NCBI GenBank assembly: GCA_043228905.1
Contig: JBHGNT010000013.1
Coordinates: 16,740,001 to 16,804,000, forward strand
Direction: 5' to 3'
Length of the DNA: 64,000 bases
Source: Azolla caroliniana
Lineage: Eukaryota; Plantae; Polypodiophyta
Below, piece by piece: positions 1 to 64,000 of the stretch. The notes beneath the pieces were generated by a model that was given only the letters and a program-made list of their open reading frames with translations, searched no databases and was not told the origin of the DNA. Each line of letters opens with the position of its first letter. Position 1 is the stretch's first letter. Both the position numbers and the translations under genes were made by a program.

Positions 1-291
1 AAGATTGAAGAAGGTGATTGGGTGTTGGTATACAATAGTAGCCTCGACAATCAACACAAGGCGGTGCGAAAATTTGCAAAGAGATGGTTCGGGCCCTATG
101 CCGTGACGAGCGCTAACAACAATGGCATGTACCATCTCGCAAAACTTGATGGGACGCGGATAGTTGTGCCAATAGTCGGGAATAGGATCAAAGTATTTAA
201 GATGCGGCACGAGGACAAACCAGACTCGCCCAGTCCGAACGATGGTGACGGCTGCACTGGCGCGGACAACGATTCGGAGAATGAAGGGTGA
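1..291 (+). pseudogene. Ty3/Gypsy integrase C-terminus (element continues left of the window)
   Basis: KFAKRWFGPY GPY/F motif; closely similar to the integrase end at 21435-21788(-); followed by PPT-like GGTGGGGTTGGA (982-993) and an LTR. Confidence 0.85.
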
Positions 292-333
292 TTACAAGTC
301 GGTTATCTCTGGCAATTGCTGTATTTGGCACGT

Positions 334-958
334 TGTCGCGGAAATCCGCGAGTTTGTGTCAAAAGGGCGAGACCACGGAGGTCTTGGACGAGGGAGAAAG
401 GGATGCCAGGAAACCGACTCCGGACACGACCCGGAGACAAGCGAACACGAGAGAGAGAGAGAGAGAGAAAGAGAGAGAATATGCGTGCGACACTAACTCT
501 TATGCACAGGAAACAAAGGAGGGGAGCTATGCTCCCGATACCGCCAAATACACCAATATGCACAAACAAATATATATATATATATATTACAAGGGGAAAG
601 ATACAACCCCGGCTTCGAGCCGGGCTACGCTTAGAAGAAGAAGTAGTTAACCCGAACAAAGCTTCTCGAGAAGGACAAGAAGAAGAAGACTACCAAGAAG
701 TTACTAGCCCTAGAAAAACTCTTGAGGAAATAACCCTAGAGCAAAATGGTATACCCTTACGACTCAAAATGGGCAACCCTTACACAAGAGACCCCTCCCT
801 TCCTTTTATAGCCCAAGGAGGGAGGAACATTATAATGTGGGATAAATACTCCCCCTTATTCTATACACCGTTTCCTACTATACAGGTACACATGTTGCAC
901 ACCACCGACTTGCACATTCCACCCCGGTTTCACACTATAGCCGGAAATCTTCACGACA
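334..958 (-). mobile_element. Gypsy solo LTR inserted antisense just upstream of the host element's PPT
   Basis: Termini TGTCGCG...CACGACA; 4-bp TSD ACGT (330-333 and 959-962). Removing it restores the 3' UTR seen at 21443-21485 (reverse complement). Confidence 0.85.
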
Positions 959-993
959 ACGTACCGGTGGACGTGCAGTTTGGTGGGGTTGGA

Positions 994-1620
994 TGTCGTG
1001 AAGAAAACCGTCCCTAGGAGGAATCAGGGAATTATGCGCTTGAATTGGCCCCTACGAGTGGACATGCTATTTTATAACTTGTACATACTTAGGAGCAAGT
1101 CGGTTGATGTGAAGATACTAGGTAGTACGCATTTATTGTTTAGGAAATCTTAGCGTATCTCTGTTCGAAGTGACAGAGAATAAATACGATGTAACCAGGG
1201 TATAACGGTCTGTCCCCGAGGGGCCTATAAAGAGGAAAGGGAGAAGGCTGAGAGGACATCGCGTTTTTGGGCAAGGACAAGGGGTTGTTGGACTGGGAAC
1301 CGAGCTCTCTCCTGCTCTTTCTATTATCATTCTCTGCAGGGTTGCAATTGCTGTAATCGTCACTGTTATTGAAATTGAATCTCTTGTTTTTGTCTATCCG
1401 TGTTTCTGGGAGTCTCCTCTTTCATTTCTCTCGAGTGTGCTTCTTGATTAAGTTGGTATACGCATTGGTGGTTCATTCAACCGGCAAGTGATGTCGGTTG
1501 CAGACAGGTCTATCAGGCCTTACACTTGCATGCTTCTTACTCCCTCGTCTCCCTTGCTCCTCGGTTCAGGGCCCCCATGGTCCCGCCTTATTTCACACGC
1601 GAAAGCGAAACAACACGACA
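994..1620 (+). mobile_element. 3' LTR of the Gypsy element at the window start
   Basis: TGTCGTG...CACGACA inverted termini; preceded by PPT; TATA-like CTATAAA near 1225; ends resemble the LTRs at 20793 and 32682. Confidence 0.8.
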
Positions 1621-1639
1621 ACGGAGATTGCCGCAACAA

Positions 1640-2170
1640 CCTTGGTAAATTCAAACCAATCAAACCACATACATATGCAGAAGAAAGGAACTCCATGACA
1701 CTGATGGATAAGGGAAACAGAGTTATTCCTGGTTCAAAATCGTGTAGAGGTAGAGCTATGGGCAATGGTGTCAGCAAGTTTTCTAGATGGACCGACGCAA
1801 CACTAGTGTATGTCTGAAGAAAACACTCTCGAATTTGCATCTTGAACAAAGTTCAAAAGAGAGTTGCGGCAATATTTTATCCTTGAAAATGAGCATTTAT
1901 GCCTTATGGATGAGTGGAAGGCAGCGAAGCAAGGAGAAGGCCAACTTACTATCTATACTGAGAAATACCATCAATTAGTATTACAACTACCCCATCTACA
2001 TCCAATCACCAAGCCTCATGGGTTTGTGTTGGGCCTAAGACCACGTATTCGGATGGAGGTGGAGAAGATGAACCCACAATCATGTGAAGAAGCCATGCTA
2101 GTAGCAGAATGAATAATTTAGTAACATCGAAACAAATACACGTCTGACATATGGCAATCAACCAACTACC
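1640..2170 (+). pseudogene. Degenerate Ty3/Gypsy gag remnant
   Basis: Fragments such as KPHTY, LMDEWK..KQG and FVLGLRPRIRMEV resemble retrotransposon gag; frameshifted. Confidence 0.45.
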
Positions 2171-2199
2171 TTCAACAATAGAAGTTGGATGACAACAAC

Positions 2200-3184
2200 G
2201 AACTCGATGGGGAGAGGTTTAACTCGAGGAGAGGTTAATTTATATGGATGAGAATCTTTCTCAATGAGTTGGGAATGAAGCAAAGGAAGTTGTTGCTTCA
2301 TTGTGATAGCTAGAGTGCCATACATCTAGCAAAAATGCTGGATACCACTCTTGGAGTAAGCATATATAGAGGAAGTATCACTAGTTGCGGGAGAAAGTGG
2401 AAGAAGGAGAGTTTTTCCTCGTGAAGATCCATATTGACGACAATAGATCTGACATGCTCAAAGTTTGTCAACTTAAGTCAGGACTGACCGACTCCCTCCC
2501 ACATGAATGAAGGGGGAGTTTGTTGGGAATATGTCCCTCTAGTGGGAGGAGCTGACGGTCTGGCTAAGGAAGAGTCGACAATCAAAGTGTGGGAGGAGCG
2601 GAGTGTTCGACTTAGTAAGAGCCGACAGTTGAAGATAATGAGTAGCCGATTGATAGGGCCGAGAGTCGATTGTCGAAGACAAGGAGGAGTTGATAGTGTA
2701 GTATGTGATCCAAGTCGAAGGCATGATCAACTAGTGTGGCCAATTGGATAGTCGACATAAGAGTCAGCTAGTCGAATCGATTAGTCGACCAATCAACTAA
2801 TTAACTGCTACTAAAATAATAAGAATGATAGTAGTAGAGGCTACACTTGTAAATAACCCATAATGTGTACAAGTATAAATCCACTTAGGGCAAACATAGA
2901 AAGTGTGAACAGAATGGTAGAACTAAAAGAGTAGGGTGTGTGCCTCTGTTGTTGTGTGTGTGGTAGAAAAGAGAGAGTACCGTGAGTGAGACAAAGTGGC
3001 GCCATATCTAAGCGAGCTTAGACGTCAAGAGCCCTACACGTCAGTATTAGAGTGTTGTATTGTGATGTCTTCTTGTACTCTCTAATTGTATAATGGAATA
3101 ACTCTGCTCGCATGGTTTTCCCCATTTAGGGTTTCCACGTAAAATTGTGTGCATAGTGTATCTTGTGTATTTACCATTTTCACA
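2200..3184 (+). mobile_element. Ty1/Copia 3' remnant: RNase H end, PPT and probable 3' LTR (from 2521)
   Basis: Translates to FLNELGMKQ..LHCDS*SAIHLAK..SKHI..LREKV..N.SDML; purine tract GAAGGGGGAG before TGTTGGG at 2521. The LTR right end is uncertain. Confidence 0.6.
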
Positions 3185-3215
3185 TCCTATCTATATATTA
3201 CAAGTCGTCTTTCTC

Positions 3216-3631
3216 GCTCTGATACCACCTGTTGAGTAAAACGCGGAAAATTGCTCGGCCACAACCGAGTCTTGAACACTTCAATGAGAATGGAGAACAC
3301 ATAAATGGGAACTAAAGAGTGAACACAAGATGTTTATGTGGAAACCACGGGAGCCCACAGACTCCAAACTATCACTATGAAGAGAAGGGGTACAATTAGA
3401 GACTTGTAGGCGACGACCTCGAGCTCGGTTTGTTCGCCAAGCGGTGCTTACAACAAAGTATCGCTCTGTATCTCGCTCTCCCTCTCTGTCACTCTCACTG
3501 TACAACAGTTACAACAACAATATGACCACTACAACCTTTTACACTATACAAAGTGATTGCCCTAAGTCATATTTATACTTATATGAACTTAGGGCTATTT
3601 ACAAATATAACCTCAATAGGCTTACTCAAAA
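3216..3631 (-). mobile_element. Truncated LTR element: tRNA-Met(i) PBS plus 5' LTR
   Basis: GCTCTGATACCA at 3216-3227 (TGGTATCAGAGC on minus) next to TGTTGAGTA at 3230; near-inverted TACTCAAAA at about 3623-3631. Confidence 0.6.
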
Positions 3632-3699
3632 CATATTTACAGATATGTCTTCTCTTCCGGTTCTCACCGGGTCCTCTTTATTCATCACCGGATCCCATC

Positions 3700-4490
3700 C
3701 GGAGAGACCGATTTCCGAAGATGCATTTGTAATTGTCATTTTGAACGTCGTTCGAAAAGCCGATTTTCGCATTGCATCGCTCGATTAATTGCCTCCGTGA
3801 CCCAAGCTTCGGTTCTTCAAGGAAAGTCAGGAGGAAGTCTTTGACATCATTATGTAGGTCATACCGAAACTGCTCCATCAATGCTTGGTCGTCCCATTGG
3901 CTATCAATTGCAAGTAGACGGAAATCCACAACATAAGCTGAGGCAACAATGTCCTTGACGCAGTCTTTGGATTTTATTGATTGTTGTACTAACACTATCG
4001 GTATCTCCAAGCCTCCTTTAAACTCGCTAATAAAATCCGTAAAATTATTTAGCAAAGGAGATCATTTTTCTAACAAAGGGGAGAACCATGTTAATGTTGT
4101 GCCACTAAATTATGTGACTATTCGCCCCACTCATGATGCATCAGTGGGATATCGAGAAGGATGCATTTGAATCACCAAGCGTACCTGACTAAGGAACCCT
4201 CTGAATTGTGATCGCGTTCCATCAAATTTGATGGGAAGACCAATCTTGGGTTCTTTAGGAATCCCTTGAGTACTCGGTCCTTGTTGTAACGACACGATAG
4301 TTGCTTGCAGTTGTAGCACTCGTAATGCCAACTCCCCGTGTTGTTGTTGCGTTTGCTGCTTTTCTAACGTGATTTTTTGAAGGTCCCCCAACAAACGTTG
4401 ATTTTCTTGTTCCAACGCTATGAACTTTTCCTTCAAGCATTGAAGCTCCGAAAAGACGGATTGGTATTCTTGTGTGCTTAAAATTGCCAT
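3700..4490 (-). pseudogene. Ty3/Gypsy (chromovirus-type) gag remnant
   Basis: Coiled-coil N-terminus, then KIGLPIKFDGTRSQFRGFLSQV; second piece ASAYVVDFRLLAIDSQWDDQALMEQFRYDL (major homology region-like); stops and frameshifts. Confidence 0.75.
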
Positions 4491-4632
4491 GTTAACACTA
4501 TAGGAAGGATCAATAAGAAGATTAATATTAGAGGAAGGGAGGATAAGAAGGAAAATTCGGTTCAAACCGTTAGGAGTTGTACTAGAGATTGAGAGGATTA
4601 GTACAAGAGTTACAATAAAAGAGGGAGACAAG

Positions 4633-6527
4633 TGTCACGGACACGCCAAGTACGGACTAAGACGGAGCACGGATGATGAGGCTACAACGGAGCGATGACG
4701 GAATGACACAAGATCATAAAGATTGAGATGAAAATTAAGGAGAGAAGATGGGCGAAACGAGAATACTAGATTGATATGTCCATGACTGGCGTTGTTCACC
4801 TTGAATTCCTTCAAGGTGAACTCAACTATTTATACTAAGTGGCATGCATACCTATTGCACGCATGTGATACAATAGAGCATGTAGGCAGTAGGTATGCAT
4901 GCATGTGCCAAGTGTTAATAATACAAGGGAGAAATTATGCACATGATGCTAGCTAAAACCTACAATGAGGATGTATATACATGATTATATGCTAGATGTG
5001 TGGTTAACACATAACACTCGATTATAACATGCTCATGTCAAGAGTTTGAATCTTGACATTATCCCCCCTCCAACGATGCCTTCCCAAATCGTTTGTCGGC
5101 TTAAGGGGATATTGTTGATGAAAATCTTAGATCACCTCCAAAGTATTTTGTAAATCCTAGACAAGGAATAACCCTTCCACAAGACGAGGTATTTAACACC
5201 AACAGGCATGAGCAACCATATGTGGTCCTCACCTAGAACTGGAACACAAATATCAACGGGTGTGAGCGACCATGTGCGGTCCTCATGGGGAGCATGAACA
5301 CCAAGGGGCATGAGTAACCATGTGGGGTCCTTGCCGGGAACTGGAACGGTCCTCGCTGAGAGTTGTAACACGAACACCAACGGGCGTGAGCAATCATGTT
5401 GTCCTCACCGAGAAATGGAACACGAACGAGTGAGCGACCATGTGGCCCTCACCGGGAACAGGAACATGAATGGGAGTAATCGACCATGTGTGGTCCTCAC
5501 CGGGAACTGGAACATGAACAACAACGGGCAAGAGCGACCATGTCGGTCTTCACTGGGATCTGGAACACGAACAATAGTTGGAATGAGCGGCCATGCAGGA
5601 GTGAGCGGCCATGTGCGGCCCTCACCGGGAACAAGAACACGAACGGGAGTGAGCGGCCATGTGCGGTCCTCACCGGAGACTGGAACACGAATGGGAGTGA
5701 GCGACCATGCGGCCCTCACCGGGCACAGGAACACGAACGGGAGTGAGCGACCATGTGCTGCCCTCACCAAGAACACGAACACGAACAGGAGTGAGCGGCC
5801 ATGTGCGGCCCTCACCGGGAACTCGAACACAAACACCAACGGAAGTGAGCGGCCTTGTGCGGCCCTCATTGGGAACTGGAACACGAACACCAACAGGAGT
5901 GAGCGGCCTTGTGTGGCCGTCACCGGGAACTAGAACATGAACACGAACGGGAAAGAAACTAAAAACTAGAGACAATGATGAGGAGAAACTAAAAAATAGA
6001 GACAATGAAGCGATGTTGATGATGGTACGGTGACGATGGTAACTCTAGAAGCAAGGGCAATGACGAAGACGGGTGAAGCTTCTAGTTGGAAGGTGAACAA
6101 ACTGTCATGGACACGCCAAGTACGGACTAAGACGGAGCACGGATGATGAGGCTACGACGGAGCGATGACGGAATGACACAAGATCATAAAGATTGAGATG
6201 AAAATTAAGGAGAGAAGATGGGCGAAACGAGAATACTAGATTGATATGTCCATGACTGGCGTTGTTCACCTTGAATTCCTTCAAGGTGAACTCAACTATT
6301 TATACTAAGTGGCATGCATACCTATTGCACGCATGTGATACAATAGAGCATGTAGGCAGTAGGTACGCATGCATGTGCCAAGTGTTAATAATACAAGGGA
6401 GAAATTATGCACATGATGCTAGCTAAAACCTACAATGAGGATGTATATACATGATTTATGCTAGATGTGTGGTTAACACATAACACTCGATTATAACATG
6501 CTCATGTCAAGAGTTTGAATCTTGACA
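4633..6527 (-). mobile_element. Non-autonomous chromovirus-derived LTR element (TRIM/LARD-like), LTRs 4633-5058 and 6103-6527
   Basis: Two ~425-bp LTRs (TGTCA...TGACA) with about 4 differences; PPT AGGGGGGATAA (5059-5069, minus); chromodomain remnant VKYLVLWKGY and FHQQYPLKP at about 5097-5197; no gag/pol; flanks ACAAG and ACAGT are not a clean TSD. Confidence 0.9.
5200..5950. repeat. Minisatellite with ~45-57-bp unit, about 15 copies, inside the mini-element
   Basis: Recurring GTGAGCG(A/G)CCATGTGCGGCCCTCACCGGGAACTGGAACACGAAC units. Confidence 0.9.
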
Positions 6528-6682
6528 ACAGTACTATTAGAGAGAGAGAGAGTGTGTGTGTGTGTGTGGAAGAGAGAAGTATGATAACAAAGAAGTATAT
6601 TATATGAAAAGAGTACAAGGATAGTTAAGAAGTTTAAGACTAGCATTGAACCGAATTGGTTCTAAATAGTGCCATATGCCTC

Positions 6683-6733
6683 TATTTATAGTATTATCAG
6701 GAGTATTCCTGAAGTTTCTAGAATGTTCTAGAG
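6683..6733 (-). promoter_or_regulatory. Heat-shock element array plus TATA box (probable LTR promoter remnant)
   Basis: TTCctGAAgtTTCtaGAAtgTTC at 6706-6728 gives five perfectly phased HSE units; TATAAATA on minus at 6683-6690. Confidence 0.6.
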
Positions 6734-7032
6734 TAATATAGAATATACATGAATTTTCTATAATAAAATAAAAAATAATATTTTTTATATTACAATATTA
6801 TCTAATGGTATGGCCTCAACTTGTGCAACATAAGATCATGGGTTCAATTCCTTTTGGGGCCATATCATGACAATATCCATGGATAAGATGTTATGTGTCA
6901 CTAGCTACAAGGTTGTTTACAATTTCTTAAAACATTCTAATTTCTAAAGTTAAGGTAGTTTGCATTGTTATTTAAATTTCTTCTCTTAAAATATTAATAG
7001 TTCAAGAATATGACAATTATTGTAGTTACTCC

Positions 7033-8239
7033 CATAGAACGTAATATTCGTGTTCGCGCAAGCATTCAAACGTTTGGAAATGAACACGTTTGAAAATGGA
7101 AAAATATGTACTCCTTTTCATTTCTTTTTTTCATTTATTGCTATTAATATTAAAAGTTTAGCTCACCTTAGTGGTAAGGAGTCATGCTATTGTTGTCTAT
7201 GTCTTGGGTTTGATTCCTAATATTCTGATCTCTCTCATTAATACCATGTCATAACAAAATTTTATGTTAGTGTTATATTAGTTTTTTTCTTTTGTCTATT
7301 TTCATATTATTAGAACTAAGCACAACCTAGTGGTAAGTTGTCGTGCTACTATTACTTGTATCTTGGGTTCAATTCTTTCTCGTATCCTCTTGTTAGTGCC
7401 ATGCTCCTTTTTCTTCTTCTTTTTTCTTTCTTTCTTATTAGAAATTAGCTCACCCTAGTGGTAAGTTGTTATGCTACTGTCTATGTCATGGCAAAATTTT
7501 ATGTTAGTATCATGTTCGTTTTTTTTCTTTCATTTTTTGTTATTAGAAATTAGGTCACCCTAGTGGTAAGTTGTTATGCTACTACTGCCTATGTCATGTT
7601 TTCTTCATATTCTCAAATATATGTTTTATGAGTTTTTTATCGTTTCTTTTTTCTTTTCTTTTTTTATTTCTTTGTTATTAGAAATTAGGTCACCCTAGTG
7701 GTAAGTTGTTATGCTACTACTGCCTATGTCATGTTTTCTTCATATTCTCAAATATATGTTTTATGAGTTTTTTATCGTTTCTTTTTTCTTTTCTTTTTTC
7801 ATTTCTTTGTTATTAGAAATTAGGTCACCCTAGTGGTAAGTTGTTATGCTACTACTACCTATGTCATGTTTTCTTCATATTCTCGAATATACGTTTTATG
7901 AGTTTTTGAACGTTTGATTATAATTTATAATGACATATTTTGATTCAATCTTTATAGTTCATACTCGTTTTTTTGTAAAGTTCTAAAGTGAGGATGATAG
8001 AGATGTCTTGATTCTTAAGAAGCATCCCAAAATTATGCATGTGATACAATGCAAATATTGCAACCATACTTATGTCGGTGGTTCTCAATGGATTAGAGTC
8101 CACTTATTGGGATTGAGAGTGAATCAATATATAATATAGACCATAGTCAATCCAATCCAACTTTGAGATAATTTACACACTCTTGATTGAATCATTCTCG
8201 AATGCAAATGCACGTATGATACGTATGGTTCATTCTATG
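7033..8239 (+). mobile_element. Non-autonomous hAT-like DNA transposon with a BED zinc-finger remnant
   Basis: Termini CATAGAAC...ATTCTATG; flanks GTTACTCC and GAACTTACTCC (imperfect 8-bp TSD); about 8050-8115 translates CKYCNHTYVGGSQWIRVHLLG. Confidence 0.55.
7155..7900 (+). repeat. Tandem array of six tRNA/SINE-head-like units (last three ~135 bp and near-identical)
   Basis: Each unit starts like TAGCTCACCCTAGTGGTAAG (A-box-like); the first two retain GGGTT(T/C)(G/A)ATTC (B-box-like); T-rich spacers. Confidence 0.7.
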
Positions 8240-9442
8240 GAACTTACTCCTATAACGCTAGACATCCATTAAAGAATTTTACAATAAACCCATTCTACAT
8301 GTATTTATTAAGAGCCTTTAAAGAATATGGGAATTATTCAATCTTGCTATGTAACCTATTCCACATGTAACTATTACGAGCCTATGAAGAATATGGGATT
8401 TATTCAATCTTTCCATGTAACTACAAACTCCACACATAATTTCAAAGACCAAATATGTGGACTGCCAATGGTCCCCTCTTCCATGGTAATGCATCCTAAT
8501 CCGAAAAGAAGTTACAAGAGCCTTATTCTAAAATCAAGTTCTAAATATGACCGCAAGTTGAGAATCATGGTCTACATTTTGGGACAAATCAATCACATAA
8601 TGGATTGCATTCAATACTTGGACACACATTCTATACAAATAGACATAAATTTAGCATTGTAAAATTAGTACAATTGGGTTCGATTTTCATATTCTACAAA
8701 ATCGGGGTTAAAACAATTAAGCTTGCATGGAATTTCATTCCTTATCTCAAAATTGGATAAAAAAACATGGCAGATGGAATATGAAACTATTGATTTTCTT
8801 GCCATGAAAATAATTAGTTCAATTTTTTGGTATATTTTTAGAAACCATGTATTCGCCATTTTTTAACATCTCCCCAAGAAGTAAAAAAGAGAACACGACA
8901 TATTACCTATTTCAAGTCGTGATGTTTAAATCACTTTAGACATAATATAAACCATTGTTAGAAATAAATAAATAAATATTAGCTCGATATATTAGAACCT
9001 TTTTTACATATCTCATCACCAATGCATTATTGAGCACTATGTATTCAATATAATCAGGTCAAACATTATTAAGCAATGCATATCCTTGATATTGTGTATA
9101 ATGCCACACATGATTATCATTCATATCCTTTACAACATTTATTTGTTATTTCACATTGCACTCTTTTGCATATGAGGAGAAGGATGTAAAGAGAATTGAT
9201 AAGCTTCATAACGAAATGTGAGCCAGCAACCAAACAAACAAACAAACATATCTTAATACATATCCTTTAATAGAACATTTGGTCATTATTTATTGACATG
9301 CATATGAGGAAATATTCTCTAGTGAGGAATATGGGGAATTCATAACCTTAGTAACAAAATGGTGCGAGTTGGATAGCTTCTCTCTATGGTGTTAAACTTA
9401 CATATGTACCACATCATACACGGTTAGCTTCTCGAAGTAGAG

Positions 9443-11677
9443 TTAGCTTGTGTTCTGGTTAGTGTTACTAGAGCTGACAGATTGGGACGAGGTATAGTGG
9501 TCATTAGAATAACTAGAGAGAGAGGTCATAGACTTGTGTCCATCGAGAAACCCGGGGTGGTGAAGAACATAATCCCCAGGGTATGGGGGCCTTGACGGCC
9601 CAAGGGGCACAACCACTCCATGTTGTAGGGCATGGAGCACTTCTTGCATTTCGGGTCGTGCCTCGGGGATCGGATGGCAACACTTGAGTGCGACATGTAG
9701 GATGCACCTCCAAATTGTGGTGTCCACCTCCCCATCAATCATCTGCATCCGTGGATCCAACACGTCCATTAGCGCGCCTCTCTCGTGTTTCGACCACACC
9801 CAATTGAGAAGCATCCGTTCCTCGGTTACATCGAAACTTAGGTCGATGACACGGCGGCCGCACGCCACCTCTAGGGCGAGCACACCGTAGCTATAGACGT
9901 CCACTTTGTTGGTCGGCGTGCGTGTGAACACGACCTCAGGTGCGGTGTATCCGGGCGTGCCAGCGGCCGTCATGGTTTCGGTCATGCATTTGTCGTCCTT
10001 GAGGAGGCGTAGCAGCCCGAAGTCGCCCAGCTTGGCCACCAAGTCGGAAGTGAGCAGCACATTGGCGGCCTTCACATCCCGGTGCACCGCCCCGGCCCCA
10101 TGCAGATGGCTCAGAGCTTCTGCCACTCCCTTCAGGATCTCTACCCTACTCTCACTCCTCAAAACACCACCTGTGTTCTCCTTCCTGCTGCTGAACAGGT
10201 GGTCCGCCAAGCTTCCATTGCTCATGAATTGGTAGACCAGCATGGCCTCCCCTTTCTCGTAGCACCATCCTTTGAGCCCCACCAGGCGTGGGTGCTGCAG
10301 CTTGTTGATCATATTGATCTCCTTGAAGAACTCATCGTTCTTCCTCAGCCCCTCGCCGTTCAGCCGCTTCACCGCCACTTCTTCGTACACCATCGATTCA
10401 CCTTTCTTGCTAGTCTGCTGCGTTACTAATAATCTCCCCTTGTAGACGGTGCTGTATCCGCCGCGCCCCACTCTGGCCTTGTCATGGAAGCCCTGGGTAG
10501 CCTTCGATAGCTGCATGTATGTGTACCGTGGCATAGCCGCCGGGACGAGCACATTATTTGGAATGACTGCAAGCTCCATATTTTGATCACCATGAGGTGA
10601 ATGGCAGCATCTTTTCCGACAAGCTATTATGGCGGAGACTCCGATGATGATCATTGCGGCAAGAATGCTAGGAATGAGGATAGTCTCAATGTTGTGGACT
10701 GATTTAGAAATCGGTGGAGGACTGAGCATGGCAGGGCTATTGCTTGTGTTGCTTTCAAGCTGCAATGGAGGTGGAGGTGGAGGTGGTGGTGGTGGTGGTG
10801 GAGGTGCGGGGGTGTGAAGCGTGAAATTCCAGGAGAAGATAGCACAGCCTTGATAGCTTGCACCTGTGGTTGCTGACAAGCCAACAAACAGTGGTTGGGA
10901 ATGGAGGAAGACGGTGGAGAGGTTATAAGTCAAGTTGAGGAGGGGATCGGCAGGCGGAGATAATATGGTGTCGGATTTCATATTATCAGTGTTGACCATC
11001 CGGACCTCGACCGATGAATTGGCTGCCAAGTAATCCACCCACACCATGAAAGAAGAGTTCTGGTAGAGATCGAGATCCGGATGCGGTGTTAAACCGGTGG
11101 AGAAATCGACTGTGACATCTGAGATGAGGCTGTTGATGTCGATCCCGGCGTGGTTGCTGCTTGGATCATTGAGTAGAAGATTCTGGAAAGTGTCGAACTC
11201 GACGGCGAAGAGATGGAGTGATGGATCGATCACATTGTAGGTGTCATTGGAGGTGAGGCCCAGCATCATGCCATCGCTGCGGTCGGGAACGGTGTTATGA
11301 GGCGAGATAAAGAAGGCCAAACCATCTCCTCCATACCCTTCTCCCTTGGCAGGAGTAATGAGTCGGAACTGGAAGGAGGTGGTGAAGGAGGTGATGTTGG
11401 TCTCCCAGGGGAAGGAGACATCGTAGAGGAGCCAGCCCGTTTGTTCGTTCATCTGGCTCGATTGCTGTTGGTTAGGGTCGGGTGTGAGCCAAATGGTGCC
11501 ATCGCTTTTCAAAGAGGCATTGTTCCGTAGGACAAGGTTAGAGGGCAGAGTTTTGTCTGCTTGAGCATAGCTAAACCTAAACTCAGCTTCAACAATGGCG
11601 CCATGGAAGGCAGCAGCATTTACCATCAGGAGGAGGAGGAGGAGGAGGAGCAGCAGGATACTGAGTGTTGTAGCCAT
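9443..11677 (-). CDS. L-type lectin receptor-like kinase (LecRK-A), intronless
   Basis: Leu-rich signal peptide from MATTLS; legume lectin motifs GGDGLAF, FAVEFDT, NHAGIDINS; poly-Pro stalk; TM helix; RD kinase (GRGGYSTVYKG, VAVKRL, HRDVKAANVLL, DFG, GTPGYTAPE). Start taken at Met41 of the ORF. Confidence 0.95.
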   Translation of the reverse strand: MATTLSILLLLLLLLLLMVNAAAFHGAIVEAEFRFSYAQADKTLPSNLVLRNNASLKSDGTIWLTPDPNQQQSSQMNEQTGWLLYDVSFPWETNITSFTTSFQFRLITPAKGEGYGGDGLAFFISPHNTVPDRSDGMMLGLTSNDTYNVIDPSLHLFAVEFDTFQNLLLNDPSSNHAGIDINSLISDVTVDFSTGLTPHPDLDLYQNSSFMVWVDYLAANSSVEVRMVNTDNMKSDTILSPPADPLLNLTYNLSTVFLHSQPLFVGLSATTGASYQGCAIFSWNFTLHTPAPPPPPPPPPPPPPLQLESNTSNSPAMLSPPPISKSVHNIETILIPSILAAMIIIGVSAIIACRKRCCHSPHGDQNMELAVIPNNVLVPAAMPRYTYMQLSKATQGFHDKARVGRGGYSTVYKGRLLVTQQTSKKGESMVYEEVAVKRLNGEGLRKNDEFFKEINMINKLQHPRLVGLKGWCYEKGEAMLVYQFMSNGSLADHLFSSRKENTGGVLRSESRVEILKGVAEALSHLHGAGAVHRDVKAANVLLTSDLVAKLGDFGLLRLLKDDKCMTETMTAAGTPGYTAPEVVFTRTPTNKVDVYSYGVLALEVACGRRVIDLSFDVTEERMLLNWVWSKHERGALMDVLDPRMQMIDGEVDTTIWRCILHVALKCCHPIPEARPEMQEVLHALQHGVVVPLGPSRPPYPGDYVLHHPGFLDGHKSMTSLSSYSNDHYTSSQSVSSSNTNQNTS

Positions 11678-12383
11678 GGGATGGGCATAGGCAGTAAAAC
11701 ACTCAAAGAGGGATATATCCGCCTCGTCTCCTTTTACCTTTAAAAAAATACGTAAGAGTGTCGACCAAGTCAAGACCATTTCCATTTGCTTGACCAAGAG
11801 GTCTTCAATCCCCCACCACCTTGTGTTAGCACCACAAATGCTGTCACCAACTCATCTTGTTCATAGATAGTACACATAAATCAATTATTGGAGGTGTGCA
11901 AGTCGCATCCAATTTACAATCTATTCGTAGTGGAATCTTGTTGCCTTCACCAACATTATCCCTACATTCAACACCTTCCCTTCAGATATTGGTTTCGGAT
12001 TGGACTCATATTGGTCTTATATAATGTTCACCCAACTTAGATAAGGTTTAAGAAATTGAACTTAAGATTAGCAATTGGCGCGGTTCGGTTCGGTTTCAAG
12101 GCAAAGAAACCGAACTGAACCGAAACCGAACCCGTTTATTTAAAACAAAAACCAAATCAAACCGTTTATGAACTCTCAGTATTGAAACCAAACCATTTAA
12201 GAAATAGTTGGAACCAAACCATTTAAAACCAAACCGTTTAGGGAAAAGTTGAAACCAAAACAAACCATCTAATAAAAAATTTAAACCTAACCACTTAAAT
12301 TAAACTAACTAAACATCTAAATAAATAAAAATATGTAGAAACGAAGGTGCGGAAGTGTTAGATAACCGGCTTAGCCGAATAGC

Positions 12384-12444
<61 letters not shown>

Positions 12445-12471
12445 ACACATAGAAGGTACGCAGGAGAGACA

Positions 12472-14637
12472 GAAAGAAAGAAAGATATATTAACGTCTTC
12501 TAAGGCCAAAATTGGCCCATGAGACAGTTGGTTTACAACAAAAATGAGTGTTTATCCAATCATCAAAACTAAAATAAAAGAAAATAGCTTAAGTTAAAAA
12601 AGTTCTAGTAGTGTACAAAACTTTGCACTAAGCCTAATTTCATTTCCACCCAAGTCTCTCAAAAAGAAGTGGGAGGTCAAAGGTTTTTGGTGTGGGTGTG
12701 ACCCATGGTCCCGGTGTATAGAGTGCCCCCGCCATGGCTTCTAGGCGATGTAGCTCACGTTCCCTTATTTTCTTTATTGCTTTGACATCTCGTCGAGTTG
12801 CTTTGAAACCCGGCATCCGAGGGCGTTTGGTTCTTCTTTGATTTTCTGCTTCATCAAGGAAAAGCCCGAGTGGTGCAGGTGTGTCGACATTCATTGTCTC
12901 CCCATATTCTTGAAAAACTTCATTTGTTACATGTTGGTAAACATTAGCAACATTATTATCAACGTTTTGTAACTTATTATCTCTGTGTTGTTTCAATTCT
13001 AAGATGTATCTGCCTAATTTCTTTATATCCAGTGTATCTAATAGTTTAGGGAGGGTGGGAGAGGAACCAAATATGTCTTGGTATTTTGCCCTTATCTCAG
13101 CATAGGTGGGACATTTGCATGTAAAATGGTACTCATCCTCTATCTCTATGTGGCTAAACCTACATATCCTTTCCTCCCTAGGGACTCCATTAGTACGTCC
13201 ATTCTCAATCTCAAGTTGGTGAGATGATATTCTAACTTGACCAATGGTAACCCTTAGTGCATGTGGTAAGAATACATCTAGATATCTTGGCCACGTAATA
13301 AAACCTAACTTAGAGAAGTGCATGAAGTGTTCCTTATAGTACAACATTTTAGATGGGAGTGGCTCTAGTGGGGTGATCAATTTATACCGAGTATAAATTT
13401 GCCATATTTCTTGGCGTATTACTTTATTACAATCCTCATGAGAGATTAAAGTCTTATCAATCGCGTGGTCATACTTAAGGGGGGGGAGGTTATTAATGTC
13501 TACACCGTTCACAAGAAGCCAACTCACCATCATGCCATACCATGAGCTAGTATAGTCGGACTCATAGAGTGCTTGAGAGGCCTTAAAGGCTTGATGGGAT
13601 ATTCTATCAACTCGTTGGTTATGTATCCTATGGATAAAGACTACAAGTTGAAAAAGTGCTTCTACTAACATCGAGGGTAGAGCGAACTCAGCCCTAATAA
13701 TGTCATGTGGGACCGATGATTTGCTTCGGAGTTGGCATGATAACATCATCACCAATGGTCTCTCTAATTGCGTCCACATCAAGGTTGTTAGGTACGTTAG
13801 GTACGGTATGGATACCATACGTATTTAACGTATTAATACCTGTATAGTACCTTCTAATTTAAAAATGCATTAAATACGTTTTCTTAATATGTTAAATACT
13901 TATAAAATACGTATTTTACGTATTTTACGTATAGTACGTTAAATACTTCTAGAATTTGAAAATTATTTACCTTTCTAAAAAATATCTATAATATTGTAAA
14001 AAACATCTATGTTTACACAATTTTGTGATGTACAATATAGTTTTATATCCTAAAATGCATATAAGACATTTGAACATTTCATATCCTAAAATACTATGGA
14101 TGTCGACATTCCCTTATTCTATAAATCAGTGTAATGTGTATCACAATGTTCTACTTCAAATTGTAATTATTTACAATTATGCCTTTATAGATTGAGGAAT
14201 CTCTATGATTATCACACTCATGATAGGTTTCTCTTTTCTTCGTTTTCTTCTTCTTCTATCTACTGCAATTATCACACTCAGGATAGGTTTATGTCTTCTT
14301 TTCTCTCTTCTTCTTCTTCTTCTTCTTCTTCATCGTCGTCTCTTCTATTCTTCTTTCTTCCTTCCTTTGGCTTCTTTTTCACTAAAATCTTTTTTTTCTT
14401 TTCCTTTTTGTTAGGGTTTTACTTACATTTTCTTTATAAATATGTATTATACCAGTTTTTTTATAAATACGTTAAATACCGTATTGGACAAATGTACATG
14501 ATATTTTACTGAACAACATTGAGGTATAGTACGTACTATACAAATAATGAGGTACTATACGTATTGAAACGTTAAATACAGGTACGTAAACAACCATGGT
14601 CCACATGAAAGATGGTAGTCTTGGAGCCCAAACCTGT
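12472..14637 (-). mobile_element. 5'-truncated RTEX-clade LINE inserted in the Copia 3' LTR
   Basis: ORF 12640-13779 has RISSHQLEIENGR..PREERIC..EDEYHF..CPTY (RTEX-type C-terminal Zn region); the frame continues as QVWAPRLPSFMWTQ across the MITE; 3' end TCTTTCTTTC tail; no TSD and a small target deletion relative to the intact LTR. Confidence 0.75.
13780..14598. mobile_element. hAT-type MITE inside the RTEX LINE
   Basis: TIR CAAGGTTGTT / AACAACCATG; perfect 8-bp TSD GTCCACAT (13772-13779 and 14599-14606); TACGT-rich subtermini; AT-rich interior. Confidence 0.9.
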
Positions 14638-16647
14638 AAAATCTATTATCAACAACTCTGTAAAATTCTCTGTGCATACAACGTGCTCAACAACACTTTT
14701 TATACAAGTCCTAAGAGGATTGACAAAAGTACTGTGTACTTCAATGCTCACACGAGCGTCTGACAGTAACTACAAGACATTAACTACCTAGTAGTCTAGG
14801 CTGCTACTAGGCTTCCAGTTACTGCTTGATCCGGCTAACCAGCTCCCCAACTCACCGGCTCACCGATCTGGCTCAAGCTTATTCCGTCGATCCGGATCCG
14901 GTTGAGCTTGCCACTCAACACTCCCCCTCAAGATCAACTTGAGGTTGGATCATAGTGTCAGTCTCCATGGCAATCAGTCCTTCCACCCGGCTCCTTCTGG
15001 CGTCACTCTGCCTCGCTCGCTCTCCTCGTCCAGTTCAGTCCCATTTGCCACGACCCTTTCTGATTCTACGCACCTCGACCTCCTCGGTCGGCTTGTCTGC
15101 TCAACAGGCCTAATTCAGCACCCTTACTACTGTGACTTCGGCGCTTGCCGATTCGCCGATTCCTTCGTGTTGGCGTCGACTTTCGTTGCCTTCTCGTATC
15201 CGGTTCTTCCGAATCCGTCTGTTGAACTAAATCGGCTGTCTCCGATTCGCTCCAGATCTTGTCCGAATCGGTCGCTCCCGATTCGTCTTCCGGTTCCAGG
15301 CCCTTCACCACATTGGACCATGTCCGGGTCTTGGCCTTCTTCTTCCGGTCGGCTCTATCCTTCTTGACTCTACCGCCACCGCCTCTTGCTCCGACTTGTT
15401 TCCGATGTGTCAACTTCCTTTGTCGACTCAGCTCCTTTCTTCTTCTTGACTCTCCCTTTGTCGGTTCTTCCCTCACCGGCACAATCAGTTGTTTCTTTGC
15501 CTTTGCCCATTCCGGTGTCTTTGCCCGTTCTCCCCCTCAAGTGTGGCACGTCGAGATGCTGAACACCAAGGATTTCGATGAAGTGCTGCAACTTGTCCGA
15601 TCCGAGCGGTTTGGTGAAGATGTCGGCAACTTGCTGATCCGTATGAACATACCGAAATTCGACTTCACCGCTCAGGACACGCTCACGCACGAAGTGGTAG
15701 TGCACTTCTATGTGCTTTGTGCGAGCATTGAATACGGGGTTCTTGGCGAGCTGCATGATGCTTATGTTGTCGCAATAGATCAGGATCGGGGTCAGCACCT
15801 TGATCCGTAGATCTTGCAGCAGTCACCGAAGCCAAATGGCTTCACATGTGGCAATGGTAGTGCCCCGGTATTCAGCCTCAATGCTCGAAAGGGCCACTGT
15901 TGGCTGCTTTTTGCTGCTCCACACAACAGTCGTGCTACCAAGGGAAAACATATAGCCGGAGGTGGATCGGCGATCTGATGCATCAATGGCCCAATTGGCA
16001 TCGGTGTAGCCAACTAGCTCTTCGGTTATACCATGCCAGTATAACAGTCCCTGGTCCTTCATGGCGCTCACATATCGAAAAATTCGATGTGCGCATAGAA
16101 GGTGCTCCACAGTCGGCTTCTGCATATATTGGTTGATCATGCCGACCGGATAACTAATGTCGGGTCGGGTGATTGTCAAATATATAAGGCTTCCGACGAT
16201 TTGTTGGAACCGCTTCTCATCCGAGGACGGTCCGGAGTCGGGACAGAGATTCTAGTTCCGGTCTAGGGTTGTGGAGATCGGTCGGCATTCCATCATCTCG
16301 AACTTGTACAACATATTCAACACATAGTGTCTTTGTGAGAGCAATATGTTGTGGGGGGTTCGGATCACCTCGATCCCAAGGAAATAGTGAAGGTCCCCCA
16401 GGTCCTTCATCTCAAATGCGTCCGACAGTTGGGACTTGACTCGGCTTATTTCATCGAGTCCAAGTCCGGTGATGACTAGATCATCAACATACAGCAAGAT
16501 GCAAACCGGACTGTCCAGACCTTGCCGGATGAACAACAAAGAGTCGGACTTGGAGGCCGCAAACCCATCTTACGCAACCAGTGCCTGATCTTCACATTCC
16601 AAGCTCGGGGGGTTTGCTTTAGGCCATAAAGTGACTTCTTCAGCCGT

Positions 16648-17354
16648 TGTTGCGTTGCTACGCGCGTGCGTGGAGAAGGGCGGGACCACGGGGGTCTTGG
16701 ACTAAGGAGTAGAGGAGAAGGAATTGGACACGGAATGGAAGCTTTTCTCAAGAAGAAGAAGAATGAACAAGAGACTAGATCGAACAAGAGGAAGATGGAG
16801 ACAAGATGAACAACAAGATGTATTAAAACGAAATGAACGATTACAAAATGGTGGCCACATAGGCCGCACCAAACGACTACTCGAAACCCTAACCGACGAA
16901 GATGAAGATAAAGATAAAGAATCCCTAACCCTAACCCTAACGCTCGACCTATGTGGTATACCTCGCACACTCAAAATAGGCAACCCCCACAATGGTGCCT
17001 TTCCTCTCCTTTTATAGCACAAGGAGGGAAGACCGTTTACAAAAGCGAGACTAAAATATCCCCTTTCATTCAAAGGGGATATTTGCCTTGATTTGGGGAG
17101 GGTGAGATTGATGGCCCCTTAACTCCCACCTCCTCACAAACAACTAGGTACCTATGTACCGCATAGTACCTCTCTCTCTCTCTCTCGCGTGGATGTGCGC
17201 ACAAGACCACATCGCCTTTATACCTTAGGGATCTTATGGGGCATTTCTAGCACCATACCCTTTACCCCTATTATTATTACGTGTGCAACGTTGCACATCG
17301 CTCTTTGGCTCTCGTTGCTCGGGTTTCCCCTCGTGGACGAAAATCTTCACGACA
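16648..17354 (-). mobile_element. Gypsy solo LTR interrupting the Copia RT
   Basis: TGTTGCG...CACGACA; 4-bp TSD CCGT/CAGT; RT (VC.LKKSLYGLKQ) is split exactly here compared with 37830-37870. Confidence 0.85.
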
Positions 17355-20300
17355 CAGTCATACCACCAACTTGTTCATCTCCGACTGGAAACCGAGGGGT
17401 TGGGTCATAAAGACCTCTTCTTCAAGATCGCCTTGAAGAAATGCATTATTCACGTCCATCTAGTGTAGATGTGACCCCCTTGCCGCAACAACCGCCAGCA
17501 CCACACGAACCATTGTCATCTTCGATACCGGAGCAAAGGTCTCGTCGTAGTCGATCCGTGGGTCTACACGTATCCCTTCGCTACTAACCGGGCCTTGTAC
17601 CGGTTAACTAAACCGTTGGCATTGTACTTTACCTTGTACACCCACTTACATCCGATCAGTTTATAGTGTCGGGGAGGGTCAACTAGGTCCCATGTGTCAT
17701 TGGCAACAAGTGCCCGCATTTCCTCCTCCATAGCGGCACGCCAATTTGCGTCCTTTCCTGCTTCTGTGTAGCTCTCCGGCTCACACACTTCCACCACCTT
17801 GGTCATGTACGCATAGTGATGCGCCATGTACTCATTGTACCCATAACGCTACATAGGGTTCTTCTGGCGAGAAGACCAACGTAACTTGGTATTACTTGGT
17901 TTGGGGCCCTTCTTGGCCAGGTCGGACTTCGTTCCCGAAGATCCTCCTTCATCCTTTCCGGAGTCAGATTCGCTCTGATCCGACTCAACGTTGCCAGTTT
18001 CGTATTCCGGCATTTTCTTCTTCCCCTTCTCTTTGCGCGTGAACCGTCTCCTCGGTTCCTTGCACGGGGAGAGCATGGAAGAGTCTCCACTACTCACTGG
18101 TTCATCTTCCGACTGGTCTGTCTGACCCAGTCACTCGTTCGGCCCGCTCAACCGAAATGATTCCGAACTCACATCTAGAGTCTCGAACCCTTCGTCTTCT
18201 AACTGGACTGGTTCAGGCTCACTAGCCTCATCCTCCAGTATCAGGTCGGGGTCGGAAGTCGAAGCCGGTAAGGCATACCATGATGCCATCTCATCAAACT
18301 CAACATCTCGGCTTACTCGAACCTACTTTGTACGGGGGTTATAACACTTATACCCCTTCTGCTCATGTGAGTAATCCACCAGGATGCATTTCTCCGACTT
18401 TGCATCCAACTTCCTCCGCTTCTCATCCGGCACATGCACATATGCTCATGCGCGGACACCTTGTCACCGATCCGGTTTTGGATATAGACGGTCATCCGGA
18501 CCGCCTCAGCCCAGTAGAATTTGGGCATGCTCTTCTCCTCCAGCATCACCCTTGCCGCGTCGATAATCGACTGATTCTTCCTCTCAGCCACACCGTTTTG
18601 CTCCGGTGTGTATCTGCAGCTGAACTCTCTTTGAATTCCTTTTTGCTACAGATAATTGTTGAATTGGCCAGAAAAATATTCTTTTCCGCCATCCGACCGC
18701 AAGCACTTGATCTTCCTTTCCGTTTCCCGTTCAACCAGGCTTTGCAGGTTCCGGAAACACTCGAAGACTTCGCTCTTCTACTCAATGAGGTAGATCCATG
18801 TGTGCCGGCTGTAGTTGTCAATGAAGGAGACGAAATATTGACTCCCGCCAAGACTAACGTTCTGTGACGGTCCCCATACATCCGAATGAATAAGGTCGAG
18901 CTTGTTACGGCTATGGTTTTGTTCGGTGGAGAATTGAAGCCAGTGTTGCTTCTCGAGTTAGCAAACTTCACATATTTGCAACTCCCGGCCACTGAACTTC
19001 GGCAAACCAAAAACAACTTGTTTCGTTTGCAGGTCTTGAAGCTCCGATAATTGACGTGGCCAATCCGCTTATGCTAGAGATCAATATCCGATTCAATTTT
19101 CTGTCCTTTGGCGATCAAAGCGGTGCAGACATTATTGGTGTCAAGGATGAACATCCTCCCATCTCTACGCCTTACCGGATCCGGATCAGTCCGAATCGGC
19201 GCGCTTCTTCAACCACTCGCTTTCTTTGTGGCCCTTTTTACCACAGTACCAGCATTTCGTGTCGGCCGTTGCTTATTGGCCTCCGGCGCCGTCTTGACTC
19301 CCCCTACTTGTGGAGGGTCCGGAACTGTTGTCGGCATTTCTCTATGCCTTCAGTCCTACTCTTTCCGGCCGCTACCATTGCGAGCTGACCCGCCTCATCC
19401 ACCATGCCCACGGGGCCAAATCCGCCTCCGTGTATAGCATTTGGCTGTCGGTCAGTGCACTTGTTGACGCATCGGCGTGGTTCTCCTCTACAAGGAGCAT
19501 ACCATCATTCGGAACGCTCTAAACTTAGACGCTAGGCCCCCAAGAAAAATCTGCACCATCTCATCTTCCTCTACAGTGACGTTGATAGAGGCAAGTGAGT
19601 CACAAATCTCTTTGATTCGGGCCGTGTAATCGGCTACCGACATGTCCTTCTGTCGGACATTGCTCAACTCCTATCGGAGTTGCAGCTTCCGGGCCGTAGT
19701 GCTTGCCGTGAAAACCTTCTTTAGGTTTCCCCAAGCTTCTGTTGGCGTCTTGGCATCTCGGACATGGCTCAGCAGCTGGTCTCCGGCACTAGACGCAAAG
19801 CAGTACATCACTCTGCTTGCTGCTTGTTCCCACACTAGGAAGTCCTTGTGTGCCGCATCAGGTGTTGTGTCGTTAGCTCCGTCGACATAGCTCCAGTAAC
19901 CATGCCCAAGTAGGTACTGGTGCATCTTGTATGACCAAGATGCATAGTTGGATCTGTCTATCTTCTCCACTAGGAGCGAGCTAGCCATTTCTCTGTCCAT
20001 CACTTCTCTTTCTGTTCTTACCGGGTCTTATGGTTTGTCTTCAGATGCTGATATCGGCTGCAGAGGTTCTCAACCCTCGCGCTCTGATACCATGTAGAAA
20101 CGAAGGTGCAGAAGCATTAGACAACTGGCTTAGCCGGATAGCAAGAGAGAGAGAGAGAGATTAACACACAAAAGGTACACATGAGAGACAGAGAAAGAGC
20201 AGAACAACTTAAATCTATTATCAACAACTCTGTAAAATTCTCTGTGCATACAACATGCTCAACAACACTATTTATACAAGTCCTAAGAGGACTGACAAAA

Positions 20301-21489
20301 GTACAATGTACTTCAATGCTCACACGAGCGTCTGACACTAACTATGAGACATTAACTACCTAGTAGTCTCGGCTGCTACTAGGCTTCCGGTTACTGCTTG
20401 ATCCGGCTAATTGGCTCCCCAACTCACCGGCTCACTTGCTCATTGGCTCGCTTGCTCACCGGCTCACCGATCCAGCTCACCCTTCCGGATGCCGATCCAG
20501 CTCAGGCTTATTCAGCCGATCCGGATCCGGTTGAGCTTGCCACTCAACAATATACATTAAATTAAATAAGCATTAAAGTTAAATTTATTAAATCAATAAA
20601 AAACCATTAATTAAACAATTAAATCAATAAAGTATTAAGGTTAAACAAAAGTTAGCCAAAAACCTATAAACCTATAAACCCAAGTTTTAGAACCAAACCA
20701 AACCAAAACCGAACTGTTTATCGAAAATCCAAACCAAACCAAACCATTAAAAATTTTTGGAACCAATAAACCATTAAACAATGGTTTAACGGTGTCGCGT
20801 TTTTTACGCGCGTGCGTGGAGAAACGAGGCAGGACCACCGGGGTCTTGAACCTAAGAGCAGGTGATAGGAGGGGAAAGAGAAAGAGAGAGACAAACGGTT
20901 ACGTATGAGCAAAGAAACACAGGGACACGGCCCGTCAACGCAGAAGACACGAATGAACACAGAGACAGAGAGACACGAATGTTTGTATATTAACAAGTGA
21001 CACAAAAACAACAGAGCACACGAGTGGTTACAACCGAACAGGCCGGCGAACAGATGTCGATGCCTACTCGTTTGCGCACGGAAAGGGGATAGGATGGAGG
21101 TGCTGCCAGAAGCACACGGGCGTTCCTCGAAGCAGCGTGAGCCTCCCGAAAACCTGCAGAGAAGAGCAATAGAGAACAAGCAAAGGAGAAGCGTTCGGTT
21201 ACGGTCCGACAGCACTTCGTCCTCCTCAATGCGCGATCCCTTCTCCTTGCGTCTCCCTCTCCTTTATAGTGTCAGGAAGGGAGCCGTCTCCCTCATTTAC
21301 TTCATACCTACCGAATCTAACTACCCAGGATATACCTATGTACCTAGTTCCCTATAATATACATTAAGGGCGCGCACGCGTGAAGAGCTGGTTCACGCGC
21401 GCTATGCACCGATTGCGCTAAGGGACGGTTTCCTTCACGACATCCGCCCCCACCTAACCGCGCATCCACCGGTACGCGCCAAAATTGGG

Positions 21490-24400
21490 TTCTGGTTCGA
21501 GAAAACTAGTCCAGGTTCCGGTTCTTCGTCCATCGATTCGTCCTCCGTTTCGGACTGTTCGTCGTCGTTGTCCAGGCCTCTTAGATCCGGTTCGCCGTCG
21601 TGGCGCTTTTTGAACGATTTGATCCGCTTCCCTGCCACCGGTATTGCCATCCTCGTACTGTGGAGTTCCGCTAGGTGATACGTCCCGTTGTTGTTGGCAC
21701 TCGTTACCACGTAAGGCCCGAACCACCGCTTCGCAAACTTCCGTGTTGCTCGGTGCTGGGTGTCAAGGCTACTATCGTAGACTAGCACCTAGTCGCCTTC
21801 CTCGATTTTCTTTGGTCGGAGCCGGTGCGTTCAGTCGAACCGGCCTTTGTTCTTCATCCTCGCCGTCCGAAGTCTCTCCGCCGCTCGTTCCATGTCCTCT
21901 GGCCTCCGCTCGAGCTGCCGTATACGCGCCGCTAGCAATTCTTCCCGACCCATCTCGTCTCTCCAGTCTATTGTCGCCCAAGAGGAGATCGTCCGTTCCA
22001 TCGGCATGATCGGCTTCTGTCCAAACATGAGCTCTGACGGCATGAACACGGTTACCGAACTGTGCGTTGTCCGGTCCGCCCACAAAGCATAGGGTAACAG
22101 TCGTGGCCAGTTCCCGACCTGGCCTTCGCATGCCCGGACTAGCGCTTTGACGATCAGTCCGTGTCCGCGCTCCACCTTCCCGTTCGCCTCCGGATTGTAC
22201 GTTGTGGTGAGCGTGAGCTTGACCCCTAACCGGTCGAACAGCTCCTCGGCCTCTTCAGCGTCCAACTCCCCGCAGTCAGCCACGATCTTCCCGACGCACC
22301 CGTACTGGCATATCACGTCCTCGATCAGGAACTGACACACGGCCGCAGTCGTTTTGTTCTGCAAGGCTCGACCTTCCACCTAGTTCGTCAGGTCCTCCCG
22401 GGCCAGCACCAGATATCGCATCTGCCCTACACCCATCGGCATCGTCACCAAATCTACCATCCATTTGAAATGGATGGCCGGAGGGTAAGTAGGGTGAAGC
22501 TCGTCCCGAGGTCGGACTATGGAATGCATCTCACAGCTCTCACAAGTTGTCACGAACCGATGCACGTCCCGGTACAGCCCCGACCACCAGTATTTCCCCT
22601 TTAGTTTCTTGAACGTGGCCCACGTCCCATGGTGTCCAGCCCAGGGGCTGTCGTGGTAGGCCTTCAGCAACTCCTCCTGTTCCTCCTTCATCGCCACTAC
22701 TCAGAGCGGGATGTTGTTTGTCTTCTTTGGGTGCTTCCACAAGTAGCTGTCCCGGAGAAAGAATCGGTACGCTTTCTTCCGGATCCGGTTGGCCTCGTCC
22801 CTTGTCCATGACGCGCCTGGCGTCATCGTCCTTAAGAATCCTCCAATCTGCAGCCACTCCCCATCGTACTTGCTCTCGTTAAAATCGTTAAGCGCCGGAG
22901 TGCTCCCCCCCTCGGTTATTACGTAAGCCGCCTCGAAGAAGTCCACGCCGACTTCCTCGTCCTCCGAAACCATGCCGCCCTCGTCGTTGAATCGCGCCCT
23001 CGAAAGCATGTCGGCCATGGCATTGTCTTTCCCGGAAATGTGTCGTATTTCCGGATCCATGGACTTGATGTACGCTATCCACCTAAGCATTGCCAGGTCC
23101 GGGGTTGCGCATCCGGAAACCATGCCGAGAATCGGCAGTCAGTCCGTCTCGATAATCACCTCTGTCCCGATCAGATAGTCTTTATCGGCCTTCACCGCCG
23201 AAACGATACCCCAGAGTTCGCGTTTAACCTGGGCGTATCCTCGTTGTCGCTCACTGAGGACCTTCACACCGAACCGGATTGGGAACCGAATGTCGTCCTC
23301 ATCTTCTTGGTTGACAACCCATCCGATCCCGGTCGGACTTGTATCTACCGTTATGTAGATGGGAGTGCCTTTCTTGTAGACAGCTTTCCAGAGTGCCGGA
23401 GCTGCAGCAAGAGCCTCCTTCATCTTTCGGACCGACTCCGTATGCTCGACTCGCCACTCGAATTTTCGCCCCTTTTTCAGCAACCCGTATAGCGGCTCGG
23501 CAACGTGGGCGTAATGCGGGATCCATATGTGGTAGAACGCGCATGCTCCCAAGAACCTTCGTACCTCCGTGACCGAGTTACAGTCGGGCTTCATTGCAAA
23601 GATGGCTTCCACCTTAGCCGGAGACGGTTTCCGGCCATACGGTCCGCATAGATGTCCGACGACCATGATCTCTGATTGCCCGAAGGCCGATTTCTCCCTG
23701 GAGAAGGTGAGCCTCGCGTCCTCTAGCCTCTGCAGCACCCTCTCGCAGTCGTCAATGTGTGTCGCCACGAATCTCCGGCATCCGTCCGGTCCGATCGTTT
23801 CGTCCTTTTCCTCCATCGGACATCCCTTGATCGGGATGTCGTCCAAGAATGGCATGGTAATGTCCGGGATACAATCCCTTAGCACGTTGTTCATCGCATT
23901 CACCATGTGGGCCACCGAGTTCGTCCCTCCTTGTGGCAGGGTACACATCCGCACTAGGCCGAGAGGAGTCGGCATCGTCGTGATGTCTCTGCTCTCTACG
24001 GCTAGTTGGAACTTATCGTACCCCGAGTACAGATCACTGACCGAGTAGATCAACCTTCCGGAAAAGGCCTCCGCGAACTCGTCTATCGTTGGTCCGATTC
24101 CTGCGTTCCGAATGGTCACTCTGTTGACCGGTTGCAGGTCTTGAATGAAGCGCAACGTCCCGTTCTTCTTCGGTACGGTAAACCACCAGTTCGAGTACGG
24201 GGCACTCGACGGTTCGAGGATGCCCATATCGATTTTCTGCCTCAACAGCTCCATCAGCTCCGGGATGTGAGCTCTTGGTACCGGAATTGGTTTGAGATTC
24301 CACGGCACATACGGTACCGTGAATATCACCATCGGCTTCACGATTGTCGGGTCTACGCACCTGATCTATCCCCGTGAGAATGCGAAGGCTTTCCCATGCC

Positions 24401-24990
24401 TTTCGAGCATTCTCCGAAACTGGTCTTCTTCTGACGACAGTAGGAAACCGCCCCCACCGATTTTTAGCTCCCGTAGCGTTTTGTCGGTGATGGTGTGTCC
24501 TATGCAGGCCGGATCTCGTAAACTAGGGTCCGACGCGACCCCCTTGATTCGCAACTCGCTACCCTCCGGTAAGGGTGCCGTGACTGGCCTTACCTTCCGG
24601 TCCACAGTCTTGTACTTCGTGTTAACCCGGGCCGTCCGATCCGACTTGAGCCCCTGACTGAAGTCCGCAATGACTTCGTACATCTCTTCTGAACAAACCG
24701 GTATCGTCCGGTCCTCTTTAAGGCCTTCTCCGACCACCTCTCGCAGTATTCCCAAGGTATCGTCGAAGGAGACCGCCTCCACGGCTCCGTGATTTCCTCG
24801 CTGGGACCGAGAACTCCGCACGCCTGAAGTCGCTCTTCCGCCCTTGTCTTTTCTCGGCCAACGACGCCGACTATTGCACACCCTCCGTTGTCGGAGAAAC
24901 AAAACTTCCTACTTATGGTACAAGGTTTCTTCGGTTTTCCCGGAGTGTCCAGACTGTCGCGGCCCCACGCCTTGACAGCCCTCTCTAAAA
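21490..24990 (-). pseudogene. Gypsy pol (RT, RNase H, integrase) with several in-frame stops
   Basis: LPQGGTNS, PFLDDIPIKG (RT); TVDTSPTGIG, KRELWG (RNase H); HDSPWAGHH..CESC zinc finger, YNPEANGKVER, WFGPY (integrase). Confidence 0.92.
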
Positions 24991-25466
24991 ATCCTCTCGG
25001 TTCTCGCCACCGAGGGACTTGCGGTTTCGCTCGTGGTTCGGTCGCACCGTCAGGAACTGGACCGAATGACGCCCGTCCTGACTCTTGACCCTTGCGTAAG
25101 CTGACCCGTTGTCCAGCACCTTGGTCTCCATCCGCGCTGCCGTAATGTACGGTTCTCCCAGTATGACCGGGTGCGAGGACGTCTCCTGCACAAAGAAGTG
25201 TTGATCTATCTCGACGTCGCCGATCTTGACTCGCACGTTTGGGCAGGCCCCGTGTAGTTCCTCGATGGCGCGCGTCGCCGCCCGTATCTTCCACCCATGC
25301 TTGGTGTTGATCGGCCATTTCCCCTTCTTGTAGAAGTCCATGGACATCAGGTTTATTTCCGAACTGTGGTCCACCAATGCCACCACCGGTTCCTGAACAT
25401 CTCTGATCTTCACCGGGGTTTCTGTGGTCGCTCGGGCCCAATGTGGCCTCGAGTAGTGGCTCTCTG

Positions 25467-25553
25467 TGTTGTAAACAAAGGCCGTCAATGCGGAAGATCA
25501 AGAAGCATTCGATTCTTGTTGAGTACCTGCGTATGACAGTTTCTGAGATAGTG

Positions 25554-25591
<38 letters not shown>

Positions 25592-28500
25592 CACAAAAGA
25601 CTTTCTATTCCATAGAAACAATAATACAACCAACCTTACAAAAAGGTTACAAGGTCACTATATATAGTGACCGACTTAGGGCAACTACCATTTATGCTAA
25701 TTACACAAATGGCCCAAACTTGAGCTATACAAAGGGGATAGTGTGAATACGTCCATTATACACTTGTATTCGACACTCCCCCGTAATGGGCGTATACATG
25801 GGTTATCTAAGATTACAGGTATAAACCTAGGTTCTCGGACATATCAGTTTTGTTCGAGTCGGCAGGGTCCGAAGGCAGAAGACCAGACTGGTCGGGTCGG
25901 AAGAGTTGAAGCCGATCATTAAGGAACTGATGTCGGTTGTCCGAAACCATCCTGCGCTGTGTCCGGCTCTAACCGGACTGGTTTGTCGTTACGCCCATCT
26001 GATGCCGAAGGGACCGAAAGCGGTCTGCCGAAAGACACTTGGTCATTCCATCTGCGACATTGTCGGTTGTGGATATTTTCTCTAGACCGATTTTCCCTGA
26101 AATGACGCAGTCCCGAACGAAGTGATATCGAACGTCGATATGTTTGGAGGCGTTGTGGTGAACCGGATTTCTCGACAAGGCAACAGCACCTTGACTGTCG
26201 CTATAGACAACTAGAGTCGAGTCGTGGTCGACTTGCCGAAACGTGTGCGCCAGCCGGCCGAGCCACAAAGCTTCTTTTGCAGCGTCGGACGCAGCTACAT
26301 ATTCTGCTTCGGTCGTTGAGGTCGCTGTGCACTCCTGAAGTTTCGACTTCCACGAAATTGCTCCATTGCCGAATTTGAAGCAGTATCCGGTTGTTGATTT
26401 CCGACTGTCTATACAGCCGGCGAAGTCCGAGTCGGTGTAACCGACTACGCCTGAGGTTGAGTTCGGACCGAAAAGAATGCCGTGATCTTTTGTGCCAGCC
26501 AGATATTTGAACACATGCTTGACTGCGTTCCAATGCGATCGGCCAAGATTGTGCATAAATCTGCTAACGACTCCTACGGCATGAGAAATATCAGGCCGTG
26601 TCGCGATCATCAGGTACATAAGGGAGCCGACTGCCGGTGCATACGGTACCGACTTCATATCTTCCCCCTCCGGACCGGATGTCGGGCAGTCTCGCTGAGA
26701 GAGCCGAAGATTCATGGGGAGCGGGGTTGAAGCAGATTTGGCTGATTGCATGTTGAAGCGGTCCAAGACACGTCCAATATAGTCGGTCTGAGACAAAAAA
26801 AGATGTCGTTTATCGCGATGCCGACTAATCTTCATGCCAAGGATGTGTCGTGCCGGACCGAGGTCCTTCATGGCAAACTTCAACCGCAGTTGCCGAATGA
26901 GATCGGCAAGTTCGCCCGCGTGGCGTCCAGAAATTAGCATGTCGTCCACGTAAATGATGAGGAAGATGGGTGATCCATCTTGAGCTGTGTTGGTAAAAAG
27001 ACAATGGTCCTCATCACTTTTTGAGAAGCCGATCGATTGGATGAAGTCGTCGAACTTCTTGTACCATTGTCGCGGTGCCTGTTTGAGGCCGTATAGACTC
27101 TTCCTGAGTCGGCAGACTAGATGTTCTTGGCCAGTTGCCACGAAGCCTTTTGGCTGCTCCATATAAATTTCCTCTTCAAGATCACCATGGAGGAAGGTTG
27201 TTTTGACATCTAGCTGAATCAGCTCCAAGTTGTCGGCTGCCACTACGCCGAGTAGAAAACGAAGGGTTGTCATTTTCACCACTGGTGAAAAAATCTCGTC
27301 GAAGTCGACGCCATATTCTTGTCGGAAGCCCTTCGCAACTAATCTGGCCTTGTACTTTGGGGTGGTCGAATCAGACGTCTCTTTTAGTCGATAAACCCAC
27401 TTGCAAGGAAGAGCACGTCGATTCTTAGGTAGTTCGACCAGATCCCAAGTCTTGTTTGCCCGAATGGAGTGCATTTCCGACTCCATCGCCAGATGCCAGG
27501 TGGCTGAATCGACAGATGTCGATGCTTCTTCGTAAGACGTCGGTTCGCCGGCGTCGGTGAAGAAAATTCCAGGAGAATACCTCTTCGGAGGTTGCGACAG
27601 TCTCTCGGATCGTCGAGGTATGATTGGACTGGTCGCATCGGGTATCGAGGTCGGATGGTCCGAAAGCGAATCATTCGGCTGTGCCGAGTCAGAGTTGTCC
27701 GAGTCGGTAGTGTAAGGTTCAGCTACCCGTGAAGCTGACCGTGTGTTAAGAGCGGGGCCTTCTTGAAGGGTCGGCACATCGGAAAATGTTACCCTTCGGA
27801 CTTCAATCGGTTTTTCGACTGATGGATTCATAGCCGACTCGTTGAACACAACGTCCGAACTTCGAACGATTTGTCTGCGTTCGGGGTCCCAGAGTCGGTA
27901 TCCCATTTCGCCGTCTGATCCATATCCAAGGAAAATGCATTTCCTGGACCGAGGTGCAAGTTTTCGGTGATCATCTTTCGGAATAAGGGCGTACGCCTCG
28001 CATCCGAAGATCCTCAGCTTGTCGTAATTCGGCTTACTGCCGATCCATAGTTCCTGAGGAATTTGAAGTCCTAGAGGTCTACTTGGCGACATATTGATTA
28101 TGTGTACTGCCGTGAGTAGAGCCTCTGCCCAGAAGCCATCCGACAGTCCGGAGTGTTGGAGCATGGAAACTATCCGTTCTTGGATTGTCCGATTCATTCG
28201 TTCTGCAATCCCGTTTTGCTCCGAACTGTGTGGTGCCGTAAATTCACGTCGGATGCCGCATTGTCGGCAGAATTTGACGAATTCTTCGGATTTGAACTCT
28301 CCCCCATTGTCAGTCCGAAAGCATTTCAGTTTTCGGTCAGTTTGATTTTCTACCATAGCGAGCCAATCGGAGAAGATCGAGAAGACACGATCTTTGGTGC
28401 GAATTGGATAAGCCCACACCTTTCGAGTCGAATCGTCAATAAAACTGACGAAGTAAGAGGCACTGCCAAGAGACTGATGCGGCATTGGGCCACAGACGTC

Positions 28501-31002
28501 CGAGTGGACTAGATCGAGAGGTCTCGTTTCTCTTGGTGCTGATGTCGGGTGTGATGCGGCTGCTTGTTTGCCATACTGGCAATGTTCGCAGAATTGATGG
28601 TCGGAGAAGGAGAGTTTAGGGATGTATCCGGCTCTAGATAGGTGCGTAATGCCGGCCTTGCTGAGGTGTCCTAATCTTCTGTGCCATAGTGATGACACAG
28701 GAATATCCACCAAAAACAGGTTACCCTCCCTGAGCGTAACATGTAACGGATACAGTGAGTGTATCTTGGGTCCTCTAGCAAGCAGGAGGTTCCCCCTGTG
28801 GAGTGTCCACCCTCCCGAAGAGAAACCGGCACGAATGCCGTCTTCATCTAGTTGTCCGACTGAGATCAATGGCCTTGAGAGCTCGGGTACATGTCGGACA
28901 TTGTGAAGTACAAGTGTAGAGCCACCTGCAAGGTTGAGCTCTACTGTGCCGATTCCAATGATGTCACAGTGTTGTGAGTTGCCGACTCGAACTGAGTCGG
29001 AGTGACGGATCGTATATTGCCGAAATTGGGATCGATGAGGAGTCACGTGAAATGACGCGCCCGAATCTAAGAGCCATGTGCTCGATTCTTCAGTCGTGAG
29101 CAGAACTTCTGATCCGACTGGATTTTCGATTGATAGTATATTCGGGTCGTTTGGTAGCACATCAGCTGAGAAGCTGACGTAATTGATCTCCTCATGCCGG
29201 CCACTCTTCTTGTCTGATTTCTGAGACTTGTCGTTCTTGTTCTTGAGTGCGCGGCAGTCGGCTTTGATGTGTCCGGGTTTCTTGCAATAGTTGCAGATTC
29301 GATTATCCCGTGACTGGCTCCGTCTTCGCTGATTGTTCGGCTGCCGTGAGGAATCTCTTCCTCGTATGTTCGATCGGTCTGTCGAACCTTGTACTACGTA
29401 GGCGTCGTCTGTTGAGTCTTTGGCGAAAGACTTTCTCCGAGCTGCTTCGGTCAGGATTGCGCTCGTGACTTCGGAGTATTTAACAGTCGTGGTTGACGCG
29501 TTGCACACAGTTGTGACGAAAGTTTCCCATGATGAGGGAAGGCTGCTCATGAGTATCATTGCTCTGAGTTCATCCTCGATTGCCGTCCCCTGAGATGAGA
29601 TTTGGGAGCTTATGCTTTCGTACTCATTTAGATGTGCTTGAACCGAATCAGATTCTTTCATCCGCAAGTTGTAGAGGCGCCGAATAAGAAACATCTTCGT
29701 TGCAGCGACCTTCTTTTCGTAGGTGTCCGACAGTGTTTTCCACAGTTCGAATGCTGTCGTACACGATTGCACCGTAAAGTATACCGATTCCGATAGGTGC
29801 ATCCGAATCGTGGCGCGGACGATTCTGTCCAGCTTCTGCCACTCAATTGGTTTGTATCCTTCTGGAGGTTCTTCATTTTCGATGGGATCGATTTGCCCCT
29901 TGACTATGAGATAGTCCTGCATTTGCTCCTTCCAGAAGTTGAAGTTCGATCCATCGAACTTTCGTAGACTCATTTCTGACGAGCCGGATGTTGATGCCAT
30001 CAAATTTGGTTTCGGTTGACGAAGCTCGGTTCGGAGTTGACTACGAACCTTGTTGGAGTGCAGCCGGTTGGCTCACCCGATATCGTTCTAGTTGGATTTG
30101 GACCCGAGTCGGTTCGGCTTCGGATATATGTGTTGTTGAACTTGCTCGAATTGACTCCGGTAACTTGAGGGACAGAACCGACTGGTCTTCCCGAATGTTG
30201 CCAAGTCGGAGTGAGCCCGGTTCGCTTCCGAATATATATGCCAAATACCGATTATTGAAACCGATTGTCTGGACCGATTCTGCTTCGGGTGACTGCAGCG
30301 ACGAGAGAGACAGATCCAACTGATCCTCCCGAATGTCGATCAGCCGGATGAAGCACGAATTGGGGTTGTTGTCTTGAGACCGATCTGCACCGAGTGGTTA
30401 CAATGAGCGGCGAGCAGCGTTTAATGACCTCTTCGGATGCCGTTTAACCGAGTGGAGCACGATCGTGTCAATGTTGCACAAGGGGATTTCACCTCGAGCG
30501 GTTACGATCACAAGGAACAGAGTACAACCGGCTGGCTTACTCCAAGCGAAGATGATCTAACGCGATGAGATGCAAGCCTCGTTTTTCTTCTTCTTCTCTC
30601 TTCTTCGAATGACGCAGGAAACCGAATGCTGTGCAGGCTGAGACGACGGCCGACAGCGGATTGAAGGACCGAATACTGTGCAGGCTCTGATACCAGATGT
30701 TGTAAACAAAGGCCGTCAATGCGGAAGATCAAGAAGCATTCGATTCTTGTTGAGTACCTGCGTATGACAGTTTCTGAGATAGTGCACAGAGAGAGAGAGA
30801 GAGAGAGAGGGAGGGAGGCACAAAAGACTTTCTATTCCATAGAAACAATAATACAACCAACCTTACAAAAAGGTTACAAGGTCACTATATATAGTGACCG
30901 ACTTAGGGCAACTACCATTTATGCTAATTACACAAATGGCCCAAACTTGAGCTATACAAAGGGGATAGTGTGAATACGTCCATTATACACTTGTATTCGA
31001 CA
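25467..31002 (-). mobile_element. Intact young Ty1/Copia element (Tork/Tnt1-like); LTRs 25467-25775 and 30698-31002
   Basis: LTRs identical outside an AG microsatellite; PBS-Met 30684-30695; PPT from 25776; TSD CTCTG/CTCCG. Confidence 0.96.
25969..30000 (-). CDS. Copia Gag-Pol polyprotein, uninterrupted
   Basis: CNYCKKPGHIKADC; WLLDSGAS protease; HSDVCGP, RTDNGGEF, QNGIAER integrase; YVDD RT; YTDSD..EAEY..DSQ..ADGMTK RNase H. Confidence 0.95.
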   Translation of the reverse strand: MASTSGSSEMSLRKFDGSNFNFWKEQMQDYLIVKGQIDPIENEEPPEGYKPIEWQKLDRIVRATIRMHLSESVYFTVQSCTTAFELWKTLSDTYEKKVAATKMFLIRRLYNLRMKESDSVQAHLNEYESISSQISSQGTAIEDELRAMILMSSLPSSWETFVTTVCNASTTTVKYSEVTSAILTEAARRKSFAKDSTDDAYVVQGSTDRSNIRGRDSSRQPNNQRRRSQSRDNRICNYCKKPGHIKADCRALKNKNDKSQKSDKKSGRHEEINYVSFSADVLPNDPNILSIENPVGSEVLLTTEESSTWLLDSGASFHVTPHRSQFRQYTIRHSDSVRVGNSQHCDIIGIGTVELNLAGGSTLVLHNVRHVPELSRPLISVGQLDEDGIRAGFSSGGWTLHRGNLLLARGPKIHSLYPLHVTLREGNLFLVDIPVSSLWHRRLGHLSKAGITHLSRAGYIPKLSFSDHQFCEHCQYGKQAAASHPTSAPRETRPLDLVHSDVCGPMPHQSLGSASYFVSFIDDSTRKVWAYPIRTKDRVFSIFSDWLAMVENQTDRKLKCFRTDNGGEFKSEEFVKFCRQCGIRREFTAPHSSEQNGIAERMNRTIQERIVSMLQHSGLSDGFWAEALLTAVHIINMSPSRPLGLQIPQELWIGSKPNYDKLRIFGCEAYALIPKDDHRKLAPRSRKCIFLGYGSDGEMGYRLWDPERRQIVRSSDVVFNESAMNPSVEKPIEVRRVTFSDVPTLQEGPALNTRSASRVAEPYTTDSDNSDSAQPNDSLSDHPTSIPDATSPIIPRRSERLSQPPKRYSPGIFFTDAGEPTSYEEASTSVDSATWHLAMESEMHSIRANKTWDLVELPKNRRALPCKWVYRLKETSDSTTPKYKARLVAKGFRQEYGVDFDEIFSPVVKMTTLRFLLGVVAADNLELIQLDVKTTFLHGDLEEEIYMEQPKGFVATGQEHLVCRLRKSLYGLKQAPRQWYKKFDDFIQSIGFSKSDEDHCLFTNTAQDGSPIFLIIYVDDMLISGRHAGELADLIRQLRLKFAMKDLGPARHILGMKISRHRDKRHLFLSQTDYIGRVLDRFNMQSAKSASTPLPMNLRLSQRDCPTSGPEGEDMKSVPYAPAVGSLMYLMIATRPDISHAVGVVSRFMHNLGRSHWNAVKHVFKYLAGTKDHGILFGPNSTSGVVGYTDSDFAGCIDSRKSTTGYCFKFGNGAISWKSKLQECTATSTTEAEYVAASDAAKEALWLGRLAHTFRQVDHDSTLVVYSDSQGAVALSRNPVHHNASKHIDVRYHFVRDCVISGKIGLEKISTTDNVADGMTKCLSADRFRSLRHQMGVTTNQSG

Positions 31003-34000
31003 CTCCGCCCACTCATCTTCCAGCGCCATGTCCTCCATGTGCGTCGTCCGCACCTCCACCGGCCTTTCCGGTTCTGTCTCCGTCGACAGCCTCTTCCTCT
31101 TCACCAAGTCTACGATGGAGTCGTGGAACTCCTTCTTGGCGATTCCGAGCACCTCCCGCAATGACAGTTCCACCTTGTTGTCGAGGATTCGTTCTTCCAG
31201 GACCTTTTGTAGGTCCGTGGTCCTTTCGATCTCCATGCCCAACCGGTATCCGCCCTTCTTGTGGTTATCCCGGGCACTGGTCTCACCGGCCTCGTTCTGT
31301 TTCGGCCTGAATCGGGTTTCGTATCTCTGTGAGGATCCGGCCCCTTAGGTTTTACCTACCCGTTTGTCTTCAACCAGAGCCTCGTAGTTCTGGCAAGCTA
31401 CTTCGACGAAACCCGTCTTTTCTTCGACCCGGTCACTCCACCCGGTTACCTCCTGGACCCGCTTCTCCGCGCGGTTCGCCTCGTCTTTCTTCAGTCGGGC
31501 ACCGGCAAGGCCTTCCACCACCGTCGGCCAGAACCCGGCTTTGCTCTCCTTCCAGGCCTCGCTGCCACCGACCCGAATACCGGTCGATGCCGAGTAGTGG
31601 ACGGTCTCTGCGTGCTGGGTCGCTGCCTCTTCCATCAGCCTTTTCATTCCCCCTCGCCCGTCGTTTCGATTCAGGGCCCTCCGGGTATCGCTGGCGTGCA
31701 CCCGACCTTCCCACAGGTACACTACCCGGCTTCTCAAAGCCTCCGCAAAGTCCCCGCAGTCTTTCCGAATGTGGCCGACCTCGTCGCACCACATGCACCT
31801 ATTTCCTGCCGGAGGCCGTCGGTCACGAGCCTGTTCGCCACTTTCCCTTCGAGCCTGGGCGATCTGGAGATCCTTTACCGCCCGTGTCAACTCCTCCAGA
31901 GCTGCCCCCCCAGACGAGCCTCTGACCACGCCGGTCAGAGCCAAACCGGTTTCGAGCCACTCCCGGGTCTCTTCCCGTCGCGCCTACGGTATCGGTTTGA
32001 GCTTCCTTGCTGCGATAGGACCCGCCTCGGTCACCCATGTATCAGCCCACTCCCACCGTTTGTCAAAACGGCCGCGGCCCAGTCGGCCGTCAGCCCATCT
32101 TCGGTTTCCAGTAAGGAGCCCACTTGCTCCCGATCCCGTGCGTCAACGGATTTGACAAACAGTAGGACACGTCTTGTGTCCAGAACGGTCCGATCGAGCG
32201 CCGAAAGGCGCGCAAAGCGATCCTCAAACTCCCGGAGGAGTGCCGACGCATTTCTTCCTTTGTTGGGGGACTCCACCCACTACATGAAGCCCCGCTTCGA
32301 AAGTCGAAGCGAGTCATCCAGCTCGTATTTCTCCAGGAGCAGTCCTTCGAACTCCTCCCAGGTCCGGCTCTCCGCCCGGACCTCGAGCACCTCCACATGG
32401 ATGCCCGGCATCACCACTCGAGGGAATCCGGCAAGACGCCTCTCTTCCGGAATATCCCTCATCAACATCTCTGCCCGGTAGGACGCCAAATAACTCGTGG
32501 CATCCTTTCCACTGAACCGGTCGATCATACCGACGATCGCTTCAATAGCCCTATCAAGGGCGCCGGTGCCCTCGCGCGCACTCACTATCCGGTCCACGGC
32601 CGAAGCCATGGCCTCTACAAGATCCGACCCCCTCATCTTCTGCTCCTCTGCCGCCTTGTTTCACATCGGGTTCACCAAATATGTCGCGTGGAGAAACGAG
32701 GCAGGACAGAGCAGGTGATAGGAGGGGAAAGAGAAACGAGGCGGGACCACCGGGGTCTTGAACTGAAGAGCAGGTGATAGGAGGGGAAAGAGAAAGAGAG
32801 AGACGACCGGTTACGTATGAGCAAAGAAACACAGGGACACGGCCCATCAACGCAAAAGACACGAATGGACACAGAGACAGAGAGACACGAATGTTTGTAT
32901 ATTAACAAGTGACACAAAAACAACAGAGCACGCGAGTGGTTACAACCGAACAGGCCAGCGAACAGATGTTGATGCCTACTCGTCTGCGCACGGAAAGGGG
33001 ATAGGATGGAGGTGCTGCCGGAAGCACACGGGCGTTCCTCGAAGCAGCGCGAGCCTCCCGAAAACCTGCAAAGAAGAGCAATAGAGAACAAGCAGAGGAG
33101 AAGCGTTCGGTTACGGTCCGACAGCACTTCGTCCTCCTCAATGCGCGATCCCTTCTCCCTGCATCTCCCTCTCCTTTATAGCGTCAGGAAGGGAGCCGTC
33201 TCCCTCATTTACTTCCTACCTACCGAATCTAACTACCCAAGATATACCTATGTACCTAATTCCCTATTATATACATTAAGGGCACGCACGCGTGAAGAGC
33301 CGGTCACACGCGCTATGCACCGATTGCGCTAAGGGACGGTTTTCTTCACGACAACGGTTCGGTTTGGTTCGGTTTGAGTTGAAACCATGCCCATTGCTAC
33401 TTAAGATAATCAAACAATACACATTTTTAGTTTCACATTCTCATCGATCAGAATTGTGTTGGGCAAAGTCCTCTAAGGCATAATGTAAGTGTGCTTTCTA
33501 CGGAGGAGCTTCATTCGAGAAGAGTCAAAAGTAGTTCTAACCAAAATTTTGAACAAATTCAAAATCAAGTAGGTCTAAAACTTTTGAACAAACTATTTAA
33601 GCCCCTATTTGATTGATTGCAATGAAAATCAAAGTTTTTATAGAGCAAAAACTAAACAAATAAAGAGGACGAAACATTTTTCCGTTCCTTTCCGCTTCTG
33701 CTAGCCTCACCTCTCTCTCCTCTTCACTTATGGCAAGTATTTTGATCCCTCTCTCTCGTATTTTATTGTTAGACTACTAGCACAATATCTTCTTGGGTTT
33801 GAGACCCAATTTTCATTCCACTATGGAATGCAAGGGTTGAACGCATTACCTTCTAGTCTCAATTGGACAACCTTATTAATTGAGCTACATTATACCATAT
33901 GTATATTATAGCTAACTACAAAACCATATTCTTCGCCGAATGGGGAAATTGTACACATTGATACATCATGTTAGAGCCCACCCTATTGTTTGCCATCCGA

Positions 34001-34156
34001 ACCATTTCAATGGGGTGTTCATTGTTGGGCCACAAGTGATAAGAGCAATCAACTTTGCATGCTTTTTCCAAAACAATTTTGGGAGTCTATGTATCACACT
34101 TTGATACAATGTTCTTCCTTTTGATCACATTCGACTATGCTTTCCACACATCTTTG

Positions 34157-37100
34157 TGTTGAGCGGCAAGCTCAACCGGAGCCGGATCGGCTGAATAAGC
34201 CGGAGCCGGTTAGCGAAACGGATCGGTATGACGGTGAGCAACCGAACCGGCAAGCAGTGGAGGCCGGGTGCAATCCGTAACCGGCAGTCCAATCAGAAGC
34301 CTAGAATAGGATAGACTACTAGTTATCTATAGTCTCGTAGTAAGTGTCAGATGCTCGTGTGAGCATTGAAGTACATGGTACTTCTGTCAGTCCCAAGAGG
34401 ACTTGTATAAATAGTGTTACTTAGCACATTGTGTATTGCAGAGTCTTGATATAATTTTAAAAAATTACGTTCTGCTCTATCTGTCTCTCTCTCTCTTTCT
34501 CTCTCTGTGTCGTTCTCTGTTTTACGATTCCGCAAACACTCACGTTTACATGGTATCAGAGCGCGAGGGTTGAGAACCTCTGCTGCAGACATTTACTTTT
34601 GAGAAGAAAACCCTAACAGGTCGAGAACAGACACAGTAGAAGACATGGATAGAGGCATGGCTACGTCGCTCCCGGTGGAGAAGCTCGACAGGAGCAACTA
34701 CGCATCCTGGTCTTACAAGATGCACCAGTACCTGCTTGGACACGGGTACTGGAGTTATGTCGAAGGAGCAAATGATGCGGCGCCAGACTCGGCACACAAG
34801 GACTTCCCGGTATGGGAACAGGCGGCAAGCAGGGTGATGTACTGCTTCGCGTCCAGTGTCGGCGATCAGCTGCTCAGCCACATCCGTGACGCCAAGACAC
34901 CGAAGGATGCTTGGGGGAACCTGAAAAAGGTTTTCGCCGCAAGCACCACTGCCCGGAAGCTGCAACTCAGACAGGAGTTGAGCAATGTTCGACAGAAGAA
35001 CATGTCTGTGGCAAACTACACGGGCCGGATAAAGGAGATCTGCGACTCGCTCGCCTCTATCAATGTTACCGTAGAGGAAGACGAGATGGTGCAGGTATGT
35101 CTCGGAGGACTGGAATCCAAGTTCGGAGCGTTCCGGACTGCGGTGTGTACAAGGGAGAATACCCCCTCATTCTTCGACTTACAGTCGATGCTCCTTGTAG
35201 AGGAGAACCACGCCGGAGCATCTACCAGTGCATCCCCGGACAGCCGAATGTTGTACACGGGAACGGATCGGCACTGTGGGCGTGGTGGAAGAGGTGGGTC
35301 GGCACGCAATGGAGGCGGCCGGCAAGAGCAGGAACGGAGGCACTATGAGTGTGCCGACAGCAGTTCCGGGACTTCCACAAGCCGGGGGAGTCAAGGCGGT
35401 GCCGGAGGCCGGCAAGACAAATCCGCTACGGAATGCTGGTACTGTGGCAAAAGAGGCCACAGGGAAAGCGAGTGCTGGAGAAAGTGTGCCAATTCGGACA
35501 AATCCGGATCCGGCAAGACTGGTAAGGATGGCCGGCAAAACTCGCACTACGCAAACGGATCAGGAGGATCCGGAACCGGAAAGGCCGGTAAGGGGCCAGC
35601 CTTGGTGATGAATCACAAGGCAAACTCAATGAAGAAGACCACTTCCAAATCGGAGGAAGTGTGGTATGTTGATTCCGGCGCGTCGAACCACATGACGAGC
35701 CACAAAGAGTGGTTCTCCTTTCTGGAGAGACCGGATCAACCAAGAGTAGTCGAAACCGGAGACGACACTCCTCACCCAATCGTACATGTCGGAGAAGTCC
35801 CTCTAAGCCACGTCGGACAGAAAGGGAAGCTGATGAACGTGTTACACGTTCCGACGATCACAAAGAACCTGGTGTCCGTCGGTCAGATTGTCGACCAGGG
35901 GATGCAGGTGTGGTTTACGCACCTCGGGTGCTTCATTGGGGATGAGGGCGAAGTCATTGCGCAAGGGCGCAGAGACGGGATGATGTTTATCCTCGACACC
36001 AATGACTTTGGCACCGCTCTGTTCGCGAAACGACAGAAGGTCGAGTCGGACATCAACCTGTGGCACAAGCGGATAGGCCACGTCAACTACCAGAGGCTTC
36101 AAGATCTGCAAACGAAACAAGTCGTTTTCGGTTTGCCGAAGTTCAGCGGCCGGAGAGCCGAAATTTGTGAAGCCTGCCAACTTGGGAAGCAACACCGGCT
36201 TCCATTCCCCACCGAACGGAACCGGAGCCGTAACAAGCTCGATCTCATCCATTCGGATGTGTGGGGACCGGCACAAAGTGTAAGCCTTGGCGGGAGCCAA
36301 TACTTCGTCTCCTTCATCGACGACTATACTCGGCATACTTGGATCTACCTCATTGAGCGGAAGAGCGAAGTCTTCGACTGTTTCCGGAGCCTCCAGAAGA
36401 TGGTGGAACGGGAATCGGAGAGGAAGATCAAATGCCTTCGGTCGGATGGTGGAAAGGAATATTTTTCTGGCCAATTCACTCGTTATCTGCAGCAGAAGGG
36501 AATTCGGCGAGAGTTCAACTGCAGATACACACCGGAGCAAAACGGTGTGGCCGAAAGGAAGAACCGGACACTCGTCGAAGCGGCAAGGACAATGCTGGAG
36601 GAGAAGAGCATGCCCCGGTTCTACTGGGCGGAGGCGGTCCAGACGGCCGTCTACATACAAAACCGCATTGGTGACAAGGTGTCAACTCATGAGCTGTATT
36701 TCGGGCGCAAGCCGAACTTAAGACACCTTCGGATATTCAGCAGCATAGCGTATGTGCATGTGTCGGATCAGAAGCGGAGGAAACTGGATGCAAAATCGGA
36801 AAAATGCATCCTAGTCGGCTATGCTCAAGAGCAAAAGGGGTATAAGTGCTATAACCCCCGGACGAAGGAAGTCCGAGTTAGCCGGGATGTCGAGTTCGAT
36901 GAATCGGCATCCTGGTACTCCGTACCGACTCCGACTTCCGATCCCGACCGAATGCCGGAAGATCAGGCCAGTGAGCCTGAATTAGCCTTGGAAGAGGATG
37001 ATGAAGCCGGGACTCAAGATGAGAGTCCGGAATCGTTGCGGTTGAGTGGACCAAACGAGCGACTGAGTCGGTCGGACCAGTCGGATGAAGAGACGGCAAG

Positions 37101-39997
37101 TGGTGGAGACTCTGCCGTGCTCTCCCCGTGCAAGGAACCGAGGAAACGGTTCACGCGCAAAGAGAAGGGGAAGAGGAAGATGCCAGAATTCGAAACCGGC
37201 AACGAGGAGTCGGATTGGTGCGTATCCGACTCCAGAAAGGAGAAAGGCAGATCTTCGGCAACGAAGACCGAACTGGCCAAGAAGGGCCTCAATTCAGGTG
37301 ACGGTGCGTTGCGCCGATCAACCCGTCAAAAGGATCTCGTCGTGCGGTACGGGTACAATGAATACATGGCGCATCATTATGCGTACATGACTAAGGTGAC
37401 AGAAGTGCGCGAGCCGGAGAGCTACGCAGAAGCGGCAAAGGACGCAAATTGGCATGCCGCTATGGACGAAGAAATGCGGGCACTCGATGCCAACGAAACT
37501 TGGGACCTAGTTGATCCTCCCCGTCACTGTAAACCGATCGGATGCAAGTGGGTGTACAAGGTCAAGTACAACGCCGACGGTTCTGTTAACCGGTACAAAG
37601 CCCGGTTAGTGGCGAAGGGATACGCGCAGACCCACAGAATTGACTACGATGAGACCTTCGCTCCTGTGGCGAAGATGACGACGGTTCGTGTGGTACTTGC
37701 GGTTGTTGCGGCAAGGGGGTGGCATCTTCACCAGATGAATGTGAAGAACGCCTTCCTTCAAGGAGAGCTTGCAGAAGAAGTCTTTATGACTCAGCCCCCC
37801 GGATTTCACTCGGAGATGAACAAGTCGGCGGTATGCCGACTGAAGAAGTCGCTTTACGGCTTGAAGCAAGCCCCCCGAGCTTGGAACGCGAAGATCACGC
37901 ACTGGTTGCGTAAGCTGGGGTTTGCTGTCTCTAAGTCGGACTCTTCGTTATTCATCCGGCAAGGCTCTGACGGTCTGGTATGTATACTCTTGTATGTGGA
38001 TGATTTAGTCATCACCGGACCGGGTCTTCCCGAAATCAACCGCGTCAAGTCCCAATTGTCGGACGCATTCGAAATGAAGGACCTGGGGGACCTTCATTAT
38101 TTTCTTGGGATCGAAGTGATCCGGACCCCCGACGGCATATTGCTCTCGCAACGACATTACGTCTTGAATATGTTGTATAAGTTCGGCATGACGGATTGCC
38201 GACCTATCTCCACACCCCTGGACCGGAACCAGAAGCTCCATCCCCACTCCGGACCGGCCTGCAATGAGAAACGGTTCCAACAGGTTGTCGGAAGCCTGAT
38301 CTACTTAACCATCACCCGACCCGACATCAGCTATCCGGTCGGCATGGTAAGTCAGTTCATGCAAAAGCCGACTGTGGAGCACCTTCAGTGCGCGCAACGA
38401 ATATTACGGTATGTCAGCGGCACTAAGGACCGGGGACTGCTATACCGGCGAGGTATACCCGAAGAGCTTGTCAGTTACACCGATGCTGACTGGGCCGGCG
38501 ATGCGTCTGATCGCCGCTCCACTTCCGGATACATGTTCTCCATAGGTAGCACGGCCGTTGCGTGGAGCAACAAGAAGCAGCCCACAGTGGCTTTGTCAAG
38601 CACTGAGGCTGAGTACCGGGCCGCTACCGTTGCCACTTGTGAAGCCATCTGGCTTCGGTGACTGCTGCGAGACTTGCGGATCGAGGTGCCGACCCCGATC
38701 CCGATTTACTGCGATAACATGAGCAGCCTGCAGCTCGCCAGGAACCCTGTGTTCCATGCTCGCACAAAGCACATCGAGGTGCACTACCACTTCGTGCGTG
38801 AGCAGGTCCTGAGCGGTGAAGTTGACCTACAGTATGGTCATACGGATCGGCAAATTGCCGACATCTTCACCAAGCCGCTCGGATCGGACAAGTTGCAGCA
38901 CTTTACCGACATGCTTGGTATTCAGCATCTCGACGTGCCGCACTTGAGGGGGAGAAGCAAGGGCAAAGTCTCTACCGAAACGGGCAAAGGCCAAAAACCT
39001 GTTGAACCCGTCGGTAAGAGGAGAGCCGGTTGTGAAGAAGAGATGTGCACTCAGGAAGAGAAGCGCATGCTGTGCGGAGGTCATCACGATGGTGTTGACC
39101 ATGATACAGAGTCGAATGAAGAATTCGATTTCGGTTCACCGGCTGAAGAAGCCGAGGGAAGCATGGAGAAGGCCAAGACTCGGAAGTGGTCCGATGTGGT
39201 GAGAGGCCTGACGCCGGAAGTCGAATCGGCGTGTACCGATTCGGACAAGAGCTGGAACGAGTCGGAGACAGCTGACTCGGATCGACAGATGGATCCGGAT
39301 GAGACGAATCAACTGAAGGCCAAGGAGACACGGACACAGCGGAAGTCGATGCCATCGTGGGAGAACCGACGGATCGGCAAGCGTCGGAGTCACAGCAACG
39401 TGACTGCTGAGATGGGCCTATTGAGCAGACATACCGACCGAGAGGGTCGAGGCGCGCAGAACCAAAGGGGTCGCGGCAAACGGGACCGGACCGGACGAGG
39501 AGCGCGAGCAAGGCGGAGTGACGCCAGGAGAAGTCGGTTGGAAGAACCGACTGCCACAGAGGTCGACACTACGACCCCACCTCAGGTTGAGCTTGAGGGG
39601 GAGTGTTGAGCGGCAATCTCAACCGGAGCCGGATCGGCTGAATAAGCCGGAGCCGGTTAGCGAAACGGATCGGTATGACGGTGAGCAACCGAACCGGCAA
39701 GCAGTGGAGGCCGGGTGCAATCCGTAACCGGCAGTCCAATCAGAAGCCTAGAATAGGATAGACTACTAGGTATCTATAGTCTCGTAGTAAGTGTCAGATG
39801 CTCGTGTGAGCATTGAAGTACATGGTACTTCTGTCAGTCCCAAGAGGACTTGTATAAATAGTGTTACTTAGCACAGTGTGTATTGCAGAGTCTTGATATA
39901 ATTTTAAAAAATTACGTTCTGCTCTCTCTGTCTCTCTCTCTCTTTCTCTCTATGTGTCGTTCTCTGTTTTACGCTTCCGCAAACACTCACGTTTACA
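34157..39997 (+). mobile_element. Young full-length Ty1/Copia element; 394-bp LTRs 34157-34550 and 39604-39997
   Basis: Perfect TSD CTTTG; PBS TGGTATCAGAGC 34551-34562; PPT TTGAGGGGGAG 39593-39603; six LTR differences. Confidence 0.97.
34645..39609 (+). CDS. Copia Gag-Pol with one in-frame TGA (38659-38661) in RNase H and a ~220-aa C-terminal extension
   Basis: ORFs 34645-38661 and 38674-39609 are in the same frame; all Gag, PR, IN, RT and RH motifs are present; the last two RNase H acidic motifs (YCDN, ADIFTK) lie after the stop. Confidence 0.85.
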
Positions 39998-40045
39998 CTT
40001 TGACCAAACCCAATCCGTGAACGAATTTCTCTCACTCACAATGTG

Positions 40046-40660
40046 CACACTCAATTGCAACATTCATTGGTGAAGTTCTTGAACATTGAGAGTTACTATT
40101 CACTTTCACATCTATGACGTGAAATGTAATATGTTTGGTCTCATGGGTCATATTTGACCTCTGTAGAAGCTAATAAAATCTATCTATCTATCTATCTATC
40201 TCACTCACACTCAATTGCAACATTCATTAGTGAAGTTCTTGAACATTGAGAGTTGCTACTCACTTTTACATCTATGACGTGAAATGTAATATTTTTGGTC
40301 TCATGGGTCATATTTGACCTCTGTAGAAGATAATAAAATCTATCTATCTATCTATCTCACTCACACTCAATTGCAACATTCATTGGTGAAGTTCTTGAAC
40401 ATTGAGAGTTGCTACTCACTTTTACATCTATGACGTGAAATGTAATATTTTTGGTCTCATGGGTCATATTTGACCTCTGTAGAAGATAATAAAATCTATC
40501 TATCTATCTTTCTCACTCACACTCAATTGCAACATTTATTGGTGAAGTTCTTGAACATTGAGAGTTGCTACTCACTTTTACATCTATGACGTGAAATGTA
40601 ATATTTTTGGTCTCATGGGTCATATATTGACCTCTTTAGAAGATAATAAAATATATCTAT
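40046..40660. repeat. Tandem repeat, four copies of ~156-160 bp
   Basis: Units start CACACTCAATTGCAACATT at about 40046, 40206, 40362 and 40518, each ending in (CTAT)n. Confidence 0.92.
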
Positions 40661-40924
40661 CTCACTCTCTCTATCTCTCACTCACTTCTCTTTTTTTCTC
40701 GTAAATAATGGCTTTCATTACGAAAGAAAAAACACCACCATGACTAACTTAAAACAAAGTATAGAACCCTTCTAAGGATCTATATACTACGACTATAAAT
40801 TGGATCCCACCCTATACACCAATTCAAATGTCGAATATGATTATATGTGACCTTGTAGAGTTCTCTCTCTTCATGGTTGAGATTTCATGATTTTTCTATA
40901 GCTGTCAATTGTCTCTCTCACTCA

Positions 40925-41013
<89 letters not shown>

Positions 41014-41141
41014 TAGTGAAAACACACAATTATCAATGAAATGTGTTTGGAAAACCCCACAATAGTACACCAATAATTGAGCGGTGTCCCCCTACACAAG
41101 TTGCGGAACATGCAAAATCGCCTATAGGCAAGTACTTTGGC

Positions 41142-41172
<31 letters not shown>

Positions 41173-41758
41173 CACACACACACACAAACAAACTTGATTT
41201 TTGGACTCTCTCCCTTCGAACAACATGTACTAAATTATCTACTTCTATTTGTTTGTTTATGGAATTCTTGAGTATAATCTTCCTTCATTGTCAATTGCAT
41301 GGTTTAGAGAGTTGTTTGGTCTAGAAGACAATCTATTCGTCATTCTAGCATCAGCTATAAATCTCTGTAATAAATCTTTCACAAAATTTTATAGCACTGC
41401 GTGTATGATGTTGGGAATATGGATAGAGTGGCCTAATTGACATCATCACTAAGGGGCTTATATTATTGTTCATAAATGTATATTTTGTGACGGGGTTACA
41501 TGATTAATATTCTTCCCTTTGGCTACCCATACATGCATCACATTTACCTCGTTTGCTTGGCTCTTTGATATAGGAAAACACCCAACCATTGTCATCCCAT
41601 TTTGCTTAAAATGTAGACGTGGTGGGCATGTCTCTTCCTTCTCAACAACTCATTGGTTAAGCCTTCACAATGAGACATTTACATTTTCTATAAAAAACTA
41701 GAACAATATTTGAACGCAAATTGGTGGCTTTAGGATGGTTGTAAAAGCATAGAAAACT

Positions 41759-41900
41759 CACTACTACAAAACGAGGGCATACGAATGCAAAAACACATTG
41801 CTATGCTTGTTGCCTTTGTATTGTAATTGTGCAACACAATTAGCTATGTAGTTTGTGCGGTGTATAGTGGTGTGCATCACAAAGTGACATTATTGCATGT
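41759..41900 (+). mobile_element. Probable CACTA transposon terminus (orphan)
   Basis: CACTACTACAAAA terminal motif; no matching opposite end seen. Confidence 0.35.
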
Positions 41901-42474
41901 CACACAAGGACACCCTACAATGGCTTAAAAACACTGTCAATATTAAAGCCTCTCTCTCTCTCAAAACGAAATTAAGCCTTTTCATTGCTCTCAGACACCC
42001 TTTTGAACTTCAACTTCTGGTTGGGCAATAGGAAGTTAACCCCAACCGATCCGGAGCTTCCCTCACATTTTGTTAGTGAAGATGTGTGTCCTATGCCTCT
42101 TGGGTCCTTCAAACTGGGATAAACTCTACCCCCTTCATCCTTTGCTAGCTATCATTTGGCAAGGGAGCAACCATAGGCTTCACTTTTTTATCCATGATCT
42201 TATACTTCGTATGTGCTTCTACGTATTCTCCCTTCATCCCTCCACCCAGATTCTTCGATTTTGATATACATGTAAAATGGGTATCAATTTGTAGAAAAAC
42301 CTAGATTCCAACACATTTGTTTTGGTTTGCTTTGGATAAGATCTTGATGCAAATCGTAGACAAATTTGTCAATTTGCAAATCACAGGCATTGGCTTCGGC
42401 TATCCTTGTTGTAGATAAAGGTTGGCTAAACGATTATGCTCTTCATATTGTCATAGTGTTTCCTTATTCGGCTA

Positions 42475-42600
42475 TCCTTCCTGGTGCTGAACAGGTGGTC
42501 CGCCAAGCTTCCATTGCTCATGAATTGGTAGACCAGCATGGCCTCCCCTTTCTCGTAGCACCATCCTTTGAGCTCCACCATGCGTGGGTGCTGCAGCTTG
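42475..42600 (-). pseudogene. Orphan 126-bp LecRK kinase fragment
   Basis: Near-identical to the KLQHP..VELKGWCYEKGEAMLVYQFMSNGSLADHLFSTRK segment of the cluster genes; flanks unrelated. Confidence 0.9.
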
Positions 42601-43419
42601 AGGTGTTAATATTTTGTATATATGATAAAGCTTACCTTTATAGATAGATAGATAGATAGATAGATAGATTACCTTTACATCGATCTAGGCTATCTCAAAA
42701 ACACATAACATTTTCTTGATGAGAGTAAACCATGACCTAGGGGTGGAGGTCGCATGTTATGTCGTGTGGGTTTACTTCTTCTTTTTGACGAAAAAGGCCA
42801 ACCATGTTTTCTTTGAGCAAAACACCTTGTGAGTTCGTTATCTTCAAAAGCAGGTTTGTGAAATGTGTGTGCTTGAAGTGCATGTGCATAAATCTTGAAG
42901 CACATCTTATTGAAATGTGCGTACTAGAAGGAACTCATCATTGTGTTGTAAAGCATGTTCGTGGATGAGGAGAATGTTGCCTATCTGGACGTTAGAGGAG
43001 GAGAACTCTCAAGGTGGAGAAGGTTGGACGAGGAGAATGATCAAGGTTGAAACTGTTCGACAAAGAGAATGTTGGAAGTGGAGAAGTTTTGGACAAGGAT
43101 AATCACATAGTGCTTGGAGAATTTTGAGCATGTCTTGAAATGCATGCTTTATAATTGTGTTTTGTTGAATTGTGTGTTCTATGACCACATGTTCTTGAGA
43201 TGCATGTTCATTGAGAGATTGGTTGAGAATCATAATATACAAACATCTTTCTTTGAATGTCTTGGATTTGTGTGTTCGTCCTCACAATGGCTTGGGTTTA
43301 AATTTGATCATAATGTTGGCTATAGTTATGCATAAACGGGGCATAGAATCATAAACTAATCAATCATGATGAGACAAGGGGGAATATCACATATTATTGC
43401 AATTGAATCAATACAAAGA

Positions 43420-45220
43420 ATATACAAACAAAAACTAAATAATGTGGACAACATCCACATATGTTTTCAAAGTGCGCTCACACATAATGTGTGGTTGAGC
43501 TTGACTTCTAAACACTTTAGAGCCTCCTAGATTATGGAAATCGACAATTCTACATGCTCACTTATAATCTATACAATTTTTTCATAACTAGCTTCAACTT
43601 CCCTTTTAACTAATAGAATTAGAATTTGATCCTAATTAGATAGATCATAATGAAAGGCTTTAGTACATGTGAAGTAGGCATCACAAACTTCTATTAACAA
43701 TTCATTGGGAATCATTTGAAAATTGTGAAGCCCTTGACTAACTACCCTTGCTTACAATAATCAACATATCTTGAAGAGCTTTGAAACCAAACTTGCTATG
43801 GAAACCCTAAAGAAAGGTTTCAACTATATTGCATTCATTTGCTTTAGATTCCATTGTTTTCAAACTCACACAATACAAAAGAACCCAAATTTGGGAATCA
43901 TATGTAAGGGAAAAGGATGAAAAAAGTTATAAATGTCTAGGAACAAAATAAAAGTGCACCAAAACCATGCTTGTTGCCTTCACCTAGAAAGTTGTTTAGT
44001 TGGTTGTACACTCATTGAGCATAAAATTAATGAAAAGAGCAAGGAAATGGCATCTCATTCTACAATCTCGTTCATCATCATGTTTTTATCTTTCCATAGC
44101 CCTACATTTTCTTGTTTTTTGGCTACTAAGATAAAGTTTCATTAATATTTCTCATAATTTTTTCTCTAAATTTGGTATGAGTGTTTACTCAACCAAGTCA
44201 ACATAACTCCCTAAAGCTTTGCATCACATAAGAAACATTACAAAGGGTATTAAAAATGTATGCTTGGGATTGAAGAAATAGGATACAAAAGTGCATGTTG
44301 GAACATTCAATAGCTTCTTTTACGTCTCAAATTATTTGTTTCATGATAGTGTGAGATTGGAAACAATGGAATCTAAAGCATAAGTGCAAGCAATAATGAC
44401 TTTCAAGCATTTGCACGATATGTAGACATGGAAAATGAAAGGGAACATTTACAAACAAAAAAGGAGTGAAAGAAATCACATGGAAGCTTAGCTAGTAATA
44501 GAGTTATTTTTACTTATATTGTCATCACCCAAGCATTATTAAGGTAAATCACTTTGCTTCACATAAGTAAAGTGATTTACCCAAGCATTATTAAGGTAAA
44601 TCACATCTTAGAGACTTATATAGGAATAGGTAAATCACTTTGCTTCACATAATAGTAGTGTAAATATAAATAGGTAAATCACTCAGATTCACATAATAGT
44701 GGTGTAAATATACATGCTAAAGTGCTCATAATGCTTCTTAAGGAACTTAGCAATGAGGAGTTTGGTGCTTTATTCTTTGTCAATTTGTAAAAATTAGAGT
44801 GCAGAATTTTATTGATACAATACATGAGCATTTAATGCTAGCTTAGTTCCATGACATAAAAAGATTGCCACCCACACAATTAAGGAAAGGAATTGCATCT
44901 ACATGGCATGCTACCATTAAAGAAAGAACTCTAAATAAGAGATAAGAACTTGCATAAGCATTTATGGAAAAAATAAGAAGAACTTGGATAAACAATAACA
45001 AGTTGTGGAGATTTGAAGTAACATAGACCCACTCAAGTTGTTCTTAGAGAGATCCAACAATTCCAAACTCTTCTCGTGTCTAGAACATGGGCACAAAGAA
45101 GCATGAACACCAAAATACAATAGTGAAGTATCCAAACCACAAAGCTCAACTATTTGCGAAATTGTTAACTCCAAGCAAACAAGGAGATTGCGATCCATAA
45201 CTTTCTCTTACATTGGAATG
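43420..45220. repeat. Copy of the LecRK intergenic duplication unit (homologous to ~47790-48520 plus ~52770-53600, and to ~56300-57990)
   Basis: Shared blocks AATAATGTGGACA, CTAATAGAATTAGAAT, AAAGAACCCAAATTT, GGAAACAATGGAATCTAAAGC and CACAATTAAGGAAAGGAA in the same order. Confidence 0.85.
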
Positions 45221-45226
45221 GTTTCC

Positions 45227-47377
45227 CTAAGGATTTGGTAGACCGTGATCAATATCCTTGTTTGATAGTTCGATTGTTGACATGTTGTTATGAGAGCCGG
45301 ACGAGTTGGCATAGTGGCTACTACTATAACTAGAGGTAGAGGTAGAGGTGGTAGAATTTATTTCATTATCACGAAGCCCGGGATGGTGAGGGATAAAAGC
45401 GCCAGGGTATGGAGGCCTTGTGGCCTCAAGGGGCACCACTAGCCCATGTTGTAGGGTATAGAGCACTTCTTGCATTTCTGGTCGTGCCTCGGGAGTGGGA
45501 TGGCAACACTTGAGCGCGATATGTAGGACACACCTCCAAATTGTGTTGTTCACCTCACCATGACCTTCTAATCCACCGATCTCCATCTGCGGATCCAATG
45601 CCTCCATTAGCGCACCGCTCTCGTGCTTCGACCACACCCATTCGACGAGCACCCGCTTGTCCGTTATATCGGAACTTAAGTCGATGACCCGACGGCCGCA
45701 TGCCACCTCTAGAGCGAGCACCCCGTAGCTATACACGTCCACTTTGTTGGTCGGCGTGCGTGTGAATATGACCTCGGGTGCGGTGTATCCGGGCGTGCCA
45801 GCGGCCGTCATGGTTTGGGTCACTTGGTTCTCGTCCTTGAGGAGGCGTAGCAGCCCGAAGTCGCCGAGCATGGCCGTGAAGTCGGACGTGAGAAGCACAT
45901 TGGCGGCCTTCACGTCCCGGTGAACCGCACCCGCAGCATGCACATGGCTCAGAGCCTCTGCCACTCCCTTCAGGATCTCCACCCTCGTCCCGCTGCTCAA
46001 AACACCTGTGCCTTCCTTCCTGCTGCACAGGTGGTCTGCCAAGCTTCCATTGCTCATGAATTGGTAGACCAGCATGGCCTCCCCTTTCTCGTAGCACCAT
46101 CCTTTGAGCTCCACCAGGTGTGGGTGCCGGAGCATGTTTATCATATTGATCTCCGAGAAGAACTCATCACTTTTCCTCAATGCCGCTTTGTTGAGCCGCT
46201 TCACCGCCACTTCTTCGTACACCATCGAACCTTTCTTGCCAGGCTGCTGCATGACTAATAATCTCCCCTTGTAGACGGTACTGAATCCGCCCCGCCCCAC
46301 TCTGGCCTTGTCATGGAAGCCCTGCGTAGCCTTCCATAGCTGCTTGTATGTGTACCGTGGCATAGCCGCCGGGACGAGCACATCATTCGGAATGAGTGCA
46401 AGCTCCGTAATTCGATCATCATCCGTAGAACAGCAGCATCTTTTCCAATAAGCTAGTATTGCGGCGGCAACGGCTCCGACGATCGCTACGACAATAATGC
46501 TAGGAATGAGTATATTAGAAATCTTTGGAAAATTGAGCACACGGTTTTTGCTTGTGTTACTACTACTTCTAGACGCCAATGTATGTTGGGGGGTGCTAAG
46601 CGAGAAATTCCAGAAACGGACAGCACAGCCTAGGGAGGGACGGCCGCCTGTGGTTGCGGACAGGCCGACGAACAGTGGGGTATTTTGGAACACAGTGGAG
46701 AGGTCACGAGTCAAGTTGAGGAGGGGATCGAGGGGCCGAGATATGGTATCGGGTGTCATATTATTAATGTTGAGCATGCGGAGCTCGATGGATGTAGTGG
46801 CAGCATAGTAATCCACCCACACCATGAAAGAGGAGTTCTGGTAGAGATCGAGATCCGGATGCGGTGAGGACGCGCTGATATCGACTGTGGGATATGAGAC
46901 GAAGCTATTGATGTCGAAGCCGGCGTGGCTGTTGTTGGTGTCAAACCCGGCCGCGAAGAAATGGTGCGATGGAGGGAAGAGGACCAAGGTCTGGTTCCGA
47001 AGAGTGTTATGAGGCGAGATAAAGAAGGCCATACCATCTCCTGCAGTGTTGGGCGAGGTAATGAATTGGAAGTGGAAGGCGGTGCTGAAGGAGGTGGTGC
47101 TGCCCCCCCATGGGAAGGCATCATCGTAGAGGAGCCAGCCCGGCTTTTGCAACGTCTGGTTCGGTTTCTGCTCGTTAGCGGGAGGGATGAGCCAGACGGT
47201 TCCATCAGGTTTCGGGTAATCGGCCATGTATCGTCTGACAAGTTTAGAGGGCAGAGTTTTGTCTGCTTGAGCATAGCTAAAACTAAAATCAGCGTCTACA
47301 GTGGTGGCATGAAAGGCAGCAGCAGCAGCATATAACAGAAGGAAGAGCATGATAGTGAGCATTGTAGCCATGGTCAT
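45227..47377 (-). CDS. L-type lectin receptor-like kinase (LecRK-B), lectin loops deleted
   Basis: Signal peptide, lectin fold (AGDGMAFF), TM and intact RD kinase; start taken at MTMATM. Confidence 0.93.
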   Translation of the reverse strand: MTMATMLTIMLFLLLYAAAAAFHATTVDADFSFSYAQADKTLPSKLVRRYMADYPKPDGTVWLIPPANEQKPNQTLQKPGWLLYDDAFPWGGSTTSFSTAFHFQFITSPNTAGDGMAFFISPHNTLRNQTLVLFPPSHHFFAAGFDTNNSHAGFDINSFVSYPTVDISASSPHPDLDLYQNSSFMVWVDYYAATTSIELRMLNINNMTPDTISRPLDPLLNLTRDLSTVFQNTPLFVGLSATTGGRPSLGCAVRFWNFSLSTPQHTLASRSSSNTSKNRVLNFPKISNILIPSIIVVAIVGAVAAAILAYWKRCCCSTDDDRITELALIPNDVLVPAAMPRYTYKQLWKATQGFHDKARVGRGGFSTVYKGRLLVMQQPGKKGSMVYEEVAVKRLNKAALRKSDEFFSEINMINMLRHPHLVELKGWCYEKGEAMLVYQFMSNGSLADHLCSRKEGTGVLSSGTRVEILKGVAEALSHVHAAGAVHRDVKAANVLLTSDFTAMLGDFGLLRLLKDENQVTQTMTAAGTPGYTAPEVIFTRTPTNKVDVYSYGVLALEVACGRRVIDLSSDITDKRVLVEWVWSKHESGALMEALDPQMEIGGLEGHGEVNNTIWRCVLHIALKCCHPTPEARPEMQEVLYTLQHGLVVPLEATRPPYPGAFIPHHPGLRDNEINSTTSTSTSSYSSSHYANSSGSHNNMSTIELSNKDIDHGLPNP

Positions 47378-47427
47378 TGGTCTGCAGCGGTAGCCACAGA
47401 GAGACAGGGAAATGGACAGAGACGGAT

Positions 47428-47600
47428 AGAAAGAAAGAAAGAAAGAGATATTAATGTCTTCTACGATCCTGCTCTTAGTAGGAGTTCTTACCAATTAAGC
47501 TAAACCTTTACAAGCTCCTACTCTTAGTAAGAGTTCTTACCAATTAAGCTAAATCTATACAAGCTCCTACTCTTAGTAGGAGTTCTTACCAATTAAATAA
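47428..47600 (-). mobile_element. Rearranged tRNA-derived SINE: three ~49-bp head repeats plus tail
   Basis: On minus, three copies of TAGCTTAATTGGTAAGAACTCCTACTAAGAGTAGGAG, then TAGAAGACATTAATATCTCTTTCTTTC; absent from the equivalent position of LecRK-D. Confidence 0.65.
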
Positions 47601-48559
47601 AACTACACCAAGTCAAAGATGGTGACCATTTAGAATGCAATGTTTTCTTTCTTTGGAGAGGCTTCCAAATATTTTCAAAGCCCTTGCCAGTTGCGTCCAA
47701 CCCACAAGGACAAAAAGACATTCACTTTTGAGTCAAAAGAAACTAACGCGTTCCCAATATACTAAAAAGGAGTCACTACTAAGACTTTACAAACATAGAG
47801 TAAATAATGTGGACATTCACGTATGTTTTTCGCTCACACATCATGTATCGTTGAGCTTGACATCTGAACACTTTCGAGCCTCATGGATTATGGAAATAGA
47901 CAAGTCGACATGTTCACTTATAATCTAAATAATTTCTTCATAACTAACTTTCAACTTCCCTTTTTAACTAATAGAATTAGAATTTGATCCTACTTAGATA
48001 GATAATAGTGAGAGACTTTAGTACATATGAAATAGGCTTCACAAACTTCTATTAGCGATTGATTGGGAATTATTTGAAGATTGTGAAGCCCTTGACTACC
48101 CTTGCTTATGATAATCACCATATCTTGAAGAGCTTTGAAACAAAACTTGCTTTGGAAACCCTAAAGAAAGGTTTCACTTTATTGCGTTCGTTTGCTTTAG
48201 ATTTCATTGTTTCCAAACTCACACTATCATCAAACAAATACTTGAAAGAAAAAGCAAAAGAACCCAAATTTGGGAATCATATGTAAGGGAAAAGAATGAC
48301 AAAAATTATAAATATGTCGGAACAAAATAAAAGTGCACCAAAACCATGATTATTGCCTTAATGAAGGCAATAATCATTGTACACTCCTCTGTTCCCCGCC
48401 ATTGAGCATAAAACCCTTAATGAAGAGAGTGTGAAAGTGGTATCTCACTTTACAGTGTCGTTCATCATCGCTACATTTTCTTGTTTTTTGGCTACTAAGA
48501 TCAATTTTCATTAATATTGTGGTATCCCTTTGGTGCAAGCGCATGTCTTCATGTTGTGG

Positions 48560-49900
48560 TGTACATTTGTTCGTATGTGCCAGCTTTTTAGCACGCATGT
48601 AGCTAAGACAACCTAAATGGGTACTTTTGTATCAACTATCTATGGAGCAAAGAAGTAAGACGCAAGGTAAGCTAGCTTGGATTCTCTTTATAACATGTTC
48701 GCATTCACCAGTGGAAGGATCAGGATTATTCCGTTTGATTTCATGGCTTTTTTAACCATTTCACAAAACACATTGATTCCAGTATTACACGTTCTCAAAG
48801 ATTCGATTGAAAAACTTAAAATTTACCCATTTCACTTAGGATTCCGGGCTCTTCTTGTGTTCAACACTTGGTTGCCTTGTGGCCAGAAGCACTCTTGTTA
48901 TGTGTATGGAAACCATCATCTAGTAGAGAGCATTGTAATTCTTTATAAAAAGAGTTACTACTCTTGTGTCTTCTCGGTTATTATGTTGGCCAGGAAAGGA
49001 GAGATTGCCCTCTCAATTTAATCATTTATTTCGTTTGGGGATCAAAGAGGTGGGAGATATAGTTGAAGCTCCATTTCAAAGAATTTTGGAATTTCTTGAA
49101 GCACGACAATTATGGGTTTATTTGGCAACAATTACAAAATATTGCATTGATGCAAGGTCCCTTACCTCTACAAACAGGAGAACAATCATGGATTGATTGG
49201 TGTTTATGGGGTCAAATGTCGTTGTTACAAGTGACTACTAATATTTTGTATCATTGCTCTATTGAGTCCCTTGGATGGTTAGCATCTAAGGCTGAAGAAG
49301 AATGGAAAATACACAAATCTGATCATGCATGGTGGCAGATCTTACAACGTAGTTGGCATTCTAAATTGCCACTTGTAGCAAAGGTCTTCATTTGGAGCGT
49401 TTTGATTGGAGGATTGCCTTTCGGATTAGCTCTAAAGCATCGTGGACTAGCAACGACTAATTGCTTCTTTTGCACTGCTCAAATGGAAGATAGTACTCAT
49501 CGATTTATACAATGTCTAATTGTTTTTCAAATTTGGAGCTACATTTCTCAAATTTGGCAAGTTTTATCACGATGTTATTTGATACCTAGACAATGGGTGT
49601 TTGCACAATTTACACAGGTTGACCCAAAATCAAAGATGGAGTTTGTTTTTCTATTTTTGAGATATTGGGGATTGCGTCATAATTGGAACATGTGCAACGT
49701 TGCGCTTTTGTATTCAATGGTAGACATGGAGTGAAAGCATATCTACGAAAGTTGAAGGGAGTACTAATGTGACAGTTTTCTTTATTGGAGGTGGAAATTC
49801 TTTCCTCAGTGGAGTGTTCGTCTTGCCTATTGGCAATTCAACATGTTCCACTACCCATGTAGCGTAGTTAGTGGGTGACCATACTCCATTGTCACACCCA
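48560..49900 (+). mobile_element. L1-like LINE ORF2 3' fragment (zf-RVT region), degenerate
   Basis: WHSKLPLVAKVFIW..LP..CFFC..EDSTHRFIQC..W motif in ORF 49063-49734. Confidence 0.75.
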
Positions 49901-52109
49901 TTGTTCGTTGTGTTTTTCACACACATTTATTTATATAATTGTGTGTTTTCACCAAGAGAGAGAGAGAGAACAATTACACAGTTTCAGCAAGATGATGGTT
50001 GTAATGCAAATCCCTTCGAACTTATTTGAAAACTCATTTACACACTTTTATAGTTAGGAGAACTAAGCCTTAACTGCAATAGTTTGTTCACACTAGGAAT
50101 ACAACCTGGGTGGAGTAGGACTTTTAGTCCAACAAACACGGTATTGTATGTGAATCTAAATTAGTTATTGCCGAAATATGTACTATATAGAAAAGATGTA
50201 AGTTATATTAGATCTGAAACAGTAGGTCATGTAGTATGTTGTATGATATTGTAATTTTCAGATTAGAAACAGTGTACCGTATGGCACTGTAACTTCCATG
50301 TATTTCCTATATAAAGGGGGCATGTGTATTGTATAGAGGATGCTTAATATAGAGATATCTTCTGGTGATACATTGTCTATGTTTGTGTGTTGTATTTGAG
50401 TTTTAGATATTAAGAGTTATGTTGTCCATAGCCGATTCGACCATTATTAGTCGATCTATAGTTTATTCGATCATCTGTTCATTACCATTTCTCCGACCAC
50501 TACCTTTGGTAAAGGTTATCTTGTGATAAGATATTTGACCCATGTTATTGAGAGGATAACACCCAAAACTCAGGCGACAAGGAGAACCCCACTCAATTGC
50601 CATCATGACTCTAACCAACTCCAAGGGGCCCATGTCCAATCTACCATGCACAATCAACAACTCAACCTTGACGACCGTGGTGGACACTAGAGCCTCGTTG
50701 ACACTTCTTGCCTTCGATATGTAAGGACATCTAGGCTTCCCTGATCTAGAGACATGCAACAACATGTTCCATGGATTCAATGGATCCACCGGGTGTTGTC
50801 TCAAATTACTTCCTTGCAAAATTGAGACAAAGTACAACACACATACGATCAAGGCCCACATCCTTCTACCTAAGGTGTTCACACATCATGCCTCGGCCAA
50901 AATTGGTGTCATGCCAACAAATGTTTAATATCCCCAAGCATGAACCACATTCACTTCCCCACCCCCGTTGGCATAAGCATGGACCAATATGACTACCACA
51001 CTACAATCGCAAGCTGTGTAGATGCCGAACCGCCTGTCCAAGATCCAAATAGAGTAAGCACACCACCCATAACGGGGGTAGATCATGTCAATATGCACTC
51101 CCAACTAAGCACCCTCTAGTCTCAGTTACAAGGCATTCCACCATTGACCATAACCGACTAGCGCTGACGAAATGGGCAAGTGGGTCAACATCCATGTCTG
51201 AACTATTGTGGAAGGCCCTCGAAGCAATCAATTAACACTATGGAGAGTGCATAAGACCCTTACGAGAGCACAAGGTTGGCATAAGGGTGACACAGGGTAC
51301 CAAAACATTACCGCATCCCATCCCCAATTCCCATAGGAACGTTGAACACAACCTCCCAATGACCTCCACACCCCAACTTGACCCGCTCAGTTTCCAACCC
51401 CAACCACCTACCTCCAACCTAGAACGACGACTAAACACTCTACATTAGGGATATCTTCGGCATTGTTACTATTGGACGTGAAAAAGGCCAAAACACTAAC
51501 TGGCAAGTTCCCTGCACCCTAATCGAGGCACAAGGTGGATACAAGAGCATTACTCAAATTTGGGTACCTTGGAACGGATGAATCCACCCCGCCCCAACGT
51601 CAAACCTAAAAACCCTTAACCCTTAACTAGTGTCCAATCCACCCTAAACCATCTCTCATGAGCCCTATTCATTCATGCACACATACTACTCCTTGTAAAT
51701 ACCCCCGACGCCCCACTCTCAGTTCCCACAATGCACCCAAGAGTGTGTACTCAATAAGTTGGGGAGGATGTTAAGCACTAGTCGTGAAGAAGAACGCATT
51801 AACAAAGGATATTGAACCTAGATGACATACAAAAAGGGGAGTAGAAGCATTAGAGCTTGGCGTTTCGATTTTGCTACTAGTCGTCCTCTGTCTCCATCAA
51901 CAACAATCTCTTCTTTTGTCCCTTCATCTTCTACTTGTCTAAGAGAGTAAGCAAGATAGTGCGAGAGAGATATTAGGTACTAATCACATATATCATTAAG
52001 GTAGTTAGTAGCTCAAGTGTACTTGATGACTACCATTGCCTGGTTAGCCACCAAGAGGGTTTACATTGGTCCGGATCCAAGCAAACAACATCGACAAAAG
52101 GCTCAACTT

Positions 52110-52770
52110 CATCTATCTATAGAGGTGTATTCCATGAGGCGCAGGATCCTACACAGTGAACATTGTTAAAAACATAATCACATTTCTCTTTCCATATTAT
52201 CCAAAGAGCCAACGACATAATAGTATGCCAAATAACCTGATTTTTAATTCTAAACCTTCGATTAGATGAAGGAAATGAGGTGAGAGAGAGGTGTCCATGG
52301 GAAAAGTGAAAGACATGAAAAGCATGCGTAGTTTCACACCTCATAGCATCTCCATGGAGGGCACCCCATAATATTGCACCCCAACAGAAAAATGTTTTCT
52401 CAACAATAAAAACATCTTACCCCAAAATTGCTAGATCATGGGACATAACTAAAACATATGTAAAACAGATTCAAAAGATGCATCACAATGCATTCAACAA
52501 GCATATTGCTCATGAATCAATAACCAACGAAAACAAATAACTTTTTTCAGCAACTACATTCTCTATAGCCATTTTCAAAACTTTACAAGTTGCAATTCAT
52601 GCACAATATTCTCAGCCCAATGCTTCATGGTAGTCAGACATTTATACTTTCGTTGCAACAACAAATTTCTACCTAGCTTAAAATCAAATATTGAAAAAAC
52701 TACAAATGTGTATTATTTCCACCAACATTCAGTTTTTTCCATTGATAACCAGCCAAATCCCAATCCCATT
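52110..52770 (-). mobile_element. L1-like LINE 3' fragment; part duplicated at ~56945-57135
   Basis: LWIIWKEKC..VF motif and a decayed zf-RVT; upstream part matches 56945-57135 and resembles 63120-63260. Confidence 0.65.
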
Positions 52771-53674
52771 CAATAACTTCTTTTATGTCTCCAATTATTT
52801 GTTTAATGATAATGAGTTTGGAAACAATGGAATCTAAAGCAAATGAATGCAATAATGACTTTCAAGTATTAATTCAATATGGAGACATGGTAAATGAAAG
52901 AGATACACACACACGTGCGCGCGCGCACAAAGGTAAGCGAGAACATAATAATCTCTTTGAATAATCGCATGGAAGCTTAGCTAGTAATAGAGTTATTTTT
53001 ACATATCTTGTCATTGCCCAAGCATTATTAAGGAATATGTATTTGACATCTTAGAGACTTATATAGGAATGGGTAAGTCACTCTCTTTCACATAATAATG
53101 GTGTAAATATACATGTTAAAGTGCTCATAATGATTCTTAAGGAACTTAACTATGAGGAGTTTCGTGTTTTATTCTTTCTCAATTGGAGAATTTTATTGAT
53201 ACAATGCATACGCCTTTAATGCTAGCCTAGTTCCATGACATAAAAAAGATTGCCGCCCACACAATTAAGGAAAGGAATTGCATTTACAAGGCATGCTACC
53301 ATTAAGTAAATAAGAGATAAGAACTTGGATAAACAATGATGGGTTGTGGATATTTGGAGTATGAACCCACTCAATTTGTTCTCGGAGACATCCAACTATC
53401 CCAAACTCTCCTAGTGTCCTGGAACATGGGCACAAAGAAGCATTATGAACACCGACATACGATAGTGAAGTATCCGAACAACAAAGCTCAAATATTTGGA
53501 TTTCGAACGAAATTGTCAGCTCTCCAAGCAGACAAGGAGATTATGGTCCATCCCCTTAAATTACAACGTTTATCCATTACTTTCTCTTGCATTAGAGCAG
53601 TTACCCTAGGGGGTTTGTAGATCGTGATACATATCCTTGTTTGATATACATCGAGTCTATCCATATATATATAG

Positions 53675-53707
<33 letters not shown>

Positions 53708-53722
53708 TGTATGTATACGTGG

Positions 53723-55903
53723 TTATCTTGGTGCCATATTGTTACGAGAGAAGGACGAGCTGGCATAGTGGCTACTACTATAACTAGAGGTAGAGGTAGA
53801 GGTATTAGACTTTATTTCATTATCACGAATCCTGGGATGGTGAGGGATAAAAGCACCAGGGTATGCAGGCCTTGTGGCCTCAATGGGCACCACTAGCCCA
53901 TGTTGTAGGGTATGGAGCACTTCTTGCATTTCTGGTCGTGCCTCGGGAGTGGGATGGCAACACTTGAGCGCGATATGTAGGATGCACCTCCAAATTGTGG
54001 TGTTCACCTCCCCATGACCTTCTAATCCACCAATCTCCATCTGTGGATCCAATGCCTCCATTAGCGTGCCGCTCTCTTGCTTCGACCACACCCATTCGAC
54101 GAGCACCCGCTCATCCGTTATATCGGAACTTAAGTCGATGACCCGACGGCCGCATGCGACCTCTAGCGCTAGCACCCCGTAGCTATACACGTCCACTTTG
54201 TTTGTCGGCTTGCGTGTGAATATGACCTCGGGTGCGGTGTATCCAGGTGTGCCGGCGGCAGTCATGGTTTGGGTCACTTGGTTTTCGTCCTTGAGGAGGC
54301 GTAGCAACCCGAAGTCGCCGAGCATGGCCACGAAGTCGGACGTGAGCAGCACGTTGGCGGCCTTCACGTCCCGGTGGACTGCACCCGCAGCATGCACATG
54401 GCTCAGAGCCTCTGCCACTCCCTTCAGGATCTCTACCCTAGTTTCGCTACTCAAAACACCTGTGCCTTCCTTCCTGATGCACAGGTGGTCCGCCAAGCTT
54501 CCATTGCTCATGAATTGGTAGACCAGCATGGCCTCCCCTTTCTCGTAGCACCATCCTTTGAGCTCCACCAGGCGTGGGTGCTGCAGCTTGTTGATCATAT
54601 TGATCTCCGAGAAGAACTCATCTATCTTCCTCAGCCCCTCTTTGTTCAGCCGCTTCACGGCCACATCTTCGTACACCATCGATTCACCTTTCTTGGTAGG
54701 CTGATTTAATAATAATCTGCCCTTGTAGACGGTGCTGAATCCACCGCGCCCCACTCTGGCCTTGTCGTGGAAGCCCTGCGTAGCATTCCATAGCTGCTTG
54801 TATGTGTACCGTGGAATAGCCGCCGGAACCAGCACATCATTAGGAATGAGTGCAAGCTCCGTAATTTGATCATCATCGCTAGAACAACAGCATCTTTTCC
54901 AATAAGCTATTATTGCCGTGGCAATGGCTACTAAAATCACTACGGCAAGAATGCTGGGAATGAATATATTACGCTTATTGTTGTTGTCAACTGCTTTAGA
55001 AGTCTGTGGAGGGTTGTTGCTTGTGTTACTACTTCCAGACTCCAATGTATGTGGAGGGGTGCTAAGAGTGAAATTCCAGGAGAAGATAGCACAGCCTAGG
55101 GAGTGTCCGCCGCCTGAGGGTGAGGACAGACCAACAAACAGTGCCCGGGAATCGTGAAACATGGTGTAGAGATCATGAGTCATGTTGAGGAGGGGATCGA
55201 GGGGCCGAGATATGGTATCGGGTGTCATATTATTAATGTTGACCATGCGGAGCTCGATGGATGTATTGGCAGCATAGTAATCCACCCACACCATGAAAGA
55301 AGAGTTCTGGTAGAGATCGAGATCCGGATGTAGTGAAGATGCGTTGAGATCGACTGTGACATCTGAGATGAGGCTATTGATGTCGAGGCCGGCATGGTTG
55401 TTGTTGGGATCATCCAGTAGAGTGTCCTGAAATGTGTCGAACTCGGCCGCGAAGAGATGGCGAGATGGATCGGTCACATTGTAGGTGTTATTGGGGGGGA
55501 GGCCCAGCATCATGCTCAAGGTCTGGTTCCGAATAGTGTTATGAGGCGAGATAAAGAAGGCCATACCATCTCCTGCTGTGTTGAGCGAGGTAATGAACTG
55601 GAACTCGAAGGCGGTGCTGAAGGAGATGGTGTTGGTCTCCCAGCGGAAGGCATCATCGTAGAGGAGCCAGCCCGGATTTTGGATCGTCTGGTTCGGTGGC
55701 TGCTCGTTGGGGGGAGGGGTGAGCCAGACGGTTCCATCAGGTTCCAAAGCGCCCGTGTATCGTCGGACAAGTTTAGGGGGCAGAGTTTTGTCCGCTTTAG
55801 CATAACTAAAACTAAAATCAGCGTCTACAGTGGTGGCATGAAAGACAGCAGCAGCATATAACAGAAGGAAGGGCAGGATAGTGAGCATTGCAGCCATGGT
55901 CAT
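53723..55903 (-). CDS. L-type lectin receptor-like kinase (LecRK-C)
   Basis: Same architecture; FAAEFDTFQD..DPNNNHAG metal loop retained; intact RD kinase; start at MTMAAM. Confidence 0.95.
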   Translation of the reverse strand: MTMAAMLTILPFLLLYAAAVFHATTVDADFSFSYAKADKTLPPKLVRRYTGALEPDGTVWLTPPPNEQPPNQTIQNPGWLLYDDAFRWETNTISFSTAFEFQFITSLNTAGDGMAFFISPHNTIRNQTLSMMLGLPPNNTYNVTDPSRHLFAAEFDTFQDTLLDDPNNNHAGLDINSLISDVTVDLNASSLHPDLDLYQNSSFMVWVDYYAANTSIELRMVNINNMTPDTISRPLDPLLNMTHDLYTMFHDSRALFVGLSSPSGGGHSLGCAIFSWNFTLSTPPHTLESGSSNTSNNPPQTSKAVDNNNKRNIFIPSILAVVILVAIATAIIAYWKRCCCSSDDDQITELALIPNDVLVPAAIPRYTYKQLWNATQGFHDKARVGRGGFSTVYKGRLLLNQPTKKGESMVYEDVAVKRLNKEGLRKIDEFFSEINMINKLQHPRLVELKGWCYEKGEAMLVYQFMSNGSLADHLCIRKEGTGVLSSETRVEILKGVAEALSHVHAAGAVHRDVKAANVLLTSDFVAMLGDFGLLRLLKDENQVTQTMTAAGTPGYTAPEVIFTRKPTNKVDVYSYGVLALEVACGRRVIDLSSDITDERVLVEWVWSKQESGTLMEALDPQMEIGGLEGHGEVNTTIWRCILHIALKCCHPTPEARPEMQEVLHTLQHGLVVPIEATRPAYPGAFIPHHPRIRDNEIKSNTSTSTSSYSSSHYASSSFSRNNMAPR

Positions 55904-55916
55904 TGGGCAGCAGGAC

Positions 55917-56027
55917 GAAAGAAGGAAAGAAATATTAACGTCTTCTAAGACCACATTAATTAGCCCAAGGGAATTTGAACCCTTAACGAATTAAAAATAG
56001 GAGAAGCTCTTACCAATTAAGATAAAC
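55917..56027 (-). mobile_element. tRNA-derived SINE just upstream of the LecRK-C start codon
   Basis: On minus: A-box-like TATCTTAATTGGTAAGAGC, B-box GGGTTCAAATTCCC, then tail GGTCTTAGAAGACGTTAATATTTCTTTCC. Confidence 0.7.
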
Positions 56028-58080
56028 GTTTCTCATTATTCATTATATCACATGTCACTTACAATAAGAATAGATGAGTAGACTAAGTCAATGATGGTGA
56101 CCATTTACAATGCTTATGTTTTCTTGACCAAGTGGTGGGGGGGGGGGGGGGGGAGCTTGACCGGCACCAAATATTTTCAAAGCCCTTGCAAGTTGCGTCC
56201 AATCCACAAGAACAAAAAGACATTTACTTTCGAGTCAAAAGAAACTAACGTGTCCCCAATAAACTAAAAAAGAATCAATAGAGAGACCTTACGAACATAC
56301 AGTAAATAATGTGGACATTCACATATGTTTTCTAAGTGCAGTCACACATCATGTATCGTTGAGCTTGACTTCTGAACACTTTAGAGCCTCATGGATTATG
56401 GAAATAGACAATTCCACACACTCACTTATAATCTAAATAATTTTTTCATAACTAACTTCAACTTCCCTTTTAACTAATAGAATTAGAATATGATCCTAGT
56501 CAGATAGATAATAGTGAGAAACTTTAGTACATATGAAATAGGCTTCACAAACCTCTTTCAGCAATTCATTGGGAATTATTTGAAAATTGTGAAGCCCTTC
56601 ACTACCCTTGCTTACGATAATCTCATGCAAGGAATCCATTTCCTCTTGCATAATCACCATATCTTGAAGAGCTTTGAAACCATAAAGAAAGATTTCACTT
56701 TACTGCGTTTTTTTTCTTTAGATTTGACTGTTTCCAAACTCAAACTACCATCAAACAAATACTTAAAAGAAAAAGCAAAAGAACCCAAATTTCGGAAGCA
56801 TATATAAGGGAAAAGGATGACAAAAGTTATAAATATGTAGGAACAAAATAAAAGTGCACCAAAACCATGATTGTTGCCTTCACCTAGGAAGCTCTTTAGT
56901 TGGTTGTACACTCCTGTTTTCCCGCCATTGAGCATAAACCCCTTAAATTTGCAAGTTGCAATTCATGCACATTATTCTCAGCCCAATGCTTCATGACAGT
57001 AGGACATTTATACTTTGATTGCAACAACAAATTTCTACCTAGCTTAACTGAATATTGGAAAAACTGCAAATGTGTACTATTCCCACCAACACTTGGTTTT
57101 TTCCATTGATAATCAGCTGGATCCCAATACCATTTAACAACTTCTTTTACGTCTCCAATTATTTGTTTGATTATAGTGAGTTTGGAAACAATGGAATCTA
57201 AAGCAAAAGAACACAATAATGACTTTCAAGTATTTGTCTAATATGTAGACACGAAAAGTGAAAGAGAACATTTATACAGACACACAAAAAAGGTGAAAGA
57301 GAACATAATAATGTCTTTGATACAATTTATGCATGAAGAATAATCACATGGAAGCTTAGCTAATAATAGAGTTACTTTTACATATCTTGTCATTACCCAA
57401 GCATTATTAAGCAATATGTATTCAACATCTTAGAGACTTATATAGGAATGGGTAAATCACTCTCTTTTACATAATAATGGTGTAAATATACATGTTGAAG
57501 TGCGCATAATGATTCTTAAGGAACTTAATAATGAGGAGTTTGGTGCTTTATTCTTTGTCAATTGGTAAAAGTTAGAGTGGAGAATTTTACTGATACAATG
57601 CATACGACTTTAATGTTAGCCTAGTTCCATGACATAAAAAGATTGCCACCAACACAATTAAGGAAAGGAATCACATTTACAATGCATGGTACCATTAAGT
57701 AAAGGATTGTAACTAAGAGATAAGAACTTGGATAAACAATGATAGGTTGTAGATATTTGGGGAGTATGGACCCACTCAAGTTGTATTTGGGGAGACCCAA
57801 CAATTCCAAACTCTTTTCGTGTCCTCGAACATGGGCCGAAAGAAGCATGAACACAGAAATACAAACCACAAGCTCAACTATATGGATTTCGAGCAAAATT
57901 GTCAGCTTCGAGCAAACAAGGAGATCACGATCCATACCCTTTATAACATTTATCCATTACTTTCTCTTGCATCAGAGCAGTTGGAGCACTTACCCCACTT
58001 ACCCTAAGGAGTTTGGAGACCGGGATCCGTGTCCTTGTTTGATATACAACGAGTTGATTTATATATATATATACACATGG

Positions 58081-60276
58081 TTAGCTTGTGGCCATATTGG
58101 TACGAGAGTTGGATGAGCTGGCATAGTGGCTACTACTATAATTAGAGGTAGAGGTAGAGGTAGTAGAATTTATTTCATTATCTCGCAGCCCGGGGTGATG
58201 AAGAACAAAAGCACCAGGGTAAGGAGGCCTTGTGGGCTCAAGGGGCACCACTAGCCCATGTTGTAGGGTATGGAGCACTTCTTGCATTTCGGGTCGTGAT
58301 TCGGGATTGGGATGGCAACAATTGAGCGCAATATGTAGGATGCACTTCCAAATTGTGTTGTTCACCTCCCCACCCTCGAACCCACCGATCTCCATCCGTG
58401 GATCCAATGCCTTCATTAGCATGCCGCTCTCTTGCTTCGACCACACCCAATCGAGAAGCACCCGCTCCTCCGTTATATCGAAACTTGTCTCGATGACCCG
58501 GCGCCCACATGCCACCTCTAGGGCGAGCACGCCATAGCTATACACGTCCACTTTATTGGTTGGCGTGCGTGTGAACATGACCTCGGGTGCGGTGTATCCG
58601 GGCGTGCCGGCGGCGGTCATTGTTTGGGTCATGTGGTTGTCGTCCTTGAGGAGGCGTAGCAACCCGAAGTCGCCCAGCATGGCCGCAAAGTCGGACGTGA
58701 GCAGCACGTTGGCGGCCTTCACGTCCCGGTGCACCGCACCAGCAGCATGCAGATGGCTCAGAGCTTCTGCCACTCCCTTCAGGATCTCCACCCTCGTCTC
58801 ACTTCTCAAGGAAGCTGTGTTGTCCTTCCTGGTGCTGAACAGGTGGTCCGCCAAGCTTCCATGGCTCATGAATTGGTAGACCAGCATGGCCTCCCCTTTC
58901 TCGTAGCACCATCCTTTGAGCTCCACCAGGCGTGGGTGCTTCAGCTTGTTGATCATATTGATCTCCGAGAAGAACTCATCGCTCTTCCTCAGCCCCTCTC
59001 TGTTCACCCGCTTCACCGCCACTTCTTCGTACACCATCGATTCACCTTTCTTGCCAGACTGCGGCGTTACTAATAATCTGCCCTTGTAGACGGTGCTGTA
59101 TCCACCGCGCCCCACTCTGGCCTTGTCGTGGAAGCCCTGGGTAGCCTTCCATAGCTGCTTGTATGTGTACCTCGGCATAGCAGCCGGGACGAGCACATCA
59201 TTCGGAATGAGCGCAAGCTCCATATTTCGATCCTCATCCGTAGAACAACAGCATCCTTTCCAATAAGCTATTATTCCGATGGCAATGGCTACTACGATCG
59301 TTACGGAAAGAATGCCAGGAATGAGTATAAGCTTAATGTCGTTGTTGCCTGATTTAGAAATCTGTGGAGGACTGGGCACATGGTTGTTGCTTGTGTTACT
59401 ACTACTACTACTACTACTATTAGACTGCGATGGATCTTGGGGGGTGCTAAGCGTGAAATTCCAGAGACGGATAGCACAGCCTTGGGAGAGTGCGCCCGTG
59501 GATGCCGATATGCCGACGTACAGTGGCGGGGAATCTCGGAACACGGTGGACAGGTCACGAGTCAAGTCGAGGAGGGGATTGAGGGGCCGAGATTTTCCGG
59601 ATGTCATATCAGTGTTGACCATGCGGAGCTCGATGGATGTAGTGGCAGCATAGTAATCCACCCACACCATGAAAGAAGAGTTGCTGTAGAGGTCGAGGTC
59701 CGGGCGGCCGGAAGAAGGCGTGAAATCGTAGGTGACATCCGAGAGGAGGCTATTGATGTCGAACCCCGTGTGGTTGTTGCTGGGGTCATCCAGTAGGGTA
59801 TTGCGAAAGGTGTCGAACTCGACGGCGAAGAGATGGCGCGATGGATCGGTCACGTTGTAGGTGTCATTGGGGAGGAGGCCCATCATCATGCCCAAGCTGT
59901 GGTCCGGAACGTTGTTATGAGGCGAGATAAAGAAGGCCATGCCATCTCCTGCTCTGTTGAGCGAGGTAATGAATTGGAACTCGAAGGCGGTGCTGAAGGA
60001 GGTGGTGTTGGTCTCCCAAAGGAAGGCATTATCGTAGAGGAGCCAGCCCACCTGTAGGCGCATCTGGCTCGATTGCTGTTCGTTAGGGTTGGGGGTGAGC
60101 CAGACGGTTCCATCACTTTTCAAAGAGGCATTGCTCCGTAGGACAAGGTTAGAGGGCAGAGTTTTGTCTGCTTGAGCATAGCTAAACGTAAAATCAGCTT
60201 CAACAATGGTGCCATGGAAGGCAGGAGCATATAACAGAAGGAAGGGCAGGATAGTGAGCGCAGCAGCCATGGTCAT
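58081..60276 (-). CDS. L-type lectin receptor-like kinase (LecRK-D)
   Basis: Same architecture; FAVEFDTFRN..DPSNNH; poly-Ser stalk; intact RD kinase; start at MTMAAA. Confidence 0.95.
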   Translation of the reverse strand: MTMAAALTILPFLLLYAPAFHGTIVEADFTFSYAQADKTLPSNLVLRSNASLKSDGTVWLTPNPNEQQSSQMRLQVGWLLYDNAFLWETNTTSFSTAFEFQFITSLNRAGDGMAFFISPHNNVPDHSLGMMMGLLPNDTYNVTDPSRHLFAVEFDTFRNTLLDDPSNNHTGFDINSLLSDVTYDFTPSSGRPDLDLYSNSSFMVWVDYYAATTSIELRMVNTDMTSGKSRPLNPLLDLTRDLSTVFRDSPPLYVGISASTGALSQGCAIRLWNFTLSTPQDPSQSNSSSSSSSNTSNNHVPSPPQISKSGNNDIKLILIPGILSVTIVVAIAIGIIAYWKGCCCSTDEDRNMELALIPNDVLVPAAMPRYTYKQLWKATQGFHDKARVGRGGYSTVYKGRLLVTPQSGKKGESMVYEEVAVKRVNREGLRKSDEFFSEINMINKLKHPRLVELKGWCYEKGEAMLVYQFMSHGSLADHLFSTRKDNTASLRSETRVEILKGVAEALSHLHAAGAVHRDVKAANVLLTSDFAAMLGDFGLLRLLKDDNHMTQTMTAAGTPGYTAPEVMFTRTPTNKVDVYSYGVLALEVACGRRVIETSFDITEERVLLDWVWSKQESGMLMKALDPRMEIGGFEGGEVNNTIWKCILHIALNCCHPNPESRPEMQEVLHTLQHGLVVPLEPTRPPYPGAFVLHHPGLRDNEINSTTSTSTSNYSSSHYASSSNSRTNMATS

Positions 60277-60322
60277 TGGGCAGCAGCGCCAGCCTCGTAC
60301 AGAGAGAGACAGGGAGAGGTAC

Positions 60323-60359
<37 letters not shown>

Positions 60360-60614
60360 AAAAGAGGCGGTGTCCTTCCCAAGACCAAGTCAAAGATGGT
60401 GACCATTTAGAATGCAAATTTTTCTTGACCAAAAGTGGTTGGGGAGGAAGGGCTTCACCGGCCTTCAATTATTTTGCAACTTGAGTCCATTCCACAAGGA
60501 CAAAAAGACATTCGCCTCAAGAGTCAAAAGAAACTAACGCGTCCCCAATGTACTGGAAATTTCCGCACTATATGTAACCCACATCAGAATTGATCTTCCA
60601 TCTGTCGGAAATGA

Positions 60615-62060
60615 AGTACATGCTCAAAAAATCAAGATATAACTTGAAAGTTGAGAAATATGACTTCAAATTGGATGCCAAGGTAGAGTCTAGAAGAATA
60701 CAGAGGCTTTGCGGAAACCAATTGCCCTAGGACACGCACCACACTCATGTACCCTATCGTCATCGATCACAACTAGCGCAAAGGCTCTTTTGTTTTACTC
60801 TTGAGTATACAACGGAGGGAAAATGAGAATCATTCACTCTATATATCCCACTACCATCACAAATCACACATCGTATTACTTGTGGGATCTCTAAATTCAC
60901 GTATTGAGTGGTTAAACTATGAATGACTTCTATAAAAGGCATCTACTTATTAAAAAACCAAAAGTGGGATAAGAACGCGATATAAAGGGGTTGTAAGTTG
61001 TAACTTTTGCAAATTGGAATCCCAACTTTTTGCAAACCTTTATGGGTATGAGAAAACCACGATGGTTGCTCAAATTGTTGGTATGTGGTAAAGTTAGTTT
61101 CATTTATTATTGAGCTACTAGATCGAGTTAAATTAGCATTTTAATATTAGTACGAGAGCACACACTAGAGAGTAAGCTTGGCTCGAATTAATTTGTTGCT
61201 AGTTTTTCATTTGAGGCAAGTCTTCAGGAAACTCCTAGAGTATTGGGTAGAGTTGCTCTTCAAGGTCAAATTGATATGTTGAAAGGGCTAAAGGAAAGCG
61301 TTATTTGTGGCAACATCGTTCCATCATAAGAAGGTATCATTTGCTCGAAACAAATGCTGAAATGGAGACTGATCAAAGTAATCTATCATTTGCTTGAAAT
61401 GGAACAATTATAGCCACTCAATTGTTGATTTATCATAACGTACATGTTCAAGAGTCAAGATATACATTAGCTTGAGAAATAAGACTTCAAATTGGATGCC
61501 ATGTGAAGAGTCTACAAGTACAAAGATGCTTGAGGAGCAAAATTCATACAATGAGCACCACTCATATACTCTATCCTTATCAATCAGAAGTACTGTGAAG
61601 GCTATTTTTATTTACTCTAAAGTGAAAAACAAAGAAAAAGTGCAAAATAATAGTGGGAACCCTAACAAACATGAGGGGTCAAGAATCAAAACGAGATGTT
61701 GAAATCATGTGATGTCTTTATCTTCACAATTTTATATCCCACTTACATCACAAATCTTGGTATGTGTTACTCATGGGATATCTATCTAAATTCACTTGTT
61801 GAGTGGGTAAACAACATAAAACCTTTTATATTGATAAGCGTGAATGAATAACATAAAAGGCATTCAATTATTGAAAAATCATAAATGGGATTTAGAAGGG
61901 TGAAATAAGGATAAGATATAAAAGAGTGTGTGCCACTTGGAGTCTTAACTTATTGAACATGTATGAGTATGAGTAAACCTATCGTCATGCGGTAAACTTA
62001 GTTTCCTTTCATTATCGAGATGCTCAATTGAGTCAAAATAGCCATCTTAATATTAGTTTG
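60615..62060. repeat. Old diverged direct duplication (~60615-61150 versus ~61440-62060)
   Basis: Shared blocks GTACATG.TCAA, TTGAGAAATA.GACTTCAAATTGGATGCCA, GCACCAC, TATATCCCACT, CTAAATTCAC..TTGAGTGG and TTAATATTAGT. Confidence 0.75.
61213..61322 (+). pseudogene. rpoC2: Decayed plastid RNA polymerase beta'' C-terminal fragment (NUPT)
   Basis: Translates [37 protein letters not shown], matching the conserved EASFQET.RVL..AA..G.ID.LKGLKENV..G..IP motif. Confidence 0.75.
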
Positions 62061-62129
62061 GCAACACAAACTAAAGAGCTACCTAGTCACTTAGGAAAAA
62101 ATTGTTGATTTGGGACACTACAGAGTTGT

Positions 62130-63950
62130 CTTTAGCAAGTAGAGTAATAATACCTTCTCCTTTCATCTATGTTGTATATTGCATCCACATGTTTGTTGCA
62201 GATTCAAAAACTGGTTCGAAACTTTATTTGGATAGGAATAAGTAATAATGATGCTCGTGCAAAGCTAGCTTGGTCAACACTTACGACACAATTATTTGTT
62301 GGTGGTTTAGGGTTGGTAGACCCAGATAGTCAATGTAAGGATCTTTTGACAAAATTTGTTGTTAGGGCTATGTTGCCTGCGAAAGGTATATGGTCTGAGT
62401 TGCTTTTAAACCGATTGGTTGATATTAAACCGTCTACTGGTGGTTTTTGGAAACCATCTCTAAGATGGGCATTCTTGTCCAATTTTAAGACGAGACAAAT
62501 ACATGGCTTGAAAGATGGTTTTATGGTTGGCATTTGTAAAGCATGGGATGTTGTTAAGTTTTTTTTTTATTCGTTGATGCCCATCTTCGAATGAAGAATT
62601 GTTGCGGCAACCTTTGATTTGGAATTTTATTTTCTCTGATGAGGGGGTGTATTTCTTGGAAGTAGACCGCAGTTACAGTGGGCTATGTTGGGTAATGGTA
62701 TAGTTGCCATTGTAGCCTCTTGGGGAAATTATGTTTGTCATCTTAATAATTCTCAGCTTCATGCTACAAGGTGTAGGGGTTTTAGAGCTATGTTTCATGC
62801 AATTCAGTTATCTTTAGGGGATTTTCTCTCTAATTGGTCACCTTCTTTTGTGCATGTTTGGTTTGGATACTTACTCCGGTTGGTGTTATGATAGGAGTCA
62901 AAGGAACAATGTCTCAAGGAGATTGTTATTATTTTGATGTATCTGAGGAAGGAAATATTATAATGGCAAATTGATGTGGAATCGTCAAATTGGCAAACGG
63001 CATTGCAACATCCGGTGAGAGTGATTGGTAAATCAGGTAAAAGGTGGATTTTAGATCCTCCTCCTTCTAATAGTATGTTATTTTGCCAACTATGGCTATT
63101 TAAAAAAAAGTTGTTGTTGGACGTGCATTGGGATCCATCAGATTATCTTTGGAAACATACAAATCCTTTGTCTCAAACAAAATTTATTTAGTTTTTTCAA
63201 TATTCTGTGAAGTTGGGACGAAAGTTTCTTTTAAGTAAGAAATTGTATCCGCCATCCACTATGAAAGTGTGGTTGGCGAATGAGACCTCTTTAATGGATC
63301 CTTCTAAATATTGGAAGTGGTTATGGAGTATGTAGATTCCCAAGAAGATTGTACTTTTTCGCTTGTTATTGATCCATTATGCACTACTGGTTTGAGCCTA
63401 GGTACGACAACTAAATAGTAAGTCGTGTGGATTTGGTTGTGGATGTATGATGGAATCAATTAAGCATGTATTGTGGTCTTGTCCTAAAATTATGCAAGTG
63501 CTCTATGGTCTAGAATGTTCTAGCGTACTTTTTATTCGAGGACTTTCTAGAATACCCTATTCTGTTATAAATGTTGAATTCTGGTTGTTACTTATTCATA
63601 CATTATGTGGTCACTGGTCAATACGAAAGTTTTACAGGCAATGTTGATGTCATTTTCAGGAAGCAAATGCAGTTTAACAGGTTATGGGATTCAATGCTCG
63701 TTTTTAGGGAAGATGGAGATCACATAATATGGACGTATATTGTTCCCATCATTTTGGGAAACAATGTCTACTAACTTTGTTTATGGATTCTATTGCTACA
63801 GATGTTGGTGTTATAGGTTACATTGCATACTCATTTGCAGTTTGGGAGGAGTAGACCATACAAATCTTGGAGATTTGGTGTACAAATATGTGTAGTTCTT
63901 GTATATAGGCATCGAATAGGATATGATGTGAGTACAATGGAGTCGGTTGG
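62130..63950 (+). mobile_element. L1-like LINE ORF2 3' half, degenerate
   Basis: IQKLVRNFIW..KLAWSTL..GGLGLVD..LLTKF motif; later ESIKHVLWSCP zf-RVT; many stops. Confidence 0.85.
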
Positions 63951-64000
63951 TATACTCGTTTATCCAACACAATTTTTGTATTTCTTATGATTTTATAATA

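What the first reader, a model, noticed from the sequence alone, without database searches (positions are those of the whole stretch)
330..33357. Gypsy family with 4-bp, CpG-centred target sites
Seen: four independent insertions of related TGT(C/T)G...CACGACA LTRs have flanks ACGT/ACGT (334-958), ACGG (after 1620; the other end is outside the window), CCGT/CAGT (16648-17354) and ACGG/ACGG (20793-33353). Most plant LTR elements make 5-bp TSDs with weak preference, and one of these sites is a CpG within an AT-rich MITE. Inference: the integrase prefers nCGn, possibly methyl-CpG, which would steer it into other transposons. All sites resolvable here are inside TEs.
Basis: partly seen in the sequence, partly recalled or inferred. 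Interest (0 to 1): 0.7.

Follow-up and report, generated by a model that had tools for sequence, protein, structure and literature searches.

The report
Phygy-type retrotransposons inserting at CpG sites
A large group of jumping genes in this plant (likely a fern) almost always lands on the DNA letters CG and duplicates four bases, a habit already published for the moss 'Phygy' group to which they likely belong; whether they need the CG to be methylated is untested.

Summary
All four junctions are as stated. The one end outside the window lies 32 kb upstream and reads ACAG against ACGG, a decayed CpG. Of 6,559 LTR starts not preceded by the purine tract, 78% follow CGN and 13% follow CA/TG/TA; background CG is 2.7% per base. 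In a young subfamily, 40 of 43 elements have exact 4-bp duplications, all NCGN. The elements are non-chromovirus Ty3/gypsy with a tRNA-Trp primer site and no detected chromodomain or extra RNase H. That fits Phygy, whose 4-bp NCGN preference was published in 2019 (PMC6317226). No tree against Phygy references could be made. Additions here: likely fern host, strong avoidance of T at position 1, an invariant DRGEL-type integrase loop, and young insertions in repeats more often than motif-matched CpGs (32 of 40 versus 50%). Selection or chromatin may explain that excess. Methyl-CpG sensing is neither shown nor excluded. This scan earlier noted NCGN targeting in a likely fungal genome.

The parts
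330..333 (.). left TSD copy ACGT (site 1, inside the 3' end of a same-lineage element)
   Evidence: flanks match other copies
334..958 (-). solo LTR, 625 bp
959..962 (.). right TSD copy ACGT
1..285 (+). integrase C-terminal part of element 2 (its 5' LTR is at window coordinate -32089)
   Evidence: tblastn
981..993 (+). purine-rich tract (PPT) of element 2
   Evidence: same motif precedes 3,457 LTR starts
994..1620 (+). 3' LTR of element 2, 92.9% identical to its 5' LTR
1621..1624 (.). right TSD copy ACGG (left copy ACAG, upstream of the window); site lies in a decayed gag-like frame
16644..16647 (.). left TSD copy CCGT (site 3, inside a copia element)
16648..17354 (-). solo LTR, 707 bp
17355..17358 (.). 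right TSD copy CAGT (one mismatch to CCGT)
20550..20788 (.). left part of the hAT-like MITE that received element 4
   Evidence: at least 40 dispersed copies at 82-91%; paralogous empty sites
20789..20792 (.). TSD copy ACGG (site 4)
20793..21442 (-). 3' LTR of element 4, 94.6% identical to its 5' LTR
21443..21456 (-). PPT of element 4
21522..25000 (-). pol (RT, RNase H, integrase), broken by stops and frameshifts, 87% identical to an intact copy
24988..32669 (-). gag-protease ORF, interrupted by a nested copia
25467..31002 (-). nested copia element with 5-bp TSD CTCTG/CTCCG (control)
32660..32677 (-). primer-binding site complementary to the 3' 18 nt of tRNA-Trp (one mismatch in this copy)
32682..33353 (-). 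5' LTR of element 4
33354..33357 (.). TSD copy ACGG
33358..33399 (.). right end of the MITE with its terminal inverted repeat
34157..39997 (+). unrelated copia with 5-bp TSD CTTTG (control)

Best explanation
These are Ty3/gypsy retrotransposons, likely of the Phygy lineage, that leave 4-bp target duplications centred on CG, likely because their integrase reads the CG bases directly while bending the target, with methylation likely not required. Shown: 4-bp NCGN duplications, T avoided at position 1 and A at position 4, no clear preference outside the 4 bp in 40 sites, tRNA-Trp PBS, gag-protease ORF overlapping a pol ORF, intact DDE triad, and an excess of young insertions in repeats. Inferred: the 4-bp stagger forces a sharp bend that favours a pyrimidine-purine step (as in foamy virus), and base contacts narrow this to CG; the invariant, one-residue-shorter D-R-G-E-L-type loop after the second catalytic Asp is the candidate contact. 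Nesting in transposons would follow because repeats hold the CpG-dense DNA and because genic insertions are lost.
For: LTR starts TGTCGTGAAGAWW: 10,016. PPT-preceded: 3,457. CGN-preceded: 5,134. YRN-preceded: 6,008. So 78.3% CG, 13.3% CA/TG/TA and 8.4% other among 6,559, against 2.74% CG per base in 600 kb sampled, about 29-fold. Young subfamily picked by an LTR-end 13-mer, not by flank: 40 of 43 elements have an exact 4-bp TSD, all NCGN, none 5-bp. CG is only 11.6% of YR steps, so flexibility alone cannot give 40 of 40. TCGN is 143 of 5,134 (2.8%) against 33% in background, the T/A avoidance reported for retroviruses with 4-bp TSDs (PMC4422553 section 6). Other LTR elements read here have 5-bp TSDs: CTTTG and CACGA, CTCTG/CTCCG. 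No chromodomain or methyl-CpG-binding family in 18 of 18 aligned Pol proteins. Glu-Leu at D+3/D+4 in 18 of 18, one residue shorter than PFV SDQGAAF. Flanks of young sites are CpG-rich, o/e 0.99, like repeat CpGs generally (0.98). CG-centred targets are also reported for Ginger1 in Hydra (CCGG, CCGT) and a Drosophila errantivirus subgroup (CGCG); that Drosophila has almost no CpG methylation is recalled, not from a call.
Against: Young sites fall in repeats more often than motif-matched CpGs (32 of 40 vs 599 of 1,200; P about 0.001 by cluster bootstrap), so sequence alone does not explain placement. Of the other 8, four matched repeats in a larger library, two in genome searches and two looked like transposon ORFs by eye; none was an evident host gene. 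That deeper check was not run on the null set. Selection alone would have to forbid 22-38% of matched CpGs, which is high. A review reports that C methylation created strong target sites for avian retroviral integrase in vitro (passage in PMC11054761). The role of the DRGEL loop rests on a sequence alignment only. Phygy membership has no tree behind it.
Confidence: 0.6

Rival explanations
1. The integrase needs or strongly prefers symmetrically methylated CpG. This would steer insertions into silenced transposons and would protect the element's own unmethylated, CpG-rich cDNA from autointegration.
For: Strict CG centre. Repeat excess beyond motif-matched CpGs. No evident host-gene hit among 40 young sites. 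TSD CpGs decay to CA/TG with age (3 of 16 parsed elements; 13% genome-wide), so these sites are likely methylated at least after insertion. Precedent for a methylation effect in avian retroviral integration (review passage).
Against: No methylation data were examined. CpG decay dates from after insertion. No methyl-binding domain was found. Flanks are not CpG-depleted, although young methylated repeats need not be. A reader of methyl plus G might also accept TG/CA half-sites (inference), and 0 of 40 young TSDs have them.
Confidence: 0.22
2. CG is read as plain sequence, but a separate tether (integrase C-terminal domain, Gag or a host protein) brings the complex to heterochromatin, which gives the repeat excess.
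For: Repeat excess. 16 of 40 young sites lie in the element's own lineage, against 16% in the null. Phygy-labelled domains were among those enriched at centromeres of a liverwort (passage in PMC12885004).
Against: No chromodomain. LTR matches are scattered along the listed contigs rather than gathered at one place. Selection could give much of the excess.
Confidence: 0.15
3. Artefact: the CG belongs to the element's ends, the boundaries are misplaced, or the pattern searches selected for it.
For: LTR ends themselves contain CG (TGTCG...CGACA), and one genome count used a CG-containing pattern.
Against: Positions 1 and 4 vary between insertions and match on both sides. 5' LTRs end at the same ACA before the PBS. 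Paralogous empty MITE copies carry one ACGG. The young set was chosen without regard to flank.
Confidence: 0.02

Closest known systems
Phygy clade of non-chromovirus Ty3/gypsy, Physcomitrium patens (Neumann et al. 2019, PMC6317226; passages, section 9 and supplementary table 5 read; supplements 1 and 3 too large to read)
   Same: 4-bp NCGN TSD, tRNA-Trp PBS, no chromodomain, no aRH, polyprotein filling nearly the whole interior
   Different: Host is likely a fern, not a moss. Full elements are 7.0-7.3 kb, just below the 7.66-9.97 kb range given for Phygy. About 10,000 LTR starts. No direct sequence comparison was possible.
TatI clade, Selaginella (same paper)
   Same: 4-bp TSD, tRNA-Trp PBS
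   Different: TatI has an aRH between protease and RT and no reported sequence preference; no aRH is detected here
Ginger1 DNA transposons (Bao et al. 2010, PMC2836005; abstract and passages read)
   Same: Gypsy-like integrase with H2C2 and GPY/F motif, TGT termini, 4-bp CCGG or CCGT/ACGG TSD
   Different: DNA transposons of animals with TIRs and no RT; narrower target, whereas ACGT is commonest here
Drosophila errantivirus subgroups gypsy, ZAM, Idefix (review PMC5408687; passages read)
   Same: Sequence-specific palindromic 4-base targets including CGCG
   Different: Insect elements with AGT...AnT ends; GCGC and CGCG are not the targets here
Prototype foamy virus and MLV integrases (Serrao et al. 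2015, PMC4422553; abstract and sections 6 and 14 read)
   Same: 4-bp stagger, central YR step, T avoided at the first and A at the last TSD position; PFV integrase is the best PDB match to the integrase region (E 2e-21)
   Different: Their YR preference is weak (63% above random), while here it is near-absolute for CG; a small neutral residue sits at the Ala188 position there
Fungal non-chromovirus gypsy elements with DUF4100 Gag-protease (possibly Ylt1/SN_1006-like; PMC2864245 passages read)
   Same: DUF4100 plus protease look-alikes of Gag in Basidiomycota clusters, score 0.96
   Different: A lead only: no tree was made, no TSD data for them were seen in that paper, and the link to Ylt1 is recalled

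Membership tests
Ty3/gypsy LTR retrotransposon | LTRs TG...CA, PBS, PPT, order PR-RT-RH-INT | tested here: met
   protease assigned from its motif at the end of ORF1 and the Atlas look-alikes, not from a Pfam hit
Phygy | 4-bp TSD | tested here: met
   40 of 43 young elements exact, none 5-bp
Phygy | NCGN insertion preference | tested here: met
   40 of 40 exact young TSDs; 5,134 of 6,559 genome-wide
Phygy | tRNA-Trp PBS | tested here: met
   18-nt PBS matches tRNA-Trp(CCA) genes, 6 of 6 loci called by ARAGORN
Phygy | no chromodomain, no aRH | tested here: met
   no Chromo or RNase_H hit in 18 Pol proteins; one marginal RVT_3 hit (E 0.006) in 1 of 18
Phygy | length 7.66-9.97 kb with coding sequence filling the interior | tested here: inconclusive
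   interior filled, but 6.8-7.3 kb; the paper treats size as a weak classifier
Phygy | clusters with Physcomitrium Phygy in an RT-RH-INT tree (the primary definition) | not testable with these tools
   reference FASTA too large to read; no Physcomitrium-named hit among the 240 rows listed
TatI | aRH between protease and RT | tested here: not met
Chromovirus (Tcn1, Galadriel) | C-terminal chromodomain | tested here: not met
Selgy | tRNA-Ala PBS, 4.4-6.7 kb | tested here: not met
   PBS is tRNA-Trp
Troyka | CG...CG termini, 3-bp TSD | tested here: not met
   termini TG...CA, TSD 4 bp

The most novel reading that the evidence does not exclude
A gypsy integrase lineage shared by mosses, liverworts, ferns and perhaps fungi reads methylated CpG directly through its DRGEL target loop, without a chromodomain. 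It would use the host's silencing mark as its landing signal, which sends copies into other transposons and keeps its own unmethylated cDNA from self-integration.
Probability: 0.2. Interest if true: 0.75.

Novelty: new member of a known kind. Interest (0 to 1): 0.27.

Why it matters
The preference itself is published, though in the one search with that term only the 2019 paper showed an NCGN count among the 15 papers listed, and I saw no mechanism for it in the passages read. This genome gives thousands of sites, a burst of near-identical young copies and a candidate integrase loop, so the question 'plain CG or methyl-CG' becomes directly testable. A methylation-reading integrase would be a new route to heterochromatin targeting. 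A plain CG reader would still be one of the most sequence-strict plant LTR integrases.

Tried and rejected
Directional target: the young set had more ACGC than GCGT, but genome-wide it is 429 vs 608, so that bias is rejected. The opposite skew (P 3e-8) is unexplained and may come from self-nesting. Longer consensus: no clear preference outside the 4 bp in 40 sites, apart from a slight C at -1 and G at +5. CWG depletion as a methylation proxy did not differ from random CpGs (P 0.51). Bisulfite runs: none was listed. The structure prediction never finished, so no fold search was run. Kitamura 1992 was not held and is cited second-hand. Named Phygy reference: not obtained from protein searches, cluster look-ups or supplements. 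Troyka, TatI, Selgy and chromovirus labels were tested and rejected. Three young elements were left out of the TSD count: one not parsed (L211), one with a PPT on its left, a likely tandem array (L221), one with unmatched flanks beside an inverted neighbour (L195/L196).

Full report
Observation. The four junctions are as reported: ACGT/ACGT around a solo LTR at 334-958, ACGG after an LTR at 994-1620, CCGT/CAGT around a solo LTR at 16648-17354, and ACGG/ACGG around the element at 20793-33353. Three are on the minus strand; in sense the LTRs run TGTCGTGAAG...CG(A/C)ACA-like ends. The missing end of the second element lies 32 kb upstream, with ACAG on its left, which is ACGG with a CpG transition; a nested member there has ACGG/ACGG. 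The four LTRs share only termini and short blocks, so they are several subfamilies. All four sites are in transposons; site 2 rests on my reading of a gag-like translation. For the MITE site, 5 of 7 paralogous copies show one uninterrupted ACGG.

Genome-wide test. The LTR start TGTCGTGAAGAWW occurs 10,016 times in the 523-Mb genome, with 16 control matches. 3,457 follow the purine tract and are 3' LTRs. Of the other 6,559, 5,134 (78.3%) follow CGN, 874 (13.3%) follow CA, TG or TA, and 551 (8.4%) something else, which will include mutated tracts. CG is 2.74% per base in 60 sampled 10-kb stretches (40 from contig C1, 20 from other contigs), so the enrichment is about 29-fold. The pattern covers only subfamilies with that exact start. 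A young subfamily was chosen by a 13-mer at the LTR end (246 matches, first 100 listed). Of 43 elements examined, 40 have an exact 4-bp TSD, all NCGN, none 5-bp, with LTR identity of 99.4% or more. Position 1 is A25 C10 G4 T1 and position 4 is T19 C11 G10 A0. Genome-wide TCGN is 143 of 5,134 against 33% expected. Among 16 elements parsed from 20 hand-picked regions, 12 had exact NCGN, 3 had one copy decayed to CA or TG, and 1 was unresolved. Three unrelated LTR elements read in or near the window have 5-bp TSDs.

What the elements are. Full copies are 6.8-7.3 kb with LTRs mostly of 630-810 bp, a Gag-protease ORF of about 710 codons (DUF4100) overlapping a 1,167-codon Pol with RT, RNase H, H2C2 and an integrase with an intact DDE triad. 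The PBS is the complement of the 3' end of the genome's tRNA-Trp. No chromodomain, extra RNase H or methyl-binding family was found in 18 Pol proteins; 1 of 18 had a marginal RVT_3 hit. Named relatives of RT-RH are from Riccia and Adiantum, up to 70% and 73% identical. Gag look-alikes include Basidiomycota clusters, a lead only. In metagenome contigs, 39 of 80 loci show the same PBS core, and the 7 host junctions I could read on one side are all NCGN, down to 59% Pol identity. The named lectin-kinase relatives of a neighbouring host gene with the highest identity (about 44-52%) are mostly ferns, so the host is likely a fern.

Comparison with print. Neumann et al. 2019 state that Phygy elements have an insertion preference for NCGN, the one exception among plant LTR lineages, and list 4 bp (100%), tRNA-Trp PBS (81%), 7.7-10 kb and no extra domain (PMC6317226, passages, section 9 and supplementary table). 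Jedlicka et al. 2019 also report 4-bp TSDs with GC-rich centres and Phygy nested in Tcn1 (PMC6911290, passages and section 6). Every testable Phygy feature is met except length, which is slightly short. The defining tree could not be made because the reference FASTA was unreadable; that supplement and the element table may bear on range and size. CG-centred targets are also known from Ginger1 and Drosophila errantiviruses. Searches listed no paper whose title or abstract start showed a test of methylation dependence for Phygy or a report of it in a fern; only some were opened, and the library lacks most subscription papers.

Mechanism. Retroviruses with a 4-bp stagger favour a central YR step and avoid T at the first and A at the last TSD base (PMC4422553, sections 6 and 14). 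The same avoidance is seen here. But CG is only 11.6% of YR steps, so 40 of 40 needs base-specific readout (inference). The loop after the second catalytic Asp, which carries PFV Ala188, reads D-R/N-G/K-E-L in all 18 aligned proteins and is one residue shorter than in PFV and in two other gypsy integrases sampled from this genome. It is a candidate contact, untested; the fold job did not finish.

Steering into transposons. Against a 600-kb library, 32 of 40 young sites are in repeats, compared with 599 of 1,200 motif-matched CpGs (cluster bootstrap P about 0.001) and 184 of 600 random positions. 16 of 40 are in the element's own lineage, against 197 of 1,200. Of the remaining 8 sites, six matched repeats on a deeper look and two resembled transposon ORFs, but that look was not applied to the null, whose repeat share is therefore also underestimated. 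Flank CpG o/e is 0.99, the same as for repeat CpGs (0.98) and far above non-repeat CpGs (0.51). So CpG preference alone lifts the repeat share from about 31% to 50%, and something else lifts it to 80%. Selection would need to forbid 22-38% of matched CpGs. Methyl-CpG readout or a chromatin tether would also do it. A review notes that methylation created strong targets for avian retroviral integrase in vitro. No methylation data were examined, so the choice is open. I put plain CG readout at 0.6, methyl-CpG at 0.22 and tethering at 0.15.

Verdict. A real and very strict preference, already published for the lineage these elements likely belong to. The additions are the likely fern host, the counts, the T/A avoidance, the candidate loop and the repeat excess. 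An unreviewed note of this scan (e1-10582392) describes NCGN duplications in a likely fungal genome; I did not check its data. Interest 0.27; new member of a known kind.

Noticed in passing
L071-L075 (G000:C1), 4.1-4.8 kb elements: Short elements share termini, PBS and PPT with the lineage and have NCGN flanks (exact TSD in 4 of 5), but tblastn finds only the start of Gag and no RT or integrase inside them: likely non-autonomous partners, some with a long ORF of unknown kind.
   Followed up: partly
window 9443-11851, 45227-47494, 53723-55990, 58081-60468 (- strand): Cluster of related long ORFs; the two scanned are L-type lectin receptor kinases, and the copies are 76-86% alike at DNA level.
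   Followed up: partly
G000:C8:17.80-17.82 Mb, C16:4.99-5.11 Mb, C5:10.11 Mb: Tandem arrays of matches to the tRNA-Trp 3' end, about 1.2 kb apart on C8 (63 matches in all); the 6 loci scanned were tRNA-Trp genes. This is the primer tRNA of the lineage.
   Followed up: no
G000:C13, window coordinates -32089 to 1620: One 7-kb element is stretched to 33.7 kb by nested insertions, including two of its own lineage and a 10-kb LTR element with a 5-bp TSD.
   Followed up: partly
L195-L198 (G000:C2:15.72-15.74 Mb): Two young copies lie back to back with the same left flank in inverted orientation, suggesting a rearrangement or duplication at the site.
   Followed up: no
L221 (G000:C5:2.12-2.13 Mb): A young copy has a PPT on its left, a likely tandem LTR-internal-LTR array.
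   Followed up: no
window 4632-5058 and 6103-6527: A pair of 98.8% identical 429-bp direct repeats about 1 kb apart around a tandem-repeat interior, starting TGTCA and ending TGACA: a possible TRIM-like element; no TSD was evident.
   Followed up: no
window 14635-20549: The copia hosting site 3 has LTR left ends that do not give a matching TSD, and the left half of the MITE is missing beside it, so this stretch was likely rearranged.
   Followed up: partly
genome-wide: GCGT precedes LTR starts more often than its reverse complement ACGC (608 vs 429), an unexplained asymmetry.
   Followed up: partly

What the first reader, a model, noticed from the sequence alone, without database searches (positions are those of the whole stretch)
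6090..6304. Complete Tf1-type self-priming geometry in a 1.9-kb non-coding mini-retrotransposon
Seen: there is no tRNA PBS. The PBS position on the sense (minus) strand reads TTGTTCACCTT (6090-6100), exactly complementary to AAGGTGAACAA inside the LTR (6262-6272), which begins 32 nt after the start of TATAAATA (6297-6304), where a TSS is expected. Known: S. pombe Tf1 primes reverse transcription with the first 11 nt of its own RNA, and related chromoviruses share this. Inference: this is a recently mobile non-autonomous self-priming element, whereas described TRIMs are typically tRNA-primed.
Basis: partly seen in the sequence, partly recalled or inferred. Interest (0 to 1): 0.75.

Follow-up and report, generated by a model that had tools for sequence, protein, structure and literature searches.

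The report
Self-priming mini-retrotransposon of chromovirus origin
A 1.9-kb plant jumping element that has lost its genes carries, where a tRNA primer site should be, an 11-base site that pairs with the predicted start of its own RNA and changes in step with it in relatives, so it likely primes its own copying, as the yeast element Tf1 does.

Summary
The geometry is real. The 11-mer two bases after the 5' LTR is the exact complement of an LTR 11-mer starting 32 nt after TATAAATA (3 of 20,000 shuffles). The element is a gene-less derivative of a Tf1/sushi-group (Tcn1-like) chromovirus. It keeps a broken chromodomain tail and shares its flanking motifs with gag-pol relatives. There, 22 of 27 independently anchored junctions pair 12/12, in several co-varying sequences. 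A sister family shows matching four-base changes at both sites, though not on one contig, and one contig mixes the types. Corrections: only two of Tf1's three duplexes are seen; the target-site duplication is imperfect; neither start site nor autonomous partner was found. Self-priming is predicted for 83% of plant Tcn1 elements. I found no gene-less case in print, but this scan noted similar minis on other DNA. Solid, moderately novel.

The parts
4633..6527 (-). Non-autonomous LTR retrotransposon, 1895 nt, TGTCA...TGACA termini
6103..6527 (-). 5' LTR (425 nt)
4633..5058 (-). 3' LTR (426 nt); 3 substitutions and 1 indel against the 5' LTR
6297..6304 (-). TATA box (TATAAATA); its start lies 31-33 nt before the primer in relatives as well
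6262..6272 (-). Predicted self-primer, the first 11 nt of the RNA; predicted start site 6272 (C|A)
   Evidence: start site inferred, not mapped
6264..6291 (.). Perfect 12-bp palindrome across the U3/R border; covers 9 of the 11 primer bases (second copy 4794-4821)
   Evidence: -18.6 kcal/mol, z -5.6, 0 of 200 shuffles
6246..6260 (-). R arm of the second helix (2 + 11 bp), directly after the primer
   Evidence: duplex -21.6 kcal/mol, z -5.3
6101..6114 (-). U5 end plus GT spacer: partner arm of the second helix, stacked on the PBS helix
6090..6100 (-). Primer-binding site TTGTTCACCTT, 2 nt after the LTR
5191..5952 (-). Internal tandem array, about 15 units, mostly 44-54 nt; unit number varies between contigs; no Pfam or Rfam match; folding no better than shuffles
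5059..5197 (-). Broken remnant of the integrase chromodomain tail (one frameshift, one stop), running into the PPT
   Evidence: 63-66% identity over 38-44 aa to P0146
5059..5071 (-). Polypurine tract, same type as in the gag-pol relatives
4568..6872 (-). 5' LTR of the host chromovirus, interrupted by the mini element; own TATA 6683-6690 and own 12-nt primer 6646-6657
4554..4565 (-). Host element's PBS, a perfect 12-nt complement of 6646-6657
3724..4490 (-). Host element's truncated, broken Ty3-type gag; no pol or 3' LTR found in the window

Best explanation
This is a 1.9-kb gene-less derivative of a chromodomain Ty3/gypsy element, likely of the Tf1/sushi (Tcn1-like) group, whose primer-binding site is complementary to an 11-mer in its own LTR, and which likely primes reverse transcription with the first 11 bases of its own RNA using enzymes likely borrowed from an autonomous relative. 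Shown: the two LTRs, the PPT, the 11-nt complement, the TATA spacing, the chromodomain remnant, the shared flanking motifs, and co-variation in relatives. Predicted: transcription starts at 6272(-); bases 1-11 pair with the PBS; a second helix (R with the U5 end) stacks on it, with a one-base bulge at position 12. Inferred from Tf1: RNase H of a partner's RT cuts after base 11 and frees the primer. Also inferred: because plus-strand synthesis would copy the primer into the new PBS, a change in the primer is carried into the PBS, which would explain block-wise co-variation. More speculative: the U3/R hairpin, which exists only at the RNA's 3' end, hides the second copy of the primer.
For: Chance match 3 of 20,000. 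Fold z -4.4; P(primer:PBS) 0.99-1.0 at a central base in the modelled transcripts. Gag relatives, with both sides anchored by motifs (3 of 12 pairs fixed by the anchors): 22 of 27 non-identical junctions pair 12/12 and 4 pair 11/12. Nine distinct perfect combinations were seen; the mini's primer pairs 11/11 with its own PBS and 3-6/11 with the others. All have Y|A at the predicted start. The mini shares CAA-C[AG]C[CT]AGTC and TGACA-GT-TTG with them. Sister family in runs X1 and X3: PBS TTGAATCCCTT and LTR AAGGGATTCAA (loose ends at 6093, 6098, 6264). The RT-RH tree groups the remnant's best match with fungal and vertebrate rows, apart from seed-plant and algal rows, 100/100. Tf1 mechanism: PMC7175516 passages. 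Tcn1 83% self-priming: PMC6317226 supplement row.
Against: No start site or primer RNA was observed. The third (leader-side) pretzel duplex is unsupported: z +0.7 in the mini, -2.6 to +1.5 across 27 junctions. One low-depth contig (X2 record 9, depth 2.9) carries the sister PBS with no change listed at the primer. In a PBS-only census 20 of 34 junctions reached 11/12; L039, L040 and L056 had 450 nt upstream and no match. Three relatives carry one wobble or mismatch (L037, L084, L101). The TSD is imperfect. No LTR match to the mini among 78 gag loci. The mini's duplex is 11 bp, the relatives' 12.
Confidence: 0.85

Rival explanations
1. The geometry is an inherited relic: this copy or family no longer self-primes and spread by recombination or DNA-level duplication.
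For: Imperfect TSD despite 99% LTR identity; no partner found; insertion site lies beside a microsatellite in another LTR.
Against: Primer, PBS, TATA and PPT are intact while the coding region is gone. Contigs leave the LTR ends into other flanks. Array-bearing pieces occur under three organism labels. The host LTR continues on both sides of the insertion (L062).
Confidence: 0.08
2. The PBS binds a host tRNA half or other small RNA, and the LTR match is secondary, for example a structural U5-type stem.
For: Half-tRNA priming exists in plant Ty1/copia lineages; host tRNAs could not be checked.
Against: Nine different PBS sequences each match their own LTR; no TGG; the match begins at a fixed distance from TATA; half-tRNA use is reported there only for copia lineages.
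Confidence: 0.05
3. Chance complementarity, or a by-product of the palindrome in the LTR.
For: The LTR 11-mer overlaps a 12-bp palindrome, so the LTR already holds 9 nt identical to the PBS.
Against: 3 of 20,000 shuffles; the same geometry in relatives that lack the palindrome (L045, L057, L087); the neighbouring host element has its own different pair.
Confidence: 0.02

Closest known systems
Tf1/Tf2 of Schizosaccharomyces pombe; Tj1, Tosmo, Tcry (Tf1/sushi group)
   Same: 11-nt PBS complementary to the predicted RNA 5' end, no tRNA site, a PBS-adjacent duplex with LTR sequence downstream of the primer (passages: PMC7175516, PMC4600332, bioRxiv 2022.12.06.519325).
   Different: Gene-less. Only two of the three 'pretzel' duplexes are detected, predicted as one stacked stem. 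It has an extra U3/R hairpin. Nothing is shown by experiment.
Plant Tcn1 chromoviruses (REXdb, PMC6317226; PMC2864245)
   Same: Chromodomain remnant; relatives have overlapping gag and pol frames with PR-RT-RH-INT-CHD; the clade is 83% self-priming by prediction; LTR of similar size to SM-Tcn1's 440 bp.
   Different: 1.9 kb against 5.5-9.4 kb; no 5-bp TSD in this copy. Those papers report the clade from mosses and lycophytes, while this host may be fern-allied (weak). No named Tcn1 reference was in my tree.
TRIM / long-TRIM / LARD non-autonomous LTR elements
   Same: Two LTRs, PBS position, PPT, no intact gene.
   Different: Above the <1 kb or <1.5 kb TRIM limits and below LARD size (>4 kb). 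The 115 sugar-beet families all have tRNA-type PBS motifs, but that screen took its PBS motifs from a tRNA database (PMC13570524 passages).
TAR (Houba/Osr1) Ty1/copia elements
   Same: Predicted self-priming in plants.
   Different: Other superfamily; the remnant here is a Ty3 chromodomain.

Membership tests
Tf1/sushi group (self-priming chromoviruses) | PBS complementary to LTR sequence instead of a tRNA 3' end | tested here: met
Tf1/sushi group (self-priming chromoviruses) | The complementary stretch is the RNA's 5' end (start site mapped) | not testable with these tools
   Only contigs were available. Indirect: TATA +31-33 and Y|A.
Tf1/sushi group (self-priming chromoviruses) | Duplex between the U5 end (5' of the PBS) and LTR sequence downstream of the primer | tested here: met
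   (prediction; z -5.3 in the mini, short and not significant alone in most relatives)
Tf1/sushi group (self-priming chromoviruses) | Third duplex between the leader (3' of the PBS) and LTR sequence (pretzel) | tested here: inconclusive
   no signal above shuffles (z +0.7). A short pseudoknot helix could escape this test, and the primary Tf1 papers were not held.
Tf1/sushi group (self-priming chromoviruses) | RNase H cleavage after the primer | not testable with these tools
   needs biochemistry
Tf1/sushi group (self-priming chromoviruses) | RT-RH groups with fungal and vertebrate chromoviruses | tested here: met
   by proxy: the mini has no RT. Its remnant's best matches (P0146, P0140, P0160, P0130) and the host lineage fall on the fungal/vertebrate side, 100/100; 43 rows, 1 dropped as short; midpoint root; long branches flagged.
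Tcn1 clade (REXdb) | Phylogenetic placement with Tcn1 references | not tested
   no named Tcn1 sequence was among my hits
Tcn1 clade (REXdb) | Chromodomain at the integrase end | tested here: met
   PF00385 in L042 and L081; broken remnant in the mini; aromatic-cage residues read by eye only
Tcn1 clade (REXdb) | 5-bp target-site duplication | tested here: not met
   ACAAG against ACAGT; the empty site could not be resolved in relatives
TRIM (strict) | Length under 1-1.5 kb | tested here: not met
   1895 nt; limits
TRIM (strict) | tRNA-complementary PBS | tested here: not met
   no TGG after the LTR; half-tRNA match not testable, as no host tRNA set was held
Non-autonomous LTR retrotransposon (broad) | Two LTRs, PBS, PPT, no intact gag or pol | tested here: met
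Non-autonomous LTR retrotransposon (broad) | Autonomous partner with shared LTR | tested here: inconclusive
   none among 78 gag loci of the host lineage; scans with P0146 gave nothing in viral contigs and one distant locus in genome contigs; the host genome is not held

The most novel reading that the evidence does not exclude
Self-priming elements carry two copies of the primer, one at each end of the RNA. This lineage may solve the conflict with a U3-encoded anti-primer hairpin that forms only at the 3' end, hides the decoy copy and is rebuilt when the primer sequence changes. Together with a two-helix stem in place of the Tf1 pretzel, this would be an undescribed control layer of self-priming, carried by a family of gene-less elements that tRNA-based TRIM screens miss.
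Probability: 0.3. Interest if true: 0.65.

Novelty: new variant of a known kind. Interest (0 to 1): 0.42.

Why it matters
It extends self-priming from autonomous elements to gene-less hitch-hikers, where RNase H would have to cut the primer of another element's RNA. It also points to a class that TRIM screens built on tRNA PBS motifs would miss. The nine natural primer/PBS combinations with fixed flanking motifs are comparative support for self-priming in plants, where the papers I read only predict it; for SM-Tcn1 it was once reported as not evident. If the U3 hairpin is functional, it explains how a self-primer avoids competition from its own 3' copy. None of this changes the known mechanism class.

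Tried and rejected
The window's genome is not held. No RNA holder was listed; contigs cannot show start sites, so expression is not addressed. A pattern scan of viral contigs gave 36 loci, none similar to the element by blastn: chance. Gag and pol scans of viral contigs were empty. The genome-contig scan gave one distant locus, L115, in which no junction was scored. The stop-to-stop frames of 124-211 aa across the tandem array have no credible Pfam hit, so a hidden protein was rejected. Array units fold at z -1.5 to +0.6, and the whole array folds worse than all 20 shuffles, so a conserved-structure reading is unsupported. Rfam gave one sub-threshold hit only. The first hairpin test (column D) trimmed the stem and was replaced. 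The TSD could not be resolved from relatives. Four primary Tf1 papers or reviews were not held. Literature searches for a non-autonomous self-priming element found none, and the Tcn1-in-fern searches found no report. Subscription papers and most REXdb per-element tables were not seen, so absence from print is not established.

Full report
Observation. The element spans 4633-6527 with sense on the minus strand. Its LTRs are 426 and 425 nt and differ by 3 substitutions and 1 indel; a polypurine tract lies at 5059-5071. Two bases after the 5' LTR comes TTGTTCACCTT (6100-6090), the exact complement of AAGGTGAACAA (6272-6262), which starts 32 nt after the start of TATAAATA. No TGG lies in the first 24 nt of the leader. 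Three of 20,000 dinucleotide shuffles of the LTR gave an 11-nt complement to any of six leader offsets. The 5-nt flanks are ACAAG and ACAGT, not a clean duplication.

Structure. Folding 6272-6030 pairs bases 1-11 with the PBS, bulges base 12, and stacks a second helix between R (bases 13-14 and 17-27) and the U5 end (z -4.4; 0 of 200 shuffles). A bioRxiv paper (2022.12.06.519325, passages) states that Tf1 needs three duplexes, one on each side of the PBS besides the central one. The leader-side duplex gave no signal: z +0.7 in the mini and -2.6 to +1.5 over 27 junctions. 'Complete' is therefore not shown.

Ancestry. The element has no intact gene. Six-frame comparison with 162 fetched gag/pol proteins found a remnant at about 5197-5059: the end of an integrase chromodomain, broken by a frameshift and a stop, 63-66% identical over 38-44 aa to P0146. 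An RT-RH tree of 43 rows (one short row dropped; 44 of the 120 listed hits chosen) puts P0146's clade and the host element's lineage with fungal and vertebrate rows, apart from seed-plant and algal rows at 100/100; it is midpoint-rooted, has long branches and holds no named Tcn1 row. Relatives L042 and L081 have overlapping gag and pol frames ending in PF00385. REXdb lists Tcn1 as 83% self-priming, 60% overlapping gag/pol and 100% chromodomain (PMC6317226, passages and one supplement row). The host is a land plant. The best named full-length matches of a nearby lectin kinase are fern proteins at only 37-38%, so 'fern-allied' is a weak inference.

Nesting. The mini sits in the 5' LTR (6872-4568) of a truncated gag-bearing element. 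That element has its own, different pair: 6657-6646 against 4565-4554, 12/12, TATA +33.

Co-variation in gag-pol relatives. An alignment of 25 gag homologues fetched 78 loci (best 80 of 147 kept). I anchored the R motif and the LTR-end motif separately; this fixes 3 of the 12 pairs. It gave 33 junction pairs (27 non-identical) from 29 of 79 loci plus the two window elements; the other loci lacked the upstream LTR or a motif. Of the 27, 22 pair 12/12, 4 pair 11/12 (one is the mini, with an 11-bp duplex), and 1 pairs 8/12 (a second site in L045, downstream of a perfect one). Nine distinct perfect combinations exist, with changes on both sides at positions 4-11; the mini's primer pairs only 3-6 of 11 with the other PBSs. 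TATA lies 31-33 nt upstream, and all 24 scored starts are Y|A (the plant initiator rule is recalled). Against: a looser PBS-only census reached 11/12 in 20 of 34; most misses had short upstream sequence, but L039, L040 and L056 had 450 nt and no match. These contigs are collapsed assemblies of repeats, and related families are not independent. None of the 78 loci shares the mini's LTR.

Co-variation in the mini's own family. Logan contigs of four runs under three organism labels cover the element (4 of 7 listed runs laid). They include pieces of the internal array and LTR ends that run into other flanks. In X1 and X3, loose ends show a sister type: PBS TTGAATCCCTT (4 and 2 contigs) and LTR 11-mer AAGGGATTCAA (13 and 1 contigs), changed at the same four columns. 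They are not on one contig. X3 record 12 carries the mini's own pair with a much shorter R-U5 loop. X2 record 9 (depth 2.9) carries the sister PBS with no listed change at the primer; it may be an assembly chimera or a recombinant, and it counts against. Tf1 cDNA often retains a PBS copy at its 3' end, and a cited title says that the self-primer is not removed (PMC11042837, passages). I infer that primer changes are copied into the PBS, which would produce such block changes.

U3/R hairpin. A perfect 12-bp palindrome at 6264-6291 covers 9 primer bases (z -5.6). U3 precedes R only at the RNA's 3' end, so the hairpin can only hide the 3' primer copy. In equilibrium models of the transcript the 5' primer holds the PBS (P 0.99-1.0). 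With the U3 arm forced open, the 3' copy takes the PBS at P 0.79, 1.0 and 0.97 for 3' R lengths of 30, 60 and 100 nt, but only 0.03 for 14 nt. These models ignore distance and co-transcriptional folding. U3-primer pairing beat shuffles (p<=0.05) in 12 of 24 junctions and is absent in several, among them L045, L057, L063, L087 and L101. By eye, the X1 sister type rebuilds a stem of about 9 bp around its changed primer, while the X3 one keeps about 4 bp. The hairpin is common, not universal; a mutational origin is not excluded.

Comparison and novelty. Tf1 self-priming is established (PMC7175516, PMC4600332, PMC5341516: passages). TRIMs are described as tRNA-primed (PMC6934838, PMC13570524, PMC10886601: passages), and the sugar-beet screen used tRNA-derived PBS motifs. 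Searches found no non-autonomous self-priming element; subscription journals are not covered. PMC2864245 (passages and section 6) found Tcn1 only in Selaginella among vascular plants and saw no priming signal in SM-Tcn1. PMC9916801 and PMC13469084 (passages) added nothing on Tcn1 in ferns. Two earlier notes of this scan describe similar minis on other DNA (unchecked).

Verdict. A real, well-supported self-priming signature in a gene-less derivative of a clade where self-priming is expected. It is a new variant of a known kind, interest 0.42. The masking hairpin is the one lead that could raise it.

Noticed in passing
window 3724-6872 (-): The host chromovirus fragment has its own perfect 12-nt primer/PBS pair; one self-priming element is nested in the U5 of another, beside a microsatellite. 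It ends within gag.
   Followed up: yes
window 5191-5952: Internal tandem array of about 15 units of 44-54 nt, also seen in contigs under three organism labels with variable unit number; origin and role unexplained.
   Followed up: partly
window 9443-11851, 45227-47494, 53723-55990, 58081-60468 (-): Four uninterrupted lectin receptor-kinase reading frames in tandem orientation; best named matches of the first only 34-38% identical.
   Followed up: partly
window 25969-30072 (-): Uninterrupted 1367-aa Ty1/copia-like polyprotein frame, nested in a Ty3-like element whose LTRs lie near 20819 and 32731 (domain order read by eye).
   Followed up: no
window 34156-39902 and 14678-20369: Two related copia-like elements in opposite orientation, about 84% alike; the right-hand one has 99% identical LTRs and a long frame.
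   Followed up: no
L113, L114: More distant gag families with further primer/PBS variants and a 10-bp R/U5 helix of different sequence from the mini's.
   Followed up: partly
L115 (genome contigs): A 3.8-kb chromovirus gag-pol contig filed in a cyanobacterial genome bin, likely eukaryotic contamination.
   Followed up: no
window 7123-7915 and 40022-40649: Tandem arrays of about 135-nt and 156-nt units.
   Followed up: no
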